A DNA stretch of 64,000 bases from Raillietiella orientalis (GCA_036172245.1 JAYWIR010000084.1:1-64000), one strand, 5' to 3'; positions 1-64,000 are shown, numbered from the stretch's first letter. A program made the numbers and translations. Notes: generated by a model not told the origin, from the sequence alone.

Positions 1-420
1 CAGTTGTTCCTCTGATCAGGCAGCTTCTTCCAGTCAATAAATACAATGAACTCTTAGAGACAGTCTGGGAAGGAGTGACCCTTTCCAAACCTTCCTTTCA
101 TTGGCGAAGGCAGCACCCTCAGGCAGTACCACGTCCAGCATTCAGCCACTGTAGCGATCCAAGTCTCGGAGTCTCTGCAAGAGAACGCAGAGATTTTGTG
201 CTACTAATGAGCTGAATTTAAGTCGATCGATAAAATGGCAATAACGATAAGGAACGGACTGTCGTTTGAAGTCTAATGCTCCTGGTGTTTTGTGACCAAC
301 AACAAATTCTGATCCATTGGGCAACGTAGGGACACAGCAAGGCCAATACTTTCTAGTAGGGCAACAGGAAACATAAAGTCCGATACGAAATGTTTTGTGT
401 AGGCATGATTCTAGACACCA
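1..420 (-). other. Putative degenerate (-)RNA virus L polymerase fragment; 1-161 duplicates 42961-43121
   Basis: Minus frame reads WYCLRVLPSPMKGRFGKGHSFPDCL*EFIVFIDWKKLP; upstream VSRIMPTQNISYRTL. Resembles the post-GDN 'SR....N...T' and 'LP..LGG....PD' region of L proteins (recalled, weak). Confidence 0.3.
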
Positions 421-2659
421 CACCAGAAGGAACGCTAACTGTGATGTCTCTAAAAATAGGGCTGTAAGTTCTTGAAATCACGAGAAAGATGTCGCTGAGA
501 ATTGTAAAAAGCGAGCCACTTTGTCACGTAGAAAGGGTACAAGTGTACTTATGTGATATAAAAACTGTAGGTACGGGGCGAAAGCTCCGAATTCAGAGAT
601 TGATGTACAGAAAACAAGAACCGTCATCGAGTAAATGCTTACAATGAAGGATCTCATTTGTCAACTAAAAGCAGTTTACCATCGAGGTCATGAATATATC
701 CTTCATGTTGAGAATCGTATTTAGCAAAGCAGTGATAATCCCAATTTCGTACTAATGGATTAGAAGGATAGTAATGGCTTTATTGCTTTGATCATTGGGG
801 TTGCACGTGGAAGAAACTCTGAATAACTTTGCTGCAGAAGAAATTGTTCACTAGATGACTGTTAATAAAATGGGTTGGAAACAATTTGGTGCTATTAAAG
901 GAACAGCACAAAGGGAACAAAGTAGCACAGTACAACACGTAGTATTTTCTGACTTGTAAAATAAGTGACCTAAATCATTTTTCTGTTCATCACTGTTTGA
1001 TTATCAGTTACCATTGGTTGATGCATGAGACATGCTGGTTTTACCAGACATGAATGATTTAAAAATCCCAAAGAGTAACGATGATTTCAACTTTCAAATG
1101 GAAATTATTAGGTTCTTGACAGCATCTAAAGAAGGTGGGCGTCCTCCTGGATTGCTTTTTCAATTCCTTTTGCAGAGGAATATTTGGCGTCGCTGTTGTA
1201 TCGGACTCCTTTGCCATGAGGAAGTAGAAACACAATCGTCCGAGGCAGCGAGCAATCCAGGCGATCGCACGAAGGCAACTATTTGCAAGAAGGTTTTTCT
1301 AGAAACTCTTGAGTCGCGACAGCCACGTAGAATGCTAATAACTGCAAGATGTGCTTTCATTCAACGACATAATGAAACAGTTACTCGAGGAAATTATACT
1401 CGATGGTGGTCTATCTAAACGGAAAAAATCGTGGATTGAGAAAAAGGAAATGCCCCGTCAGTTATAGTAACTGTCGACAGAGCGGAGTGCTTGTTCTGGA
1501 CAAAGGGCCACTGACTGCCAGGATTCCAGGAACTGATTAGGGCTTAGCGGCTGGGCGTGTGATTGTGCGCGTAGAAAGACAGCTTTTCCATAGACTACGG
1601 GTCGGCCCAAAATGCCTCGACCTTTGGTCTTCAGTAAACCGGATGTCTGAGGTCCTTACAACATGATAAGTGTAAGTGTCCTGAAATTCGATGTCAACCC
1701 GGATAGCAGTTGAAACACACTCAATTGGTAGTCAAAAGGACGAGTTCTTTCAGCCGCAAAAATGAATGGAAAGAGAAACCGTGCACAGTAATGCCAGAGG
1801 GAACCAACGAACTGAATTGCGAACGGAATGTGAGTCAACTTGCGAGCTTCACAACCCCGCTTCCTTTCGCTCCCCTTCCGTGACAGCGCGACTGAGGAAG
1901 ATAAGATTGATCTCGAGGACGCGGGATAGCATCAGACGATCAACAAGAAAAAGGAAAGCGCGCTTGCCACCACGGCAGAGGACGGCAGCAGGGGCGGATA
2001 TGATAGTGCAAGTGAACGCTCGGACGCTTTTCCGCGATCGGTAAAGTCGCCAAAACTGTCAACGCAGTGACCGATTCGGAGAGCCACGGAGCAACTATCA
2101 CTGCGCAAGACAGCGCTTCTGCCTTTTACAAGTCTTGCAGACGTGGTCTGGAAGACTTGTAAAGCTTCGCGTTTATAAAGGGTTCTTTCTTTTTGCTTGT
2201 GTTGGTGAGGAGAGTGTAGCGGTGGTTTCATGGAGGCAATGCCAAAAAACATCTCTACAAACGCATACGGACGTGACTTTCCTCCCGAAGGATGCGGGAT
2301 TAGAGGAGGTTACATCTTCGCAAGAATCATTCTCCCAGAACGAGAAGCGCTCCGGATCCAGGTGCTGTCAAGGATACCTTAGGAGTGGAAGTATCCTGGC
2401 CTACGAGGTCAAGGGATACGTCCTGTCCCTGCTTAAGCGAGTAGACCGAGTTCCTGCGTAGCGCGATCTTTCGCGCATGAGCTGCGAAAGCTCCACGCCT
2501 CCCTGGAGAATCCCGTGGGGCTCACGTTCTTGTGTGAGAGTCAGGTCGCAGAACTTACCTGAAAAGATGCAAGTCTTGCGCAATGCCTGCTGAGAAAACC
2601 TCGATCACCATCAAGGTGATAGAGGTTTTTTGTAATCACAATTTAATGGAGACCCATAT

Positions 2660-4030
2660 TTTAATGGAGACCTTCGGGATCACCAGTTCGCAGACCGGCG
2701 TGGACCACCACAGCAGCAGAGAGGAGGGCGCAAACAGAAAGAAAAAAAGGAAAACAAAAATAAAAATAAATATTCTTTGGGAAGTGAGGGAAGGGATCAC
2801 GTTCTGCTGGTGGCGGTCCTATCCATCCTCTGTAGGATGCCGGCAAGTCTTGCTGGCTGCCCCTGTACGGGTGGGGTCATCGCGTTTTATCCTCATGAAG
2901 CGGACGGCAAGGTGGATGGCATTTCTGTCGCTGGGTCCACCTGTTGCTTTACTCCTGCAGCGACGATCCCGCGTAGGCAGCACGAGGCTGCAAAAGAGGC
3001 CGCTAGCCGAAGGGCTTTGAGAACGAACAGGGGTTTTAAAGCGTCCCTGAAGTTGACTCCGGGGACTCCCAGGGCAGTGGTAAATCGTCTCTCGAGAGGC
3101 AGAGGGCAACACAGTCCACTAACGGGTGAAGGAGGGGTTTACGTTCCTCGCACCTGACAGCTGGCCTCCTCACACACCCAAGTAAGTGATGACGGCTCAA
3201 GCGTTGCAAGGGAGGCCCTAGTGTAGCCCCAGCAGCACCGACTGCTTCCACTTCAAAGGGAGAACGAGGGTGTCCATGAGCACCGGGGGTCATTTCAGGT
3301 GCTCTAGCTCGCCCCAGATCGAGAGTCCATGGTGTGGTGTACTCGGGTCACAGCGTCTGTGAGCTGGCCCGTATTCCACCTCTCCAATCCTTTCTCCTTT
3401 CCAGAGATGGTCACTGCAGCCTCCCATTTCGCCGCGACGCTGCTGCTCAGGTGTTCCCTGAGGGAGGACAGAGCTGCGAAGAAAAAGGTTCTTCCTGCCC
3501 ATGAGCTTTTTCCAGTATCCTCCTGGATCTCTCGGAGCGTGCAGCTGTTGTTGCGCACGAAGAGGTGACAGCGCACCTGTTCCGTGCGTTGCTCCTGGCT
3601 CATCGTCCACGTGAGAACGGTTTCCTGTGGCTAGGCACTACTATCCGCAAGGTAGCAGAAGATCCATGCCGTGTTCTTCCTCGTCTGCGTGGCCACCCGT
3701 CGAAGCTGCATTCAAGTGGCAGATGTTGCGGCAACAAAGTTCAAGGTAGGCTGCGTTAGAAGTGATCTGCTCGACGAGGAGGTGTGCAGGGTCGCACCTG
3801 GCGGTGCTTCACAATTTCGCCACGTGAACAAGTATTTTCCATCGGAGCTGAAGCTCTAGCCGCTTCAGCGTTAGTAAGCCAAGACGTCCGTTTCGACGCG
3901 GAACGCACAAGTCCTTCAGGCAGATTCAAAGCCTTCCTTCGTCCCAAAGAGCGATTATTCGGAGGTCCATTCGTCTGCAGAGACGTTTTTTCTCTATGGC
4001 AAGTTAGTCTTGCCGGAGTGGGCCACTATG
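2660..4030 (-). mobile_element. L1/Tx1-clade non-LTR retrotransposon, 3' fragment (post-RT region, zf-RVT, T-rich 3' UTR)
   Basis: VRCEERKPLLHPLVDCVAL zf-RVT-like motif; similar to the copies at 44 kb, 46.5 kb and 48 kb; U-rich UTR with the family hairpin at 2682-2699. Confidence 0.75.
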
Positions 4031-4174
4031 TAGAACTTCACTAGGGTCTTCCCCTTTTCCGTGTTATTTGCTTGCTCGCCTCCCCATTCGACGAATACCC
4101 GCTGCAGCGACTACTTAAAACAACCTCGTGGGGAGCTTCAAGTTCCCAAACTCGCCTTAAAGACTTGGTTTTGA

Positions 4175-4900
4175 CACCCGGGGACGCCGGGGCGTTCATT
4201 TTGATAAACAACAAACATGTGTAGGGCCATCGGCCCTGAAACGTCCGAAAGAGTTTGGAACTTTCCGAGTCACCGGCACGCAGGCCGGTGAGGTACGACT
4301 CGGCAGTCGAGGGGGAGGGGGCGAACAAAAACACTATTAACAAAAAAATTGGAAGTTTAGGAAAGAGATCGCATCCTTCTGGAGGGCGTCCTCTGCATCC
4401 TTTCAAGGATGCCGGCAAGTTCCATTGAGTATGCCCTAGATGGGACCATCTTGCTGCCTTCCTCGGGATGCGCATACAGAAGCAGATGGCATGTCTATCG
4501 TGCCATCCTCCTCTTGCGTAGCTCCAGGCCTCCACCATCCTACGTAGGCAGCAAAGAGTTGTTGAAGCTGTGGCAGGGGAAAGGACTTCTCGCACGAAGA
4601 GGCACTTGAAAACGTCTCTGGGGCGATCCGTTTGTGCAACTAGTGCCGTTACGAATCGCAACCGCGAGGGCAGGAGGGCAGCATAGTCTATGAGCAGGTG
4701 AGAGAGGGATTTCCGTTCCCCCGCATCTGACAAATTTCGGGTCCACAGCCCTCCGGGTACAGTGAGATCGGCGGACTTTGCTGGGGAGACTCCAGTGCTA
4801 CACTAGAAATGCCGACTCCAGCTTCTTCAGGAGGATGGTCCTACCAGGGGTTGCTCCAGAACTTCGGCACAAGGGCAAGTGTCCAGAACTGGAGGGATGC
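4175..4900 (-). mobile_element. L1/Tx1-clade 3' fragment with intact 3' terminus
   Basis: GERKSLSHLLIDYAAL...ARWSHL C-terminus, T-rich UTR, terminal AATGAACGCCCCGGCGTCCCCGGGTG. Confidence 0.8.
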
Positions 4901-5749
4901 GTGGATCGAGGAAGGCCACTGTTGGTCGGCACACGGGGGAAAGCGCGTTCTACGGGAAGCTGCTGAAACTCGCGCAGCTACTCTCGGAAAGCGGAGCGGA
5001 GGCAGCCGAAGGCTGTGCCAGGGACACGGACGATCGGCTCGCAAAAGGCGAAACCCGCGCTGGACGCGTACCGAGAAAAGGCGAGGCGAGCACGCGCGGA
5101 ACAATCTAAGCACGTATGGCATCCGTAAGCAAATCATATTCTTAATTTTTCGTCAGTGATGTCATTACAAAATGTTGAAGTTCATGCTGTGCGCCTCCCG
5201 GACTCCCGGACGTCTCGGCGCGACACCGCGGAAAGTGATCGAAGCGCCGATCGAGGAAGCGGAGGAAGTCATAGCTCGCGTGCCCTCCTTTCTGGTCCTT
5301 CGATTTTCCCTCTCATACACTAAGAAAAGTTGGAAACGGAAGGAGAGTAACGAAACAAAAGTAACCGTTGAAGGATGCAGTGATTCTGAAGGGAAATGCC
5401 GCACTGTGAAGATGAGGGCCCTCGATTCGTCAGCAAACACAGGCGAAGGCCGTCTTGACTTTATCAAATCGAAGGGTACGCTCCAAAGCCACCAGAAAAC
5501 TAAAATGGGATGACAAGAAGAGTAGCGATAATGAATCTCATTCTCTCATTCTAAAGAGAACGCCTAGCCAGTCTGTGGAATTTGGTCTTCTTGATTGGAG
5601 GAGCGTCCACAATCTTGCACAGGGAAGTTCATCATCCGGTCACAACGGGGCATTTATTCCAAAAAACGAACAAACAAGTTGGAAACCAAGGGCAGGAAAC
5701 GGGTCACCGGGTTCGCCAATTCTTCCTCCCAAATCCGGTGCTGAATGCT

Positions 5750-6040
5750 ACCGATCTTCGCCTTGGCTTTCTTTTCTAGCCGAGACCACCTAGCAGCCGT
5801 CCTCGGGCAGGCAGATTCCATACGGGTGGACTCTCTTTGCTCCCCTTCCTTCTCTGAGACGCGGCGGACCACGACGACATCTCTTCGCGATCACTGCGTC
5901 TGAGCGCGAAAAATCGCCGCCGCAGGTCACGGGTGGCGTCCTCTCTGGTGACAGGGTCCGAAGCTTCTCCGAATTCTTCGGTACCTCTCCCATGGCTGCA
6001 TTCTGCTCAGCACTCTAGAAGCAAGAAGACTTAACGGGAA
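5750..6040 (-). mobile_element. L1/Tx1 ORF2 C-terminal chip of a second subfamily, homologous to 14150-14420
   Basis: Nucleotide similarity: acctagcagccgtcctc / acctagcaaccgtcctc, cccttccttctc, catctc.tcg..atcactgcgtctg..cgcgaa.aatcgccg. Confidence 0.6.
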
Positions 6041-6164
6041 GAGGAAGAAAACCAGTATTGAGTACGTAGTTCTTGACAGTTTCACTCCTCGAGAGTTTTT
6101 TCTAGATGCGGTCAAAGTTCACCGTTCCTTGCCTTTTGCTCTTTCAAATGGCACCAGCAGTGCC

Positions 6165-8557
6165 TTTAAGAGCACTCACGAAGCTTCCTAAGTATTTATC
6201 GCGCAGGTACTTGCAGATATTATGAGCGCAAGTGTTCGGCAGAGTGGAACAGATCTTCAGAGAGTCAGTGGAAATCGTCCAGGATCTTCCTCCTTACAGC
6301 TGCACCGTCAAACTCTTTCTCTATCAGCTCGGCATATATCGGAAACTGTTAGTGGAAAACTCTTGATTTGATGATTATGTCCAGTTCGAAGTTTGTCGTA
6401 CATGCAGCGAGCTCGTGACGGCTTTTGATGAAGTCATGGCAAAGAAAAGTGCGATCTCTCATCTTTTCCATCATCCTTTCGAGTTCGTTCTTGCATTGCA
6501 TCATCGCAGTCGGTTCCTCGCAGTCTTCGAGGGACAGCACATTCTGTTGAGCTCAAGTAGACTCCAGTAAAGTAGAAATTCAGCGCGTACTGTATGATAA
6601 ATTTGGTTGCAAGTTTACGTGTGGACTCCAGGAACGAGTCGTACTCGCGGTGACCTGACCATTCACGACTCAGTCCCGGAGTTTTGATGACGACATCCAC
6701 TGGTGTTTCAATATTGCAGTTGAGTATGTTGATGTCCGGGTCATACTCCAGAAGAGTAAGGACAACTACTCCAAACACAGGAGCAATATGGAGTGCTGTT
6801 TCTCGAAAATAATACTTAGCATTGACATCAGCATTGTACTCCAGAAGAAGCTTCGTAGTTGGGTTCCATCCATGTTTGGTAGCTATGTGGAGAGGAGTGA
6901 TGCCGTCCTTGTCGCAAGCATTCCCATTTGCTTTGAAATCCAGAAGGAGCTGTACAATTCTTTCATTAGACTTTGAGGAAGCGATGGGAAGCGCAGTTTT
7001 TCCATCCTCCCTCTTGCCGTCCACGTCAACGCCACCATGCAATAGAAGCACCACCATTGCAGTGTTTCCATGCATGGTTGCCGTATGAAGACACGTCGTT
7101 CCGTGCATGTCCTTCGAATTGATGCAGGCGCCGTGATCTAGAAGAAGTTTTACCATTTCGCAGTTTGATTTATCGGAGGCGATGAGGAGAGCCGTTGGGC
7201 CATCTTCCCTTTGCGTGTTCACTTCGCTCTTGTAATCTAGGAGCATCTTCAGTATTCCAAGTTGTCTTTCGAGGCAGCTTCATGAAGCGGAGTTGCTCCG
7301 TCCTTTTTCTTGGCTGTCACGGCATCGTTGTGATCCAAGAGAAGTTGCGTCACTTGCGCTCTCCCGTGCTCGACAGCCAACTGGAGGCAGGTGGTCCCGG
7401 CTTTGTTTCTTGCGTTCGCGTCTGCGCTGTAGATCAGAATAAGTTCCACGATGTCTTCGTCCGCTTCCCTTCCCAGAGGAGCTTGATCACCCCAGCATTC
7501 TCGAACCTGGTAGCCATCAGAAGAGTCGTGTCTCCGTCCTGGTTCTTGGCATCCGCATCTGCGTTGCAACTCAGGAGAAGCTTCGCTATTTCACTTTTTT
7601 TTTCGGATGCAAAATGGAGAGCTGTCGTTCTGCTCCAGGCCGCAGCATCCACATCAGCTCTCGAATCCAAGAGAAGCTTTATTATGCCTGCCCCCTTGAA
7701 TGCCGTGGCGATGTGGAGAGGGGTTGCTCCACCGTCATCCTTCGCGTCCACTTCGGCACCGTAGTCCAGAAAAGCTTGACCAATCTCTCGTGCCCTTTGT
7801 GCGAAGCTATGTGGAGTGCGTTCGCTCCATTGATGTACTCGGGCAAAGTAAGTTTGGTCCTGCATCTGGGATCGTCGTCCAGCGGAAACCGATCCCGAAA
7901 TGATCCCTGAACAAAGAGGACATTAGTCAGGTGATCCGACTCCCACATTCCTCTAGAAATTGCAGGGGAACCGGGAAACAGTTTCATTCTTAGAGCGTCT
8001 ATTAAATAAAAAAGCCCACCGTCGTCCATGCACACGGTATGGTTGACATTTGCCCCGTGTTTTGAAAGTTCCTTGACAATCGTGAGAGATCCACTTTCAG
8101 CGGCTACATGCAGAGGAGTCATCCCATTTGCATCCATGATGTGGACACCTGCACCGTTCCTGAAAAGCAAACCGATAATGTTCTCATTCCTGAGCAGTGC
8201 TGCGATGTGGAGCGATGTGGCTCCGTACGGAGTTCGAGCAAAAACGTTGGAGCCTTTCCGCAGAAGCACGTCGGCGTCGTCAGCGTCTTCGAGAATGACA
8301 GTAAAGTGGAGCGGCCCCAAAGATTTCTGATATTTCAAGTCCTTGTTTACCCTCCAGCTCCTGACGAGTATGCTGGCTGCTTCGTAGGGGTCATTTTTGA
8401 AAGAGTCACGTAGCGATAGGCAGCACTTCTTCCACGTATCAGAGTACTTCATTCCGAGCAGCAGCATGATGCCTTCCAACTTTTCCTCCAAGTTCTCTTC
8501 TTCAATTGCACGCACCAACCGCTCGCAGATTCGAAACCGTCGCACAGATGGGATCAT
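6165..8557 (-). pseudogene. Ankyrin-repeat protein with C-terminal PRANC/F-box-like domain; frameshifted, no introns evident
   Basis: About 12-14 TPLH/TALH ankyrin repeats spread over four overlapping ORFs (8557-6434). C-terminus reads CKNELERM...*QFPIYAELIEKEF...RRKILD, then after a frameshift LPNTCAHNICKYLRDKYL (PRANC F-box-like motif). Confidence 0.85.
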
Positions 8558-9419
8558 TGGAGCAATCTACTGCAACCCTTGAACAAGAAACCGTCCTTCA
8601 GCACCAACTTGCTTCACGAGGTGGCGGACAAGGTCTGACAGTCCGTTTTACCGAGAAACTCTGATTCAGCTATTCGGGAATACGTAACGACTCCCGGTGG
8701 GGTTTTATCACATTTCTGGGGGGATCCTTACTCATTCTTGAAGGTTTTCTCATTGGCTTTCTGGAAGGCCTGCTTTGGTTTCAGATTTACAGCTGTGCTC
8801 AGATGAAAATAGAATCAGTTGCCGACACCGTTTCCTAAAAGCAAAAGTCTGGAACGAAAGGAGAAACAAGGAAACCTTTTGAAATTTCATCTCTTGCCAT
8901 CGTGTACGGTTTCCAACGTCTGCGTAAAAGCACGAAGACATGCGATCATCTTTTCAAGAACGCTTCTCGAACGACCAACACATAACGCTGAGAGGATTCG
9001 ACGACATCCGCAAATCTGCGGTTGTCAATAGAATGGATTGTTTTTTTTCTCTTATCGTGAACAGCACACTTCGAACCATCAAATGGAGAGAGAGACTGCA
9101 GAAGACAAAGAAGACCACATGGTGTGACGCTTACGCGACTCTCTTGGATTTAGGCTGGAGAGGCACGATTCTGCCTAAGAAGGAGGCTACTGAATTGTGG
9201 GAACGGAAAAGCTATCCCTCTTTTGGTACCCCTCACGCTCAAATGGAGTTCATGTGCGCTGAGCAACGCAGGCTTGTTTACTGCACTGTCGTTGTAGGTC
9301 AATTTTCTTCCAGCAATTGACCCTTTGCATTCCAAGCGTTTGTTGACACGAACGACCATCAGCTCCAGCACGCTTTCGCAATCAAAAATCTGAGAAGTAA
9401 TGGCTTTGCTCTGATAAGG

Positions 9420-9800
9420 AAGAAATGATGAATGTTCCTTCGTCTCTGCGATCATTCTCTTTGCAAAGCTGTTGGTTTCTTCTTCGAGGATCCGCTTGAC
9501 AAGCTCTCTTGTGAAAAATGAGTAGAAATGTTCTGTTGGTTCCACAATCATGGATGCAAACTGTGGTCGTGTGACCATGGGCGATACTGTGAAATGAATC
9601 CTTTTTGGAATCCTTCTTCTATCCGTTCTATCGACCCATCCATGTTCTCTTCCGAAAGAGTTTTTACTCTCAATAATTCCGATTCTCCGCCGCCATTTTC
9701 CAATGATTTTGTTAACGCTAGAACGAATTCCAGAATCATCATCACTTGCACTATCTTCAGATGCAACATCAGTTAAATGATCATCAACTAGGTAATAAAT
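9420..9800 (-). mobile_element. piggyBac-type (PGBD) transposase N-terminal remnant
   Basis: Acidic N-terminus followed by PTEHFYSFFTRELVKRILEEETNSFAKRMI, matching the piggyBac 'P...F..FF..E....I..ETN.YA' motif. DDD core absent. Confidence 0.65.
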
Positions 9801-12800
9801 GAAGTTCTTCTTCACTTTCACACAATTCAAAATTTTCATAACTCCTCTCCTCTTTATCCATCTTTAGTAAATCGCTTTGCAACTGACTGATGGCAGTGGG
9901 AAAGTAGAAACTTTATGTAGAAACTTTTACACAAAAGCCGAGGTCCTGTTCGAAAACAAACTTTAATAAATCAGAATTGCAACCCCACACTGTACAAAGT
10001 CTGCAGAGCAGTGATCTGCAGAAGGGAACTGTGAGCGATCACGGCACTCGTTTGCACTCACTTTGCATGTCAACGAAAGGGTGGCGCATTTTGGTCTGCA
10101 ATGTGAATAATACATAACTCTGACCCCTATTCTAACTCATCGACACGATGCATGTCTTCTCAGCGGAGCCAGTGGATCTGTGGTCTTCATTAGGAATGTT
10201 ACCTCAGAGGAGCCAGTGGAGTGCGAAGGGTTAGAGCGATCAGCCACCCACAAGATCTTGCGAGTTGCGTACACAGAGGGAAAATGGAAAAATCCCTTAA
10301 TTTGCTGGTGGCTGAGCCACAGAGGTGCAGCTCAGGGACGGATGACACTTCCTTGCTTTCCTCGAAAACACGCGGCAGCAGAGGAAGAACACTTTGTAAG
10401 CTAAGCCACTTTCATAGCATTCTGCTTCCTGATCCGGAGAATAGGATCCAAAGAAACATGGGGCGCACCGAAACGCGGCAATGAAAAACACGCAACGTGT
10501 TTCGGATTTTGGGAGGCCATAAATAATCTTCTATTTGCGCCCAACAGCAAATGATTTCTCCAATTCTTGAGGGTGAGCGTCACGCGTGTCAGAAGCCATC
10601 GACGTCCAATGGTTCCCTGCATCTCGTGCTATCCTTCCGTGCCCCGGATCCCCAGACGAGTGATGGCCTTACTTTTCGAAGCAAACACAGAACGACGTGT
10701 CGGGTGCAGGTGGACATTTCGAAGGTAAGGTGCAGGTAATGACTGCTCTCATTCGATTCGGCCCATTCGTGATGGAGGAAATGCAATGTGCAATGATGCG
10801 GCACTGACTTATGATTGTTCGCAGATTGAGGTTTTCGCTCCATACAGACAAGCTCACGAGAAATGATATCCGAAATCGCCTTGAGGACTGGGTTTCCAAG
10901 TGTCAACAGCAATGACAGAAATCTCATTTGCATGATTGACGCCGCCGAAAAGTGTTGGCCTCATAAACTTCTGGTCACACTTGGTCCTTTGGAAGCAATG
11001 GGTGTTGCGAGGGGGGGGCATTTCCTGAGACCGATTCTGGAAACTTCCAGATCATTGACTCCAACGACGTCTTCCCTTAGTATTCTCTTCACTCGGAATA
11101 AGACTCGCATTGATGACTGCATTAGGATCAATATCATCAATTCTAATAACGAATTTATAGTTTGCAAAGTGAGGCGTCCGTAATTGCAAGTAGCTTGCGA
11201 GAGTTGCAAAGTCATCAGCTGAGAAGGTGGTCATCGGTGTGGCGCATCCACGCAAAAGACGTAAAAATCACGTTTGCAATCGGTTGTATCACTGTTCGCC
11301 CGTTGAAATCACTGTTGCCATGCGTATGGCAACACTGATTTTTCAGCGCGTAACTTTAGGAAGGTGCAGGAGCGCGAAGCAACCTAAATTTGTGCTCAAG
11401 TGTCACTGAATTCATGTGTGCCGGGCGTAAAGCAACATTTCCTCCTGCGTCTGTACAGTTTTAAGTGGCAGCGCATGCAACAGGTTGAAACAGCATATGG
11501 CCAGGGTTTGAAAGAGGTGATCTCTGACCTGGTCATTCATTGAGGCTCAGAGCTTCCCACGATATCGGGGCATGTTCAAAGTCGAATCTGTAGGTCGGCG
11601 GGTTGTTTCCTTGGCCTGTTGTCTTTTTAGTCCTCTTCGACGCCACAGGAAATGGCAGGAGCAGACAAGACTTGAAACATCAGTCAGAGCGGAGACAAAT
11701 TCTGATTGGTTCCGCAGACACAGATGGAAAAGGAACTTTGTTTCCTGGTTCATCAGCAAATTTGAGGCGATTGCAAAGGAAGGATAACGTTTTTTTTCTC
11801 CAGCACACACAAAAAAGGCTACAAGCTCCGTCCTAAGGCAAAGTTTCCGCATATGCGTCCTTGTTAAAATTCGAATTAAGTTTTTCCCCCCCCTTTCCCA
11901 TTAGGCCTGCAGAGACGGACACGGAAGGCACCAGCGATGCTCAAGAAGAAAACAGATGCTGTGCCTCTGTGACAGGAGTGATGTTTACACGTCAACCTTT
12001 TCACATCAGCAAGCATCTTCGCTTTTCACCATGTCGTTCGCGATTTATCGAGGCAGCCTGTGATTGGTGACCTTGTTCTTCCTTATACTGCTCTTCAACA
12101 AAATTTCCTGAGGGCTGACATGCCCTGTGATGAGGTTGCTAAGCGAATCCATGCAAATTGCACGTTGGAATGCGAGTTATGGAAGACACGCACTTTCTGT
12201 CCCCATCTAATTTCGATAGTCCACCGTGAAGCCAGCGGAAAGGAAATCAAGGGGAGCTCTCATCAGCACAAATGCAGCAATATTTGGGTACATACAATAC
12301 GAATGCATTTGTCCGCATACTCATCCTCACGCTGCACTTCCATACGAGGGAAGGAAAAAAAAACAGAACTCTCCTGTAGAAATGGGAATCTCTCTGTCCT
12401 TGGGGTTTCCCAGCCCAAATTTCGAAGGCCTTCCTGTTTCCTTCCTCCAAGTCGCAGTGACGTGCCGGGAGAAGCCTTCTCCCGGAGGAAAGCTTCCGCT
12501 TGATGCGTTGAGCGCATCCAAATATCTGTTCTTGCAGACCGGATCTGAGTAAAAGACTCCTCACTGCAATTCTTCCTCAGTACCTGAAGTGAATATTTAT
12601 GTATTGGCCATCAGTATGCATTCGAAATGCGAAGAGACCTTTTGTCGCCGTTTGCTGCGATCGAAAATATTTAACATTCCACCCGGAAGCTGCAGCTCAT
12701 GAGAATGGACGTATTCACAACGTATTCGCCCGTTTAGGGTGGTTTGAAAGATAGAAGTTGCATAGAAGGCAATAGAAGCAGCACCACGTCTTCGAGGTTC

Positions 12801-13189
12801 AGAAAAGGGAACTCGCGACAAGGGCTCGACCAATTCCTGGGACGCAAAATGCGGAATTATTGGCGACCCTCAAATTCCACTCTGGCCGCGTTCCAAGGGA
12901 TGCGCCTGGTGGAATTGGACCACCGTGTCCCTTCCTTAGCCACCCCATCGCTCACGTCGGACCGTTTATGGAACTTCCAAGTATCGTGGTAGGGCGCGTG
13001 GCCCTGCCACGTTGCGTTCTTCAAGGGACTGCCCCCTTGTCGGTGTACAGTGCAAAGAAAGGACGAATAAGAGAAACAAAGATGTATCGGTGGTGCCACA
13101 TACGTACATGCTGACGTCATTCTTCTACGTCACCATTTTTTCCCAAACACTTTGGATACCGTGGGACAAGGGTTTTGGAACCTTCCGCG

Positions 13190-13910
13190 TAAAATTCACA
13201 TTGATCACGAAGATGATGAAAAATAGACACATATGCTTATTCTACATAGATTCAAATGCATATGATTCAAATTTATTTTTACGCGGATACTCATTCATAT
13301 TTACTAAAGTACATATTATCAACAGTATTATTATCGGAACAAATATGTATTTATTCAAATTTATTGAGGTACATCTCATTCAACAACAAATAAGGTGCGG
13401 TTTATACCGTTGGTATATATATATGAGATTCTAAGGAATACACATGTATTCTTATTATATGCATCAACATTGATAAATAACATCAATAGATTAGAATTAT
13501 ATGTGAATGTTTATATATATATGTGCACACATGTGTATTAATATCTGTATAAATGTATATATTAGTAGTTACAGTAGGCATATATATTTATTTTTTATAA
13601 TATTCATGATACCCATATATCAATCTTCATGTAAATGTATATCAGAAGGATGTAAATTTAATTTTTCTAAACTTTCATGTATGATGAACAATATAATCAG
13701 CAAATTATGAATTTTACGAATAAAACGTGTCAATAAATATGAATAGCCATGCACATTAAAATAAATTGACTATATGGACAAAACATTCAAGAACTTATCG
13801 GTTTTAACAATAAAATGAATGTCAGCAAATTTCCTTCAGTAATATTACTGTTAACAATAAGTATGTTAATGAACATGAATTACCATGTATACTAAAATGA
13901 ATTTGCGCAT
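13190..13910. other. Sharply bounded AT-rich island
   Basis: Visibly very low GC with (TA)n runs, between flanks of roughly balanced GC. Confidence 0.7.
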
Positions 13911-14049
13911 CCATCTATTTAGAATGATCCCATGCGCTTCCTTCCATGGTGCTTTGCAATTTTGAACCAGATCCTTTTGGCTTTTCCGTTCCTTTTTCGG
14001 CAACATCGAATCATCCGGGAAGGCGGGAGGGGGCCGCGAATAAACAAAC

Positions 14050-15030
14050 AATAGGGAGTCGGGTACATAGGCCTTTGGAGTCGGCCATTCCCTCCTTCTG
14101 GAACCTGCTCTGGATGCCGGAGACCTCGGTCCTGACTTGCTCTACTGGGTGAGGCTACCTAGCAACCGTCCTCACGCAGGCAGTTTCCATGAGGATGGCG
14201 TCCTTTCGCTGCCCTTCCTTCTCAGAGACAAGGCAGACCGAATTCGGCGTGAACGGCGGCTCAGACGCGACATCTCGTCGCCATCACTGCGTCTGCTCGC
14301 GAAGAATCGCCGTAGCAGGTCACGGGCGCCAACACCCTGGTGAGGGAGCGCTGAAGCCAACCCATTCCGATGGTCGTGGAGGGCACCGCAGTCCATCAGG
14401 AGGTGCAGAAACGATTCTATAGACCCGCACCTGGGACTGTCCGGTGATGCTGTTCCCATGGAAACGATGTGCAGGCACCGACCGCACTGGATCCAAAAAC
14501 GATTCCAAAAAGAAAAAGCTGCATCCCGCGATTCCAGCCTATGGGGAACACCCAGATGTTCCGACACGAGAGGAGAGGAACGGGTTCTTCGCGAGCAGAG
14601 CAAAGTCTGCTCCGATGGAGCAGTCCTTTGTCTCGGGTCCGCAGAGTGGCCAACTCCACCAGCTCGCGGGTCTTCCAGCCGCCCTGGACTTTGATGTCTA
14701 CTGCGAAGGCGCAAAGCTCCCATTCCGCTGGTTGGCAACCGTGGCTGCTTGTCCCAGGGAGAACAGCTCCGCGGCGAGAGGTACAACGGCTAAGGTTTGA
14801 TCGCTTCTCCGGATGCTGCATCACTGCTTTCAGAAAACGGCTCGGGAGAAGTCGACCGCAGAAGAAACCGAGTTGTTCACGAGTGGGGGAGTGCCGGAGA
14901 AGCTGCTTTGGGGCTGCCTCCAGTGCGGAGCCCTGATATGTCTCTAAAAGCTCCGAAGAGGACCACGTGGAAGCAGTCCTTTTGCGCAGTTGCTGCCGCG
15001 TCAGCCGTCTGACCCGTCTACCCGCTAGCT
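14050..15030 (-). mobile_element. L1/Tx1 ORF2 3' fragment (post-RT region, zf-RVT)
   Basis: SPRCGSIESFLHLLMDCGAL...DLLRRFF zf-RVT region. Confidence 0.75.
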
Positions 15031-15049
15031 GAGAAGTTCTTGCTGTGCG

Positions 15050-16250
15050 GCACCAAAACTTCCAGTTTGCCAGTTGGCTGTTGCTTCCACCCTTTCTCGT
15101 GGAATTCTTCAAGATGGGTGCCATCCCGGTAGGCGACCGCGCTATGAATTCAGGAAGGAGCTTGGAGACGGTTCTACTCACGTTTGGGAGGGAGATCTCC
15201 AAAAATGGAGATCACCTTCAACCTGGTTGTCTCCGAAGGGCAATCGAGAAGAGAATCTCCTTCCTTATTCTTTCCAGAGGTACCCCCAGGAGGTCTGCTC
15301 CCTTTTTTCCTCTCCGAAGGGAACCCAGAAAGGACCTGCTGATCAGGAATTTCTTCTCCGGAAGGAACTCACAGGGGAGTCGCTCCTGTCTTCTCCTTTG
15401 GAGAGAACCCCAAAGAAACGCTTCCGAAATTCAGAAGAGTGCTGCTTTCTCCAAAGGGAGCGGCTTGCTTTGCTCCCTGCCTTCAGTTTGGGAAGAGGAA
15501 GCAGTCCTCGGGCAACTAGTCAGTCAGAGTGCTTTTCGCGCTCCTTCTCAGGGTGACTTGTTTTTCAATGGCAGCATTGCGGGGACCCATTGCGACCCTT
15601 GATGAAATAACCAATTTGGCCACACTTGAAACATCTTGCCTTCGAACAGGCGTACACTCGATGTCCAAACTCCTTACAGCCTGTGCAAAAGGTGGGCTGC
15701 AGGCGGTATCGTAACTTTATATCCTGCGAGTGCTCATCTATGGCTCTTACATCTGGTACTTTCACATCAGCAAAAAGCTTGATGCGTACTCTTCCTTTTC
15801 TCGCGAAGATGTCCTACATATGACTGCTGAATGCAACCTGTTGAACCTCTCCGCACTGGGAGAAAAACTCCCACATTCTTCTCTGTGGTACAGCAGTGTA
15901 TCTCGGACAGACGAACCGCCGTAGTGGCTAACTCTCCAAAGCCCCGCAATCATCTCCCGTTTAGGAGGATTCCCTGCTCAATGAGTGCCTTCTGCAACTC
16001 CTCGTCCGCGGTATAGGCCGTGAACCTCACTGCTGAAGAGACAATCGCCTTGATTTTTTTAAAATCAACCTTTTGCTTGTGAAAGGAGACATACATGTCC
16101 CGTTCGACATACACGTTGGCCGCAAGTAGCATCCCGGTAATTTGTTTGACCTCGGGGTCAAGCTTCCATACCGGCTCATCTTCCCGCTATATTTCAAATA
16201 CCGCGTACCTGGTTACCGCTTCTTTTCCAGGAACTCGGACTGCGGCTACC
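15050..16250 (-). mobile_element. L1/Tx1 ORF1 (gag-like, CCHC zinc knuckles), degenerate
   Basis: DEELQKAL...IKLRYRLQPTFCTGCKEFGHRVYAC..RCFKCGQIGY (tandem CX2CX4HX4C), followed by a basic low-complexity tail; frameshifted. Confidence 0.8.
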
Positions 16251-16299
16251 ACAACCTCATAGGATAGCGGCTGCGGCATCACTGCTGCCAGTCCTCACA

Positions 16300-17220
16300 G
16301 TAAATTCACAATTTATGGTGGGAAGTGTGGTTCCATTACGCTCAGATAAAGAAGGACCTATTGGATTGCCTGCAGGCAGATTAGAAGGGTTAACTTCAGT
16401 TACGGAGGGAAGAGAAGAAACAAAAAATGAAATAAAAGTAAAAAAAAAACGGAAGGCCGGGAAGAGATTATTGCCTGTCAGAGGAAGTCGCCTGCATCCT
16501 TTCAAAGATGCCGCATAGGTCGGTCCTGATGGCATCCAAGTGGGGCGATCTGGTTGCTGTCGTTAGAAAGCAAACTGAGGGCTAAATGGAGTCCTTCTCG
16601 TACGGTGCCCCTGAAGCGTCGGTCCAAACCGCCTCGATCCACCAGATGCGGCAGAGGGCTGCCTGGACTGCAGCTGGCGGAAGGGCGTCCCGCACGGAGA
16701 GTAGCTTGAAAACGCCCATGGGGCTGCCGGCCGGGCTCCGCAGAGTCGTGCCAAAACGTTTCCACAGGGGTTGGAAGACGACCCAAGTAGGTGCGGGAGG
16801 GATTCCCCTTCTCCGCACTTGCGACAGTCTGGTCTCGCACTCCCCAGTGTCCAGAGATGTCAGCGAAAGTTTCAGGGAAGACCCCAGTGCAACAGCAGAA
16901 GCAGCAAAGGTGCCGCCTGCTGCCACTTCAGGAGAGGGCGTTGATTGATTACGAACTCTGGGAGCCGCTTGAGGTCTTTGTTGGGAGTACCGAGCCGCTC
17001 GCCCTAATACACAAGTTCCACGTGAAAGGGCACTCGGGATTGCAGCATCCGTCAGCTGCACGAGGGTCCAACCACTCATTCCTTTTCTCTTGCCTGCGAT
17101 CTCGCAGGAGGCTTCCCACTCCACTGGATGGCTGCCGCCATCAGCCCAGCTTAGGAATCCGCCTAACGAAGGAGTCCTTTGGAGTCGGCAGTGGGAGTGA
17201 AAGCGTCAGCTAGCTGACGA
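16300..17220 (-). mobile_element. L1/Tx1 3' fragment
   Basis: SQVRRRGIPPAP is an alternative frame of CRKCGEGESLPHL; RDALPPAAVQAALC; T-rich UTR at 16410-16470. Confidence 0.75.
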
Positions 17221-17541
17221 GCCGTCCTGCAACCTGAAATTTTTTTCTGCGATTTCTCAGGGCACCTGTCAATTTGCCATCTGCTCACTGTCTTAATTTC
17301 CAGTAAAGATGTTAGTGCCGTAGCAGGTGGTGTCCTTTGTGCGGTCAAATGGTTCTCCCAGGGCGTTCCAAACTCTCTCTTCAACGGGGAGCGAGCGTGA
17401 ATGGAGTGTCGAAGATGTCACGTTTCCTCCTAGCTCGTGCTGTTGCTCTTCACTCACCTTTGAACTGCATCTTGTTCCAAGGGACTACGGTTTGTGGACA
17501 AGAAGGAGATCCATATGTGTTCCTGCTCTAGGGCAATCATC

Positions 17542-17794
17542 TGTCGAAGGTGGTGCCCGCATCGGGGCAGTCTTTGGCCAGAGAATGCTGGATCCCGCAC
17601 TGATAAGTGCCAGGGCGTATTCTCTTCAAGCAAGCGGCCGTCTCAGAGGGACTTTTGTCCTTCCTGATCTACAGCCGCCGAAGACTGCACCGATGCGGGC
17701 ACCACCTTCGACAAAAGTCCCTCTGAGACGGCCGCTTGCTTGAAGAGAATACGCCCTGGCACTCATCAGTGCGGGATCCAGCATTCTCTGGCCA
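17542..17794. repeat. Permuted inverted duplication A-B-spacer-A'-B'
   Basis: A (17542-17574) is the reverse complement of 17681-17713 with 1 mismatch. B (17575-17659) is the reverse complement of 17710-17794 with 1 mismatch. Confidence 0.95.
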
Positions 17795-20049
17795 GTTTCG
17801 GTCTGCAACTGGCGTCTGCACTTAAAAACTGCAACTAAAGTGCCACTGCAAGGTGGATGGACTGCAAAATGTGGGGAGGCACACTCGCAAAGCTTTCTAA
17901 CCCCTGCATGCAGCACTGATTTCGAAGATCAGGAGCGACTTGCTGCGTAGCATTGGACACTCCATGGAACATCTTAAGGACTCACTCTTAAAAACACTCA
18001 GGTGCCCCAGATTTCGGATGTCTCCTCTGTCCATCAAGAAACACAGGTCCTTTTGAGCTGCAGAGCGCCGTCCGTTTCTGTTCGATATGCTCTGGATGAA
18101 GAGGAGAACACTATCCAAGGACACCCTCATGATGGAGTCGATGCTGCTGCATCACCTTGTCTTGCACATGGCCAACAAGAGACCCGTACTCGACAGGAAG
18201 GAAATGGAATTCTCTTAATGACGAACCTTCAAGGCAACCTTCTTTCAGAGAGAAAGAAGAAAGATGTCCAAGAAACCGTCTCGTTATTCTCCCATGGCAG
18301 CTTCTGTCAGAGACTGGAATCGGGCTGAAACCAAAAAAGTTGCTCATCATTTTTCCAATTCGGAGACAAGGGACTGGGAATGGATTTGCGCGTTGCTCGT
18401 CTCCACCTGTTACCATGCTCTGGTTGCGCCAAAGGAGGGTGGATTTTCATCCGCTAGACAAAAAACCCTCAAACACGAAGAGGTTACCGGAGAGTTAAGC
18501 CAGCATTCAAGCAGGGGCTGCAAGAGTCAAGATCTTCCCAGAAATGCACGCATGAAAGTCTGCTTGCAGAACGGCAGCGTCCCATTCCGCCTTCCCGGTC
18601 TTCAAAGTTCTCTATGCGTTTATGACTGTTTGCCTTTTCCATCAACCACGGACCTTCAATTGCAGCGAGATAGCATCAGATTCATGCTCTCTGCGAGCGT
18701 ACACGTGCAAAAAGACAAGGCTGGACATCCTCTTGCAGAAGCGCATCCAAGGAGCACAGGAAAACAAAATTCTCCCTCAGATTTCCCGCTTCGCTATCTT
18801 CTCGGTCTTTCCAGAGAACGATTGAGAAATGTTGAGTTGTTCTGGAAAGAACCAGGCCAGGGTCGGAAGACTTTACAGGGGACCGTTCCCGCGTTGCATT
18901 TTGGCGAAGAGGAGTCTGCCTGCTTGTGGACGCGAAGCGAACTCATGCGTGGTGAGCAGACGGAAAGTGACGTGGCAGGACCGTGTGAGTATGCGGTGAG
19001 TGATGGACGCAAGCAAATTATTTATCGTTGCTTGAGAGACCGAGGTCGTGGCGAGGAAAAGAGATCGATCTCTTTCGTGTCCATGCTTTCTCCCTCCGGA
19101 GAGGTGATAAGCCGTTGGCACGATGATCCTCCACGTCGCTCCGGTCTCTTCCTATGCAACTGAGGCAGTAATCATGGAAGAATCTGTGGGAGTTCTCGAC
19201 GAGCAAAGTGCCCTTGCAGGCTCTGTGCATGCTCACTGCTGCTGAAGCGTAGATAGTCCACAGACTCTGCTCTCCTAAAGCGGTACTTCGCTTGGTGGGC
19301 GGTTGCAAGGAAGTGAGTGCAGCGACGAGAGTGACCGTTGGCAGGATCTTCTCAGGAATGAGAGGAAATCTCAGGAATCGAACTGTTTCAAACTCTCGCG
19401 GAAAACTGAGAACTAGGGAGATCGTTGAGTTGACAACCTTGGTCTCTTCTGTTCTTGAGGATCGTTCACCATATCGGAGATTGCGAAGACGAGAAACGCC
19501 TGTGGTGGGTGCCGTCGCAAAAATCAGGGTTTTCTTCAAGGAATTGGTTCTGTATGGGATAAGAATGGATAATAGCTATTGAGGAAGCATCACCTTGATC
19601 TGCCGTTCTCAGCAACAAGTTTGGGTATAGCCGGCGGTGCTTCCAGGAATCGTTGGAGATGCATGTTGCTGCTTGGGACGGAAGAATCTTTTGCAACCTT
19701 TTCATGTAAACGTCCTTCCATTCTGAGACTTGGAATTGGGATCGTGCCCTCTTTACACTTGATATCCGACTGCGAGCAGTTCTCTCCAGAAGACCGAGAT
19801 GATGACGCAACGACCCGGGAGCGCAGTGAATGTTCCATGAAGAATGTCGCCGCCGCGCTTGCTACGACTTCGTCGTCGCCGATGCCTTTGGGAATGTACC
19901 CGTGGGCATCTTCTCATGAAAGCTCAGCACCATGCTGATCACACATCTTTCACCATGTGCCACGATGCGCGACCAGACCGCTCACCATCTTGCTGTCGAT
20001 TTCAGATATGGCGGCTGACCGAGATTCCAGATCCACCATGAACCTTTTC

Positions 20050-20360
20050 TTCTTTTGAAAAGAAGCAGAGATGTCCAGCCTTGTCGGAGCATCGAAAACT
20101 GGGCGGGTGCCGAGTGCGTATCTTCGGAATGCAACACGAAGAAGCACTTCCACGGACGTGCACCTCTCACTCCGACAGGCATGCGGGAATGTCCACCAAG
20201 TGACGACAGTGCGCGAACTTCCGCGATTGCACAAGACGATGGAATTCGATAGATTGATGGTTAAAGACGGGACGGAGATCAAGCTGGCGTTCCACAATGA
20301 GTGTGGACGTACCCGTTGCAGGATTCATGGGTACGACCCTGGATCTCTTCACACTGTGTC
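20050..20360 (+). mobile_element. Possible L1/Tx1 ORF1 remnant
   Basis: TPTGMR...RELPRL...DGTEIKLAF....RCRIHG resembles the ORF1 segment preceding the zinc knuckle. Confidence 0.4.
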
Positions 20361-20784
20361 GTAAGCTGACTACAGAGTCTCCCTGAAGAAACAGATTTTC
20401 TGGAAGTTTCGGCCCTGGAAGCCATTTTATTTGCACATGAAAGCGACGACATTTGATTCAGCACCAAAATAGCAAGTTGTGGTTTCCGTAGAAACGCTAT
20501 TTCTTCGTTACAAATTTCAAAAGCTGTCCTTTAGACTTTCTATTGATTATCTTCGTCTCCACAGCAATAGATCAGCATTAGGAAAGAATTCTACATTTAT
20601 TCTTTTCTACCTCTTACTGTAGACTTCTGCTGTCCTGAATTCCCTCAAAGCTGAGACGAGGTACAGAAAGATAGGATCCATTAGAATTTCCTCCTGCAGC
20701 ATTGCTTTCTCTTCCAGACCTTTCTTATCTTCGCAAGCTTGAGGGAAAAGAAAACAATCTTCTCTCAGATTCTCTATACTGATC

Positions 20785-21795
20785 ATGGACCTCCCGCCAT
20801 CCAACCAGCCTGAAGCATCTCGCGTTATCTCCCTGTTCCCACCTGGAGGTTACCGCTTCCGTTCGCAATTGCAACAAGATCGTTTTCGTGCTCTGGAATC
20901 CTTATTCCGAACCACTGGCCGAATAAGGCGTAACTTGCTTCTCCTGAACCTTTTTCCGCAAATCGATTCTTCGACTCGTCTCAATGGGGACTCGGACACT
21001 ATTGAAGTCTTAGGCACAGAGCTGTTCTTTGACATAGACAGGGAAACATTACTGCGTACTTTACTCGGACAACAGCCTGGTCCACCTCAAGCATCAGCAG
21101 CTATCCAACGGCAAAACTTATCGCCTTTTCGACTGAGACCCCCAGCCACTGAACCACCACTGCTTTCACTGCCACCACTGCCACCAATTCCACCACGTAT
21201 GCAGCGTTACCGTCGTCCCAGAAGGAGGCATGTCTTGCCAATCAGCCCGGAGAATCCAACTGTTCAATTCCCAACTCCCAGCGTTGGCTCCTTTGGGGCT
21301 GCCACGTCGCATCGCCCCGAAAACCAAGAATCCATATTCAGTGCGCCAAGAGGTCGGCATCCAAATTATAGAAGTACACCATCACCGTTCTTTCACCCTG
21401 ATTCTCCCATGCCAGGACTTTTTCGAAGAGAGAGAACCCCTTCCAATGTCTTGCCAATCAGCCCGGAGAATCCAACTGTTGAATTCCCAACTCCCAGCGT
21501 TGGCTCCTTTGGGGCTGCCACATCGCATCGCCCCGACAACCAAGAATCCATATTCAGTGCTCCAAGAGGTCGGCATCCAAATTATAGAAGTACATCATCA
21601 CCGTTCTTTCACCCTGATTCTCCCATGCCAGGACTTTTTCGAAGAGAGAGAACCCCTTCCAATGGTTCGCAATTTGACATCCGTCTACCTCGTACGTCAT
21701 TCATCCGCCGTCGCCCCAGCATATCAGAGAACAATTCGGGCACAAGAGGAGCTTCACCACCACGCTTGTTACCTCCCGACGAGCCTCATTTCTAA
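20785..21795 (+). CDS. 336-aa Pro/Arg/Ser-rich ORF of unknown function with an internal 72-aa duplication
   Basis: Open from ATG to TAA; no recognisable domain. Length is partly explained by the in-frame 216-bp duplication. Confidence 0.35.
   Translation: MDLPPSNQPEASRVISLFPPGGYRFRSQLQQDRFRALESLFRTTGRIRRNLLLLNLFPQIDSSTRLNGDSDTIEVLGTELFFDIDRETLLRTLLGQQPGPPQASAAIQRQNLSPFRLRPPATEPPLLSLPPLPPIPPRMQRYRRPRRRHVLPISPENPTVQFPTPSVGSFGAATSHRPENQESIFSAPRGRHPNYRSTPSPFFHPDSPMPGLFRRERTPSNVLPISPENPTVEFPTPSVGSFGAATSHRPDNQESIFSAPRGRHPNYRSTSSPFFHPDSPMPGLFRRERTPSNGSQFDIRLPRTSFIRRRPSISENNSGTRGASPPRLLPPDEPHF
21230..21664 (+). repeat. Tandem duplication, 2 x 216 bp
   Basis: Units start at 21230 and 21446; 5 substitutions counted; ATG microhomology at the junctions. 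Confidence 0.95.
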
Positions 21796-23639
21796 GATCC
21801 CACTTTGCACTCCTCGTAGCTCTTTTCCTCCCAGTTGTCATCTATCAACCCGCGTCATGACAATAGCACATTCCACAATTCACTTCCCCATCCCAACTTC
21901 GTCCTCCTTGCGCATCCCCTCTCCTGCCCAAACACCACCACATCAACCACTACTTCGAGCAGTTCCTCTAAGCACCCGACGAAACGGATCAACTCACCAA
22001 TGCAACACCCTAGCAGCACAGAGAGCAGCAAGGCGATGATGCGGCGGCAGGAGCGCTACAAGAAAAAGGCGGCCCAGCCTGCCCAATCTCACCCTCATCC
22101 CTGAAGACGTCGTTGGAGATCTCTGACAACATAGCTACGCCTTCAGGGAACAAGCAGAGGCTGTTCCGTTGCCGCCGGGAACGTAAACCAAAGTCGACGC
22201 AGAGTGACCTACATTGGACCCATCAAGAAGCCAAGCCAGAAGAAACTCATCCGAACCGGCCGATGAGCACGCCTGCTGCTGGAGGCTGTCTGACGTCACA
22301 GGAGTTGTCTTCCTGCCGCCACTGCCAAAGAGGTGGAACCGGAATCAGAGACTTCGTGAGCAGCTAGGAGAAAGTGCGAACACTGCAGGAAAGCATGGAG
22401 CTACCAAGAAAGCGTTTTAGCTGTCAAGTGCGAAAGGACAGCGATTCATCCGTCAGCCCATCAGCGAGTCGTTGGAGATTCCTAATGAGTGTATCGGAGA
22501 AAACATGGCGCTGCACCAACTGCAGCAGCCTCCAGTTGTGAGATTATTAATTTACACCGTTGCATATGATATTTGAGCTCACGTATTATACGATGTCTCC
22601 GCCTCCTAAAGAGCAACTGATGAGCCTCCTAGGGATCCTGAATATTACAACTATTGGAAAATAACCAAGGATACACCAGGTTGATCGGGAGAAGACGCCG
22701 TATGTAAAGCGGAATGCAAGCTTCCCTAACCGCTACTGGCTCCGTCGATCTCGATCAGAAAGAATATTTCGGGATGCCAACTCTAGGGCTTTTCTGGCAG
22801 TGGGTGCCCCTTGCAGCGCATGCAGTTCCGGTGACAGATGCTGACACCGGGAGTCTCGAGCCTGCAGCTCGCGAAGCACTGCACATGCAAGTCGGCACCG
22901 AAAAGTGTCCTGCTGGAACTTTCAGGGACTGCCCTGAGTGCAAGCCGCAAAGCACGGGGCGCATGCGCACAGGGTTAAATTTCTGGAATGCGCGCAATTG
23001 CCTGCCGGGATTCCCTTCCAGCTAGTGTTGGAAGCCACTGCATTACAACCAGTGAGCTAAAGGACGAACCTCGAGTTTGCACCCGAAGGGAGGATCCTTT
23101 CAGCCAAAAAAGGAGGCGATGGCTGGTTTCGCAGCCTGAGACTGCGCACAGCTAGCCAATGCTGGACCACTCGTCTCGCGCATGCCGCCCTTACCAAAGG
23201 TTGTTTTAGGATTCTGGCACAAAGTCACTTGCAAATAGCGGAGAGATGCAGAAGGAGACACGGCGCAGGGGGGGAATCCATTCGATGATTGGGTTGCACT
23301 TGGGAAATGGGAATGACCTTTCCCCCTGATAGCAGGATGGCAACTGGCCCGTCTTACACTCACAAAAAGGGGTTATGAAGTATTTCCGAGAAGAAATGAA
23401 GTGTAATGGGGCCCAAAGTGCCATCTGCATAAAAAATGTCGTTAGAGCGTCCATTCGCTGGAGATGAAACAAAGCATGGCAGAAGCCGCGCAACTGCCTG
23501 TCTCCCATTAAAAGCAAAAGAGACCGAAACCAACATCCTGATGCGTGTGAGGTCGCAAGTCCTGGGTCCGGCTGCAGTGAGCAGCTTCTTGCCTCTCTGA
23601 AGCTACAAGAAGCACAGTACCACAATTCATCGATTCAAC

Positions 23640-25600
23640 ATTCAGGTGTTCCCTCCATTCAGCTTACAGATATACTCTCGGATCATTGATGTACCGCTCC
23701 ATGCGAGAAATATACTAGACGCTAAGTAATCATTAGCCATCATCACCCTCACACACCTAACTACACCCATTTCATTAGCAACTAACCTTCCACCCATGGT
23801 CTCATTATATGACGCATGGAAGAAAGAGGCATGATTCCCGATAAATTCCCATTTTCCTCTGAGCACAACAGCCACCAACCTAGCTGTAAGTAAGAACACG
23901 CTTTCTACAGTTTCATATTTGCTGGTTCCTAAAGAAACGCAACAACTGCTAACATTTTGAGCTCAACGTCACCCTAAACAGAATCCTTGATGCTGACACC
24001 ACAAGAGCTTTCTGAATAGGAATTCCGTACATCTGTAGGGTCACCGAGAAATCATCCAATTGAATCCACCCCATTCTCATGTTTCACTTGCTTTTGATTT
24101 TTTTCACCTCCAACATTATTTCGTCTGCGTCAGAAATTACACGAATCAGACAAACATGGACCCTGGAAGTGTGTACACACAAGCGCGGAGACTTTTGGGA
24201 TGAAACGCGCCTTTCTGTAACCCCGTCTTATCAGCATCGAAAGAACGGAAGCATCCCTTCACAATCCACAAGAGATTTTAAAATGTGTACATTGCGCAGA
24301 AGACCACCTTCACTCCTCCAGACAAGAAACCGACGTCCACCTCAATCTTTCAATGTAATGCAGCCGAAGATAGCACTGCAGCCGCTGGCAACGATCAATT
24401 TCTCTCTCTATCAATCATTCAAACGCACTGCAAATACTGCTCATTGATCAAACACATAGGCGTCCACAAGAAGGCCACACCCCATCATACCAACACTTCC
24501 AGCATTGTCTGTCATGTACAAATACCGTGATCGTGAACCAGTGCAAACACCGTGAACCAGTGTATCCAATAACAAGACTCTCTCGACTGTTATCGCTGTC
24601 ACAACCTCGCTGACCACTACGATCAAACACATTCCCGTACCCTCTTTATAATTCATGGGCACTGACATACAGATATTCCGGTCATTATTTTCAAAGACAC
24701 ATAACCACAACAGGAAAAACACTGTCCCAATCCCGAGTGTGTTTCTTTTCACTTTCAGTGGACGTTCTTGAATATGTCCTTCTTGCGTACCAAGCATCGG
24801 CTGCGCCACACAAAACACAGACATCACTCCCATCTCCAGGATTATTTTACTCTTGAAGACCGGAACCTCAGATAGCCGACTCGCTATCGTAGATACCTCC
24901 TCAATATGAACATAGGTCGTGTCCACTTCCCGAGCATCATTGCAAGAGCCCCCTTGCTGCGGTAGTACACGAATCCCGTAATATCCCTATCCATTGCGTT
25001 GCTCCTCACCGAAGCCTTATTACAGAGCCACGATCATCGAGAACGTCCCCATTTCAAGGATCCGCTTCCCTTCTCTTATCTAAATACTATATGATTCTTA
25101 TGTTTCACTGAAAACACCATCATCGTGACCAAATTCCTAACACTACTCAAAGAAAAAGTGCATCCTGTTCCACGTTCACTGTGGTCTGTGCCAGCAGATC
25201 TTCAGCCCTATCGACTGAATGTCGCCTCATGCTGGAACCAACTCCCGATCATACTCAGAATGCTCCCTGAGTCCCTTGCAGCCAAGGACCCATTCTGATT
25301 ACGATCTTTGCGACCAGCAATTCACATTCTGAATACCTTCCTCTCCGCACACCTTCCGTTTTCTACCCACGATACATCCCCCTGCATAATCGAGTTATGC
25401 CACTATCTCTTGTGGTTTCTCTGGTATCCTCATCCGTCTATCATAGGGCTTGAGCGTACCCACCACCGTGCTTAGGAACTCTCTTTGCATCCCAAGAGGA
25501 TGCCGCTGTTCATCTCCTTTATATTGGAGGCGTTCCCATAGTCTTTCCTTCATCACATCTTCAACTTCCAGCCATCTGTCCATACTCAGTCCTCAAGCTC
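23640..25600 (-). other. Degenerate, strand-skewed coding-like tract, possibly viral (toti-like capsid?)
   Basis: Minus strand is G-rich and C-poor, with several ORF pieces (MDRWLEVEDVMKERLWERLQY; KWEFIGNHASFFHASYNETM). No diagnostic motif recognised. Confidence 0.25.
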
Positions 25601-25619
25601 TATTCGATATTCCTTTATT

Positions 25620-26660
25620 GATTCTTTCTTCCTACTCACCTGCTTCATCCACGTCCAAGCCTCTCTATCCACAGATGTACAAGTTGCTTGCCAATTTATC
25701 AGCGCATCGATTGAGACAAGTGGCCAAATCGGTAATCGATCCGCAACAGACATGCGCGGTTCCTGGACGAACCATGGCGGTCTACCTGTTCTTCGCAAGC
25801 ACATCATGGCAGTTGCAACCGCGGAATGTACCGAAGGGTCACGAGAATCCTGAAATCTTTCTTGACTACGAAGGGGAAGGCCACCAAAGTACGTCTGATC
25901 TCCTGAGGTCTCAGTCGATCAGCGGAAGCTTTAGACTGCATAGACCAGCAGCTGCTTCTGGGAATCCGGAAGCGCATGGACTTTCCACTAGCCTCAACAG
26001 TCTACCTGTGCTCCTGCTGGCGAGATGCCATGATTAACCTCCCTTTCATCTTTCAGAATGCGTACGGCGTGCCGGAGTAGCGTGGCATGAGTCAGGCAGA
26101 CAGTCTGTGGCCCCTGCTCTTTGGCGCCTATTTGGAATTGGTGCTAAGAGAGTACAGGAATACTCTGACTCTCCAGCCACGCGTGTGTCTCGATGCATCT
26201 GCCGTTTTAGCATGCACAGACGAGCATCTGCTGCTCACCCCGGCATGCGCACCCGACGTCTTCTTGTTGCCCAGCCGCGGGACGGGTCTGCTGGTGAACA
26301 GGTACAAGTCGTCCGTGGTTCCTGCTGGTACCAAATGGAAAGGGCAGCCAGAATGGATCTCCCCGGGGATCCTCACGAGCCGGAGCTCAAAGTACCGGGT
26401 GTTCGGGGATGCTGATCGCCCACCACATCGTCGGATCAGGTGTTCAATGAAGGAAGTTATGCTCCACACACCTCTCCATTCCAAGCTCGCTGGAGAACAA
26501 GTTATTCTCCCTCTCGCATCCGTTCGACAGGTATCTGCTCTCGTGGGATAACAGGTGGGCTTTCAAGTCCATTGCAGCCAGATGCGCCACCGTGGCTACG
26601 GAGATCGCGATCCGTTCGCCTTGCAGCACGCCGAAAGCGTTCATTTTTTTCGGTGCTCAA
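25620..26660 (+). mobile_element. L1/Tx1 reverse transcriptase fragment
   Basis: YKLLANLSAHRLRQVAKSVIDPQQTCAVPGR; SQADSLWPLLF (QG.SLSP); LACTDE (decayed YADD); KYRV. Confidence 0.8.
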
Positions 26661-26989
26661 ACAGAAGCTCGGCAAGTAGACGTTTCCCACCACGAGATCG
26701 AAGGAGACCGACCACTTGAGAACAAGCTGGCTGATTCCTCTTCCTCGTCAAACAGGAAGCTACGCACACTTCCCGTTATCCTGCGAAGCACGAGGAACTC
26801 GCACGTTCACGCGGAGCCTCGCTGCCGGTACAGAGTCCCGCGTGAGCTCTGCTCGAGCTCTGCAACCTTAAAGGATGGACGTGTCTTTGCGACTCTCAGA
26901 GGTTGCAGGTCGAGCTTGTTTGTGCTTGCGTTTTCTCTCACACTTGTGTGTTTCTGTGTGGAATCAGCCACGTTTCAATTTGAAACATG

Positions 26990-27560
26990 GCCACTACACG
27001 GAATAGTGTAGAGGGCCAAGCCGGAAATACGCTCTGTGCACCTTCGATTTGACGCTCCCGCAGGAGATTCACAGCATCTCCGTCGAACAACCTTGTCGTA
27101 TCGAACGTGTACGCGCCGAGCGGTGCTGGACGATGGGCCGAAAGGATTTAGTCCTTCGGAACCGTTCAGAGCCAGTGGCCCAATCATTCGGACCCTACTG
27201 TGGAGCGTTTCATTGCTGGGGACTTCGACGCCCTCCTGCTTTCCGAGAATAGTCCCCACAATAGGGAGAAGTTGCTGGTGAACGAGATGTGCGAGTCCGT
27301 GCACGCGTGCAACTTTCTGGCTAGCTACCCTGTTATGGCGGCATCGCCGGACCATGTATTCCTCGATGGACACCTGCTCTCTCGAGTGGGTTGGAGAGAT
27401 TCCATGCCGTCCGTGTTTTCCGAACATAACAGGCGCGAGTTCGAGCTGCTCCTGCCAAGCAAGGCGCATCCAAACAGCGATTGGAGGATGCTTGCGGACT
27501 GGCTTCGCCACCCGGGGGCGGCGGAGCATCTTTGCCGGTAACTACGCGGCTTTGCCATAA
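26990..27560 (+). mobile_element. APE endonuclease fragment of an L1/Tx1 ORF2
   Basis: LQEIH, IAGDFD, SPDHVFL, FSEH, DWRML correspond to APE motifs QETH, GDFN, SR.D, SDH and W. Confidence 0.7.
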
Positions 27561-27574
27561 GTGAGCTGGCTTCT

Positions 27575-28350
27575 CACCAGGGTGCGCCGGGGCGTTTATT
27601 CTTTCGAACAAAACAAATCGAGAATCTGTGGCTTGACCACTGGTCCAGCCACGCGCGAACAAACAATAGCGAGCCTGCCAGGTCACCGCTTCACAGTCCG
27701 GTACGGTCCACCAGGACAGAAGACGGGGGTAGGGACAAAACAAAAAGAAAAAAACAAAAATAGAAAATAAATAAAAAGAACATCTGGGGGGCACGAGAAG
27801 GGAACACAGTCTGCTGGGGGGCGGTTACATCTTTTCTAGGATTCCGGCAAGCTCTTCTTCGATTCGTGTGTCCAGGTGGGCCCATCCCATCGCCATCCTC
27901 ATAAACTCGGCGGCGCATCGGACGGTACCCTTATCGTGGGGTCCTCCTGTTGCCTTGCTCCATGAGGCAACGATCCCACGTAGGCAGCACAAGGCTGCTA
28001 ACGAGGCCGCAGGCCAGAGGGTGTCGCAAACGAAGAGGGTTCTAATTGAGTCCCTGGGGTTGCCGCAGGGGATCCCAATGGCCGCCGCAAAGCGGTTCCA
28101 AAGGGTCCGAAGAGTAACACAATCCATTAACAGGTGGGAGAGGGACTCACCCTCGCCCCAACGTAAGCAATTTGGGTCGACCCCTCCCAGTGTCCATTGG
28201 TGCCGACGGTCATTGCACCCAGTGCAGCACCATGAGTGGCGGACTCCTGCCACTTCAATGGGAGGGGATCGGTGTCCATCAGCACCGGGGGCCACTTCAG
28301 TTGTTCCGGCGGAACTTTCAGCAGCTCGCCTTAGCACAAAAGTCTAATAG
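27575..28350 (-). mobile_element. L1/Tx1 3' fragment with intact 3' terminus
   Basis: NCLRWGEGESLSHLLMDCVTL; UTR; AATAAACGCCCCGGCGCACCCTGGTG. Close relative of 47750-48392. Confidence 0.85.
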
Positions 28351-28619
28351 GGGGTAAAAATTTGGGCCGTTTACCCATTTCCATTTTCCGATCCTCTTCT
28401 CTGTACCGGAGATTTTTGCAAAAACTTCCCATGCCGCCGCAGTGTTGCTACCCAGGAGTCCCATGAAGGTAGACAGCTCTGCAGCGAGGGGAGTTCTTTC
28501 TGCCCACGCTCTTTTTGGGGGGTTCTCCAGGACCTCCCGGAGCGCGAGGCGATCGTTGCGCGCAAACAGCTGCCTTCGCTCTTCGGCGCGCTGCTCGTTG
28601 CTCCTCGCCCACGCATATA

Positions 28620-30970
28620 CGGTTCCCTGCAGCAGGCGGGTCCGTTAACGACGAATTTCTTATTCATCTGCACATGGCTGCAATTGCAGCATCGCGTGGC
28701 GTTGGATCATCGAGCAGAACCGACACCTTCTACCGCTCACAGACGGAGGCGCGGGTCTCAAAAAGAAACGCCGGGAGCCTTGGCGGTTGCAGTCGATCTC
28801 CACAAAGCGCACGACTGCGTGAACCAAAAGCTTCTTCTCGAGTTCTTGGAACGTGTGGGGCTCCCGGATGGCGTACTTGCGCTCCTGCTGGCGCCACGCG
28901 ATAACATTCATTGCTTTCAATGGCTGTCGCGTGTACAGCGTGCCGGTACGACGCGGCATCAGGCAGGGCAACAGCCTAAGCCCGCTGCTCTTCAGCATCT
29001 ACTTTCAGTTGGTGCTCGAGGCTTACAGGTTGATTCTCGCTAACCTGCAGAGCTCCTGTCCAGGTACACCGGCCTTGGCAGCTCATGCCAACGACTTGCT
29101 GCTCCTGCTGCCCATGTCCACCTCGGCGGCGTCGCTTGAAGATTTCTTTGAGTTGATCCGTCGCGGAGTGGGCGTGAGCGTCAACAGGAGCAAGTGCATG
29201 GTCGTTCCGGTGCGAGCGACGTAGGAGGGGCAGTCCGACTGGATTCACCTAAGGATCCCCACGGGCAGGTACTTCAAGTACCTTGGCGTGCCGTTGGGCA
29301 ACTTCTGCGTTGCAGAAGCATAGTCAGACTGCCTTCGGAAGGCACAGCGTTTCTCCTAGGCGAGTTCGTCTTTCCGGAACTCGCCAGCGTATGGAGCACC
29401 TTCGTTGCCCCCCTCTTCCGCCCCCTGTTCGTTTGCCCACTCCCCCAGGATGTAAGATCCAGGCGCAGTGCCTTTTACTAAAAGCGTTGTGAAGCGCTGC
29501 AAGGTACCGTGTCAGACTAAAAGGCTTGCTGGCGCCGCGTCAGGATGCTGGATTGGGCCTCCTCGACATGAACAGCATCGAGCTGCAGGTGCAGTTTCGT
29601 ATGCAGCAGCTCTATGCGAAGCTCTGATGCACGCTGTGGTGCTTACTCGTTCGCCTTCCACTTCTTTCGTTGCTGCCCTACATTCGGCATACCAGAAAAG
29701 GGTTTATCTTCCCGCTGAGGCAGCTATTCTCTCTGCTGGAACCCCAAAATTGGATCTCCTGCCGCCCCATGAACATTGATGCATGGCGGCAGGAAGCCAT
29801 TGCATCATAAGCCGCTTCCGAAGGAATGCGCCCAAAAATATTCGAGACCTGCGACTTCTCTTGAGTCATCCCCTGGACTAAGTCATGTAAGACAAGCAGA
29901 AGTCGGATCGTCTGGCCACCACACCCCTCGCCGCAGAGCTGTCTGCCCTCTGGGCAAGCAACAACAGTAGCCTACTGGCTGAATGGGAGTTCTCCTGCAC
30001 AATTGCAGGAGAGTCTAAGCTCTCCTGCAATTGTGTAGGAGGACTAAGCTCCTTGGCGGCTGGGAGACAAAGGAGCTGGTGCAAGCCGCCACCACGGAAT
30101 CGGGCTAAGGGCCTGCTTCGGTTGAGAGAAAGATAATGTGTGCCCCCCGGAAAGATAGGGGTTCCTCCCGTTTGTTTAGACAGCTCCGTGTTCCCCTTAA
30201 AGTGGAAACAAGATGTGCTTCTGTTTCTCACTGCGGTCTCCATTGTAATCAGCTGCGAAACATCGTTTCCGCGGGAGTTGTCTCGTCAAACTGTTCGAGG
30301 TGCGGAGAGATCGAGTCTTTCCCGCACCTCTTGCTGGACTGCGATGACCTCCGTGAACTGTGACGAAGGCTGACTTTGGTCATCATGCCGCAGACAGGCA
30401 CTGCCATTGATGTGCTGCGACGCTTCCTTAGAGCAGACGGACTTTCGGTAGGCGTGATCGTGTGTGTTGTATTCGTGCCATCGTCATGGCCCGCTACGCC
30501 CTGGAGTTGTCAGCGCAACGAAGGGACTAACACCTGCTTAACTGCATCCATGGAGAAGGCCGCAAGGTGGTCTCACCTTCCGGACGGCTGGAAGAAGGAT
30601 ATCGCCGGCATCCATCGCCGGTTTACAGACGTTTAAGAACGGCGTACTCCGGCGACCCTTGTGACTTCCTGCTCAACCATTTCTTATCCCCGTTCGCGCT
30701 CCGTTGTATTCCTGGTGATAGTGTGTGTATCCTGATGCCTTCCGGAGCTATCCCAAAGACTCTTGTCCCGTCCCACCACCCGTAATGTTTTTCTTTTCTT
30801 TTTTGTTTGTTCTCCCCGATCCCTCGAACCGATCCGAACGCTGTTAAACCTGCTTACGTGCCAGGGAAATCTCTCCTCATTTTTGTCCAGTCGTAGTTTG
30901 TTTTGTAAACTGGTTGGTTTTGTATAAACTTAATGTTTATATTGGATAAACGCCCCGGCGTGACCGGGTG
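28620..30970 (+). mobile_element. L1/Tx1 ORF2 3' half (RT to terminus), degenerate
   Basis: VDLHKAHDCVN, RGIRQGNSLSPLLF, AAHANDL, VNRSKC, FKYLG, CSRCGEIESFPHLLLDC; terminal ATAAACGCCCCGGCGTGACCGGGTG. Confidence 0.9.
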
Positions 30971-30979
30971 AGAAAGCTT

Positions 30980-31800
30980 GGCAACCTGCTCGTCGGAAAT
31001 CTGGTTCTCCTGCAGGATTGCCAAGTCGAAAAGGCACAGAGCGTTCGCCGCTCTGCGTCTCTTCGCACAGTCTTGCAGCCCGTTGACATTTCACCAGGTC
31101 CATGGGCGGCTGGAAGACGATCGAACTGGCAGACGGAGCCACTCCTCGTCATTACTCAAAGAAATTCTTTCAATGGAGCCAACTTCGGGAGTGTGCTTCC
31201 CGAAGAACTTGTGATCCCTCCCTCATGAGTGAACACTTCAGTGCTCTTCCTTCCGTGGAAACGGGACGTGCTTTGGCTGTTGCATTGGGGCTTCTATTGC
31301 AACCAGCGCGCCCACCTCGCTTTCAGGAGAGTTGCCTCCCCGAAATGTAGCAACGGTGCGAAGCAGTGGAATGACTCCTGCACCTGCTCAACGACTGCGG
31401 TGCCCTCCAAGAACTCTGGCTGAGGCTGTGCTCAGCTCTCCAGCATCCGAGGGACACCGCGATGAACTTGATGAGCCTCTTCTTCACGCGCGACGGCCTC
31501 ATGCTAGGTGCAGTCATCTCAACGATCTGTTGCATCGACGCCATCGTCATGCCCCACCACGTGTTGAAGTCGCGAGAGGCCCCAACAGAGATCACCTGGA
31601 CTAAAGCCTCCAGGATGAGGTGGCTGTTAGGTGGCCTCACATCAGTGAAGTCAGGAAGCAGATCTCTGACATTCAGCGCCGGTTCTGAGGAGAAGAAAAA
31701 GCCGAAGCCAAAAACCCCTGTTTCCTATCCCCATATCTTTCTGTATTTATTTACTGTGCCCTCTCACCCGTTCCGGACTTTCAGTATGCCCGACCTACGT
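30980..31800 (+). mobile_element. L1/Tx1 3' fragment
   Basis: LPWKRDVLWLLHWG...KCSNG...FFTRDGL; T-rich UTR start. Confidence 0.65.
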
Positions 31801-32160
31801 GCCTAGGAGCCCTCCCCTCGAACTCCTGTTCCCTCTGTTTTTTTTCCAGGAGCTCGGGCACATTTCCTTGGTGTGCCTGTGCTCATGGCAGGCAGTAGCG
31901 GCAATCGACCGAGGGACACCTCACCATGTGGCGTCCCTCCTTGCTGCATTGGCCGCGTACACGCGGCTGACCCGCAAACATCAGGCGGATCGTTGTTTGG
32001 TCCACTTGCAGAGGGAAATGGCGCGCCGATTGGCCACTTTCCTTCAAGCCCCGGCGAGCCCGCTGCGGACGCATCCTGATCCTGCCTGTCTTTTCCGCAA
32101 AGCGTGGGTGGTAGCGAACCGCGGCAGTACCGCAAACAAATCACGGACCGTAGTTTGGGG
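31800..32160 (-). mobile_element. ORF1 zinc-knuckle fragment
   Basis: IRLMFAGQPRVRGQCSKEGRHMVRCPSVDCRYC (decayed tandem CCHC). Confidence 0.65.
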
Positions 32161-32199
32161 CCATACAGGACTTAAATGAACCATGAAAGATTGATTCTC

Positions 32200-32830
32200 G
32201 GCTGTGGGAACGAGCTTTTGCCTGCCGAGGTTCAGCGGCAAACTCTGCGCTAGAAATGCGTCTCTACATGACACCTTCCTGTAGCCCTGATAAGGCTGAA
32301 GATCCTCCGTACAAAATGTGATGCCATGGAGCTCTTCCACCAGCTCGCGCGCTATGCGCCCATGCATGAGGAGGATTACCTTATACCTGAGTGCAGGTTT
32401 GTAGCCATGGGCTACGCACGCCTGCAACTCACGCGTGTTTGGCATCCCTCCGTGTGCTGCCTCGGCGGCAACGACTCAGCAAAAGTTCCCGCCTGCGGCG
32501 AAACGAGTTGTTGTCCCTCTGTGGCCACTTTGTCATCACGAGGACGGAAACAACTTTAGCTTTTCCGCTTGTGGATGCCACTTGTCCATATAGGCACGCA
32601 CTGGCACATCGCAAGCGCAAAATCGGATGCACCAACGGAGCGATGGAAATACACGTCCGTCCCGCTCGGACTCTGAGTAGGCAGACGGGCAATGTGTCAG
32701 CCTCCTTGCGCTCAGCGAACATGCATCTGATGCCGAGAGGCGGAGATCTGCGCCATCGAGACAACTGGCGTCCGATAACCCCTGTGTATTCGGAAGTCAA
32801 CTTGTTCGACTCAGATCGGGGCGCCTAGGA
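32200..32830 (+). mobile_element. L1/Tx1 endonuclease-like piece fused to an RT-start chip
   Basis: FHQLARYAP...; LMPRGGDLRHRDNWRPITP. Confidence 0.55.
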
Positions 32831-33499
32831 AGGATCGCAGAGTCCTTGGTAGTCCAGCGACGAAGGAGAAGCGAAAATCGAAACAAAAATAAACAAGAAG
32901 AATTGAAAAAGGGAGGGGAAAGTTTTTGGTGGGAGAGCAGGGGAGGAAATAGATCACTGCACGCCGGGATTGGTCCTCTGCAATTGGTTCAGTGCTGTTC
33001 TTGAATTATTCCGGTGGGGTCATCTTTCCCGTGTTGCTCCATCTGCTATTACGTATGAAGTCCCTATCTTTGCAAGGAACAACAGTTTCTCCCTGTTTCA
33101 CCTAGAGATTGCATACATCTCTTCCAATCTGTTGGGTTTCTTTTGAATCCAATCAACTGCTCGGTTTTTTGCTTGGCCAGCTGTACCGAGGCCTGTTCGC
33201 CGAAGGAACTCCATTGTCCATGCTACCGAGATTTTTCTTGAGGCGTAGATGCAGATCTGTGAATCGAAACGAGACGCGTTATCGGGATGGCTCCTAATTC
33301 AGGTTGATCGACTGGCTCAGAAAGGACCCCCTCCTGGTAGTCGAGATATAAAAAAGGGTCGCTCACAAGCTCGCCTTCTCTCAGGTCTTTCCTCCAGCCT
33401 ACAAAAGTTGCAATCAAAGTCGACTTGCTGACGAAGACGAGTAATTCGTGTGACGGTTGATGGATCACTCGATAAAGCTATCGGACATGTCATCGTGCT

Positions 33500-34400
33500 A
33501 GAAAAAAGCTATTGTTTTTGTGTTGCTGAGGGTTCCCAACTCGGTCGCCAGGATGAAGATGCGAAACACCGAACGTACTCATGTGGTTCGCTCCTGCTGT
33601 AATGCCGGCCAGCCGGCAGGCGAAAAGATGGATAGCATCAGTTCAGTGAGCCTTGACCCCACTCGGCCCGAAATTCGCTTTCGCGAGAGCAGCCGAGCCC
33701 TATCTGCCCTATGCGCACGACAAATGCAAAAACGCGTCAGGAAAGTTGGGGGAGAAGAAGCGTTTCGCTGAAAAGCAGGAATCTGAGTCGAAATCGCATT
33801 TCTGTCAGCATGAAGGAGCGTGAGGGCGTTTGTCGCAAGGGAAAACTTCACTGACGGAAGAGAAGCATCGTATTTGGCCATCCCATGCAGCGCACAAGTC
33901 CATCACTGGACAAGAGGGAGTGCTTCCTCAGACTGTGCCAGCTGCAGGGAAAGGGAAACCTTCCCGCATCTCCTGTTGGACCGTGTTGCTGTCCTCCTGG
34001 TTGCCTGGGAACGCTCCGCTGCAGCCCTTCCACTCCCGACGGGGAACGGCAGAGAGCTTTCCCAGTGCCTGTTTACGCGCGACTGGATGTCGTCTGCAGC
34101 TTGCCTTGCAGCTCCGTGGCACCTTCGTGGGATCGTGGAGGCGAGAAGCCGCGCCGAAAGAGGTCAGTCGAATGACGAGATCATCGAAGTCGTCTGCTTC
34201 TTCGTGAGGAAGGCGACAAAGGGAGGAAGTTGCCAGCATACCACAAAGGATGCTGAGAACGTCGGAAAGAAATCCATGATCTCTTTTCTCCTTTGTACCC
34301 CCAAATTTTTAAACTGAACTTCCGTGTTTTGTTTTGTCTTTTCGTTTCCCCCACTCCCTCCCGTGCACACCTCATCGGGGCAGCTGCTCACGAGAAGCAG
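33500..34400 (+). mobile_element. L1/Tx1 3' fragment
   Basis: DCASCRERETFPHLLLDRVA...LFTRDW; T-rich UTR. Confidence 0.75.
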
Positions 34401-35082
34401 CGCCTCCAAGGCATTTTCCTTCCTAGTGATGAGTGAAGCCACTACGAAAGAAGACATTTTCATGCCTTTGCTCCTTTCGGGGGGCGACCTTCAAGCAAAA
34501 TTTGGTACACGTTCGTAGCACCCCTCTTCCGCCCCCTGCATCGAAAGTATTGAATTAAATTATCAAAGGTAATATCAGTATTATTTGTTAATATCGTATC
34601 ACTGTGCAGTCCTCCGGGTCTCCCTTGTCATCCGGTTTTAAAGCTCCTCTTCGTGTGGGATGCCATGTTGCATGCAGGCGCAATTATGGCACTGTGCCAC
34701 TGCCACAAGGTACCAAGCTGAGAGTGGTCCACGAGACAGGGGAGCCATCCTTTTTGCCATCTGCTTCCCGTAGGAAGGCTTGAACTGGTTCCACCTGGGA
34801 AGCCAGCCAGAAGAGGTCGCTGGCATCCTGCAAAGCATGCAGAGGACCCAACAGTTGTGGTGTAGTCAACAGTAGTGTGTGGTGACTTTCCACTCCTACC
34901 ACTGTTTCCCACCATGATTGTTATGGCCGTCGCTGGCACCCTTTTTTGAATTTGGAACTCCAGCTAAAACGATTTGGAACTGCAGGCCTCAAGCAACAAG
35001 GTTTCTTCTACCAGATGGATATCCATCTTTGCCAGAGGAATGGTACATTTATTCTGGTTCATTGTTTTGGATAAGATCTTTC

Positions 35083-36582
35083 TTATCCAAAACACAGAAA
35101 TAAGTAGTGCAGAATCTGGCGAATGTCATCGTTTGAACCAATTATGATTTGAGTCAGAACATCTGGCTGCACAGAGATGCCCTCCTTGGCACACACAGAC
35201 AACATCGCAGCCTGACAAATTATTTCCTGAGGTTCAGAATTCACCTTTTTTACCTTGATTTGCTCAACCCGAGGACGGGAAAAGCGCAAGTCATAGCAAT
35301 GGTTGGTCAGGCTGCGTATTTTGCGATGCCTGTGATCGTTGCATACGCAATAGGCATGTGGATCAGCTTGATCAACTGAATAAGTTTAGCAATGTTCACT
35401 GCCAGCAATACCATCAACTTCAGATAATCAGGCTGTTTCAAAGTAAGCCCCATCATCACTTTTTGCATATACACCTAAAAACAAAATTTCAATTTGAATG
35501 TATGAAAATCAGCTAACAGTCCACTTACTTGAACAAACATGTTTGTAGCCATCCTTTCTATTCTGAATTTTTCAATTATAATCACCATCAGAAGTAGTTT
35601 TCTTGAAAAACAAGTGTTTGTGTTTAACTGTGTTCACATTTGTTTTTCCTACTCTTTTCTAAGATTTATCTGAATGAAAGAGAATGAATAAGCGTTTTCG
35701 ATATGCATGCCTTCTCCAACCTGAATCACCTTTAGTTTTTCTGAAGACATTTTTCCTTCTAACTGAACTGTGGCATCAAATGCTCTTGCTCTTCATAATC
35801 TGCTCCGTCACCAGTTTTGGATGGATGAATTAAAAAAGACCATCAACTCCATAATGGATCCAGATCAACATCCAAAGTAATTTTCCTATGATGTACTAAG
35901 ATTGTAACTTACTTTCATGAATTGAGACACTATACACTTACTGGGTTTCCTATCAAAATAATCAGAACCAGTGACTGATTTTAACTGCGTTTCAGAAGAC
36001 TCCGCAGATTTATTTGCTCTTTTGCATGCAATCAGCTTCCTTCGATTGCCTACAATATAAAACATAATTACCGTGAGAAAACATCACCACTGTCAAATCA
36101 CATAAAGTGACTACTTAGTAGATAAGTAAGGTAAACGTGTATATAATTACTGTTAGCATCACAATACAAAAAAATGTTACAATCAAAAATACCATTCATT
36201 TGGATACTAATCACATCTTGCATGTGTCAAAGCATATGTCAAAACATTCTTTCCTTTTTTTAATTCAGAGTATTAATTTAATGGTAATAATTACACACAG
36301 TCAACTCAACTGAAACAGCATGCAGCTCATCAGATTCCATTGGAACCAATGAAAGGAGCCTTAAACCCAGAAGTGACTATCTTTTCGGAAAAAGTGTTAT
36401 TGAATATTCTTTTTACCATGTGCATTCACATCTGTTTGAAACTCGTCTTCAGAATCCGAACCTATGCATCTAACAGATTTTCTCTTCTTCCTGACTTCTG
36501 TTTTTATTTTTGTGAAATCGTTACACTCAGATACACTGGACGAGACATTCGTTTTGGATCCGAAAAACGATCTTATATCCAT
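35083..36582 (-). pseudogene. RFC1: Replication factor C subunit 1, degenerate intron-containing copy with internal deletion
   Basis: N-terminal MDIRSFFG at 36582. AAA+ segment EVDGIAGSE..IAKLIQLIK...CNDHRHRKIRSLTNHCYDLRFSRPRVEQIK|AAMLSVCAKEG...SNDDIRQILH. Frameshifts and stops present; BRCT, Walker A and C-terminal domain not seen. Confidence 0.9.
35212..35253 (-). other. 42-nt GT-AG intron in the RFC1 relic
   Basis: gtaaaaaagg...tttgtcag; removing it restores RVEQIK-AAML. Confidence 0.8.
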
Positions 36583-39500
36583 TGCGTGAAACGTCTACTG
36601 CATATTACTTACTACTGAGCCACTTTTGAACTTCCAAGATTTCCAAATTCCGGTCATCCAAAAACTGTGCTGAAATTCCAAACCACAGATTAACAAATTA
36701 CACTCTGGCTTTCACATGAAATGAAATTAAACGCCAAACGCGCGAGAATAGGTGTACAATGAACAACAACAAATTCAAAGCAAAAAAGGCGGCCACACCA
36801 AGAAAGAAAATTTGCAGCAAAGAGACAGAATTACAACTAATCGATCCAATACGCAAACCGAATATCTATAAAGCATGCAATACTTCCTATAGCTACACCA
36901 CACCTTGTAAAATACCTCTCAGCATAAATGCACAAATTCCAGCTATTTGCAAACACCGTTCTACGTTCAAAATGAATGTTTAGGTACGAATCAGGAATAC
37001 CAAGCTGCGCTGTTAGCAAAATACGAATTTAATTTTATCATATGCATATTATAGTACATGTGGTCAGCTTTCATTCATATGTATTCCTAATTTGTAAAAC
37101 ATAAAACAAACACTATACAACAATTCAGACTAACTTTCTTCAATATTAATATTGATGTGTGATCATGATGTGTGATCTGTGATTAGATACGATGCAAGGA
37201 AACAAATTCAGTTCAATGAGAAACATGGAAACTTGCTTTTCATTATAATACACTGCCGTTGCGTTCACAGGAATCTTATTCATGAAGATGAGTTTCATAG
37301 AATTTTTGGGACTTCTTTTGGAAGGCAACAAGTGATACGAATCTGCTCACAATCTATATCTTCCGAATTGATCAATATAGAATACACGACTGTTTTCCCA
37401 CACCCTCACCTTCCTCATATGTTCAACTTCTTAGATGCATTGAGAAATAACACACGGAAAATAAATTTTTAAAACGGGGATTGATAGCAGAAGCGAGAAA
37501 TGCCACCGTCGACTGACGCTGGACTCCTCCCGGGGATTCTTTTCAAGTAACGAGACAGCTTCGTGACATAAACTGTCTTCGAACGTTTCCAGGGTGTCAT
37601 AGCTGTCTACTGACTCAGGCATACATGTGACGAAAATTTCTGAACGAATGATTGCCATCTGGAGGCAATGAACAGTCTGTTATTGCTCCCCAATTAATTA
37701 TAATAATTACCCATTAGCACTGTGTGAGTAGACAGAGAAGAACGAGCTGAACGGAGCGAGTCACGATGAGAGCCTATCTCGATTGCAAAATGGTTTTTAA
37801 GAAGAGAGTTTAGCTTTGGTTCCTGTAACAAGTTAGTGCTTTCCTACGAGAAGCATTGTAGCTTTGGATGCTAAGAGCACTTCTGATCATGCATGCACAA
37901 GAACCTTGCATATCGAAGGGAGCAAGCGGAGGCTTCAACGTTCAAAACCACTGCCACGAATGCGGACCACAAAAACATGTGCCGCATGCATGCTGATTGC
38001 GCAGTCCCTAACGCAATTCAACGACATTCATTTTTGTTTTCCTTGAAAGTGGACCACGCCATCGTGCGTGATGCATGGGATTCCTCTTTTGACTGCCGTC
38101 GTTCTGTAGCGCGCTCCATCTAGCAAGTGCAAGTTCTAGGGGTTTCCTTTGCAAGTAATGAAAAGTCGATGAGTTTCTGCTGCGCGTTCTCCCTGTTCTA
38201 TGGGATTCGATCGGGTACATCACTACTGCTGATCAATGTATCCCCATCCCTTGCAATTCTGGAAACTAATAACTATGGATATCTTGCTGAAAGTTTTCAA
38301 TTTTTCAGGCCCTTTGCTTGGGTGATTCTTTAGGACAGATGGAGTGACGCTTCTACTGCCGTTCGAATCTTATAGGTGTTGATCTCTCTGACCGGATGCT
38401 GAAAGGAACTACTTGCAGCAAGAGGAGATCTGCGGACGACATGCATCCCCGGATGCGGAGGAAGTGACTGGAACGAGGTACCGAGCAGCTCATCGCATGT
38501 CTTCGAATGTTCAAGGTGTTTTTCAATCTGAGAAAACAACACTTGTCTCCGCTGGAGGGCTCTGTAAACAGCTGCAAGTTTCCTTCTCTTCCGTGTTCCA
38601 AAAGTAAAGTTTTATTTAGTGGTCACGAACTCTGCATCGTCCAAGAGCCAGCATGTCTAAAGCCGAATAGATGCACAGCTAGCTTTCTAATTTCCATCAA
38701 CTCTTTGCATTCCTGTTGGGTGTGACAGTAATTGCCGGAGAAGCACCTATTTCTCCGGAGAAACAGCAGAGCGTTTGAGACGTGGAATTTTCCTCTGCAC
38801 TAGACTTGCCGCTTCTCATCGCAATTCTCAACGCAATAAAAACTTATTCTCGCCGATCGTAAATCAGTGGGCAAGCCAATGTTGGCAATCCAAGTCCACA
38901 ACTTTTCCACTCCAACAATGCATATTTATCTGTTTCACTATCTGTATGTAAGTATGTGTGAATTTCAGGCATTATAGTCTACTGCATGGACTAGTTACTA
39001 ATCGGATCTCAAACTGTATCCAGCGTTCTCCGCATAGTCAATTCGCAAATGCAATGCCTTGTTCGGTCCAGGTGTTTTTCTCCTGTAGTCGTCAACGAAA
39101 TCGTACAGACAAACAAACAATCTCATGTTATCTCTTGAAGCGCAGCTGAAAACAAAATGCTGTGCAAAATAAAAGGAACTTTCAAGCAGACCATCTGAAT
39201 TTCGCAAGTTCACCATCTCCACTCCTCACTATGTAATTTCTCTTACATGGTAAATCGGTTCGCCTTCACGCACTTTTCCCAAATTTCAATACTATTTATT
39301 GATGGCATATTACATTTTCACCTTGTTGAAAGTGTTAATATTCATGCGGCGCTTAAGGAGGGGCGTGTTTTCCGTCTCACTACAAGATGCCACCACCAAC
39401 ATAGGTGTGCGTGCAAGTTCTGTTGCTACCCCATGGAATCCGTTGCGAGGCGTTCACTGAATATCTGCATACCTAATAAATGTTAGCAAGAGAAGCAGAC

Positions 39501-42249
39501 ACTCTCCGTAGAGCCATGGCCGCCTCTACTGGAGAGCGAACGCAGCTGGCGAGCGCATATGATTTCTGCATAAAAAAGAGCACAGCAGCTGAGGAAAGTC
39601 TGAGAATAGTAGTCAAAACAACTGTTTGGAATCGCGCGAACCCCGTCACCGTTGGAATTTATCGAAGAGCGGGGAGCTGGAACTCCTCACGGGGGAATAC
39701 AGTTTAAGATGCAAGAAAAAAGACGATAAGAACTGAAGGCGATACAAGCAAAGCAGCATTGCAAAGGTTTTTGTGGAGCTCATGGAGAAGCCGTAAGAGC
39801 TTCTGAGGTTGTCAACTTGCGAACAACACGAAGTCTGCATTCATTCCCAGAAAAACTGTTGTGCTGAAAGAGGAACAATTTTACTCTTGAAACATGAATA
39901 GGAAATTTCGTTTGTCTTCCTACGGTTGCTGGTGTAAGGTTTCTTGCAATTTTTTGAAATGGTGCTACAACCATTGGAGTCATTCAAACCATTGCATCCT
40001 GCATCCTCACATTGCTGAAATGTTGAATATCCGAACTCCACCCATACTGAATCCATAATCTTTTGCATCATATTCAAGATGCTTCATCTTTCTTATCCCG
40101 AAGAGTGGTCTCGCAGGCTAAAGTGTTCCGAAAAACCCTCCCTACACCGTCAACATCATCCCAAAACTCATTCCGATGACAGATAAAAATGACTCCAAAA
40201 GTATTGTGAGTTATCTGAAGAATGTCCTATTTCGAATCGCATACCTGGAGAGGCCGTGAAAAAGTTCCAAGCTCGGCATCCACTCAATGCTTGTGATGTC
40301 AATAAAACCAGGCTTAGAGTAAATGATACTTTGCCATGCAAAGAACGGATTATGTGCAAGAACCAACGTCATCAGCCTGTCTATCTGAGGCGAAAAACAG
40401 CTGTCGCTTCAACACTTAGTCCACATTCTTCATATATCCAGTCCCACATCGATTTCCGAAAGGCACTTTGGCTGGATCACCAACGAAATGTTTGCACTCT
40501 TAATGCTGCTGCTCTTCTTGGGTGTTGAAAGTAAGTAGGAAGGGCACAGATCCGTGCTCTTCCTTACTTTTGGTCCATCCATTGCGCTTCCATTTGTGTT
40601 AGAAACGCTTGAGACCGGCAAAACCCTTCATCTCGCGCTCCGAGCGGATGCGGGGAACACCACGGTGCTGAACAACGCCGTCGTTTAGCCCACGTTTTTC
40701 AAACCCCTGCGGCATCAATTCGGCTTGATTGAGATCGGATGATACGCAGGATGTTGTTGTCCTAACTGTCGTCCTTGCTGTGTAGGTTCATCGGATGCAG
40801 AACTTCCGACGGGAGAAAGGACATTCTCCAAGATTTGGGCCCAGTCGACGAACGAGCTTCATCTGAGGACGGAACTATCGAATTACACAACCTTAATCGT
40901 CAAACATTGCAATCTTACGGCGGCAGTTGAAAGAGCAGGAAAATCAACCTCAATTCTGGCGAGACTGCTGTGCGAAGTATTAGGGCTGCTGTTTGCTTTG
41001 GAATTAGAAGCATTAATTGAAAAGCTCGAAGAGGTCGTACTGTGAGTAACCGAATTCAGCTGATGGCACGTAATTGCAGTATGAGTGTGTTTAGCGAAAC
41101 TCGCGATGACGCAAAAAGCCGTACAACCCGTGCAAATGCAGACATTCGTTGGTTGTAGGCGCAAACAAATCGCACATCACGTCGTAAAGGTCGTCCACGC
41201 ATCCGTACCACGGAACTGCAGATTCCGTTGGAACGATGCGGAAACAACCGACAGAAGTGTCTGCTGGAAAGAGTGAGGCTGCTTCTGTGTCACTCGGGAA
41301 TTCTTTCCGAACCGTCTGTCTAGCGCAGCTGCGTTTGTCTGCACAGCAGTGCCACTGGCACCGTTGTCGAGACAAGTTGATTCTTCGGCAGTATCAGCTC
41401 CAGGAAGAGGAGCTGCAGAGCTTGCAAATCGGAAGCGATAAGAGAAACGACCATGTACTTATCCAAGTGCAATTTGTACGAGGAGCGGGTTGAGCGGATA
41501 GCGGTCTGGAACTTTCCGGCATGCGGCAAGCAAAACGCAGTGACAGCAGCCAACGAAGTGGCGCGCGTGCGTGCGGATCAGAATTCGTTTCTTGCCACAT
41601 GTTTGACGCATCGGCAGCTTTTAATTCCTGGTTGTTTTTAGGTTGTTTCTCCAAGTGAGTTTGGAGTTTTATGGTTTAGCCTTGAGTTTTTTGGAATGCA
41701 TCGTTGGCATCCTTCCTTCTTAACTAAGGAGGGAGCCGACACCAGTCGTTGAAATGGGGCCTTCCTTGAAGACTGTTGCCGATGGCTCTTCAGACTAGCT
41801 GACGCTCATCGAACGAGATCACCCTTTAGAATGTGTGGAAAACAGCAAAGACAAAAAAGAAGGAAAAAGCAATCGTGCACTTGTTTTGGGAAAGTCTCAC
41901 TTTTGGCTGGAGATTAGGACTTCCCTCTAGGGATTCCGTCCTTGAGATGAGCGCATAAATGAAGGCATAAGTTGGGATGAACTTCGTATGAAAACCCAGG
42001 TGTTTTCTTCTTGTTTCCGAGTGGAGGGAAAGCTTTTTCCATGCGTACAGAAGGTGCCAGTAGTGTGACCTCTGTTCTTTCGTTGGGTGACTCTAAGACT
42101 CCCACACACCTTTCGAGCTCTCCCTCCTCAAAATGCTTCTCTGAGATGCGACAGTGTTTTCAAAGAAAGCAAAAGCAAAAACAAGGCGTGCATGAAGATT
42201 CGTTCTTCAGGTTTTCCCAGAACATACCGCACAATTGAACACATGCGGC

Positions 42250-42745
42250 CGACTACCAACTACTGCTGAGCACAAAAAGCAGACGTTGCCTGTGCGCTTG
42301 CACGCGAGCACAAATCGATAGCCACCTATGCTCGTAGGTCTGTAAGCTAAAATTCGAAACTCTATGGCGACCATGCAAGAACGCCAATATCAGTGGGTGA
42401 CTGGGAGAAGGCCAGGAGGCTTCTGCAGCAGCAAACCACGCAATGACCTCACGAACCCTTTTGGGAGCATCCATCACAAAGTCAATGAAGCTCATGCTGA
42501 CTTTCCTCGGCTCCTAACACTCTGAGGACGGAGTTGCTCAAACTCCAGGTGCTCGCGTGTTTCAGAGTGCACCGTGCTTGCCTTGGCTATGCCGTCGGAT
42601 GGGTCACGGGCGTTTCCTGACGAGGCTGACGTCCGGGTTTTCAGGAGACCGCAGGCACAGGGGTATTCAGGCTTAAATGGACGGACGTTGTGCGTGGGAA
42701 AGTGTCCCGGGACGCAGGCAGGCGGGGTGTACCATTCCGGGAGCC
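42250..42745 (-). mobile_element. L1/Tx1 RT/post-RT fragment, heavily decayed
   Basis: Decayed RQG-YADD region followed by VIAWFAAAEA. Confidence 0.45.
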
Positions 42746-42749
42746 ACCG

Positions 42750-43250
42750 TCAAGAAAAATAGTCCAATTCAAGGGAAGTTGGATATTCATGCATAAAAGT
42801 AAAAATAGCATGAACAGGGTTCTCTTGGATAACCTGGAAAATGGGTTTCCATGGAATGCTGCAACAAGAAAATGGCTGTTTAGTTATCAGATACTTGCCA
42901 GAGCTTTCGTTGGCCTGATTAATTCGAAACAACATCTGGCAATCGCTTTTGTTTTCAGCACACTTGTTCCTCTTATCAGGCAGCTTCTTCCAGTCAATAA
43001 ATACAATGAACTCTTGAAGAAAGTCTGGGAAGGAGTGACCGTTTCCAAACCCTCCTTTGATTGACGAAGGCAGCACCCTCAGGCAGTACCACGTTCAGCA
43101 TTCAGCCACTGTTGCAATCCACAGCTAGGACAGTCACTGCAAGGAAACGCAGCATTCCAACTGGCGAAGGGGGTTGTGTCGGCATTCTAGTTCATGACGT
43201 TGAGTCTGAAGAGCAAGGTGGTCACTTCAAGGAATACCTTGAAATTCACA
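42750..43250 (-). other. Putative (-)RNA virus L polymerase fragment (EVE)
   Basis: WYCLRVLPSSIKGGFGNGHSFPDFLQEF...LITKQPFS..IP....IQENPVHAIF, similar to the L 'LP..LGG....FPD...EDP.SL...N..IF' region. Substitutions versus 1-161 are biased to codon position 3 in this frame. Confidence 0.4.
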
Positions 43251-43689
43251 GGCACATTGATTCAAGAAAGAAAAACAATTTATGGTGCTATGGCATCTTC
43301 TAAAGATTGGACAGAGACAGGTTATGTATTCATTAGAGGTGTAATTGGGTGGATGGTTGGTAGCATCTCAGCCATGTGCAGGTGCAATGGTTTCATTGAC
43401 TACAATGGTTATAGAAACAGCTGAAAGATTGTAAGAAACACTGCACGAAGTACTTTGGAGATGCAAACGAAATTTTCTGTTCGGGTTGCCGGAGTAACAT
43501 TTGCAAGTACAGTACTTAATGGCATAAAGTACAGCAGGAGCTGCTGCTACTTCATTTGGCATCATTGACATGGGAACGCTAGGACGTAATCTAGGTCATT
43601 TTTAAAAAAAGATAAAATCGCAGTTATCCATATACAGAAAATGCTTCCCTATTCTTGTCGAGTGTACATTATTTTTTGATGTTGCACTC

Positions 43690-43790
43690 ACAGCAGTCTG
43701 AATGCCAGTGGTTGGGCATTCCTGCTTCACACCACGCTCAACGATGATTGGAGCGATCTTTGGAATTGGATCTTCTATCAAGATCTCTTG
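43690..43790 (-). mobile_element. R2/NeSL-type RT chip
   Basis: APIIVERGVKQECPTTG corresponds to GVKQGCPLSG. Confidence 0.55.
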
Positions 43791-45227
43791 TAGAAAGCCC
43801 TTTGGGGCACAGCGAGGTCGCGAGTCCGATTGAAAGACTTGTGCGCTCCACGCAGGGATGGTGGCTTGGGCCTCCTTACGTTGGAGCGCATCCAACTTCA
43901 AACAACAATTCGAAAGTTAGCCCTTGCGGCTAGCTTATGGATGACGCCATGGTGCGATCCGGCACGGCTCCTCGCCAGAAGAGCGACCGGCTGCGAAGGA
44001 TTGTCCTCGATCCTCGTGGCCTACCAGCGCAGCCTCTCCAACTGTGGTCCCGATTTGCGCCAGATGGTCGCCCTGATGAGGGAGAATACCTGGATCTCCT
44101 GCCTCCCCGCGAACTGCACTGCCTGGCTTCAGGAGTCAGCTTCTGCGTGGGCTAAGATCAACGGAACGAGCGAGGCGGAATACAACTGCCTACGACGAGG
44201 ACCGTACGCTCGACAGCCGCTGCAGGATATTATCAACACGCCCCGGAAGTTTCTGTGGGCTTCTTTCAGCCCCCTTGCCCCCGTTCTGTCCTCCCTGAAA
44301 AACAGTAGGAGCAGCAACGAGCTGGCATCGTGGGAAGTGTCCTGCCTCATCCGAGGCAGGAAAAAACCTTTAAAGGCGTGGACGACTCGGGAGCTCACGG
44401 ACGCTGCCACCCCGAGCGTCCCGCCTCACGGACTTGCGCGCTGGGGAGAGCTGCTCGCAATACCTCCGGAGGAGGTGAAGTGGCCCCCAGCGTGTTGGGA
44501 TTGCGGCACACTTCCGTTGAAGTGGCAGGAGACGGCGTTGCTATTTCTGCACTGGGGACTGTTAAGCAGAGCACGCCTGTCTCACTGACACTGGGGAATG
44601 TGGATGCCCGCTGTGTCGAGTGCGGAGAAAGAGAAACCTTCCCGCATCTCACCCTCGAGTGTGTCGCCCTGGATGGACTCTGGAGTCGAATCGCCCCAAT
44701 CCTCCATCTTCCAGTAGGCGACCCTAAGGAAATTTACCGTCCCCTCTTTCTGCGTGACGGCCTGCGCCCCGCTGCGTCTCTAGCAGTCCTCTGCTGCGTG
44801 CGCGGCATTGTGCAAAGGTGGCACGCCAGAAGAAGAGGCCCAAGATGCAGGGACGCCATCCACTGGACGACGATCTCTTTAGAGACGGCGACAAGGTGGC
44901 GTCTACCTTTCAGAGTTAAAACAGAACTTGACTGCATCCTGAACAGGATGCGGAGGACCGACCCAGGCGATCAGTGATCCCTTCCCTGCCCCCCCCCTCT
45001 CCCCATACAACTGTTTCCCTCCCCGTTATCTCTCTCTTTGTTTGTTTTTGTTCTAGTTTTCCCTTCCCATGCGCCTCGGGAATGGACCTAACCGGTCTAT
45101 GCACCGGCAACAGACACGTCAACCAAGGTGGGAAAACCAAGTGTTTCCCACAATTAACTTTTGAAAGACTTTATTATCTAATTTTTGTAGAAAATTAGAA
45201 TAATAAATGCCCCGGCATATCCGGGTG
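43790..45227 (+). mobile_element. L1/Tx1 3' fragment, well preserved, with intact terminus
   Basis: LCAPRRDGGLGL, ARCVECGERETFPHLTLEC, stop at 44977, terminal AATAAATGCCCCGGCATATCCGGGTG. Confidence 0.9.
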
Positions 45228-45239
45228 GCAAACGATGAT

Positions 45240-46100
45240 TGGAGTCGTCAGACTGTCTTCCCGTAGAAGCTAGTTAATATTGTGGCAATGCATCTCCCAC
45301 ACTGGTTCCACGAAGTCAGCTCTTACGCTAGCACATTGTAATGACAATAGGAGTTGGGTGTGGGGGATGGAGGCAAGGACGTGCTTCAGTTCAATTTATG
45401 GAGGTTGGAGTATTTCCGCTTGGGGTACTTGAGTAGATGAGAGAGCATAATGTTTCGCCCCTGCACGCCGTCGAATGGCAGGAAACCCTTCGCATGTGGG
45501 CTAACGACTTCAGAGTCCTGGATCCAGGTTCTGAAGCGTCCAACTTGGTAAACAGCTTGCCGATCCTGCAGTCGACTGTGATCGGTCGGAACTGAGACCC
45601 GTGGTATAGGTTAGTCACTGAGTTCTTGAGGATCAGGACTGTACAGGAGGTGTAATATTTACTGGGGATCCTCTTGTGTTGGAGGTACGGATGAAGTATC
45701 ATCGCAAGGACCGTTGTCTTTGGACCGATTTCACGAGGAGCAGAGCACGGGATACCGTCCGCACCGGGGGCGATGCCTTAACACAGTCTAACGCTGGTTT
45801 AGGAATCGCCTTAGACTGTGTTCAGGATTCTTTGAGTCTGCATTGGAGAAAAGTTACAGAGATCAGTCTTGTTCTCTTTCCTTACCCAAGATATTTGAAT
45901 GAAGTTAGCAGGTGCGCTGAAGGAGTCCTCAAAGTGCTGCATAATCAAGGGGAAAGATCTCACACTGAAACGGTAGACCCTGAAAGATGGCCCGAATCGC
46001 CTTGTGACAATTTCTTGCGTGTCATCTTTGACCGGCGATATATCCTTGATAGACAGTGGTCCGTTTCGCACAGGTAGGAGCGGTTTCAAGTGTAGCAACT
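45240..46100 (-). mobile_element. R2-superfamily RT fragment
   Basis: SPGADGI; IPSKYYTSCTVLILK...QFRPITVDCRIGKLFTKL. Confidence 0.65.
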
Positions 46101-46209
46101 GCTGTGTTAGTCGTTACAATTTGTTGGAGTCACCAATGGCGCATCGCCAGTGCTCCTGAGCTGGAGTGAGTACGAGCAGATCTAAAGATCCTTGGATCTC
46201 ATTGATTGT

Positions 46210-47130
46210 CACGCGGGCGCACCGGGGCGTTTATTTCATTAAAAAACAAACGTTTACAATCTCGTTTACAATAGACCGGTGGCTCAACCACTCTTTTCTT
46301 GGGAAAATCTTCCACGTTAACGGTACGCAAACCGGCGAGGTCAGCCACTCCAGCAGAGGGGAGGAGGCAAACAATAGAGAAAAAAGAAACAAAAGTGAAA
46401 TCGACAAATTTGGGGGTGAGAGCAGAGATCACGTTCTGCTGGTGGTGGTCCTTTGTATCCTCTACAGGATGCCGGCAAGGTCCACACAAGATATTGGGGC
46501 CATCTTGTGCTGTCCTCAAGAATTGGATGGCAAAGTGGATGTGGCACTCCTGTCGCTGTGTTCTCCTCTTGAGTCGTTCCAGGCGGCTACAATCCCGTGT
46601 AGACAGCATAGAGTTGCTAACGATGCTGAGGTCCAAAGGTCGTCGCGGACGAAGAGGGGTTTGAGAGCGCCTCTGCAGTTGCCGACGGGGGTTCCTAGGG
46701 TCGCGGTGAAGTGTTCTCAGGAGGACTGGAGGAGAAAACAGTTGCACATACAGGTGAGGGAAACCCTCGAAACTTGCACAGTTTGAATCCACACACCCCC
46801 AGTGTTCTATGATGCACTCGACAAGGGATGTAGCACTGGAAGTCCCAGTGCAGCAGCATCAACGCGAAATCTGGCTACTTTCATGAGAAAAGTGTGTGTG
46901 TCCAAAAGCACTGAGGATCACTACAGATCTTCCTCAGGAAGGTCCAGTTGCTCTCTTTAGCAGAAAAGTCCTCAAGGTGGAACACTTGGGGTTCAAGCGC
47001 CTGCAATCTGGCTCGCTGTCACTCGCCTAGTCCTCTTCTCCTTTCGGAGATGTTCACACTACCCTGCCATCTAGCTGCAAGGCTGCTGCCCATCTTTTCC
47101 CTGAGGGAGGGAAGCACTGCGGCGAGGAAG
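46210..47130 (-). mobile_element. L1/Tx1 3' fragment with intact terminus
   Basis: DSNCASFEGFPHLYVQ; similar to 2800-3500; terminal AATAAACGCCCCGGTGCGCCCGCGTG. Confidence 0.8.
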
Positions 47131-47749
47131 TGATGTGGCTGCTGCACCGTGCTCTCGCGCCTCGTGTTCGTGATGATTTCTTCCTTTTTGGTTATTTTCG
47201 CCTTTCATTTCGCCCATGAGCGTGATTCTGACCAGCGGATTCGGCTTATTTTGCGGCTCCGGTCGGTTGCTGCTCGACACCGGTGCCGTTTTCTTCTCGC
47301 GCTGTCCGGGAGCAATGCCTTTGCTGTGCTCCGATAGTCGATGTTCTTTTTGCTGCATATTCACATCTGCAAAGTGACTGCATTGGTGCTGTTTGAAATT
47401 CACAGTGAGTTTCCATCAAACACTCTCATTATTGAAGTTTTGAGGCCAGCATGCAGCGGCAGACTGAGGTCAGGCGCGAACGAGAGGAATTTGACCGCCC
47501 AATCAACAGGAAGAATGGAGAAGGCAGTTGCCTTTGTGAACGGGGTGTGATCCACATTCTGGGGTCTGAATGTCAATGTGAAGGGGTTGAACCATGCACG
47601 AGTAAACGGCCAGAGCCCCTTTTTTGTCCAAGAGTTGTATATCGCCAAGCTTCCGCAATTACACTTATCACTCATGGATGATGACGAACCGACAGAATCC
47701 CGGTGCTAATAAACAGCTCCACCCTCTTCTCAAAATGGCAGCAGTCGGC

Positions 47750-48392
47750 TCTACTGTTGCAACACTGGGGACTCCCTGCAGCGCGCACCGACACCATTGG
47801 ACCTGGGGAGCGGTGAACTGCAATTGTGTTAGGTGTGGGGAACAGGAGTCCCTTCCCCATCTACTTGTGCATTGTGTTGCCCTTCGATCCCTTTGGCTAC
47901 GCTTTGCCGCGGTCATCGGTATCCCCTGCGGCAACCCCGGGGACGCATTGAAAGCCCTCTTCGTTGCCGACGCCCTTCGGCCCGCGGTCTCGTTAGCAGC
48001 TCTGTGCTTTCTACGCGGTATTGTCGCCGCTTGGAGTAAAGCTACGGGAGGACCCCGAGATAAGGGTGCCATCCAGCACACCGCAGAATTTTGAAGAGGG
48101 AGTCACGATGGTCCCACCTGGATCCAGAAATATAGAGAGAGCTTGCCGGCATCCTTCGAACGGCCCCAGCAGCAACAGTGATCCCTCCCTATCCTCCCAC
48201 GTTTTCTTTTGTTTTTTGTTTACTTTTTTTGTTTGCCCCTTCTTTCTCCTGCTGCCGTGGTGGACCGTACCGGCCTGCGAAGCGGTGACCCGGCAGGCTC
48301 TGTGTTGCTTCTTTGGGCGTGGCTGGATCACTGGACCAGCCACAGGATTTGTGAAAGTTTATTTTTCAATGAACGCTCCTGCGACCCGGGTG
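47750..48392 (+). mobile_element. L1/Tx1 3' fragment with terminus
   Basis: NCVRCGEQESLPHLLVHCVAL; terminal AATGAACGCTCCTGCGACCCGGGTG. Confidence 0.85.
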
Positions 48393-48599
48393 AAAATCGA
48401 ATCCTTTTCGCAAGTCGACTGAGACCTCGAGGGCCCATACGCGCTCCCGCAAGCCACCAGCGGACGTCCGGGGTGCGGACCGCGTTCCTTTCATTCGGTC
48501 TACTTCTCTGGAACTGAAATCAGGTGTTCGCGAAGAGCAGGTTGGCATCGATGCTTCTCCCGGGAACAGCGTAAGTCTGCTCCGGGCTGACGAGACCTT

Positions 48600-49340
48600 C
48601 CGCCACACGCCTCAGTCGCTCCGACCACAATTTGGCCAGCAACTTGGCAACGATCATTGCGTTCAGCTCGGTGATCGGATGCCGGTTGCTAAGGTTTCGT
48701 GAGTCCCCCCCTCCCCATCCAGGAGGAGACGCATCCGTGCCGATCGGAAGAAGGCAATAACGTCGCCTGTCTCCGGGATCAGCAACGTTAAGCGCTGCCC
48801 AGCGGAGTCAGCTCCGCGGCGAGGCATCGGAAGAACTCTGAGGGTAGGCCGATGCTTCTTGGAATAGATGCCTTCCGTCGATGCTTTTTGGAATTCGCAG
48901 TAAATGGAAATCAAACGCAATCTCTGTAATTCAAGTTTTTCCGACGGTGTGGTAAGGACTCTGAGGATTTCAGTGGCTTTCCTTTAGCCGATGCGCCGTT
49001 TGCAAGAGAGGTTGTTGGAAGGCCAAGGGAGGACTCTTTCCCGGATGCTCTTCATTCCGTCGTCACGAGTCCCAACCTTTCAAATCGTGTCCTGTCTGCA
49101 GAATTCAAAAATTCTGGGAACAGTGTTTTGGAAGAAACTTGAGATGTTCCACGGTCGATCGATATCGATCGATTGTTCCCGGCAACAACGAGTTTGTGGC
49201 CATTTTGTGGACATTCGTGTGCTCACTTGTCCACGCGTGGGTGCTTTTACACCGGCTTCTGTGCTCCGAGTAGTGCTCTACATCCATTCTTCGGTGCTTG
49301 TGACCGTGCTTCAATTCCGTCAAATTCCGTCCATATATTA
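48600..49340 (-). mobile_element. L1/Tx1 linker and RT-start fragment
   Basis: GGDSRNLSNRHPITELN...KLLAKLWSERLRRVA. Confidence 0.65.
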
Positions 49341-49663
49341 AAGCTCCTAAAATGTCCTCTTCCTTTGGAAAATGTGAACTCTGCTTTACTGATGCCGAGC
49401 GACAGGTTTCTTCTGGTATTTTACTTACTCGTTCCTGTACCTGCCCATCTCTGACCGCAAGTTTGCCTCCACTACCCGTGACAAATAGCACACCGTGAAT
49501 GACCCCAGTGATTGGCAGCCTGTGTGTTGGTTATGTAGTTGAACGATCAAATACTGAGATCCTGGAGGTCTGATGTGAGGGAGGGCTCCATGTGAACAGC
49601 CCATGGGCATGACTCAGTCGATCCTAAGTCCCCGGAGACTCAGGCAACAGGAGGTCTTGATCA

Positions 49664-50826
49664 TCAATGAATCCCATGGATCTGAAGAAGTTGACCTTCT
49701 TCAACAGTGACAGTAGTATGAAATTCGGCTATATAGAAGGAATAGATGGAATCAAAAAGGGTGAGTGTTCCAACTTTTCTATGAACTGTATCATCTATGA
49801 TCACATGGGCAAGGAATGTGAGTAGATGGATCATTAGGTACCGGCCTGTCACGAGTCTTGGCAGGAGGGCAGTCATATTAGGACATGTGAAGGCATTTAC
49901 CCTTTTGTTTGATGAAGCAATCCCCAAATCACATAGTCTAATCATGGGACTGTTAAATCTTAGTGAGTGAAGTTCGCATATTTTGGCTGGAAATCTAGCA
50001 TCTATTCTTGGGAGTGTGATTATATCGCCTTTAAGGCTTGTCCCTGGTTTACGCACAGATGTGTCAATGTTATATTCGAGGCCAAGCCATCCTAATATTG
50101 TTTGGGTCTCACTAGAGCTCTTCTCACGAATCTTTTTGATGCTTGATTTCCGTATGGAGAATAGCAGTTCTGTGTCTCTCACTATGCTTTCTTCACTGGT
50201 GTACTCGATGGTTCCTTTTACGCCATTAATTACAGTGTATCAACTGATAGATTCTGGTTTTACCAAGTGAGTTTTTAAATACTCTTGCTTATTATTGATC
50301 ATCACTGCGCCAATCCTGACACGGTCAAATCCCTTATAACGCATCATGTATGTTAAAACCATAAGTCTGTCCCCATCCAAAATCTTGAGTCCATCTATAA
50401 CTTCTTGTGGGAACTCAGGCACAAAGTTCTCATCCTTCATCTTAAGGTAGCCAATGAACATGTCCCAGTAAGATAAAGTTGTTGGGTCTGTCACCTCATT
50501 TACTCTTGTGTTGAACTCACTTGCTTCAATGTCCATAGCATCCAGCGGTGACACATTTACAGAAACTTCTCTCCTGGAAACTGTGGGCTTACCAACTTTG
50601 TCTCTTCAGACTGTCAGACCCTTCTTCTAGTCCCTGTTCTGAGATTGAAGGGGTCTGCCTCAGCTGGAATGCTGTATGTTGCTTCCAGAGGAGGTATTTG
50701 CACTTTAGTACGCCCTTCTGACAGCATTTTGACACTGATAGGCGACTCTTTTGCTGTTTCTTCAACAATTGCCTCCTCATCTAGCTCTATTTCTGCATCC
50801 ATCAAGTGCTGCATTTGATCTTCCAT
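49664..50826 (-). pseudogene. Endogenous phasmavirus-like (Bunyavirales) nucleoprotein, near full length
   Basis: YKGFDR...SIKKIREKSS...EYNIDT..RKPGTSLKGDIITLPRIDARFP...FLAHVIIDDTVHRK...IYSFYIAEF matches recalled phasmavirus N motifs. One in-frame stop at 50240-50242 and a frameshift near 50560-50610. Confidence 0.75.
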
Positions 50827-50829
50827 GTC

Positions 50830-51745
50830 GGGTCATAGTCGCCTTAGATTCTATTGCAAAAGGTGAGAAATGTGGCCACTTGTTTAGGAAGCTGCAGGGG
50901 TACAGGTTCTTCATGAAGAATCCAAGCCTGCCTAGGAACATATAGGCATCCGAATCTTGAAAATCGACTCGAGGATTGCCTGTTAGGTATTTGGATCCGA
51001 TGTCATATAGCACTCGATTTGCCACGATCTTCTCATAAACTGGTTTTAAATTCATAACTTTGGTTACACGAGGGCAGTACCTAGCGTACTCATTAACCTC
51101 TTGAGGGCTTGAAATCCGACTGTGTGCCGATGTATTCCTGCTTGTGATGACCGAGATCGTAGCCTTGCGTCCGGTCCGAACGACCAATCAGCATGGGGGT
51201 ATCTGTTGAAGGCACTATTCTCGTTTCTACAATTCCCGATATCCCAGCTCGTCGTAAGGTATGGCAAGTGGATAAGTGATGTCCCATTTGATGTGCCACT
51301 GTGATAACTTTATCGTAAAATAAAGCTTAATGACCTTTAATGGACCCCAACCTTCCTTGCTCCTTTTGTCTCTGTCTGTTCCAACGTGATGGTTGCATAA
51401 CCACTAGGATGCTTTGGTGGAGAGAGGTACAAAGCAACTCCTGGTTTACTAGTTTTGTTTCAAGGGTTTCATTAGGCATTGTGTATGTAGTTACCAATCG
51501 CCATTTGGTATCCACTCGCCCTCAACTCTCATTTCACATATGGTTCCGTACGAAAATACGGCGTACAGCATATTCGTAGCAACGTATTCCACATCGCTAG
51601 GTATTGTCTGTGTGGTGTAGAACCAATGCGCTGCATTTGCAAATTGCACTCGATATGAATACGGGCAATTTTTGATTGGAAGGTAATGCGATATCACTAC
51701 CCGTAGTGATACCCATTTCTACTCCACCTTCTACCTACTACCACC
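50830..51745 (-). pseudogene. EVE nucleoprotein-like family, copy A (tentatively qin-like)
   Basis: GITTGSDIALP, TKAS*WLCNHHVG, AHQMGH, QAGIHRHTVGFQALKRL, YCPR, YDIGSKYLTG, FLGRLG..PHF. Confidence 0.65.
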
Positions 51746-51959
51746 TACATTAACAATAAAAGGGTCATCGTTTGGGCCCTGAGCCATGTTTCTAAGATAT
51801 CTACACTATACAAGCTGTACAGACCTGCAAGTAAATATATGATCAAGTATTAAGTCCAAGCTGTTGACCAAATATTCAGGATTGTTTTACTGACCTCTTA
51901 GCTTACCGTACTACAATTTCGTGTAGTGGTCGCGAGTGCAGCTGTCTATCTGTCATCCG

Positions 51960-52379
51960 TCACCAAAAACCACGGATTATCGGCACTTTCGTGGCAGAGA
52001 CTGTAACTCTTGAAGGATGGCATATTAATATACACTCACCTCTAGAGGCAAGGTAGAGATAGGCAAATAAGTTATCATCACGACGATCATTCGCTACTGG
52101 GCCCACATTTATCCCTATGATATTTTGCAGTACTGATCCGCTGCTTAAGTGATGGATTTGCATAATATTATCATTTGGATTGCGCCACTCTGCAACTCTA
52201 TCCATGATTTCTGGAAGCTCAATTGGTGGTACTGAAGGTTTAGTAGAGGAAATTCTGGGATTTCTTCTAGAACCTGCACGAGTATGATTTGCAGGAGGCG
52301 AGTATCCGGGTCGGATCGGACAAAAGATACACGTCTTGACAAATTGAAGTAGCGCTCTAAACGCTTTTGCTAGTATCAC
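51960..52379 (-). other. Unknown protein fragment (WRNPNDN family), copy 1, virus-like by context
   Basis: EWRNPNDN..SGSVLQNIIGIN.GP..DRRDD..AYLYLASRGECIL, homologous to 62629-62886. Confidence 0.5.
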
Positions 52380-52539
52380 TGATAATTACTGAACCTTTAA
52401 AGCAAGTCAATAACTATTGAGTCATCGATACAGTAACAGTGTGTCCTCTAATCTCTGGATGCTCTGACTGTGAGTAGCAAAGAGGCTTTCTGTGCCGTTC
52501 GCTTGACGCTTTCAACCGTGTCAAGCGGAAACAGTTCAC

Positions 52540-52860
52540 CCCTTTTGTTGAGGACCCTCTGCTCCATACCCAATCTTTTACCTTCACCGTGAGGCATTTT
52601 GTATAGAGCCTATATATGCTCGTCTCCTAAAGATATACGCTTCCAATGATGTTCATTTGTGGAGCAGTGTTGCACCTTCGGAAGCAAGATCTTTTTCGTA
52701 CATTTCTACTCTTTGTTGCTGATTCAAATGTTGTGAACAGCAATGCATGAGGATCAATCATTTCCCAACCGGAGTATGTATGCCATCTAAGCCTGGGTGC
52801 CTATGACCTGGGTAGTCTGCACGTTCAACTATGTTTCTGCAGTAACTAGGTCTACCTTTG
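52540..52860 (-). mobile_element. NeSL/Utopia-like RT fragment
   Basis: TYSGWEMIDPHALL, ILLPK, HWKRISLG, LYTKCLTVKVKDW. Confidence 0.65.
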
Positions 52861-52989
52861 CTGCTTGTTTGAACCCTCGATGTCGCAATCACAGCATCTC
52901 ATTCGGGTCCGACGGTATTCTGCTTTCTATTATGTCAGAGACACCGACACGACATTTGTAAATAACAGCCTCAGCGAAGTTTACTTTCA

Positions 52990-54030
52990 GTGGAGTTTTC
53001 GTTGGGAAATTCACACCCAAGAGGTAATACTCAGTATACTCAGTAACCCTCTCACTACACACTGCACTCAGTCAGGTGGGGTGACATGGTCAACGTAGAG
53101 AGGGGATACATAGCCCGGACGTAAGTACCCAGTCGCCCTAGGAACAGGTTGGCCATAGTATCCTCAAATTGTGCTCTCTCTTCACGTGTTAAGTAACTAG
53201 CACCCATGTGATACCTGGCTGGGTCTTTCAATATGGAATGGTACACTGGGCCTATGGAGTGGAATTCATCTATCCTTGGACAGTACACTGCTACAGCTGA
53301 GTATGAGAGCCTTCTTGCACTTTCATATGCGATAGCAAATCGGTGCGTGCCAGCTGGGGTAGATGCAAAGCGTAATTTGGCATCAGGTGCGAGAGACTCC
53401 TTAGCGTGTAATATTCATTCAGAGAAGGCACATTTTTGTCGGCAACAAGTTCTGAATGTCGGCTTTGTGCAAAACATACAGACAGGGTGCATAATGACCA
53501 AGCTGATGGGTTACATTCGTAATCAGACTCGCATCTGCCTCCGGAAAATATACTTTTATTACCTTTGCTGGATAACCGGCTCCAAGTTCATTTCTTGTTG
53601 TTACACCTACGTGTCAATTACACAACCACCAGGAGGCCTTTGTGGCAACATATTCCGAGCAATGTCATTATTTTGTGAGCTAGCGATTACACCGGTCGCT
53701 TGTCAGCTCTACACTTCGTTGACTAAAATACCAGTCACCATCAGGTACATCTGTACCATGACGCTCATATGTTTCCAGTAGCCCGTAGCTATAGAGTGCA
53801 TGCAGTCCATTGATGAAGTATTTCTTATGTAATAGGCTCTCGCTATCGTGCGTGTTTAAGTACCACGCACATGATGTTGTGTATTGCACCTTTCATCATC
53901 ATTTCACGTTGCACGTAGAAAACAGTTGTTGCTCTTGGGTAAGCCGCGCATCAGATCCTGTTGTGATCCCAACATCGCCATCAAGTGCTGGATAAACTCT
54001 GCGTTGGCGTGCAGCATGACTGCATCTTCT
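52990..54030 (-). pseudogene. EVE nucleoprotein-like family, copy B (near full length)
   Basis: GITTGSDARL, INGLHALYSYG, KASWWLCN*HVG, PAGTHRFAIAYESARRL, YCPR, RYHMGASYLT, FLGRLGTY..STLTMSPH. Confidence 0.7.
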
Positions 54031-54929
54031 CCTAGGGGGTCAATTCGGCATATTTCAGGAATGATAATGAAAGCATAAACAGGCATCAACTCTAAATACA
54101 CATCAGCTCCCCGTGTTTCATAGTGATGCAGCTTTCAGAGTAATGCTTTTCCACTCTTCCATTACAAGAAGAGACGCAACTGCCGAACGAAACTTTCCAC
54201 GCACGCGTCCAAGGCGGACAATTTGCAGGCAGCCTTACGGCTGACTCGATTTCATGTAGGGTGCCACCATGCAGCCGCAGGTGCCACCTGGTCGTAGGAA
54301 TTTTGTGTTTCCTTCCATGGGTAGAAGTTCATGTTCTCGATGTGCTTTTCCTTAGATCTTGGCTACTCTTAACTCGCAATTCAATTTTCACCACCGGATG
54401 GATCCTCAACACCAGATGGAGTTGCGGACAGGAAACGTGAGCAAGGATAAGTGAATCAGTTTGCTTCCTTGGAGACCTACTGGAGCGTTTTGTAATGTCA
54501 TGCAGGTTCTCAAGCTAGTTTTCCTTCGTCTAGATCTCGGCGAGATGACTCTCACCAAAAGTCGACATCCGGAACCTTGTGGGTACCTTGTGTAAAGCGT
54601 ATTACACTTCTGATCTGGGTGAATGAGTTGCATATCATCCATCCGTGTAGTACTTGATCTGTGTTGTACTTGATATTTGAACAGATATCCAAATTAGCAG
54701 GGTTTATTTTTTGCTATTTGCTTAAGAGGGAAGGTCATACGGCATACTGAATGCTGCATTACAGATCTGAATGTCTGGTAAAATCTATCATTCTCACCTT
54801 CAGTGCACCTTCGAGGTATGTGTTTTCCTTTCGCCAAGATAAACCTTGCCGGTTTCATCACAAAATCCAGTCAGCTTTATGATTAGTCAGTCATTATGCT
54901 TGCTTTAGACGATTTTAGTGCGCCAATAT

Positions 54930-55140
54930 TGGTGTATTCCTCACCTGTGGAAGGAATAGGCAAAGTGGGAGGAGGCCTCGTATATCCGCTTTGGACAAAA
55001 CGTAGAGCGTTCTGGTGTAGTGTCCCAACTGGTACGCGATTGTGATTAGGGTTGAACGCAGCGGCAGTTTGTGGTGTTGGGTCACATTGCCCGCTTCAGT
55101 TGCCGTCATGCTGCAATGGTTCCTATCAATTGCTTGTGTA
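54930..55140 (-). pseudogene. EVE nucleoprotein-like family, short fragment F
   Basis: IAYQLGHYTRTLYVLSKADIRG aligns with AHQMGHHLSTCHTLRRAGISG of copy A. Confidence 0.5.
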
Positions 55141-55199
55141 CCGCTCGCTTCTGTTGAGTGACTACGAAGACGAATCATATTCCCTAAGGCTTGTGGCCT

Positions 55200-56270
55200 T
55201 GGAACTAATCACAACACCAGATGTCCTCTTGGGTACTGCTTTGACAGCTGTAATGGACACATAAACGACCTTGGGAACAGATAGACAAAACGAATCCCAC
55301 TCTGAAACGTAATGTTCTTTTGATTCGATAACGGAACGTGTGTGGAGGTGGGCAAAGTGTCGATCAAGGGTTCTTTTTTTTTTTTTCTTCTTTTTGTTTG
55401 TCATGAACGACCTAATACGTCCTCATGTCGCATCAGCATCCGTATCATTGAATGCTGCTCCGGCTGTACCGGTAATGTACCCATATGGTGATGTTCAGCA
55501 TAATTTCTGCATAGGACTCCCCGAGGAATGCCATGTTGTCAATTGAAGGGCAATTTCCAGCTTGTGTTCAGTTGAGTAAACGTTTAAATGCCTGAAAAGC
55601 TACTGGGTGCCTGTGCGTTCCAGCCGGAGGTGAAAGAAAGCGCATCATTGCATCCTGCGTAATGTTCATGACATGAGGTGGGGGTCCTACTTTATGACAT
55701 TCCAACAACCTCGAACACCCTTAATGTGCTGCAGTAATTGCCAAGCTGGTGCGCTATTTCCATCCCTCGAACTTCAGGGATTGCCAGTTTGTCCTCCAAA
55801 AGAGTCCTCCAAACTTTAAGTGGCTCTTAACCCCGACTTGGTGATTAGTGAGCCACCAGGAGACTTTGATAGCCATTTTGAGTACCATGCAATTGACTGC
55901 TGTCTGTTTATTTATCAGTGCCAATCCTGCAACACGTTGTGGGTTCCCTGATTCTTTCCAGTCTCCATCGAGTACTAAGATTCATTCACTTTGCGGTAAC
56001 GGATAAGGTCATAGGTGAACAAAGCATAGATCCCGTTAACCATTAGAGTGAGTGATGCGTCCTTCCATGCTTTGGTGTTGCATAGCCATCCGACAGCAAA
56101 TGCAGTTACATTTTTGATTGTAACTCGAGGATCGGACGGAAGATACACTTGGAACTTCCGATCTTCCGGCAACGCCATATCTGTGTCTGTAGTGATGCCC
56201 ACTTCGATATCTCTATCGAGATATGGAAGCTGTGCGGAGAAACGGTCGTAGTTTGTTACTATGTCAGACT
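55200..56270 (-). pseudogene. EVE nucleoprotein-like family, copy C (near full length)
   Basis: NYDRFSAQLP..GITTDTDMALPE, KVSWWLTNHQVG, AHQLGNYCST, PAGTHRHPVAFQAFKRL, FNDTDADAT*GRI. T-run at 55375-55400. Confidence 0.7.
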
Positions 56271-56569
56271 GATTGTTCAGACATTTTGTTTTTATTAATT
56301 ATCCTTGTCAAGATACTAGATATGTATTGTACTAGATATGTACTATAATGAGATCTATGTTGGAAAGAGAAAGACGATTTCTTTGATTCACAACGTTTTG
56401 CCCATAGGTCACCCTTTTAAGCAAGTTATATATGTCCTTTAATGGGGTTGTCCACCGGGACGGGGAAGAGTTGGCGGCCTTGGATCCTCACGGGGGTCCG
56501 CAGTAGTCTTTGTGCCAACGCGGGAGCGCCCTCTGCGCATAGTGACGCTCCGGTGTTCTCGGTCAATGC

Positions 56570-56790
56570 AGCGTCCTTTGGTGTGATGTATCCAACCTAT
56601 TGCAGAAGCAGTAACGTTCTTTATGCATCAGTGGGCAAATATATTTTTTATCTTCGGGGAGCGCTACATCCGTCCCAGTAGTCAGTCCAACCCCTATGTT
56701 GTCATCTAAATCTGGCAACAACGCTGAAAATCTGTCGTAATTGGTCTCTGCCTCAGCATCTGATTTGCTCCGACATAGTGGCACTTAGTT
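56570..56790 (-). pseudogene. EVE nucleoprotein-like family, N-terminal fragment D
   Basis: TNYDRFSALLPDLDDNIGVGLTTGTDVALPEDKK. Confidence 0.65.
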
Positions 56791-56944
56791 CTCACAGTCA
56801 GTTCACTAAATCACTATACTCTATGATATGTTCTGTATAATGCTTATTATTTGTGGACCTAGGTAAAAGAGACAATTAGCTGTATATGTGTGTATGCTAA
56901 TAGGGCAACCCAACTGTTGAGGATCGTGCCTCAATATAGTAGAC

Positions 56945-57210
56945 TACGATGATTCTTTCGTATGCATAAACTCTTGGGCAGTACTTCGCATATACTTCGC
57001 CATTATTCTTCTGAAAGCCTGGAAGCACACTGTATGCCTATGGATTCCAGCTGGTGTATATATGAAGCGTAGTCTCGCCCGAATGACTAATCTGCGTGGG
57101 GTAAGACGTTGGAAGGATGGCTGGCATGCCATCTGATGATAATAAGTTTGTAGTGAAAGTACACTGTTGCGACTTTTAACTTATGTTACTTTGCGGGGAG
57201 GTCCATATCT
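56945..57210 (-). pseudogene. EVE nucleoprotein-like family, central fragment E
   Basis: PHAD*SF..ARLRFIYTPAGIHRHTVCFQAFRRI. Confidence 0.65.
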
Positions 57211-57449
57211 TCTTTATACTTGGTTTATAGAGTGATTTCCGTGATTCGCGGGCAGAAGCGTGCATACGGTGAAGAAATCAGACGTTGGAACGCATTAGCC
57301 TACCTCATGCCCGTGGGAGCCCTGCGGGCGCTGACCTCAATTTGGCGTCTGCACCTAATGCCCAAGGTCTTTGAGGCATTTTGTGACTGGGCACGACGCC
57401 TTTTATTCTGATTTTAAAACAAGGTATGGGGATATGTCCAAGCTTATGT

Positions 57450-60353
57450 GCCACAGTTATGACCTTACCCACGCTACCCTATCACCAAGAGCTCGTGGAG
57501 GCGATTCTGCAGTCGACCACCATCAGCAGAGTCACCGACTGGGATAGCATGAAACACCGTGTCCACCTCTTCTGCAACATACAGTTCGGGGACAAGAGAT
57601 TGAGGCAGGAAGCGTATCGGAGGCTGAATATCCAAGATCGCTCCCTCTCGAAATACTGGTAACAGTACGAGAGTCGGTGCGTCTTTTAAAACATCAAGGG
57701 AGAAGTGGGAGTGCTGGAGAAGAGGAATCTGGCAAAGATATCTTCTGTATCCAGTACGATGGTCGTGCAAGGCACGCGTCGGAAGACATCACTGGAGCCT
57801 TCCAGAGGCATTACGTGGAACACTTTCGACGCAGACATCTGTGCAAATCATACGAAAATAGCTTCCTGAAACATCTGGAGAAACGAGTCAATAAAAAGAA
57901 TCAAAAGATGCTGGAAGAGGAAATCTCCGAAGAAGAAGTAAAAGCTGCGTTTAAGGACCTTCGCAAGGATGTGGCAGCAGGCCCTGATAATGTTCCCATC
58001 TCACACTATCAACGGTACCTGCATGCCTACCAGCGTTTGTTCCACCAGCTAACGCTACGCATCAGGTAAGAAGGACGACCACCGCAATCCTTCTACGAGA
58101 GTAGGATGAGGTTGTTGACAAAAGGAGGCGACCTCACGCAGGTCACCCAATGGAGGCCAATCTCGATCCTCAACTCTGATGCCAAGCGGTTGGCGAAGAT
58201 CTGGGCCAACCGCCTAGGCAGAGTCATGCCGAGGCTGATCTCTCCGGTGCACACATGTGCGGTGCCTGAACGCCACATGTCGGACAATATCGAGTGCTCA
58301 AGCTACCATTGGACTCAGCCGATATATCGGCGAGAACTTGGCACTAGTGTTCACTGACATGAAGAAGGCTTTCGATACGGTGGACCATGAGATTCTAGGA
58401 AGACTGGGCCTCCCGGATTACTTCGGCAACTTCGTGAAGATGATACTCGAACAACAACATTTCCACATAAAGATAAACGGGGAAACGACAGCAGCTATTC
58501 GGATGGAACGCAGAGTCCGTCAGGGCGATGCTCTAAGTCCGATGCTGTTCGTCATCTATATGGAGGCCCTCTCGTCGTTCATCGAGAGAACTGGGTACCT
58601 CCAAGGAATCAAAGTGGACAGTCAAAGGCTCGCTCATCTGGCCTACGCAGACGACCTTCTCTTCTTGAAAGGGGAGAGAGACCAGCGAGGCTTTCTGCAT
58701 GTGGTGGGGCTTATGAGTGAAGGATTGGGCTTGAAGATCAATGCCCAGAAGAGCCAGCTTTTGCCCGTCGGAGTTCTGGACCTCTCTACACTCACGATGG
58801 AAGGATTCCGTACGGTGGATCAAATTAAGTACCTGGGTGTCCACATCGGAGATGCTTCGGCATCATAATTACTGTGGAAGGAAATCCTTAGGAGAACAGC
58901 AGAGGAAGGAACGAAGTACATCCGCTTGGACTTCAATATGAAGAGGAGGGCCAATCTTTGAAATGGAGTTCTCCTTCCAAGATACTCTTTGGAGCGGCCT
59001 TCTCTACAATATCCCAGAACACCAAGCGCGAAGTAGAAAAGCTTCAGCGGAGAACCCTCTGAGGAAAATATCGACCGAGAGTACTCCTTAAGCCACTTTG
59101 TCGTCCTAAGGAAGAAGGAGGATCCAGGATGGAGTCTCCTGCATACGCCGTGGACGTCATGGACGTGCGAGAAATCCCGGAAATATCTTCTAACTGGAAC
59201 GACTGGCCGTACGCAACGCACAGGGCGTACTCGCTGTTGTTGAACAACTCGAGAGGCCTGATGACTGCGCTGATCGGCGGAGTTGGTGGATGGTCCACCA
59301 TCGACCCGACGTGGCGAAGGAAACAGCTACTTGTCAAGAAACAACACTTGAAGATTATTCCGAAGAGCAAAGAACTCTGGCAGGAGAAATCCATCCTGGT
59401 TATCCCGTGGATGCTCCCCGTGCAGGATGACACGAGGAGCTGGACACACCAGCGGTCCGCAGTGACTCTGCGCGATACTGAATCCTGGACACGACAACGA
59501 CACCTGCATCATTCTCGGGTGCTTCGTTATGTAGAAAGGATCTCCGGCAGCTTCACACTCAGGATCCGCGAATTGTGGAAAAATCACCGCGACAGCGCAT
59601 GGTCCAGAGTAACGAAGAAGAACATTCTCCAGTTATTAGATGAAGAACAAGATACCACCGCCCTCCAAGATGCCGCCGACCGCTACGCTAGTAGTGGATT
59701 TAATCCACTGGCGATTGGAACAGTCCTCTGGAGAAGTGATTTACCCCCGGACACTCAGGATTACCTCCTCATGCTTTTCCATGGAGGCATCTTGAGTAGT
59801 TCCAGGATGAAGCTCTTCACGGGAATAAGAGAGGAAGAAATCTGCAAAGCGTGTGGTGGAATAGATACAAGACGTCACTTCCTGACCTGCCCCACATTGC
59901 AAGCCGAGTGGACTACCTTGAAAAGGGTCATAGGGCTATCCAACGCCTTCACGATGGAGGTTTTGGCAAGGATGTTTCAGGGAACTGGAACGGTTCCCCG
60001 CCATGATCACCTGGTAAGAGTGACTATCGTCCTTTTCATCACCGCCATTATCGTGCGGTGGTGGAAGGTGAAGACTACTAGGACCACCATATCTCCCATG
60101 GGGATCCTGAAAGGGCTCATCCAGGAGGAGATTGGCATCAGAAACTGCGGACGAGTGCAGGCCTGGAACTACCGAAACATCCTGAGAAGGATTGGAGGAG
60201 GAACCCAGGCCCAAACGACACCCAGGTGATGAAATGCAGTGAACTTTCCAGAGACCCAAAGAAGCAGACTTCAAGTGAACACCAGTGAAAGGAAGTGCAG
60301 TTTTTGTGCAATTTGTATGAATGAGATTGTAGTGTGAATGAAAAAGCAAATAA
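57450..60353 (+). mobile_element. L1/Tx1-clade element of a distinct family, 5'-truncated ORF2 (RT and zf-RVT) with 3' UTR
   Basis: AAGPDNVP, QWRPISILNSDAK, DMKKAFDTVDH, VRQGDALSP, LAYADDL, IKYLGVHI, CKACGGIDTRRHFLTC; stop at 60229; AATAAA near 60348. Confidence 0.92.
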
Positions 60354-60964
60354 ACTTACCCCACCCCTTGTGGGACTTGGGGAAGCACAGTAATGACCTT
60401 ACCTTTAAAGAATATGATACATCATATTTTTTAAAGTACTAACGTGTCGCCAGTACCAGTGTGGTGATTGCAAACCTAATAGTCTGTGGTAACAACACGA
60501 ACATTTCATGTGACAGTTGTTTACTCATCTGAAGGCCTATTCTTCCTCGCAGGCTTTCAATTGGTTACATAAATTTAGTTATTAGGTACCAGTCTTTATC
60601 TGGTAGCCTTGCTCTATAAACACTGCCGATGTGTACAGTGCCATAATAGAATACAGCATATAAGCCCTTGCCTATCAAAGTTTTCATGTCGTTCAAATAT
60701 GTTGATATGCCAATTTACGGTGTGCACAAATTGGTTTTTGGAAGTCGCTTTTGGGGTGAACAAAATGTCTCTGGTAATGACTACCAGTTGTTATGTCCAT
60801 TTCAAGTTCACTATCTAGATCTGTAAGTCGCATATCTATCTGACGAACCTGAGGCGGCCATTATCTAGCTGCAACAAAAGACAGATTTTTTTTTTATGTT
60901 TAGAATTCAGCTTAAGTTGACTATTTAATATAGTTATATCTTAAGCATACTTATCTTGCAGATA

Positions 60965-61215
60965 TTACAAAATAATTGAGCGCTTACGCAGTTTAGGGAC
61001 CACAAGTTCTTTGGGAACAACACTCAACAGTCCGCACCACGGAAAGAGTGACCGCGATTGCACGAGGAGTGTCAGCTCACCCGCCTTCCATCCACCAAGG
61101 AGATTGATTTTTCCTACGATGGTGCAGGAAAACCTCCACCTCGTTGGCAGGCTGCTGTCATCTTTTGCCCTAAGGGCAGACAGCTCTGCGGTGAGGAGTG
61201 TGGCGGTTAGCATCG
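60965..61215 (-). mobile_element. Possible R2-type restriction-like endonuclease C-terminal chip
   Basis: IDA...EV....LGGW pattern, frameshifted. Confidence 0.3.
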
Positions 61216-61239
61216 ATCACTACTTCCAACGGTCATGGC

Positions 61240-61880
61240 AATGCCACAGGGCAAGAACGTCTTCAGGAAGTATTCTCTGGAATGCAGCCCTGGACTCAAC
61301 AGGCTCCTGCCGCCAAGCATTGAAGCTCGTTAGGCGTCAGGAGTTGCACGAGTGAGCTTTCATTACTGAGGCGAGTTGCCTCAGGAGTAAGCCGAATGCC
61401 CTCATCCTGTATCCTCGATGCTCGGCAGCAACGAGAGCAGTCCGCAGGATGTTGCGTGTTTGCTCACACTTCGGAAAAGTCACTGCTTGACGCAGAGTGC
61501 TTGATCTGTCATTTGACACATCAAGCACACACCGACAGTCATTTGACCATGTCATTCGGAACTGCACTAGCAGACCGATTCTCTCCAGCGTCAGGATGCC
61601 ACGAGAGGCTGCCAGGTCTTTGAGGCGAATTCCGGACCTCGCAGGTCTCCAGAGGTCGGTACTTAGCAGGTGCTGAGTCCGCAACTTTGCTTCGTAGGGA
61701 GCGGACAAACAAAGAACGGGAGCGGAGGAGGGGGATTAAGAAAGGGTTCCAGACTGTAGCCCGTTCCACCAAGTAGAAAGAAGTCCGACCGAAGGGAGTT
61801 TTGATGACCATGATCCTGCTTCTATTTACACTCACGCCCGCTCCCCGACGAATCAGCTCTTGGATCGCAAGAGCGATCAA
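61240..61880 (-). mobile_element. L1/Tx1 RT C-terminal fragment
   Basis: ELIRRGAGVSVNRS (compare 29150) and RLKDL..ILTLERI (compare 43830). Confidence 0.7.
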
Positions 61881-62245
61881 CGGAAGGAGGCTGAAGGGAG
61901 AATTAAAGGCAGGGTTCACTGCAAGCTCATCATTATTAGAATCCATGGGTTAGCGTAGAAAAGTTCATAAGGAATGTGTCATTTTTCCAAACATTTTGTG
62001 ATCGAAAGTGGATTTACAATCACATTTATACTTTAACTGTTATAGTATGTAGGGAAGGGGAGTGGATCTTTTTGTCCCAGCGCAGGTAGAAAAGTAGAAA
62101 GGGAAGACATTTTAACTGTGAAATCACACGAAGGACAAAACCAAAAGCATGAGTCACGGCGAGCTGCAGCTGATGGAAAGCGTTAGCAGTTGATGCAATA
62201 TCGTCAGCGTAAGCTAGAAGATATTGCAGTAACAGCTGACAAAGA

Positions 62246-62920
62246 CTAGACCTGAAAACCGAAAGACCTTGCTACCTTGTCAACAGCGATCAGACTCGGT
62301 GATCTCTCATGTTGTTCCAAGAAATCCCATTTTGTGTCTCGTGATTCTTTGCCAAAAGGATTCTTTGCCTGCTTTCTTGTATTCGTTACTCGTATTCTTA
62401 TGACCTTTACGATTTCTCTCAGGAGATACAGATCAGATTCTTGAGTGGGTAGCAGATAGAAGTTATTGAAAGGAAGTAGAAAGGCAAGGTGAGAACAGGG
62501 AAAATCATCAGTCATCACTTTCAAACATAAAGTCGAAAGAAACATCTGGCATCGATCTGATGGGAGATTGAGATTGATCCAAATCAGAGAGAGCATGAGA
62601 GCGATTTGCAGTAGGAATAGGTCGAGGATCACTGACTGACGGGTTTTAAGAATTCTTTCGTGCCATGAGTCATTGTGGCTCTGGCATTGTACCTCATAAG
62701 GATGCTCTCACCGCGAGCAGCCAAGTAGAGGTACGCAAGTGGATCGTCATCTCGCCGGTCGCTGGTCAGTGGACCGAGATTCAAATTTATGCCGATAATA
62801 TGCTGTCGGACAGACCCACTGTTAAAGTGTGTCTGAGTTTGGGTGGGATTATCGTTGGGGTTCCGCCACTCAACCACAGGATCCACGATTAGTGGGGGGA
62901 CTTGGCAGTGGAGGTGGAGC
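62246..62920 (-). other. Unknown protein fragment (WRNPNDN family), copy 2, with a possible frameshifted continuation
   Basis: EWRNPNDN..SGSVRQHIIGIN..GP..DRRDDDPLAYLYLAARGESIL. Confidence 0.5.
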
Positions 62921-62944
62921 GATCCCTAAATGCACGTCTAATGC

Positions 62945-63060
62945 TTAGGCAGGATAAAGTTTTGCTCTAAGACGCCACCAAATGGTAAAAAGCCCTTTTG
63001 CCGGGGACAGATGATCCTTTGTCCCACTGCCCATTCTTTAACTTTCTCTGTGAGGCATTT
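62945..63060 (-). mobile_element. NeSL/Utopia-like RT chip
   Basis: KCLTEKVKEW...CPRQKGFLPFGGVLEQNFIL; shares nucleotide sequence with 52570-52600. Confidence 0.7.
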
Positions 63061-64000
63061 CGGCTACGGTCTACTCGTTTTGATACATTAACGCAGCGCT
63101 CGTGACGCTAATATTGATCTAAGAGTTCTATTTGGATCTGCAGTTTTCGTAGTTTATTCTTCGTTGTCTTATTCCTACTTGTAGGAATAATACAACGAAG
63201 CATTTTACACGGGGGGTAAAAGATCAGCAGATGCGCAATGTCACGACGGACTATAGGGGGTAATTCCAGCTCCACTAGTGGATGTGTGCCTGATCGAAAT
63301 TCTGGAGGGTTGTTTGCTGTTTGGTTTCGGTGCTTTATAATTTGAAACAATTTCTCTCTTTCAAGTGTTCATAAGTAGGCAGCACGATTATGCCACTTAG
63401 TGCGATCCATTCAGTGGGGTTTGATACCTGGCATGGATTGGTAGTATGGAGCTCACCATGGAAGAAACGAGGTCCGTCACTGCTGAACTCTTACTGTGCT
63501 TATAACCGGGAGGTGTATTGGTGTGGACATCAGCTGACTTCAGTAATGGTGGATTGTTAGATTGTAGCAGCATGCTGTAGTATATGCTGACAGTGACATC
63601 AAGAAATCTGTGAAACAGTGCTCTGCTCCACAGATTTGTTACATCCTGAAGTAGTGTTGGTAAGAGAAGCGTTTGAAAGATGGTTTGAATGTTTGAGACA
63701 GAATACAGCTTGGTATGATTAGCATTTTGATGTTTTGATGAAAATTGAGTATGTGGCATTAATTCATGGATCACTGATGATTGGACAGTGTCTGTTACAG
63801 ATTATTGGGGCATTTACTATGACATTATTGTAAATGATGAAAAGATTTAATTAGGGGAGTGCTAATTGACTGTTATGCATGTAAATCCTGAAGGTCATTT
63901 GAACTGTAATTGATTGTTCCGCCTTCTTGTGCATCTTAAATTATCTATTGACGTATAAAGGGTTGGGATTATGGAAAGGGGGTACACAGTCCAACAAAAG

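Follow-up and report, generated by a model that had tools for sequence, protein, structure and literature searches.

In arthropods, the foremost candidate for a heritable antiviral memory is the EVE array within a piRNA cluster, with evidence drawn mostly from mosquitoes. The flamenco locus of Drosophila, which is defined by TEs lying strongly biased towards antisense and by uni-strand transcription specific to the soma, is not known to hold RNA-virus EVEs. Arthropod EVE arrays of the kind described below often lie in piRNA clusters (Aguiar 2020, PMC7161354; Russo 2019, PMC6580184). For example, cluster 38 of Aedes carries TE-EVE hybrids on one strand (PMC7161354). According to the tick data in the second report, clusters make up 0.46% of the genome and contain 32 of 143 NIRVS, an arthropod rate that may not be that of the present host, and non-LTR elements are enriched alongside the NIRVS (PMC6580184).

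Here we describe a 64-kb stretch of DNA, analysed as a whole and termed the window. It is probably best described as a gene-poor, LINE-riddled stretch of animal DNA, with an invertebrate as the probable host, whose sole distinctive feature is an array of viral nucleoprotein genes. Overall it appears to be an ordinary EVE/LINE-rich region, for which a functional reading is putative.

An array of broken viral nucleoprotein genes

The array spans ~8 kb of the minus strand at 49.7-57.5 kb and consists of seven co-oriented, broken pieces of nucleoprotein genes from two RNA virus lineages. Six qinvirus-like pieces, three of them near full-length, occupy 50.8-57.5 kb, and a single piece of a bunya/phenui-like nucleoprotein gene lies at 49.7-50.5 kb. 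Viral pieces are confined to this interval, which makes up ~12% of the window:

T1, 49697..50476, minus: bunya/phenui-like nucleocapsid EVE; phmmer best match P0002 at 1.4e-33
Q5, 50843..51734, minus: near full-length qinvirus-like nucleoprotein EVE, profile positions 12-319; best piece 2.9e-25; 4 stops and 2 frameshifts
Q4, 53061..53991, minus: near full-length qinvirus-like nucleoprotein EVE, profile positions 10-315; best piece 4.3e-46; 1 frameshift and 7 stops, none of them in the C-terminal half
Q3, 54936..55058, minus: short qinvirus-like nucleoprotein fragment, profile positions 161-201; 4.2e-05
Q2, 55273..56244, minus: near full-length qinvirus-like nucleoprotein EVE, profile positions 4 to ~287 and weakly to 334; 2.2e-11 and 7.8e-10; 4 stops and 2 frameshifts; minus-strand A13 tract at 55374-55386, directly after the last solid match
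Q2a, 56644..56730, minus: N-terminal chip of a qinvirus-like nucleoprotein, profile positions 5-33; 1.2e-03
Q1, 56989..57460, minus: middle fragment of a qinvirus-like nucleoprotein, profile positions 165-248; 2.8e-04, 9e-03 and 0.22

Every viral copy is broken and none holds an intact ORF. A phmmer search with the translation of 49667-51187(-), stops written as X, against 1.84 billion representatives returned 148 matches at E<=0.001, which fall into two families. When these homologues were searched back on the window by tblastn, 314 of 314 HSPs fell on the minus strand. Profile searches covered 2487 stop-to-stop pieces of at least 15 aa from both strands (1255 plus, 1232 minus), and all viral-profile matches with E<1 were again on the minus strand. 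The claim of a first-pass annotation that all viral-like pieces share this strand was thus borne out for seven of seven.

Identity to the nearest database proteins ranges from 33 to 45%. Among 14 members of the qinvirus-like family scanned with Pfam, none carries any domain. The structural model of this family (pLDDT 86.5) has eight BFVD matches at E<=0.001, to qinvirus-like nucleoproteins (top 1.5e-23), so that the window pieces and the family model match a Qinviridae-type nucleoprotein in both sequence and fold. T1 covers profile positions 4-263 of ~316 in a single frame, with one in-frame stop and a truncated 3′ end, and is matched by profile A2 at 9e-49 and 4e-07. Its homologues carry Pfam Tenui_N (PF05733) above cutoff in 13 of 14 scanned; the T1 ORF of the window itself has no Pfam family at E<=5. 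For the T1 family, the AF2 model (pLDDT 93.7) finds bunyaviral/phenui-related nucleocapsids among BFVD entries, the best at E 1e-24. T1 lies 367 nt downstream of the qinvirus-like copies in the same orientation and belongs to a different virus order. Because it has far fewer breaks than those copies, it represents a separate and probably younger event.

The pieces combine the marks of a non-retroviral EVE, namely similarity to RNA-virus proteins, contiguity with host DNA and a disrupted ORF; they are contiguous with LINE, ANK and RFC1 debris on one sequence. The array is a record of qinvirus-like and phenui-related viruses that infected the host's ancestors. With all viral pieces on the minus strand, a plus-strand transcript over 49.7-57.5 kb would be antisense to every one of them. 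The array may lie in, or itself be, a small piRNA locus that would be read from the plus strand and be antisense to both virus lineages. That the 8-kb array is a piRNA source is a tentative reading, with a little under an even chance. The first-pass annotation had proposed antisense piRNAs against at least two or three virus lineages from a cluster filling the window; of this proposal, the two co-oriented lineages at 49.7-57.5 kb, to which a plus-strand transcript would be antisense, hold up, and the single-strand appearance of the window as a whole does not.

Strand composition of the surrounding sequence

The dominant identifiable TE is a LINE. A tblastn search with 17 sense-frame LINE queries found 17 fragments totalling 15.6 kb (~24% of the window), all of one old family whose copies are 68-72% identical in DNA:

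57548..60226, plus: best-preserved LINE, with pre-RT region, RT and a C-terminal domain with CCHC, in several frames
25447-26548, 28823-30624, 31096-31803, 32688-32795, 33814-34314 and 34666-34839, plus: LINE fragments (tblastn)
17571-17753, 43794-44974 and 47606-48310, plus: further LINE fragments (tblastn)
2673-4802, 14004-14789, 16464-17570, 27477-28644, 46377-47129, 48508-48711 and 60992-61859, minus: LINE fragments (tblastn)
near 61960-62330, minus: RT-like chip with a YADD motif, seen by eye

Pfam finds RVT_1 in the best-preserved copy (1.7e-18 and 4e-04) and at 28823-29221(+) (2.6e-05), and CCHC motifs occur in the plus-sense fragments. In PDB, the RT at 58239-58865(+) matches R2 at 5.5e-19 versus ~3e-12 for L1 ORF2p; a PDB search with the RT chip region, 61960-62700(-), gave no match. 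Elements of the R2 group carry zinc-finger/Myb domains at the N-terminus and a restriction-like endonuclease at the C-terminus; in L1/Tx1 elements an APE endonuclease is N-terminal. Neither endonuclease was detected in the window. The first-pass annotation had placed every R2/Utopia chip on the minus strand; the one well-kept RT, which scores better against R2 than against L1, is on the plus strand, and its clade is tentative.

The LINE family occurs in both orientations, as had been noted on first pass, with ten plus-sense pieces (8.6 kb) against seven minus-sense pieces (7.0 kb; P=0.63). The one-orientation TE bias of a flamenco-type locus is therefore absent from this family (10 plus versus 7 minus), and the window as a whole is without flamenco's one-orientation TE architecture. 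Three further features lie on the minus strand:

6437..8566, minus: ankyrin-repeat pseudogene in four overlapping ORFs, Ank_2 at 1.1e-51, 2.9e-12, 2.4e-27 and 5.4e-29
9153..9863, minus: open frame of 237 codons, immediately upstream of the ankyrin pseudogene
35086..35430, minus: RFC1 pseudogene chip, AAA+ lid region, AAA_lid_RFC1 at 4e-13

The ankyrin ORFs lie in three frames, which implies at least 3 frameshifts. An ANK-PRANC element had been proposed on the minus strand; the ankyrin repeats at 6437-8566(-) are real, and the PRANC part did not hold up, since the C-terminal 108 aa match 0 Pfam families, PRANC (PF09372) included, at E<=5 and ORF 6437-7279(-) matches ANK families only. The RFC1 assignment and its minus strand were both correct: the chip matches human RFC1 chain 6vvo_A at 5.1e-19 over 107 residues. 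It is a pseudogene rather than a gene, being a fragment that lacks the stretch from P-loop to Walker B, is interrupted by a stop and a frameshift, and carries an insert of 14 aa. By eye, a candidate RFC1 N-terminus is visible near 36582(-).

Open frames as long as 9153-9863 are expected locally by chance 0.026 times. This frame has no match in Pfam (E<=5), in PDB (E<=0.1) or in a word-based search of longer proteins. It was the only candidate found for a proposed minus-strand piggyBac, and its likeness amounts to ~30 aa by eye. The piggyBac domain DDE_Tnp_1_7 is also absent among the 379 ORFs of at least 70 aa scanned with Pfam, and no piggyBac was recovered. Beyond ANK, the RFC1 lid and RVT_1, each of them in disrupted frames, the same scan returned nothing, and no intact gene; nor does the window hold an Rfam match or a tRNA. 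The early description of abutting, short, degenerate fragments without intact genes is thus accurate. About 37 kb of the window bears no annotation and may hold further elements on either strand.

How strongly the features favour one strand depends on how they are counted. Taken as separate events, the viral pieces are seven of seven minus (P=0.016). A conservative count of two viral events, ANK and RFC1 gives 4/4 (P=0.125), and pooling all features gives 17/27 minus (P=0.25). The bias exceeds chance only if the viral pieces are separate events, and the chips of ANK and RFC1 are unremarkable remains of pseudogenes, on that strand by coincidence.

These counts bear on the proposal that a single flamenco-like, uni-strand piRNA cluster fills all 64 kb; its plus-strand transcription would run across antisense fragments of viruses and TEs that serve as immune memory. 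Two flamenco-type features are present: dense, degenerate TE and EVE fragments without intact protein-coding genes, and co-oriented EVEs (7/7 minus), the latter within 49.7-57.5 kb only. All verified non-LINE features (seven viral pieces, ANK and RFC1) are on the minus strand, degenerate fragments abut in dense packing where no intact gene is found, and there is a precedent in Aedes cluster 38 (PMC7161354). However, the LINE fragments that form the main TE content are unbiased, a point that the first-pass annotation had set aside, and the best-preserved copy, next to the viral array, runs in the sense of the proposed precursor. The viral pieces are a small share of the window, the proposed PRANC and piggyBac are both missing, and the conservative strand count does not depart from chance. 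A search of the window for a Ci-type 9-mer, the promoter motif of flamenco and Aedes cluster 38, which may not apply to this host, found no exact match and nine one-mismatch sites versus 13.2 expected. A cluster spanning the whole window is therefore quite unlikely.

Origin of the qinvirus-like copies

The qinvirus-like copies show no DNA-level similarity to each other, and their amino-acid identity is 37-39%. Across six pairs of copies (61-185 aligned codons), identity was 0.43-0.57 at first, 0.61-0.71 at second and 0.28-0.34 at third codon positions. Divergence thus falls mainly on third positions, a sign that protein-level selection acted before decay, and this suggests either repeated capture or a family of genes that was once functional.

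The copies probably derive from viral N mRNAs that were reverse-transcribed and inserted through host retroelement machinery, in several captures from related viruses. Alternatively, a single capture might have given tandem genes that functioned for a time. The nucleoprotein copies would later have decayed, and a younger plus-sense LINE would have inserted at the upstream end of the array, its 5′ end adjoining Q1. Possible collinear N-terminal remains of Q1 at 60577-60751(-) are non-significant (profile E 0.68 and 11). In its fullest form, the scenario would have repeated, orientation-selected capture of N mRNAs from at least three diverged qinvirus-like viruses and one bunya/phenui-like virus building one small uni-strand piRNA locus in a non-model invertebrate, and so an antiviral memory module directed at Qinviridae, which we consider doubtful.

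Q2, Q4 and Q5 are monophyletic in a tree with 25 database representatives (support 0.92), and their starts are ~2235-2268 nt apart. Monophyly and regular spacing favour a single insertion that was duplicated locally over captures made separately. Stop counts alone leave room for duplication, as the copies hold 1.4-2.4 stops per 100 codons and a neutral simulation at 62% identity to the ancestor gives 1.7. The spacer between Q4 and Q5 contains a further conserved piece:

X, 51963..52385, minus: conserved piece with a second copy at 62632-62925(-), 55-58% aa identity; no match in Pfam or the Atlas

Duplication is central to the view that the array and the LINE debris are an inert graveyard of neutral, heterochromatic relics that yield no meaningful small RNA, co-oriented through one or two insertions followed by duplication or rearrangement. 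Beyond the monophyly and the ~2.2 kb spacing of the copies, Q1, Q2a and Q3 resemble rearrangement products, and in the tick 111 of 143 NIRVS are not fully inside predicted clusters (PMC6580184). Neutral decay after duplication would nevertheless give a different pattern from saturated third codon positions beside well-conserved second ones, and T1, despite its different virus order, sits just downstream in the same orientation. We regard such neutrality as possible, at clearly less than an even chance.

The codon pattern could also reflect host genes, formerly expressed and arranged in tandem, that arose by domestication of one captured nucleoprotein gene, were long under selection and were later lost. 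Such a family would account for the signature of purifying selection, the monophyly of Q2, Q4 and Q5, their near-constant period and the 116 stop-free codons that Q4 retains, which are 52.6% identical to one database protein. Every copy is now broken, however, the partial pieces Q1, Q2a and Q3 are interspersed, and an equal signature is expected from divergence within viruses before capture. Domestication is unlikely.

Comparison with known piRNA clusters and EVE arrays

The closest viral relatives are invertebrate qinvirus-like and phenui-related nucleoproteins in BFVD. The window copies match profiles of the two database families at E down to 4e-46 and 9e-49, and models of these families match the viral nucleoproteins (1.5e-23 and 1e-24). 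Unlike those proteins, the window copies are broken and embedded in host DNA, with debris of LINE, ANK and RFC1 around them. Among the papers listed by literature searches, none announced EVE-derived piRNAs of Qinviridae in its title or abstract opening. Co-oriented fossils of two negative-strand orders, together with a selection-type codon signature, make the array a clean, small test case for orientation-selected capture.

The orientation bias of flamenco's TEs is not matched by the LINE family of the window. The two loci do share a gene-poor setting and degenerate TE fragments, as flamenco is described in Aguiar 2020 (PMC7161354). Aedes aegypti cluster 38, a unidirectional piRNA cluster called flamenco-like, comes closer: like the window it is repeat-rich and intergenic with broken ORFs, and its non-retroviral EVEs, derived from at least two virus families, sit next to one another on one coding strand among retroelement fragments (PMC7161354). 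Cluster 38 is, however, 143 kb long against the ~8-kb viral part of the window, its partner TEs are LTR rather than non-LTR elements, and all its TE-EVE hybrids lie on one strand where the LINE pieces of the window point both ways (PMC7161354). A continuous antisense transcript, phased 1U piRNAs of 24-29 nt, PIWI loading and a Ci site have been shown for cluster 38 (PMC7161354); the window has no exact Ci-type match.

The Ixodes scapularis NIRVS resemble the window in combining EVEs of negative-strand RNA viruses with flanking non-LTR retrotransposons (PMC6580184). They are mostly replicase-derived, in contrast to an array of nucleoprotein genes only, and their piRNAs have been measured (25-30 nt, 90.9% antisense, 1U; PMC6580184). 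The 1,774 clusters of this tick total 8.1 Mb (PMC6580184). Since these clusters are small, the 8-kb array is a better match to them than a 64-kb locus would be.

Two nucleoprotein families in one array

Both strands were scanned with Pfam, taking all 379 stop-to-stop open reading frames (ORFs) no shorter than 70 aa. Such a scan is less sensitive to broken genes, and both of the viral families described here escaped it. The window was also compared with itself at the DNA and protein levels, and the leftover minus-strand frames were pursued by one exhaustive phmmer search, with Pfam then run on its matches. In addition, two alignment-based AlphaFold models were built and compared with viral models by Foldseek, and profiles of both viral families were run over every open piece on both strands.

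The minus-strand frame 49667-51187(-) retrieved two unrelated protein families (148 phmmer matches at E<=0.001). The first corresponds to a bunya/phenui-like nucleocapsid fragment (T1) at 49697-50476(-), with a best phmmer match of 1.4e-33. Tenui_N was detected by Pfam in 13 of the 14 scanned members of this family. Foldseek gave 64 matches at E<=0.001 for the family model (pLDDT 93.7), which resembles bunyaviral and phenui-related nucleocapsids with a best E of 1e-24. The assignment of T1 is transitive because the window ORF itself lies below every Pfam threshold; a word-based protein search with this ORF gave no match, and ESM Atlas no usable one. The second family carried no Pfam domain in any of its 14 scanned members, and its model (pLDDT 86.5) resembles qinvirus-like nucleoproteins, with a best E of 1.5e-23 among 8 Foldseek matches at E<=0.001. 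Six pieces were recovered by the profile search with this family, every one on the minus strand.

Qinvirus-like nucleoprotein pieces (coordinates, strand, identity)
56989-57460, minus: Q1, profile positions 165-248
56644-56730, minus: Q2a, profile positions 5-33
55273-56244, minus: Q2, profile positions 4 to about 334
54936-55058, minus: Q3, profile positions 161-201
53061-53991, minus: Q4, profile positions 10-315
50843-51734, minus: Q5, profile positions 12-319

The first-pass annotation had placed all viral-like pieces on the minus strand, and this is borne out: 314 of 314 tblastn HSPs lay there, and the profile search found no piece of either family at E<1 among 1255 plus-strand pieces. 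Of its estimate of at least two or three RNA virus lineages, two are confirmed, the T1 family and the qin-like family; the searches described above turned up no third. A separate candidate, suggested by an H-x-x-G-H motif, that the repeats at 49.6-57.6 kb were tick-type metalloprotease pseudogenes, was rejected on the profile and fold results. Some database relatives of the bunya-like nucleocapsid are embedded in much longer proteins (P0034, P0029 and P0041). In P0034, of 1883 aa, Tenui_N occurs together with RdRP_2 and Viral_helicase1, as though a replicase of plus-strand type had been fused to a phenui-type nucleocapsid or merged with it in gene calling.

Strand bias inside and outside the array

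Two further fragments also lie on the minus strand.

Other minus-strand fragments (coordinates, strand, identity)
6437-8566, minus: ankyrin repeats, four overlapping ORFs in three frames
35086-35430, minus: RFC1 fragment (AAA_lid_RFC1 4e-13; human RFC1 5.1e-19)

The ankyrin stretch is a pseudogene with at least three frameshifts. It upholds the ankyrin half of what had been called ANK-PRANC on this strand; the PRANC half found no Pfam detection. The RFC1 fragment, annotated as minus-strand and confirmed as such, has one stop, one frameshift and a 14-residue insert, and lacks the stretch from the P-loop to Walker B. Near 36582(-) there is a possible RFC1-like N-terminus, judged by eye from its likeness to known RFC1 starts. 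Directly upstream of the ankyrin pseudogene lies an unusually long ORF of 237 codons at 9153-9863(-), where 0.026 such ORFs are expected locally. This ORF was the sole candidate found for the proposed minus-strand piggyBac, which is left unsupported: Pfam, PDB and a word-based search of longer proteins returned no match.

Copies of one old LINE family, 68-72% identical in DNA, occur dispersed across the window; the family has a reverse transcriptase (RT) and, C-terminally, a CCHC motif. With 17 sense-frame queries, ten fragments were plus-sense (8,621 bp) and seven minus-sense (7,016 bp), without conflicts. R2/Utopia and L1/Tx1 affinities are not separable, since no endonuclease domain survives in these pieces by Pfam and PDB searches. 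The best-scoring RT lies on the plus strand, with 5.5e-19 against R2 and about 3e-12 against L1 ORF2p, which is not a clade assignment. Still, a plus-strand RT scoring nearer to R2 fits poorly with the earlier placing of all R2 chips on the minus strand. An RT-like chip was also seen by eye near 62.2 kb(-); PDB searches with this chip and with the LINE C-terminal ORF were empty. At the edge of one LINE fragment, a hairpin- or MITE-like inverted repeat (17575-17658/17711-17794) has arms of ~84 nt at ~96% identity and a spacer of ~50 nt.

Whether the one-strand pattern exceeds chance hinges on what is counted as one event. The viral pieces are minus-strand in 7 of 7 cases (P=0.016); reduced to two viral events plus the ankyrin and RFC1 fragments, the count is 4 of 4 (P=0.125). 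The LINE fragments are plus-strand in 10 of 17 cases (P=0.63), and all features together are minus-strand in 17 of 27 (P=0.25), a count that covers the annotated part of the window and leaves about 37 kb without annotation. The one-strand pattern therefore belongs to the 8-kb viral array rather than to the whole 64 kb. The first-pass annotation had read the whole window as one uni-strand piRNA cluster. With LINE copies pointing both ways, that reading is improbable, because it fails the LINE orientation test and nothing else supports it.

Across the window, GC ranges from 37 to 57% and the DNA behaves as eukaryotic. Rfam and tRNA scans gave no match, and a tandem-repeat scan nothing relevant. 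A C-rich stretch at 20743-22036(+) (GC skew -0.22) holds two overlapping Pro/Ser-rich ORFs, 350 and 300 codons long, and, at 21230-21664, a 216-bp unit present twice at 97% identity. These ORFs had no match in the Pfam scan; either a low-complexity exon or an artefact of composition is the likely explanation. A direct repeat of 89% identity (1-190 and 42961-43152), from a short repeat family without an assigned name, is far younger than the LINE copies at 68-72%.

History of the array

Proteins encoded by Q2, Q4 and Q5 are 37-39% identical, and no DNA similarity among them is detectable. In six pairwise comparisons (61-185 aligned codons), identity was 0.43-0.57 at first, 0.61-0.71 at second and 0.28-0.34 at third codon positions. 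Neutral decay after duplication hits all codon positions alike, so the divergence arose mostly under protein-level selection. That selection may have acted on the viral genes prior to capture or, afterwards, on copies that were for a time functional genes of the host. On the former option, the qin-like copies would be separate captures from already diverged viruses, against which stand two observations. Q2, Q4 and Q5 are monophyletic relative to 25 database representatives (support 0.92), in a tree that left out Q1 and Q3 as too short. Moreover, the starts of Q5 (51734), Q4 (53991) and Q2 (56244) are spaced by about 2235-2268 nt, which separate captures do not account for; the spacers themselves have no detectable similarity despite this regularity. 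The codon-position test, unlike stop counts, distinguishes duplication followed by neutral decay from separate captures. Stop counts were dropped for this purpose after simulation showed no discrimination (1.4-2.4 stops per 100 codons observed, 1.7 under neutral simulation at 62% identity).

T1, with a single stop in 256 codons and its affinity to a different virus order, is therefore a separate event and probably a younger one. About 43 nt past the last solid Q2 match, a T13 tract on the plus strand (55374-55386; A13 on the minus strand) is the sole homopolymer run of at least 8 within 49-58 kb. A poly(A) remnant is one possible origin, though the tract is located earlier than the expected gene end. 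The best-kept LINE, 57548-60226(+), adjoins Q1, and beyond it weak collinear N-terminal-type matches (60577-60751; E 0.68 and 11) are not significant and were left uncounted; there is a hint that this plus-strand element may have split Q1. The Q4-Q5 spacer contains a conserved coding-like piece (X) at 51963-52385(-), with a second copy ~10 kb away at 62632-62925(-). The two are 55-58% identical in amino acids and 64% in DNA, and Pfam and ESM Atlas gave no match.

A possible piRNA source and its nearest counterparts

The array consists of co-oriented, broken genes for the nucleoproteins of two lineages of negative-strand viruses, in LINE-rich, gene-poor DNA. Its members would have arisen when host retroelements reverse-transcribed viral N mRNAs. 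Beside such insertions in ticks, non-LTR elements show a twofold enrichment, and 32 of the 143 insertions of one tick fall inside clusters covering 0.46% of the genome, according to passages of PMC6580184. Given this base rate and the co-orientation of two unrelated viruses, we tentatively entertain, at somewhat less than even chances, that a small piRNA source read off the plus strand coincides with the array or contains it.

In the titles and abstracts of the papers listed, and in passages of PMC11512250, no qinvirus-derived EVE array is reported, which is weak evidence of absence. The nearest known counterpart is Aedes cluster 38, which was defined by measured transcripts and piRNAs, whereas the array here is defined from sequence. 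In structure, small tick-type clusters are nearer to the array than Aedes cluster 38.
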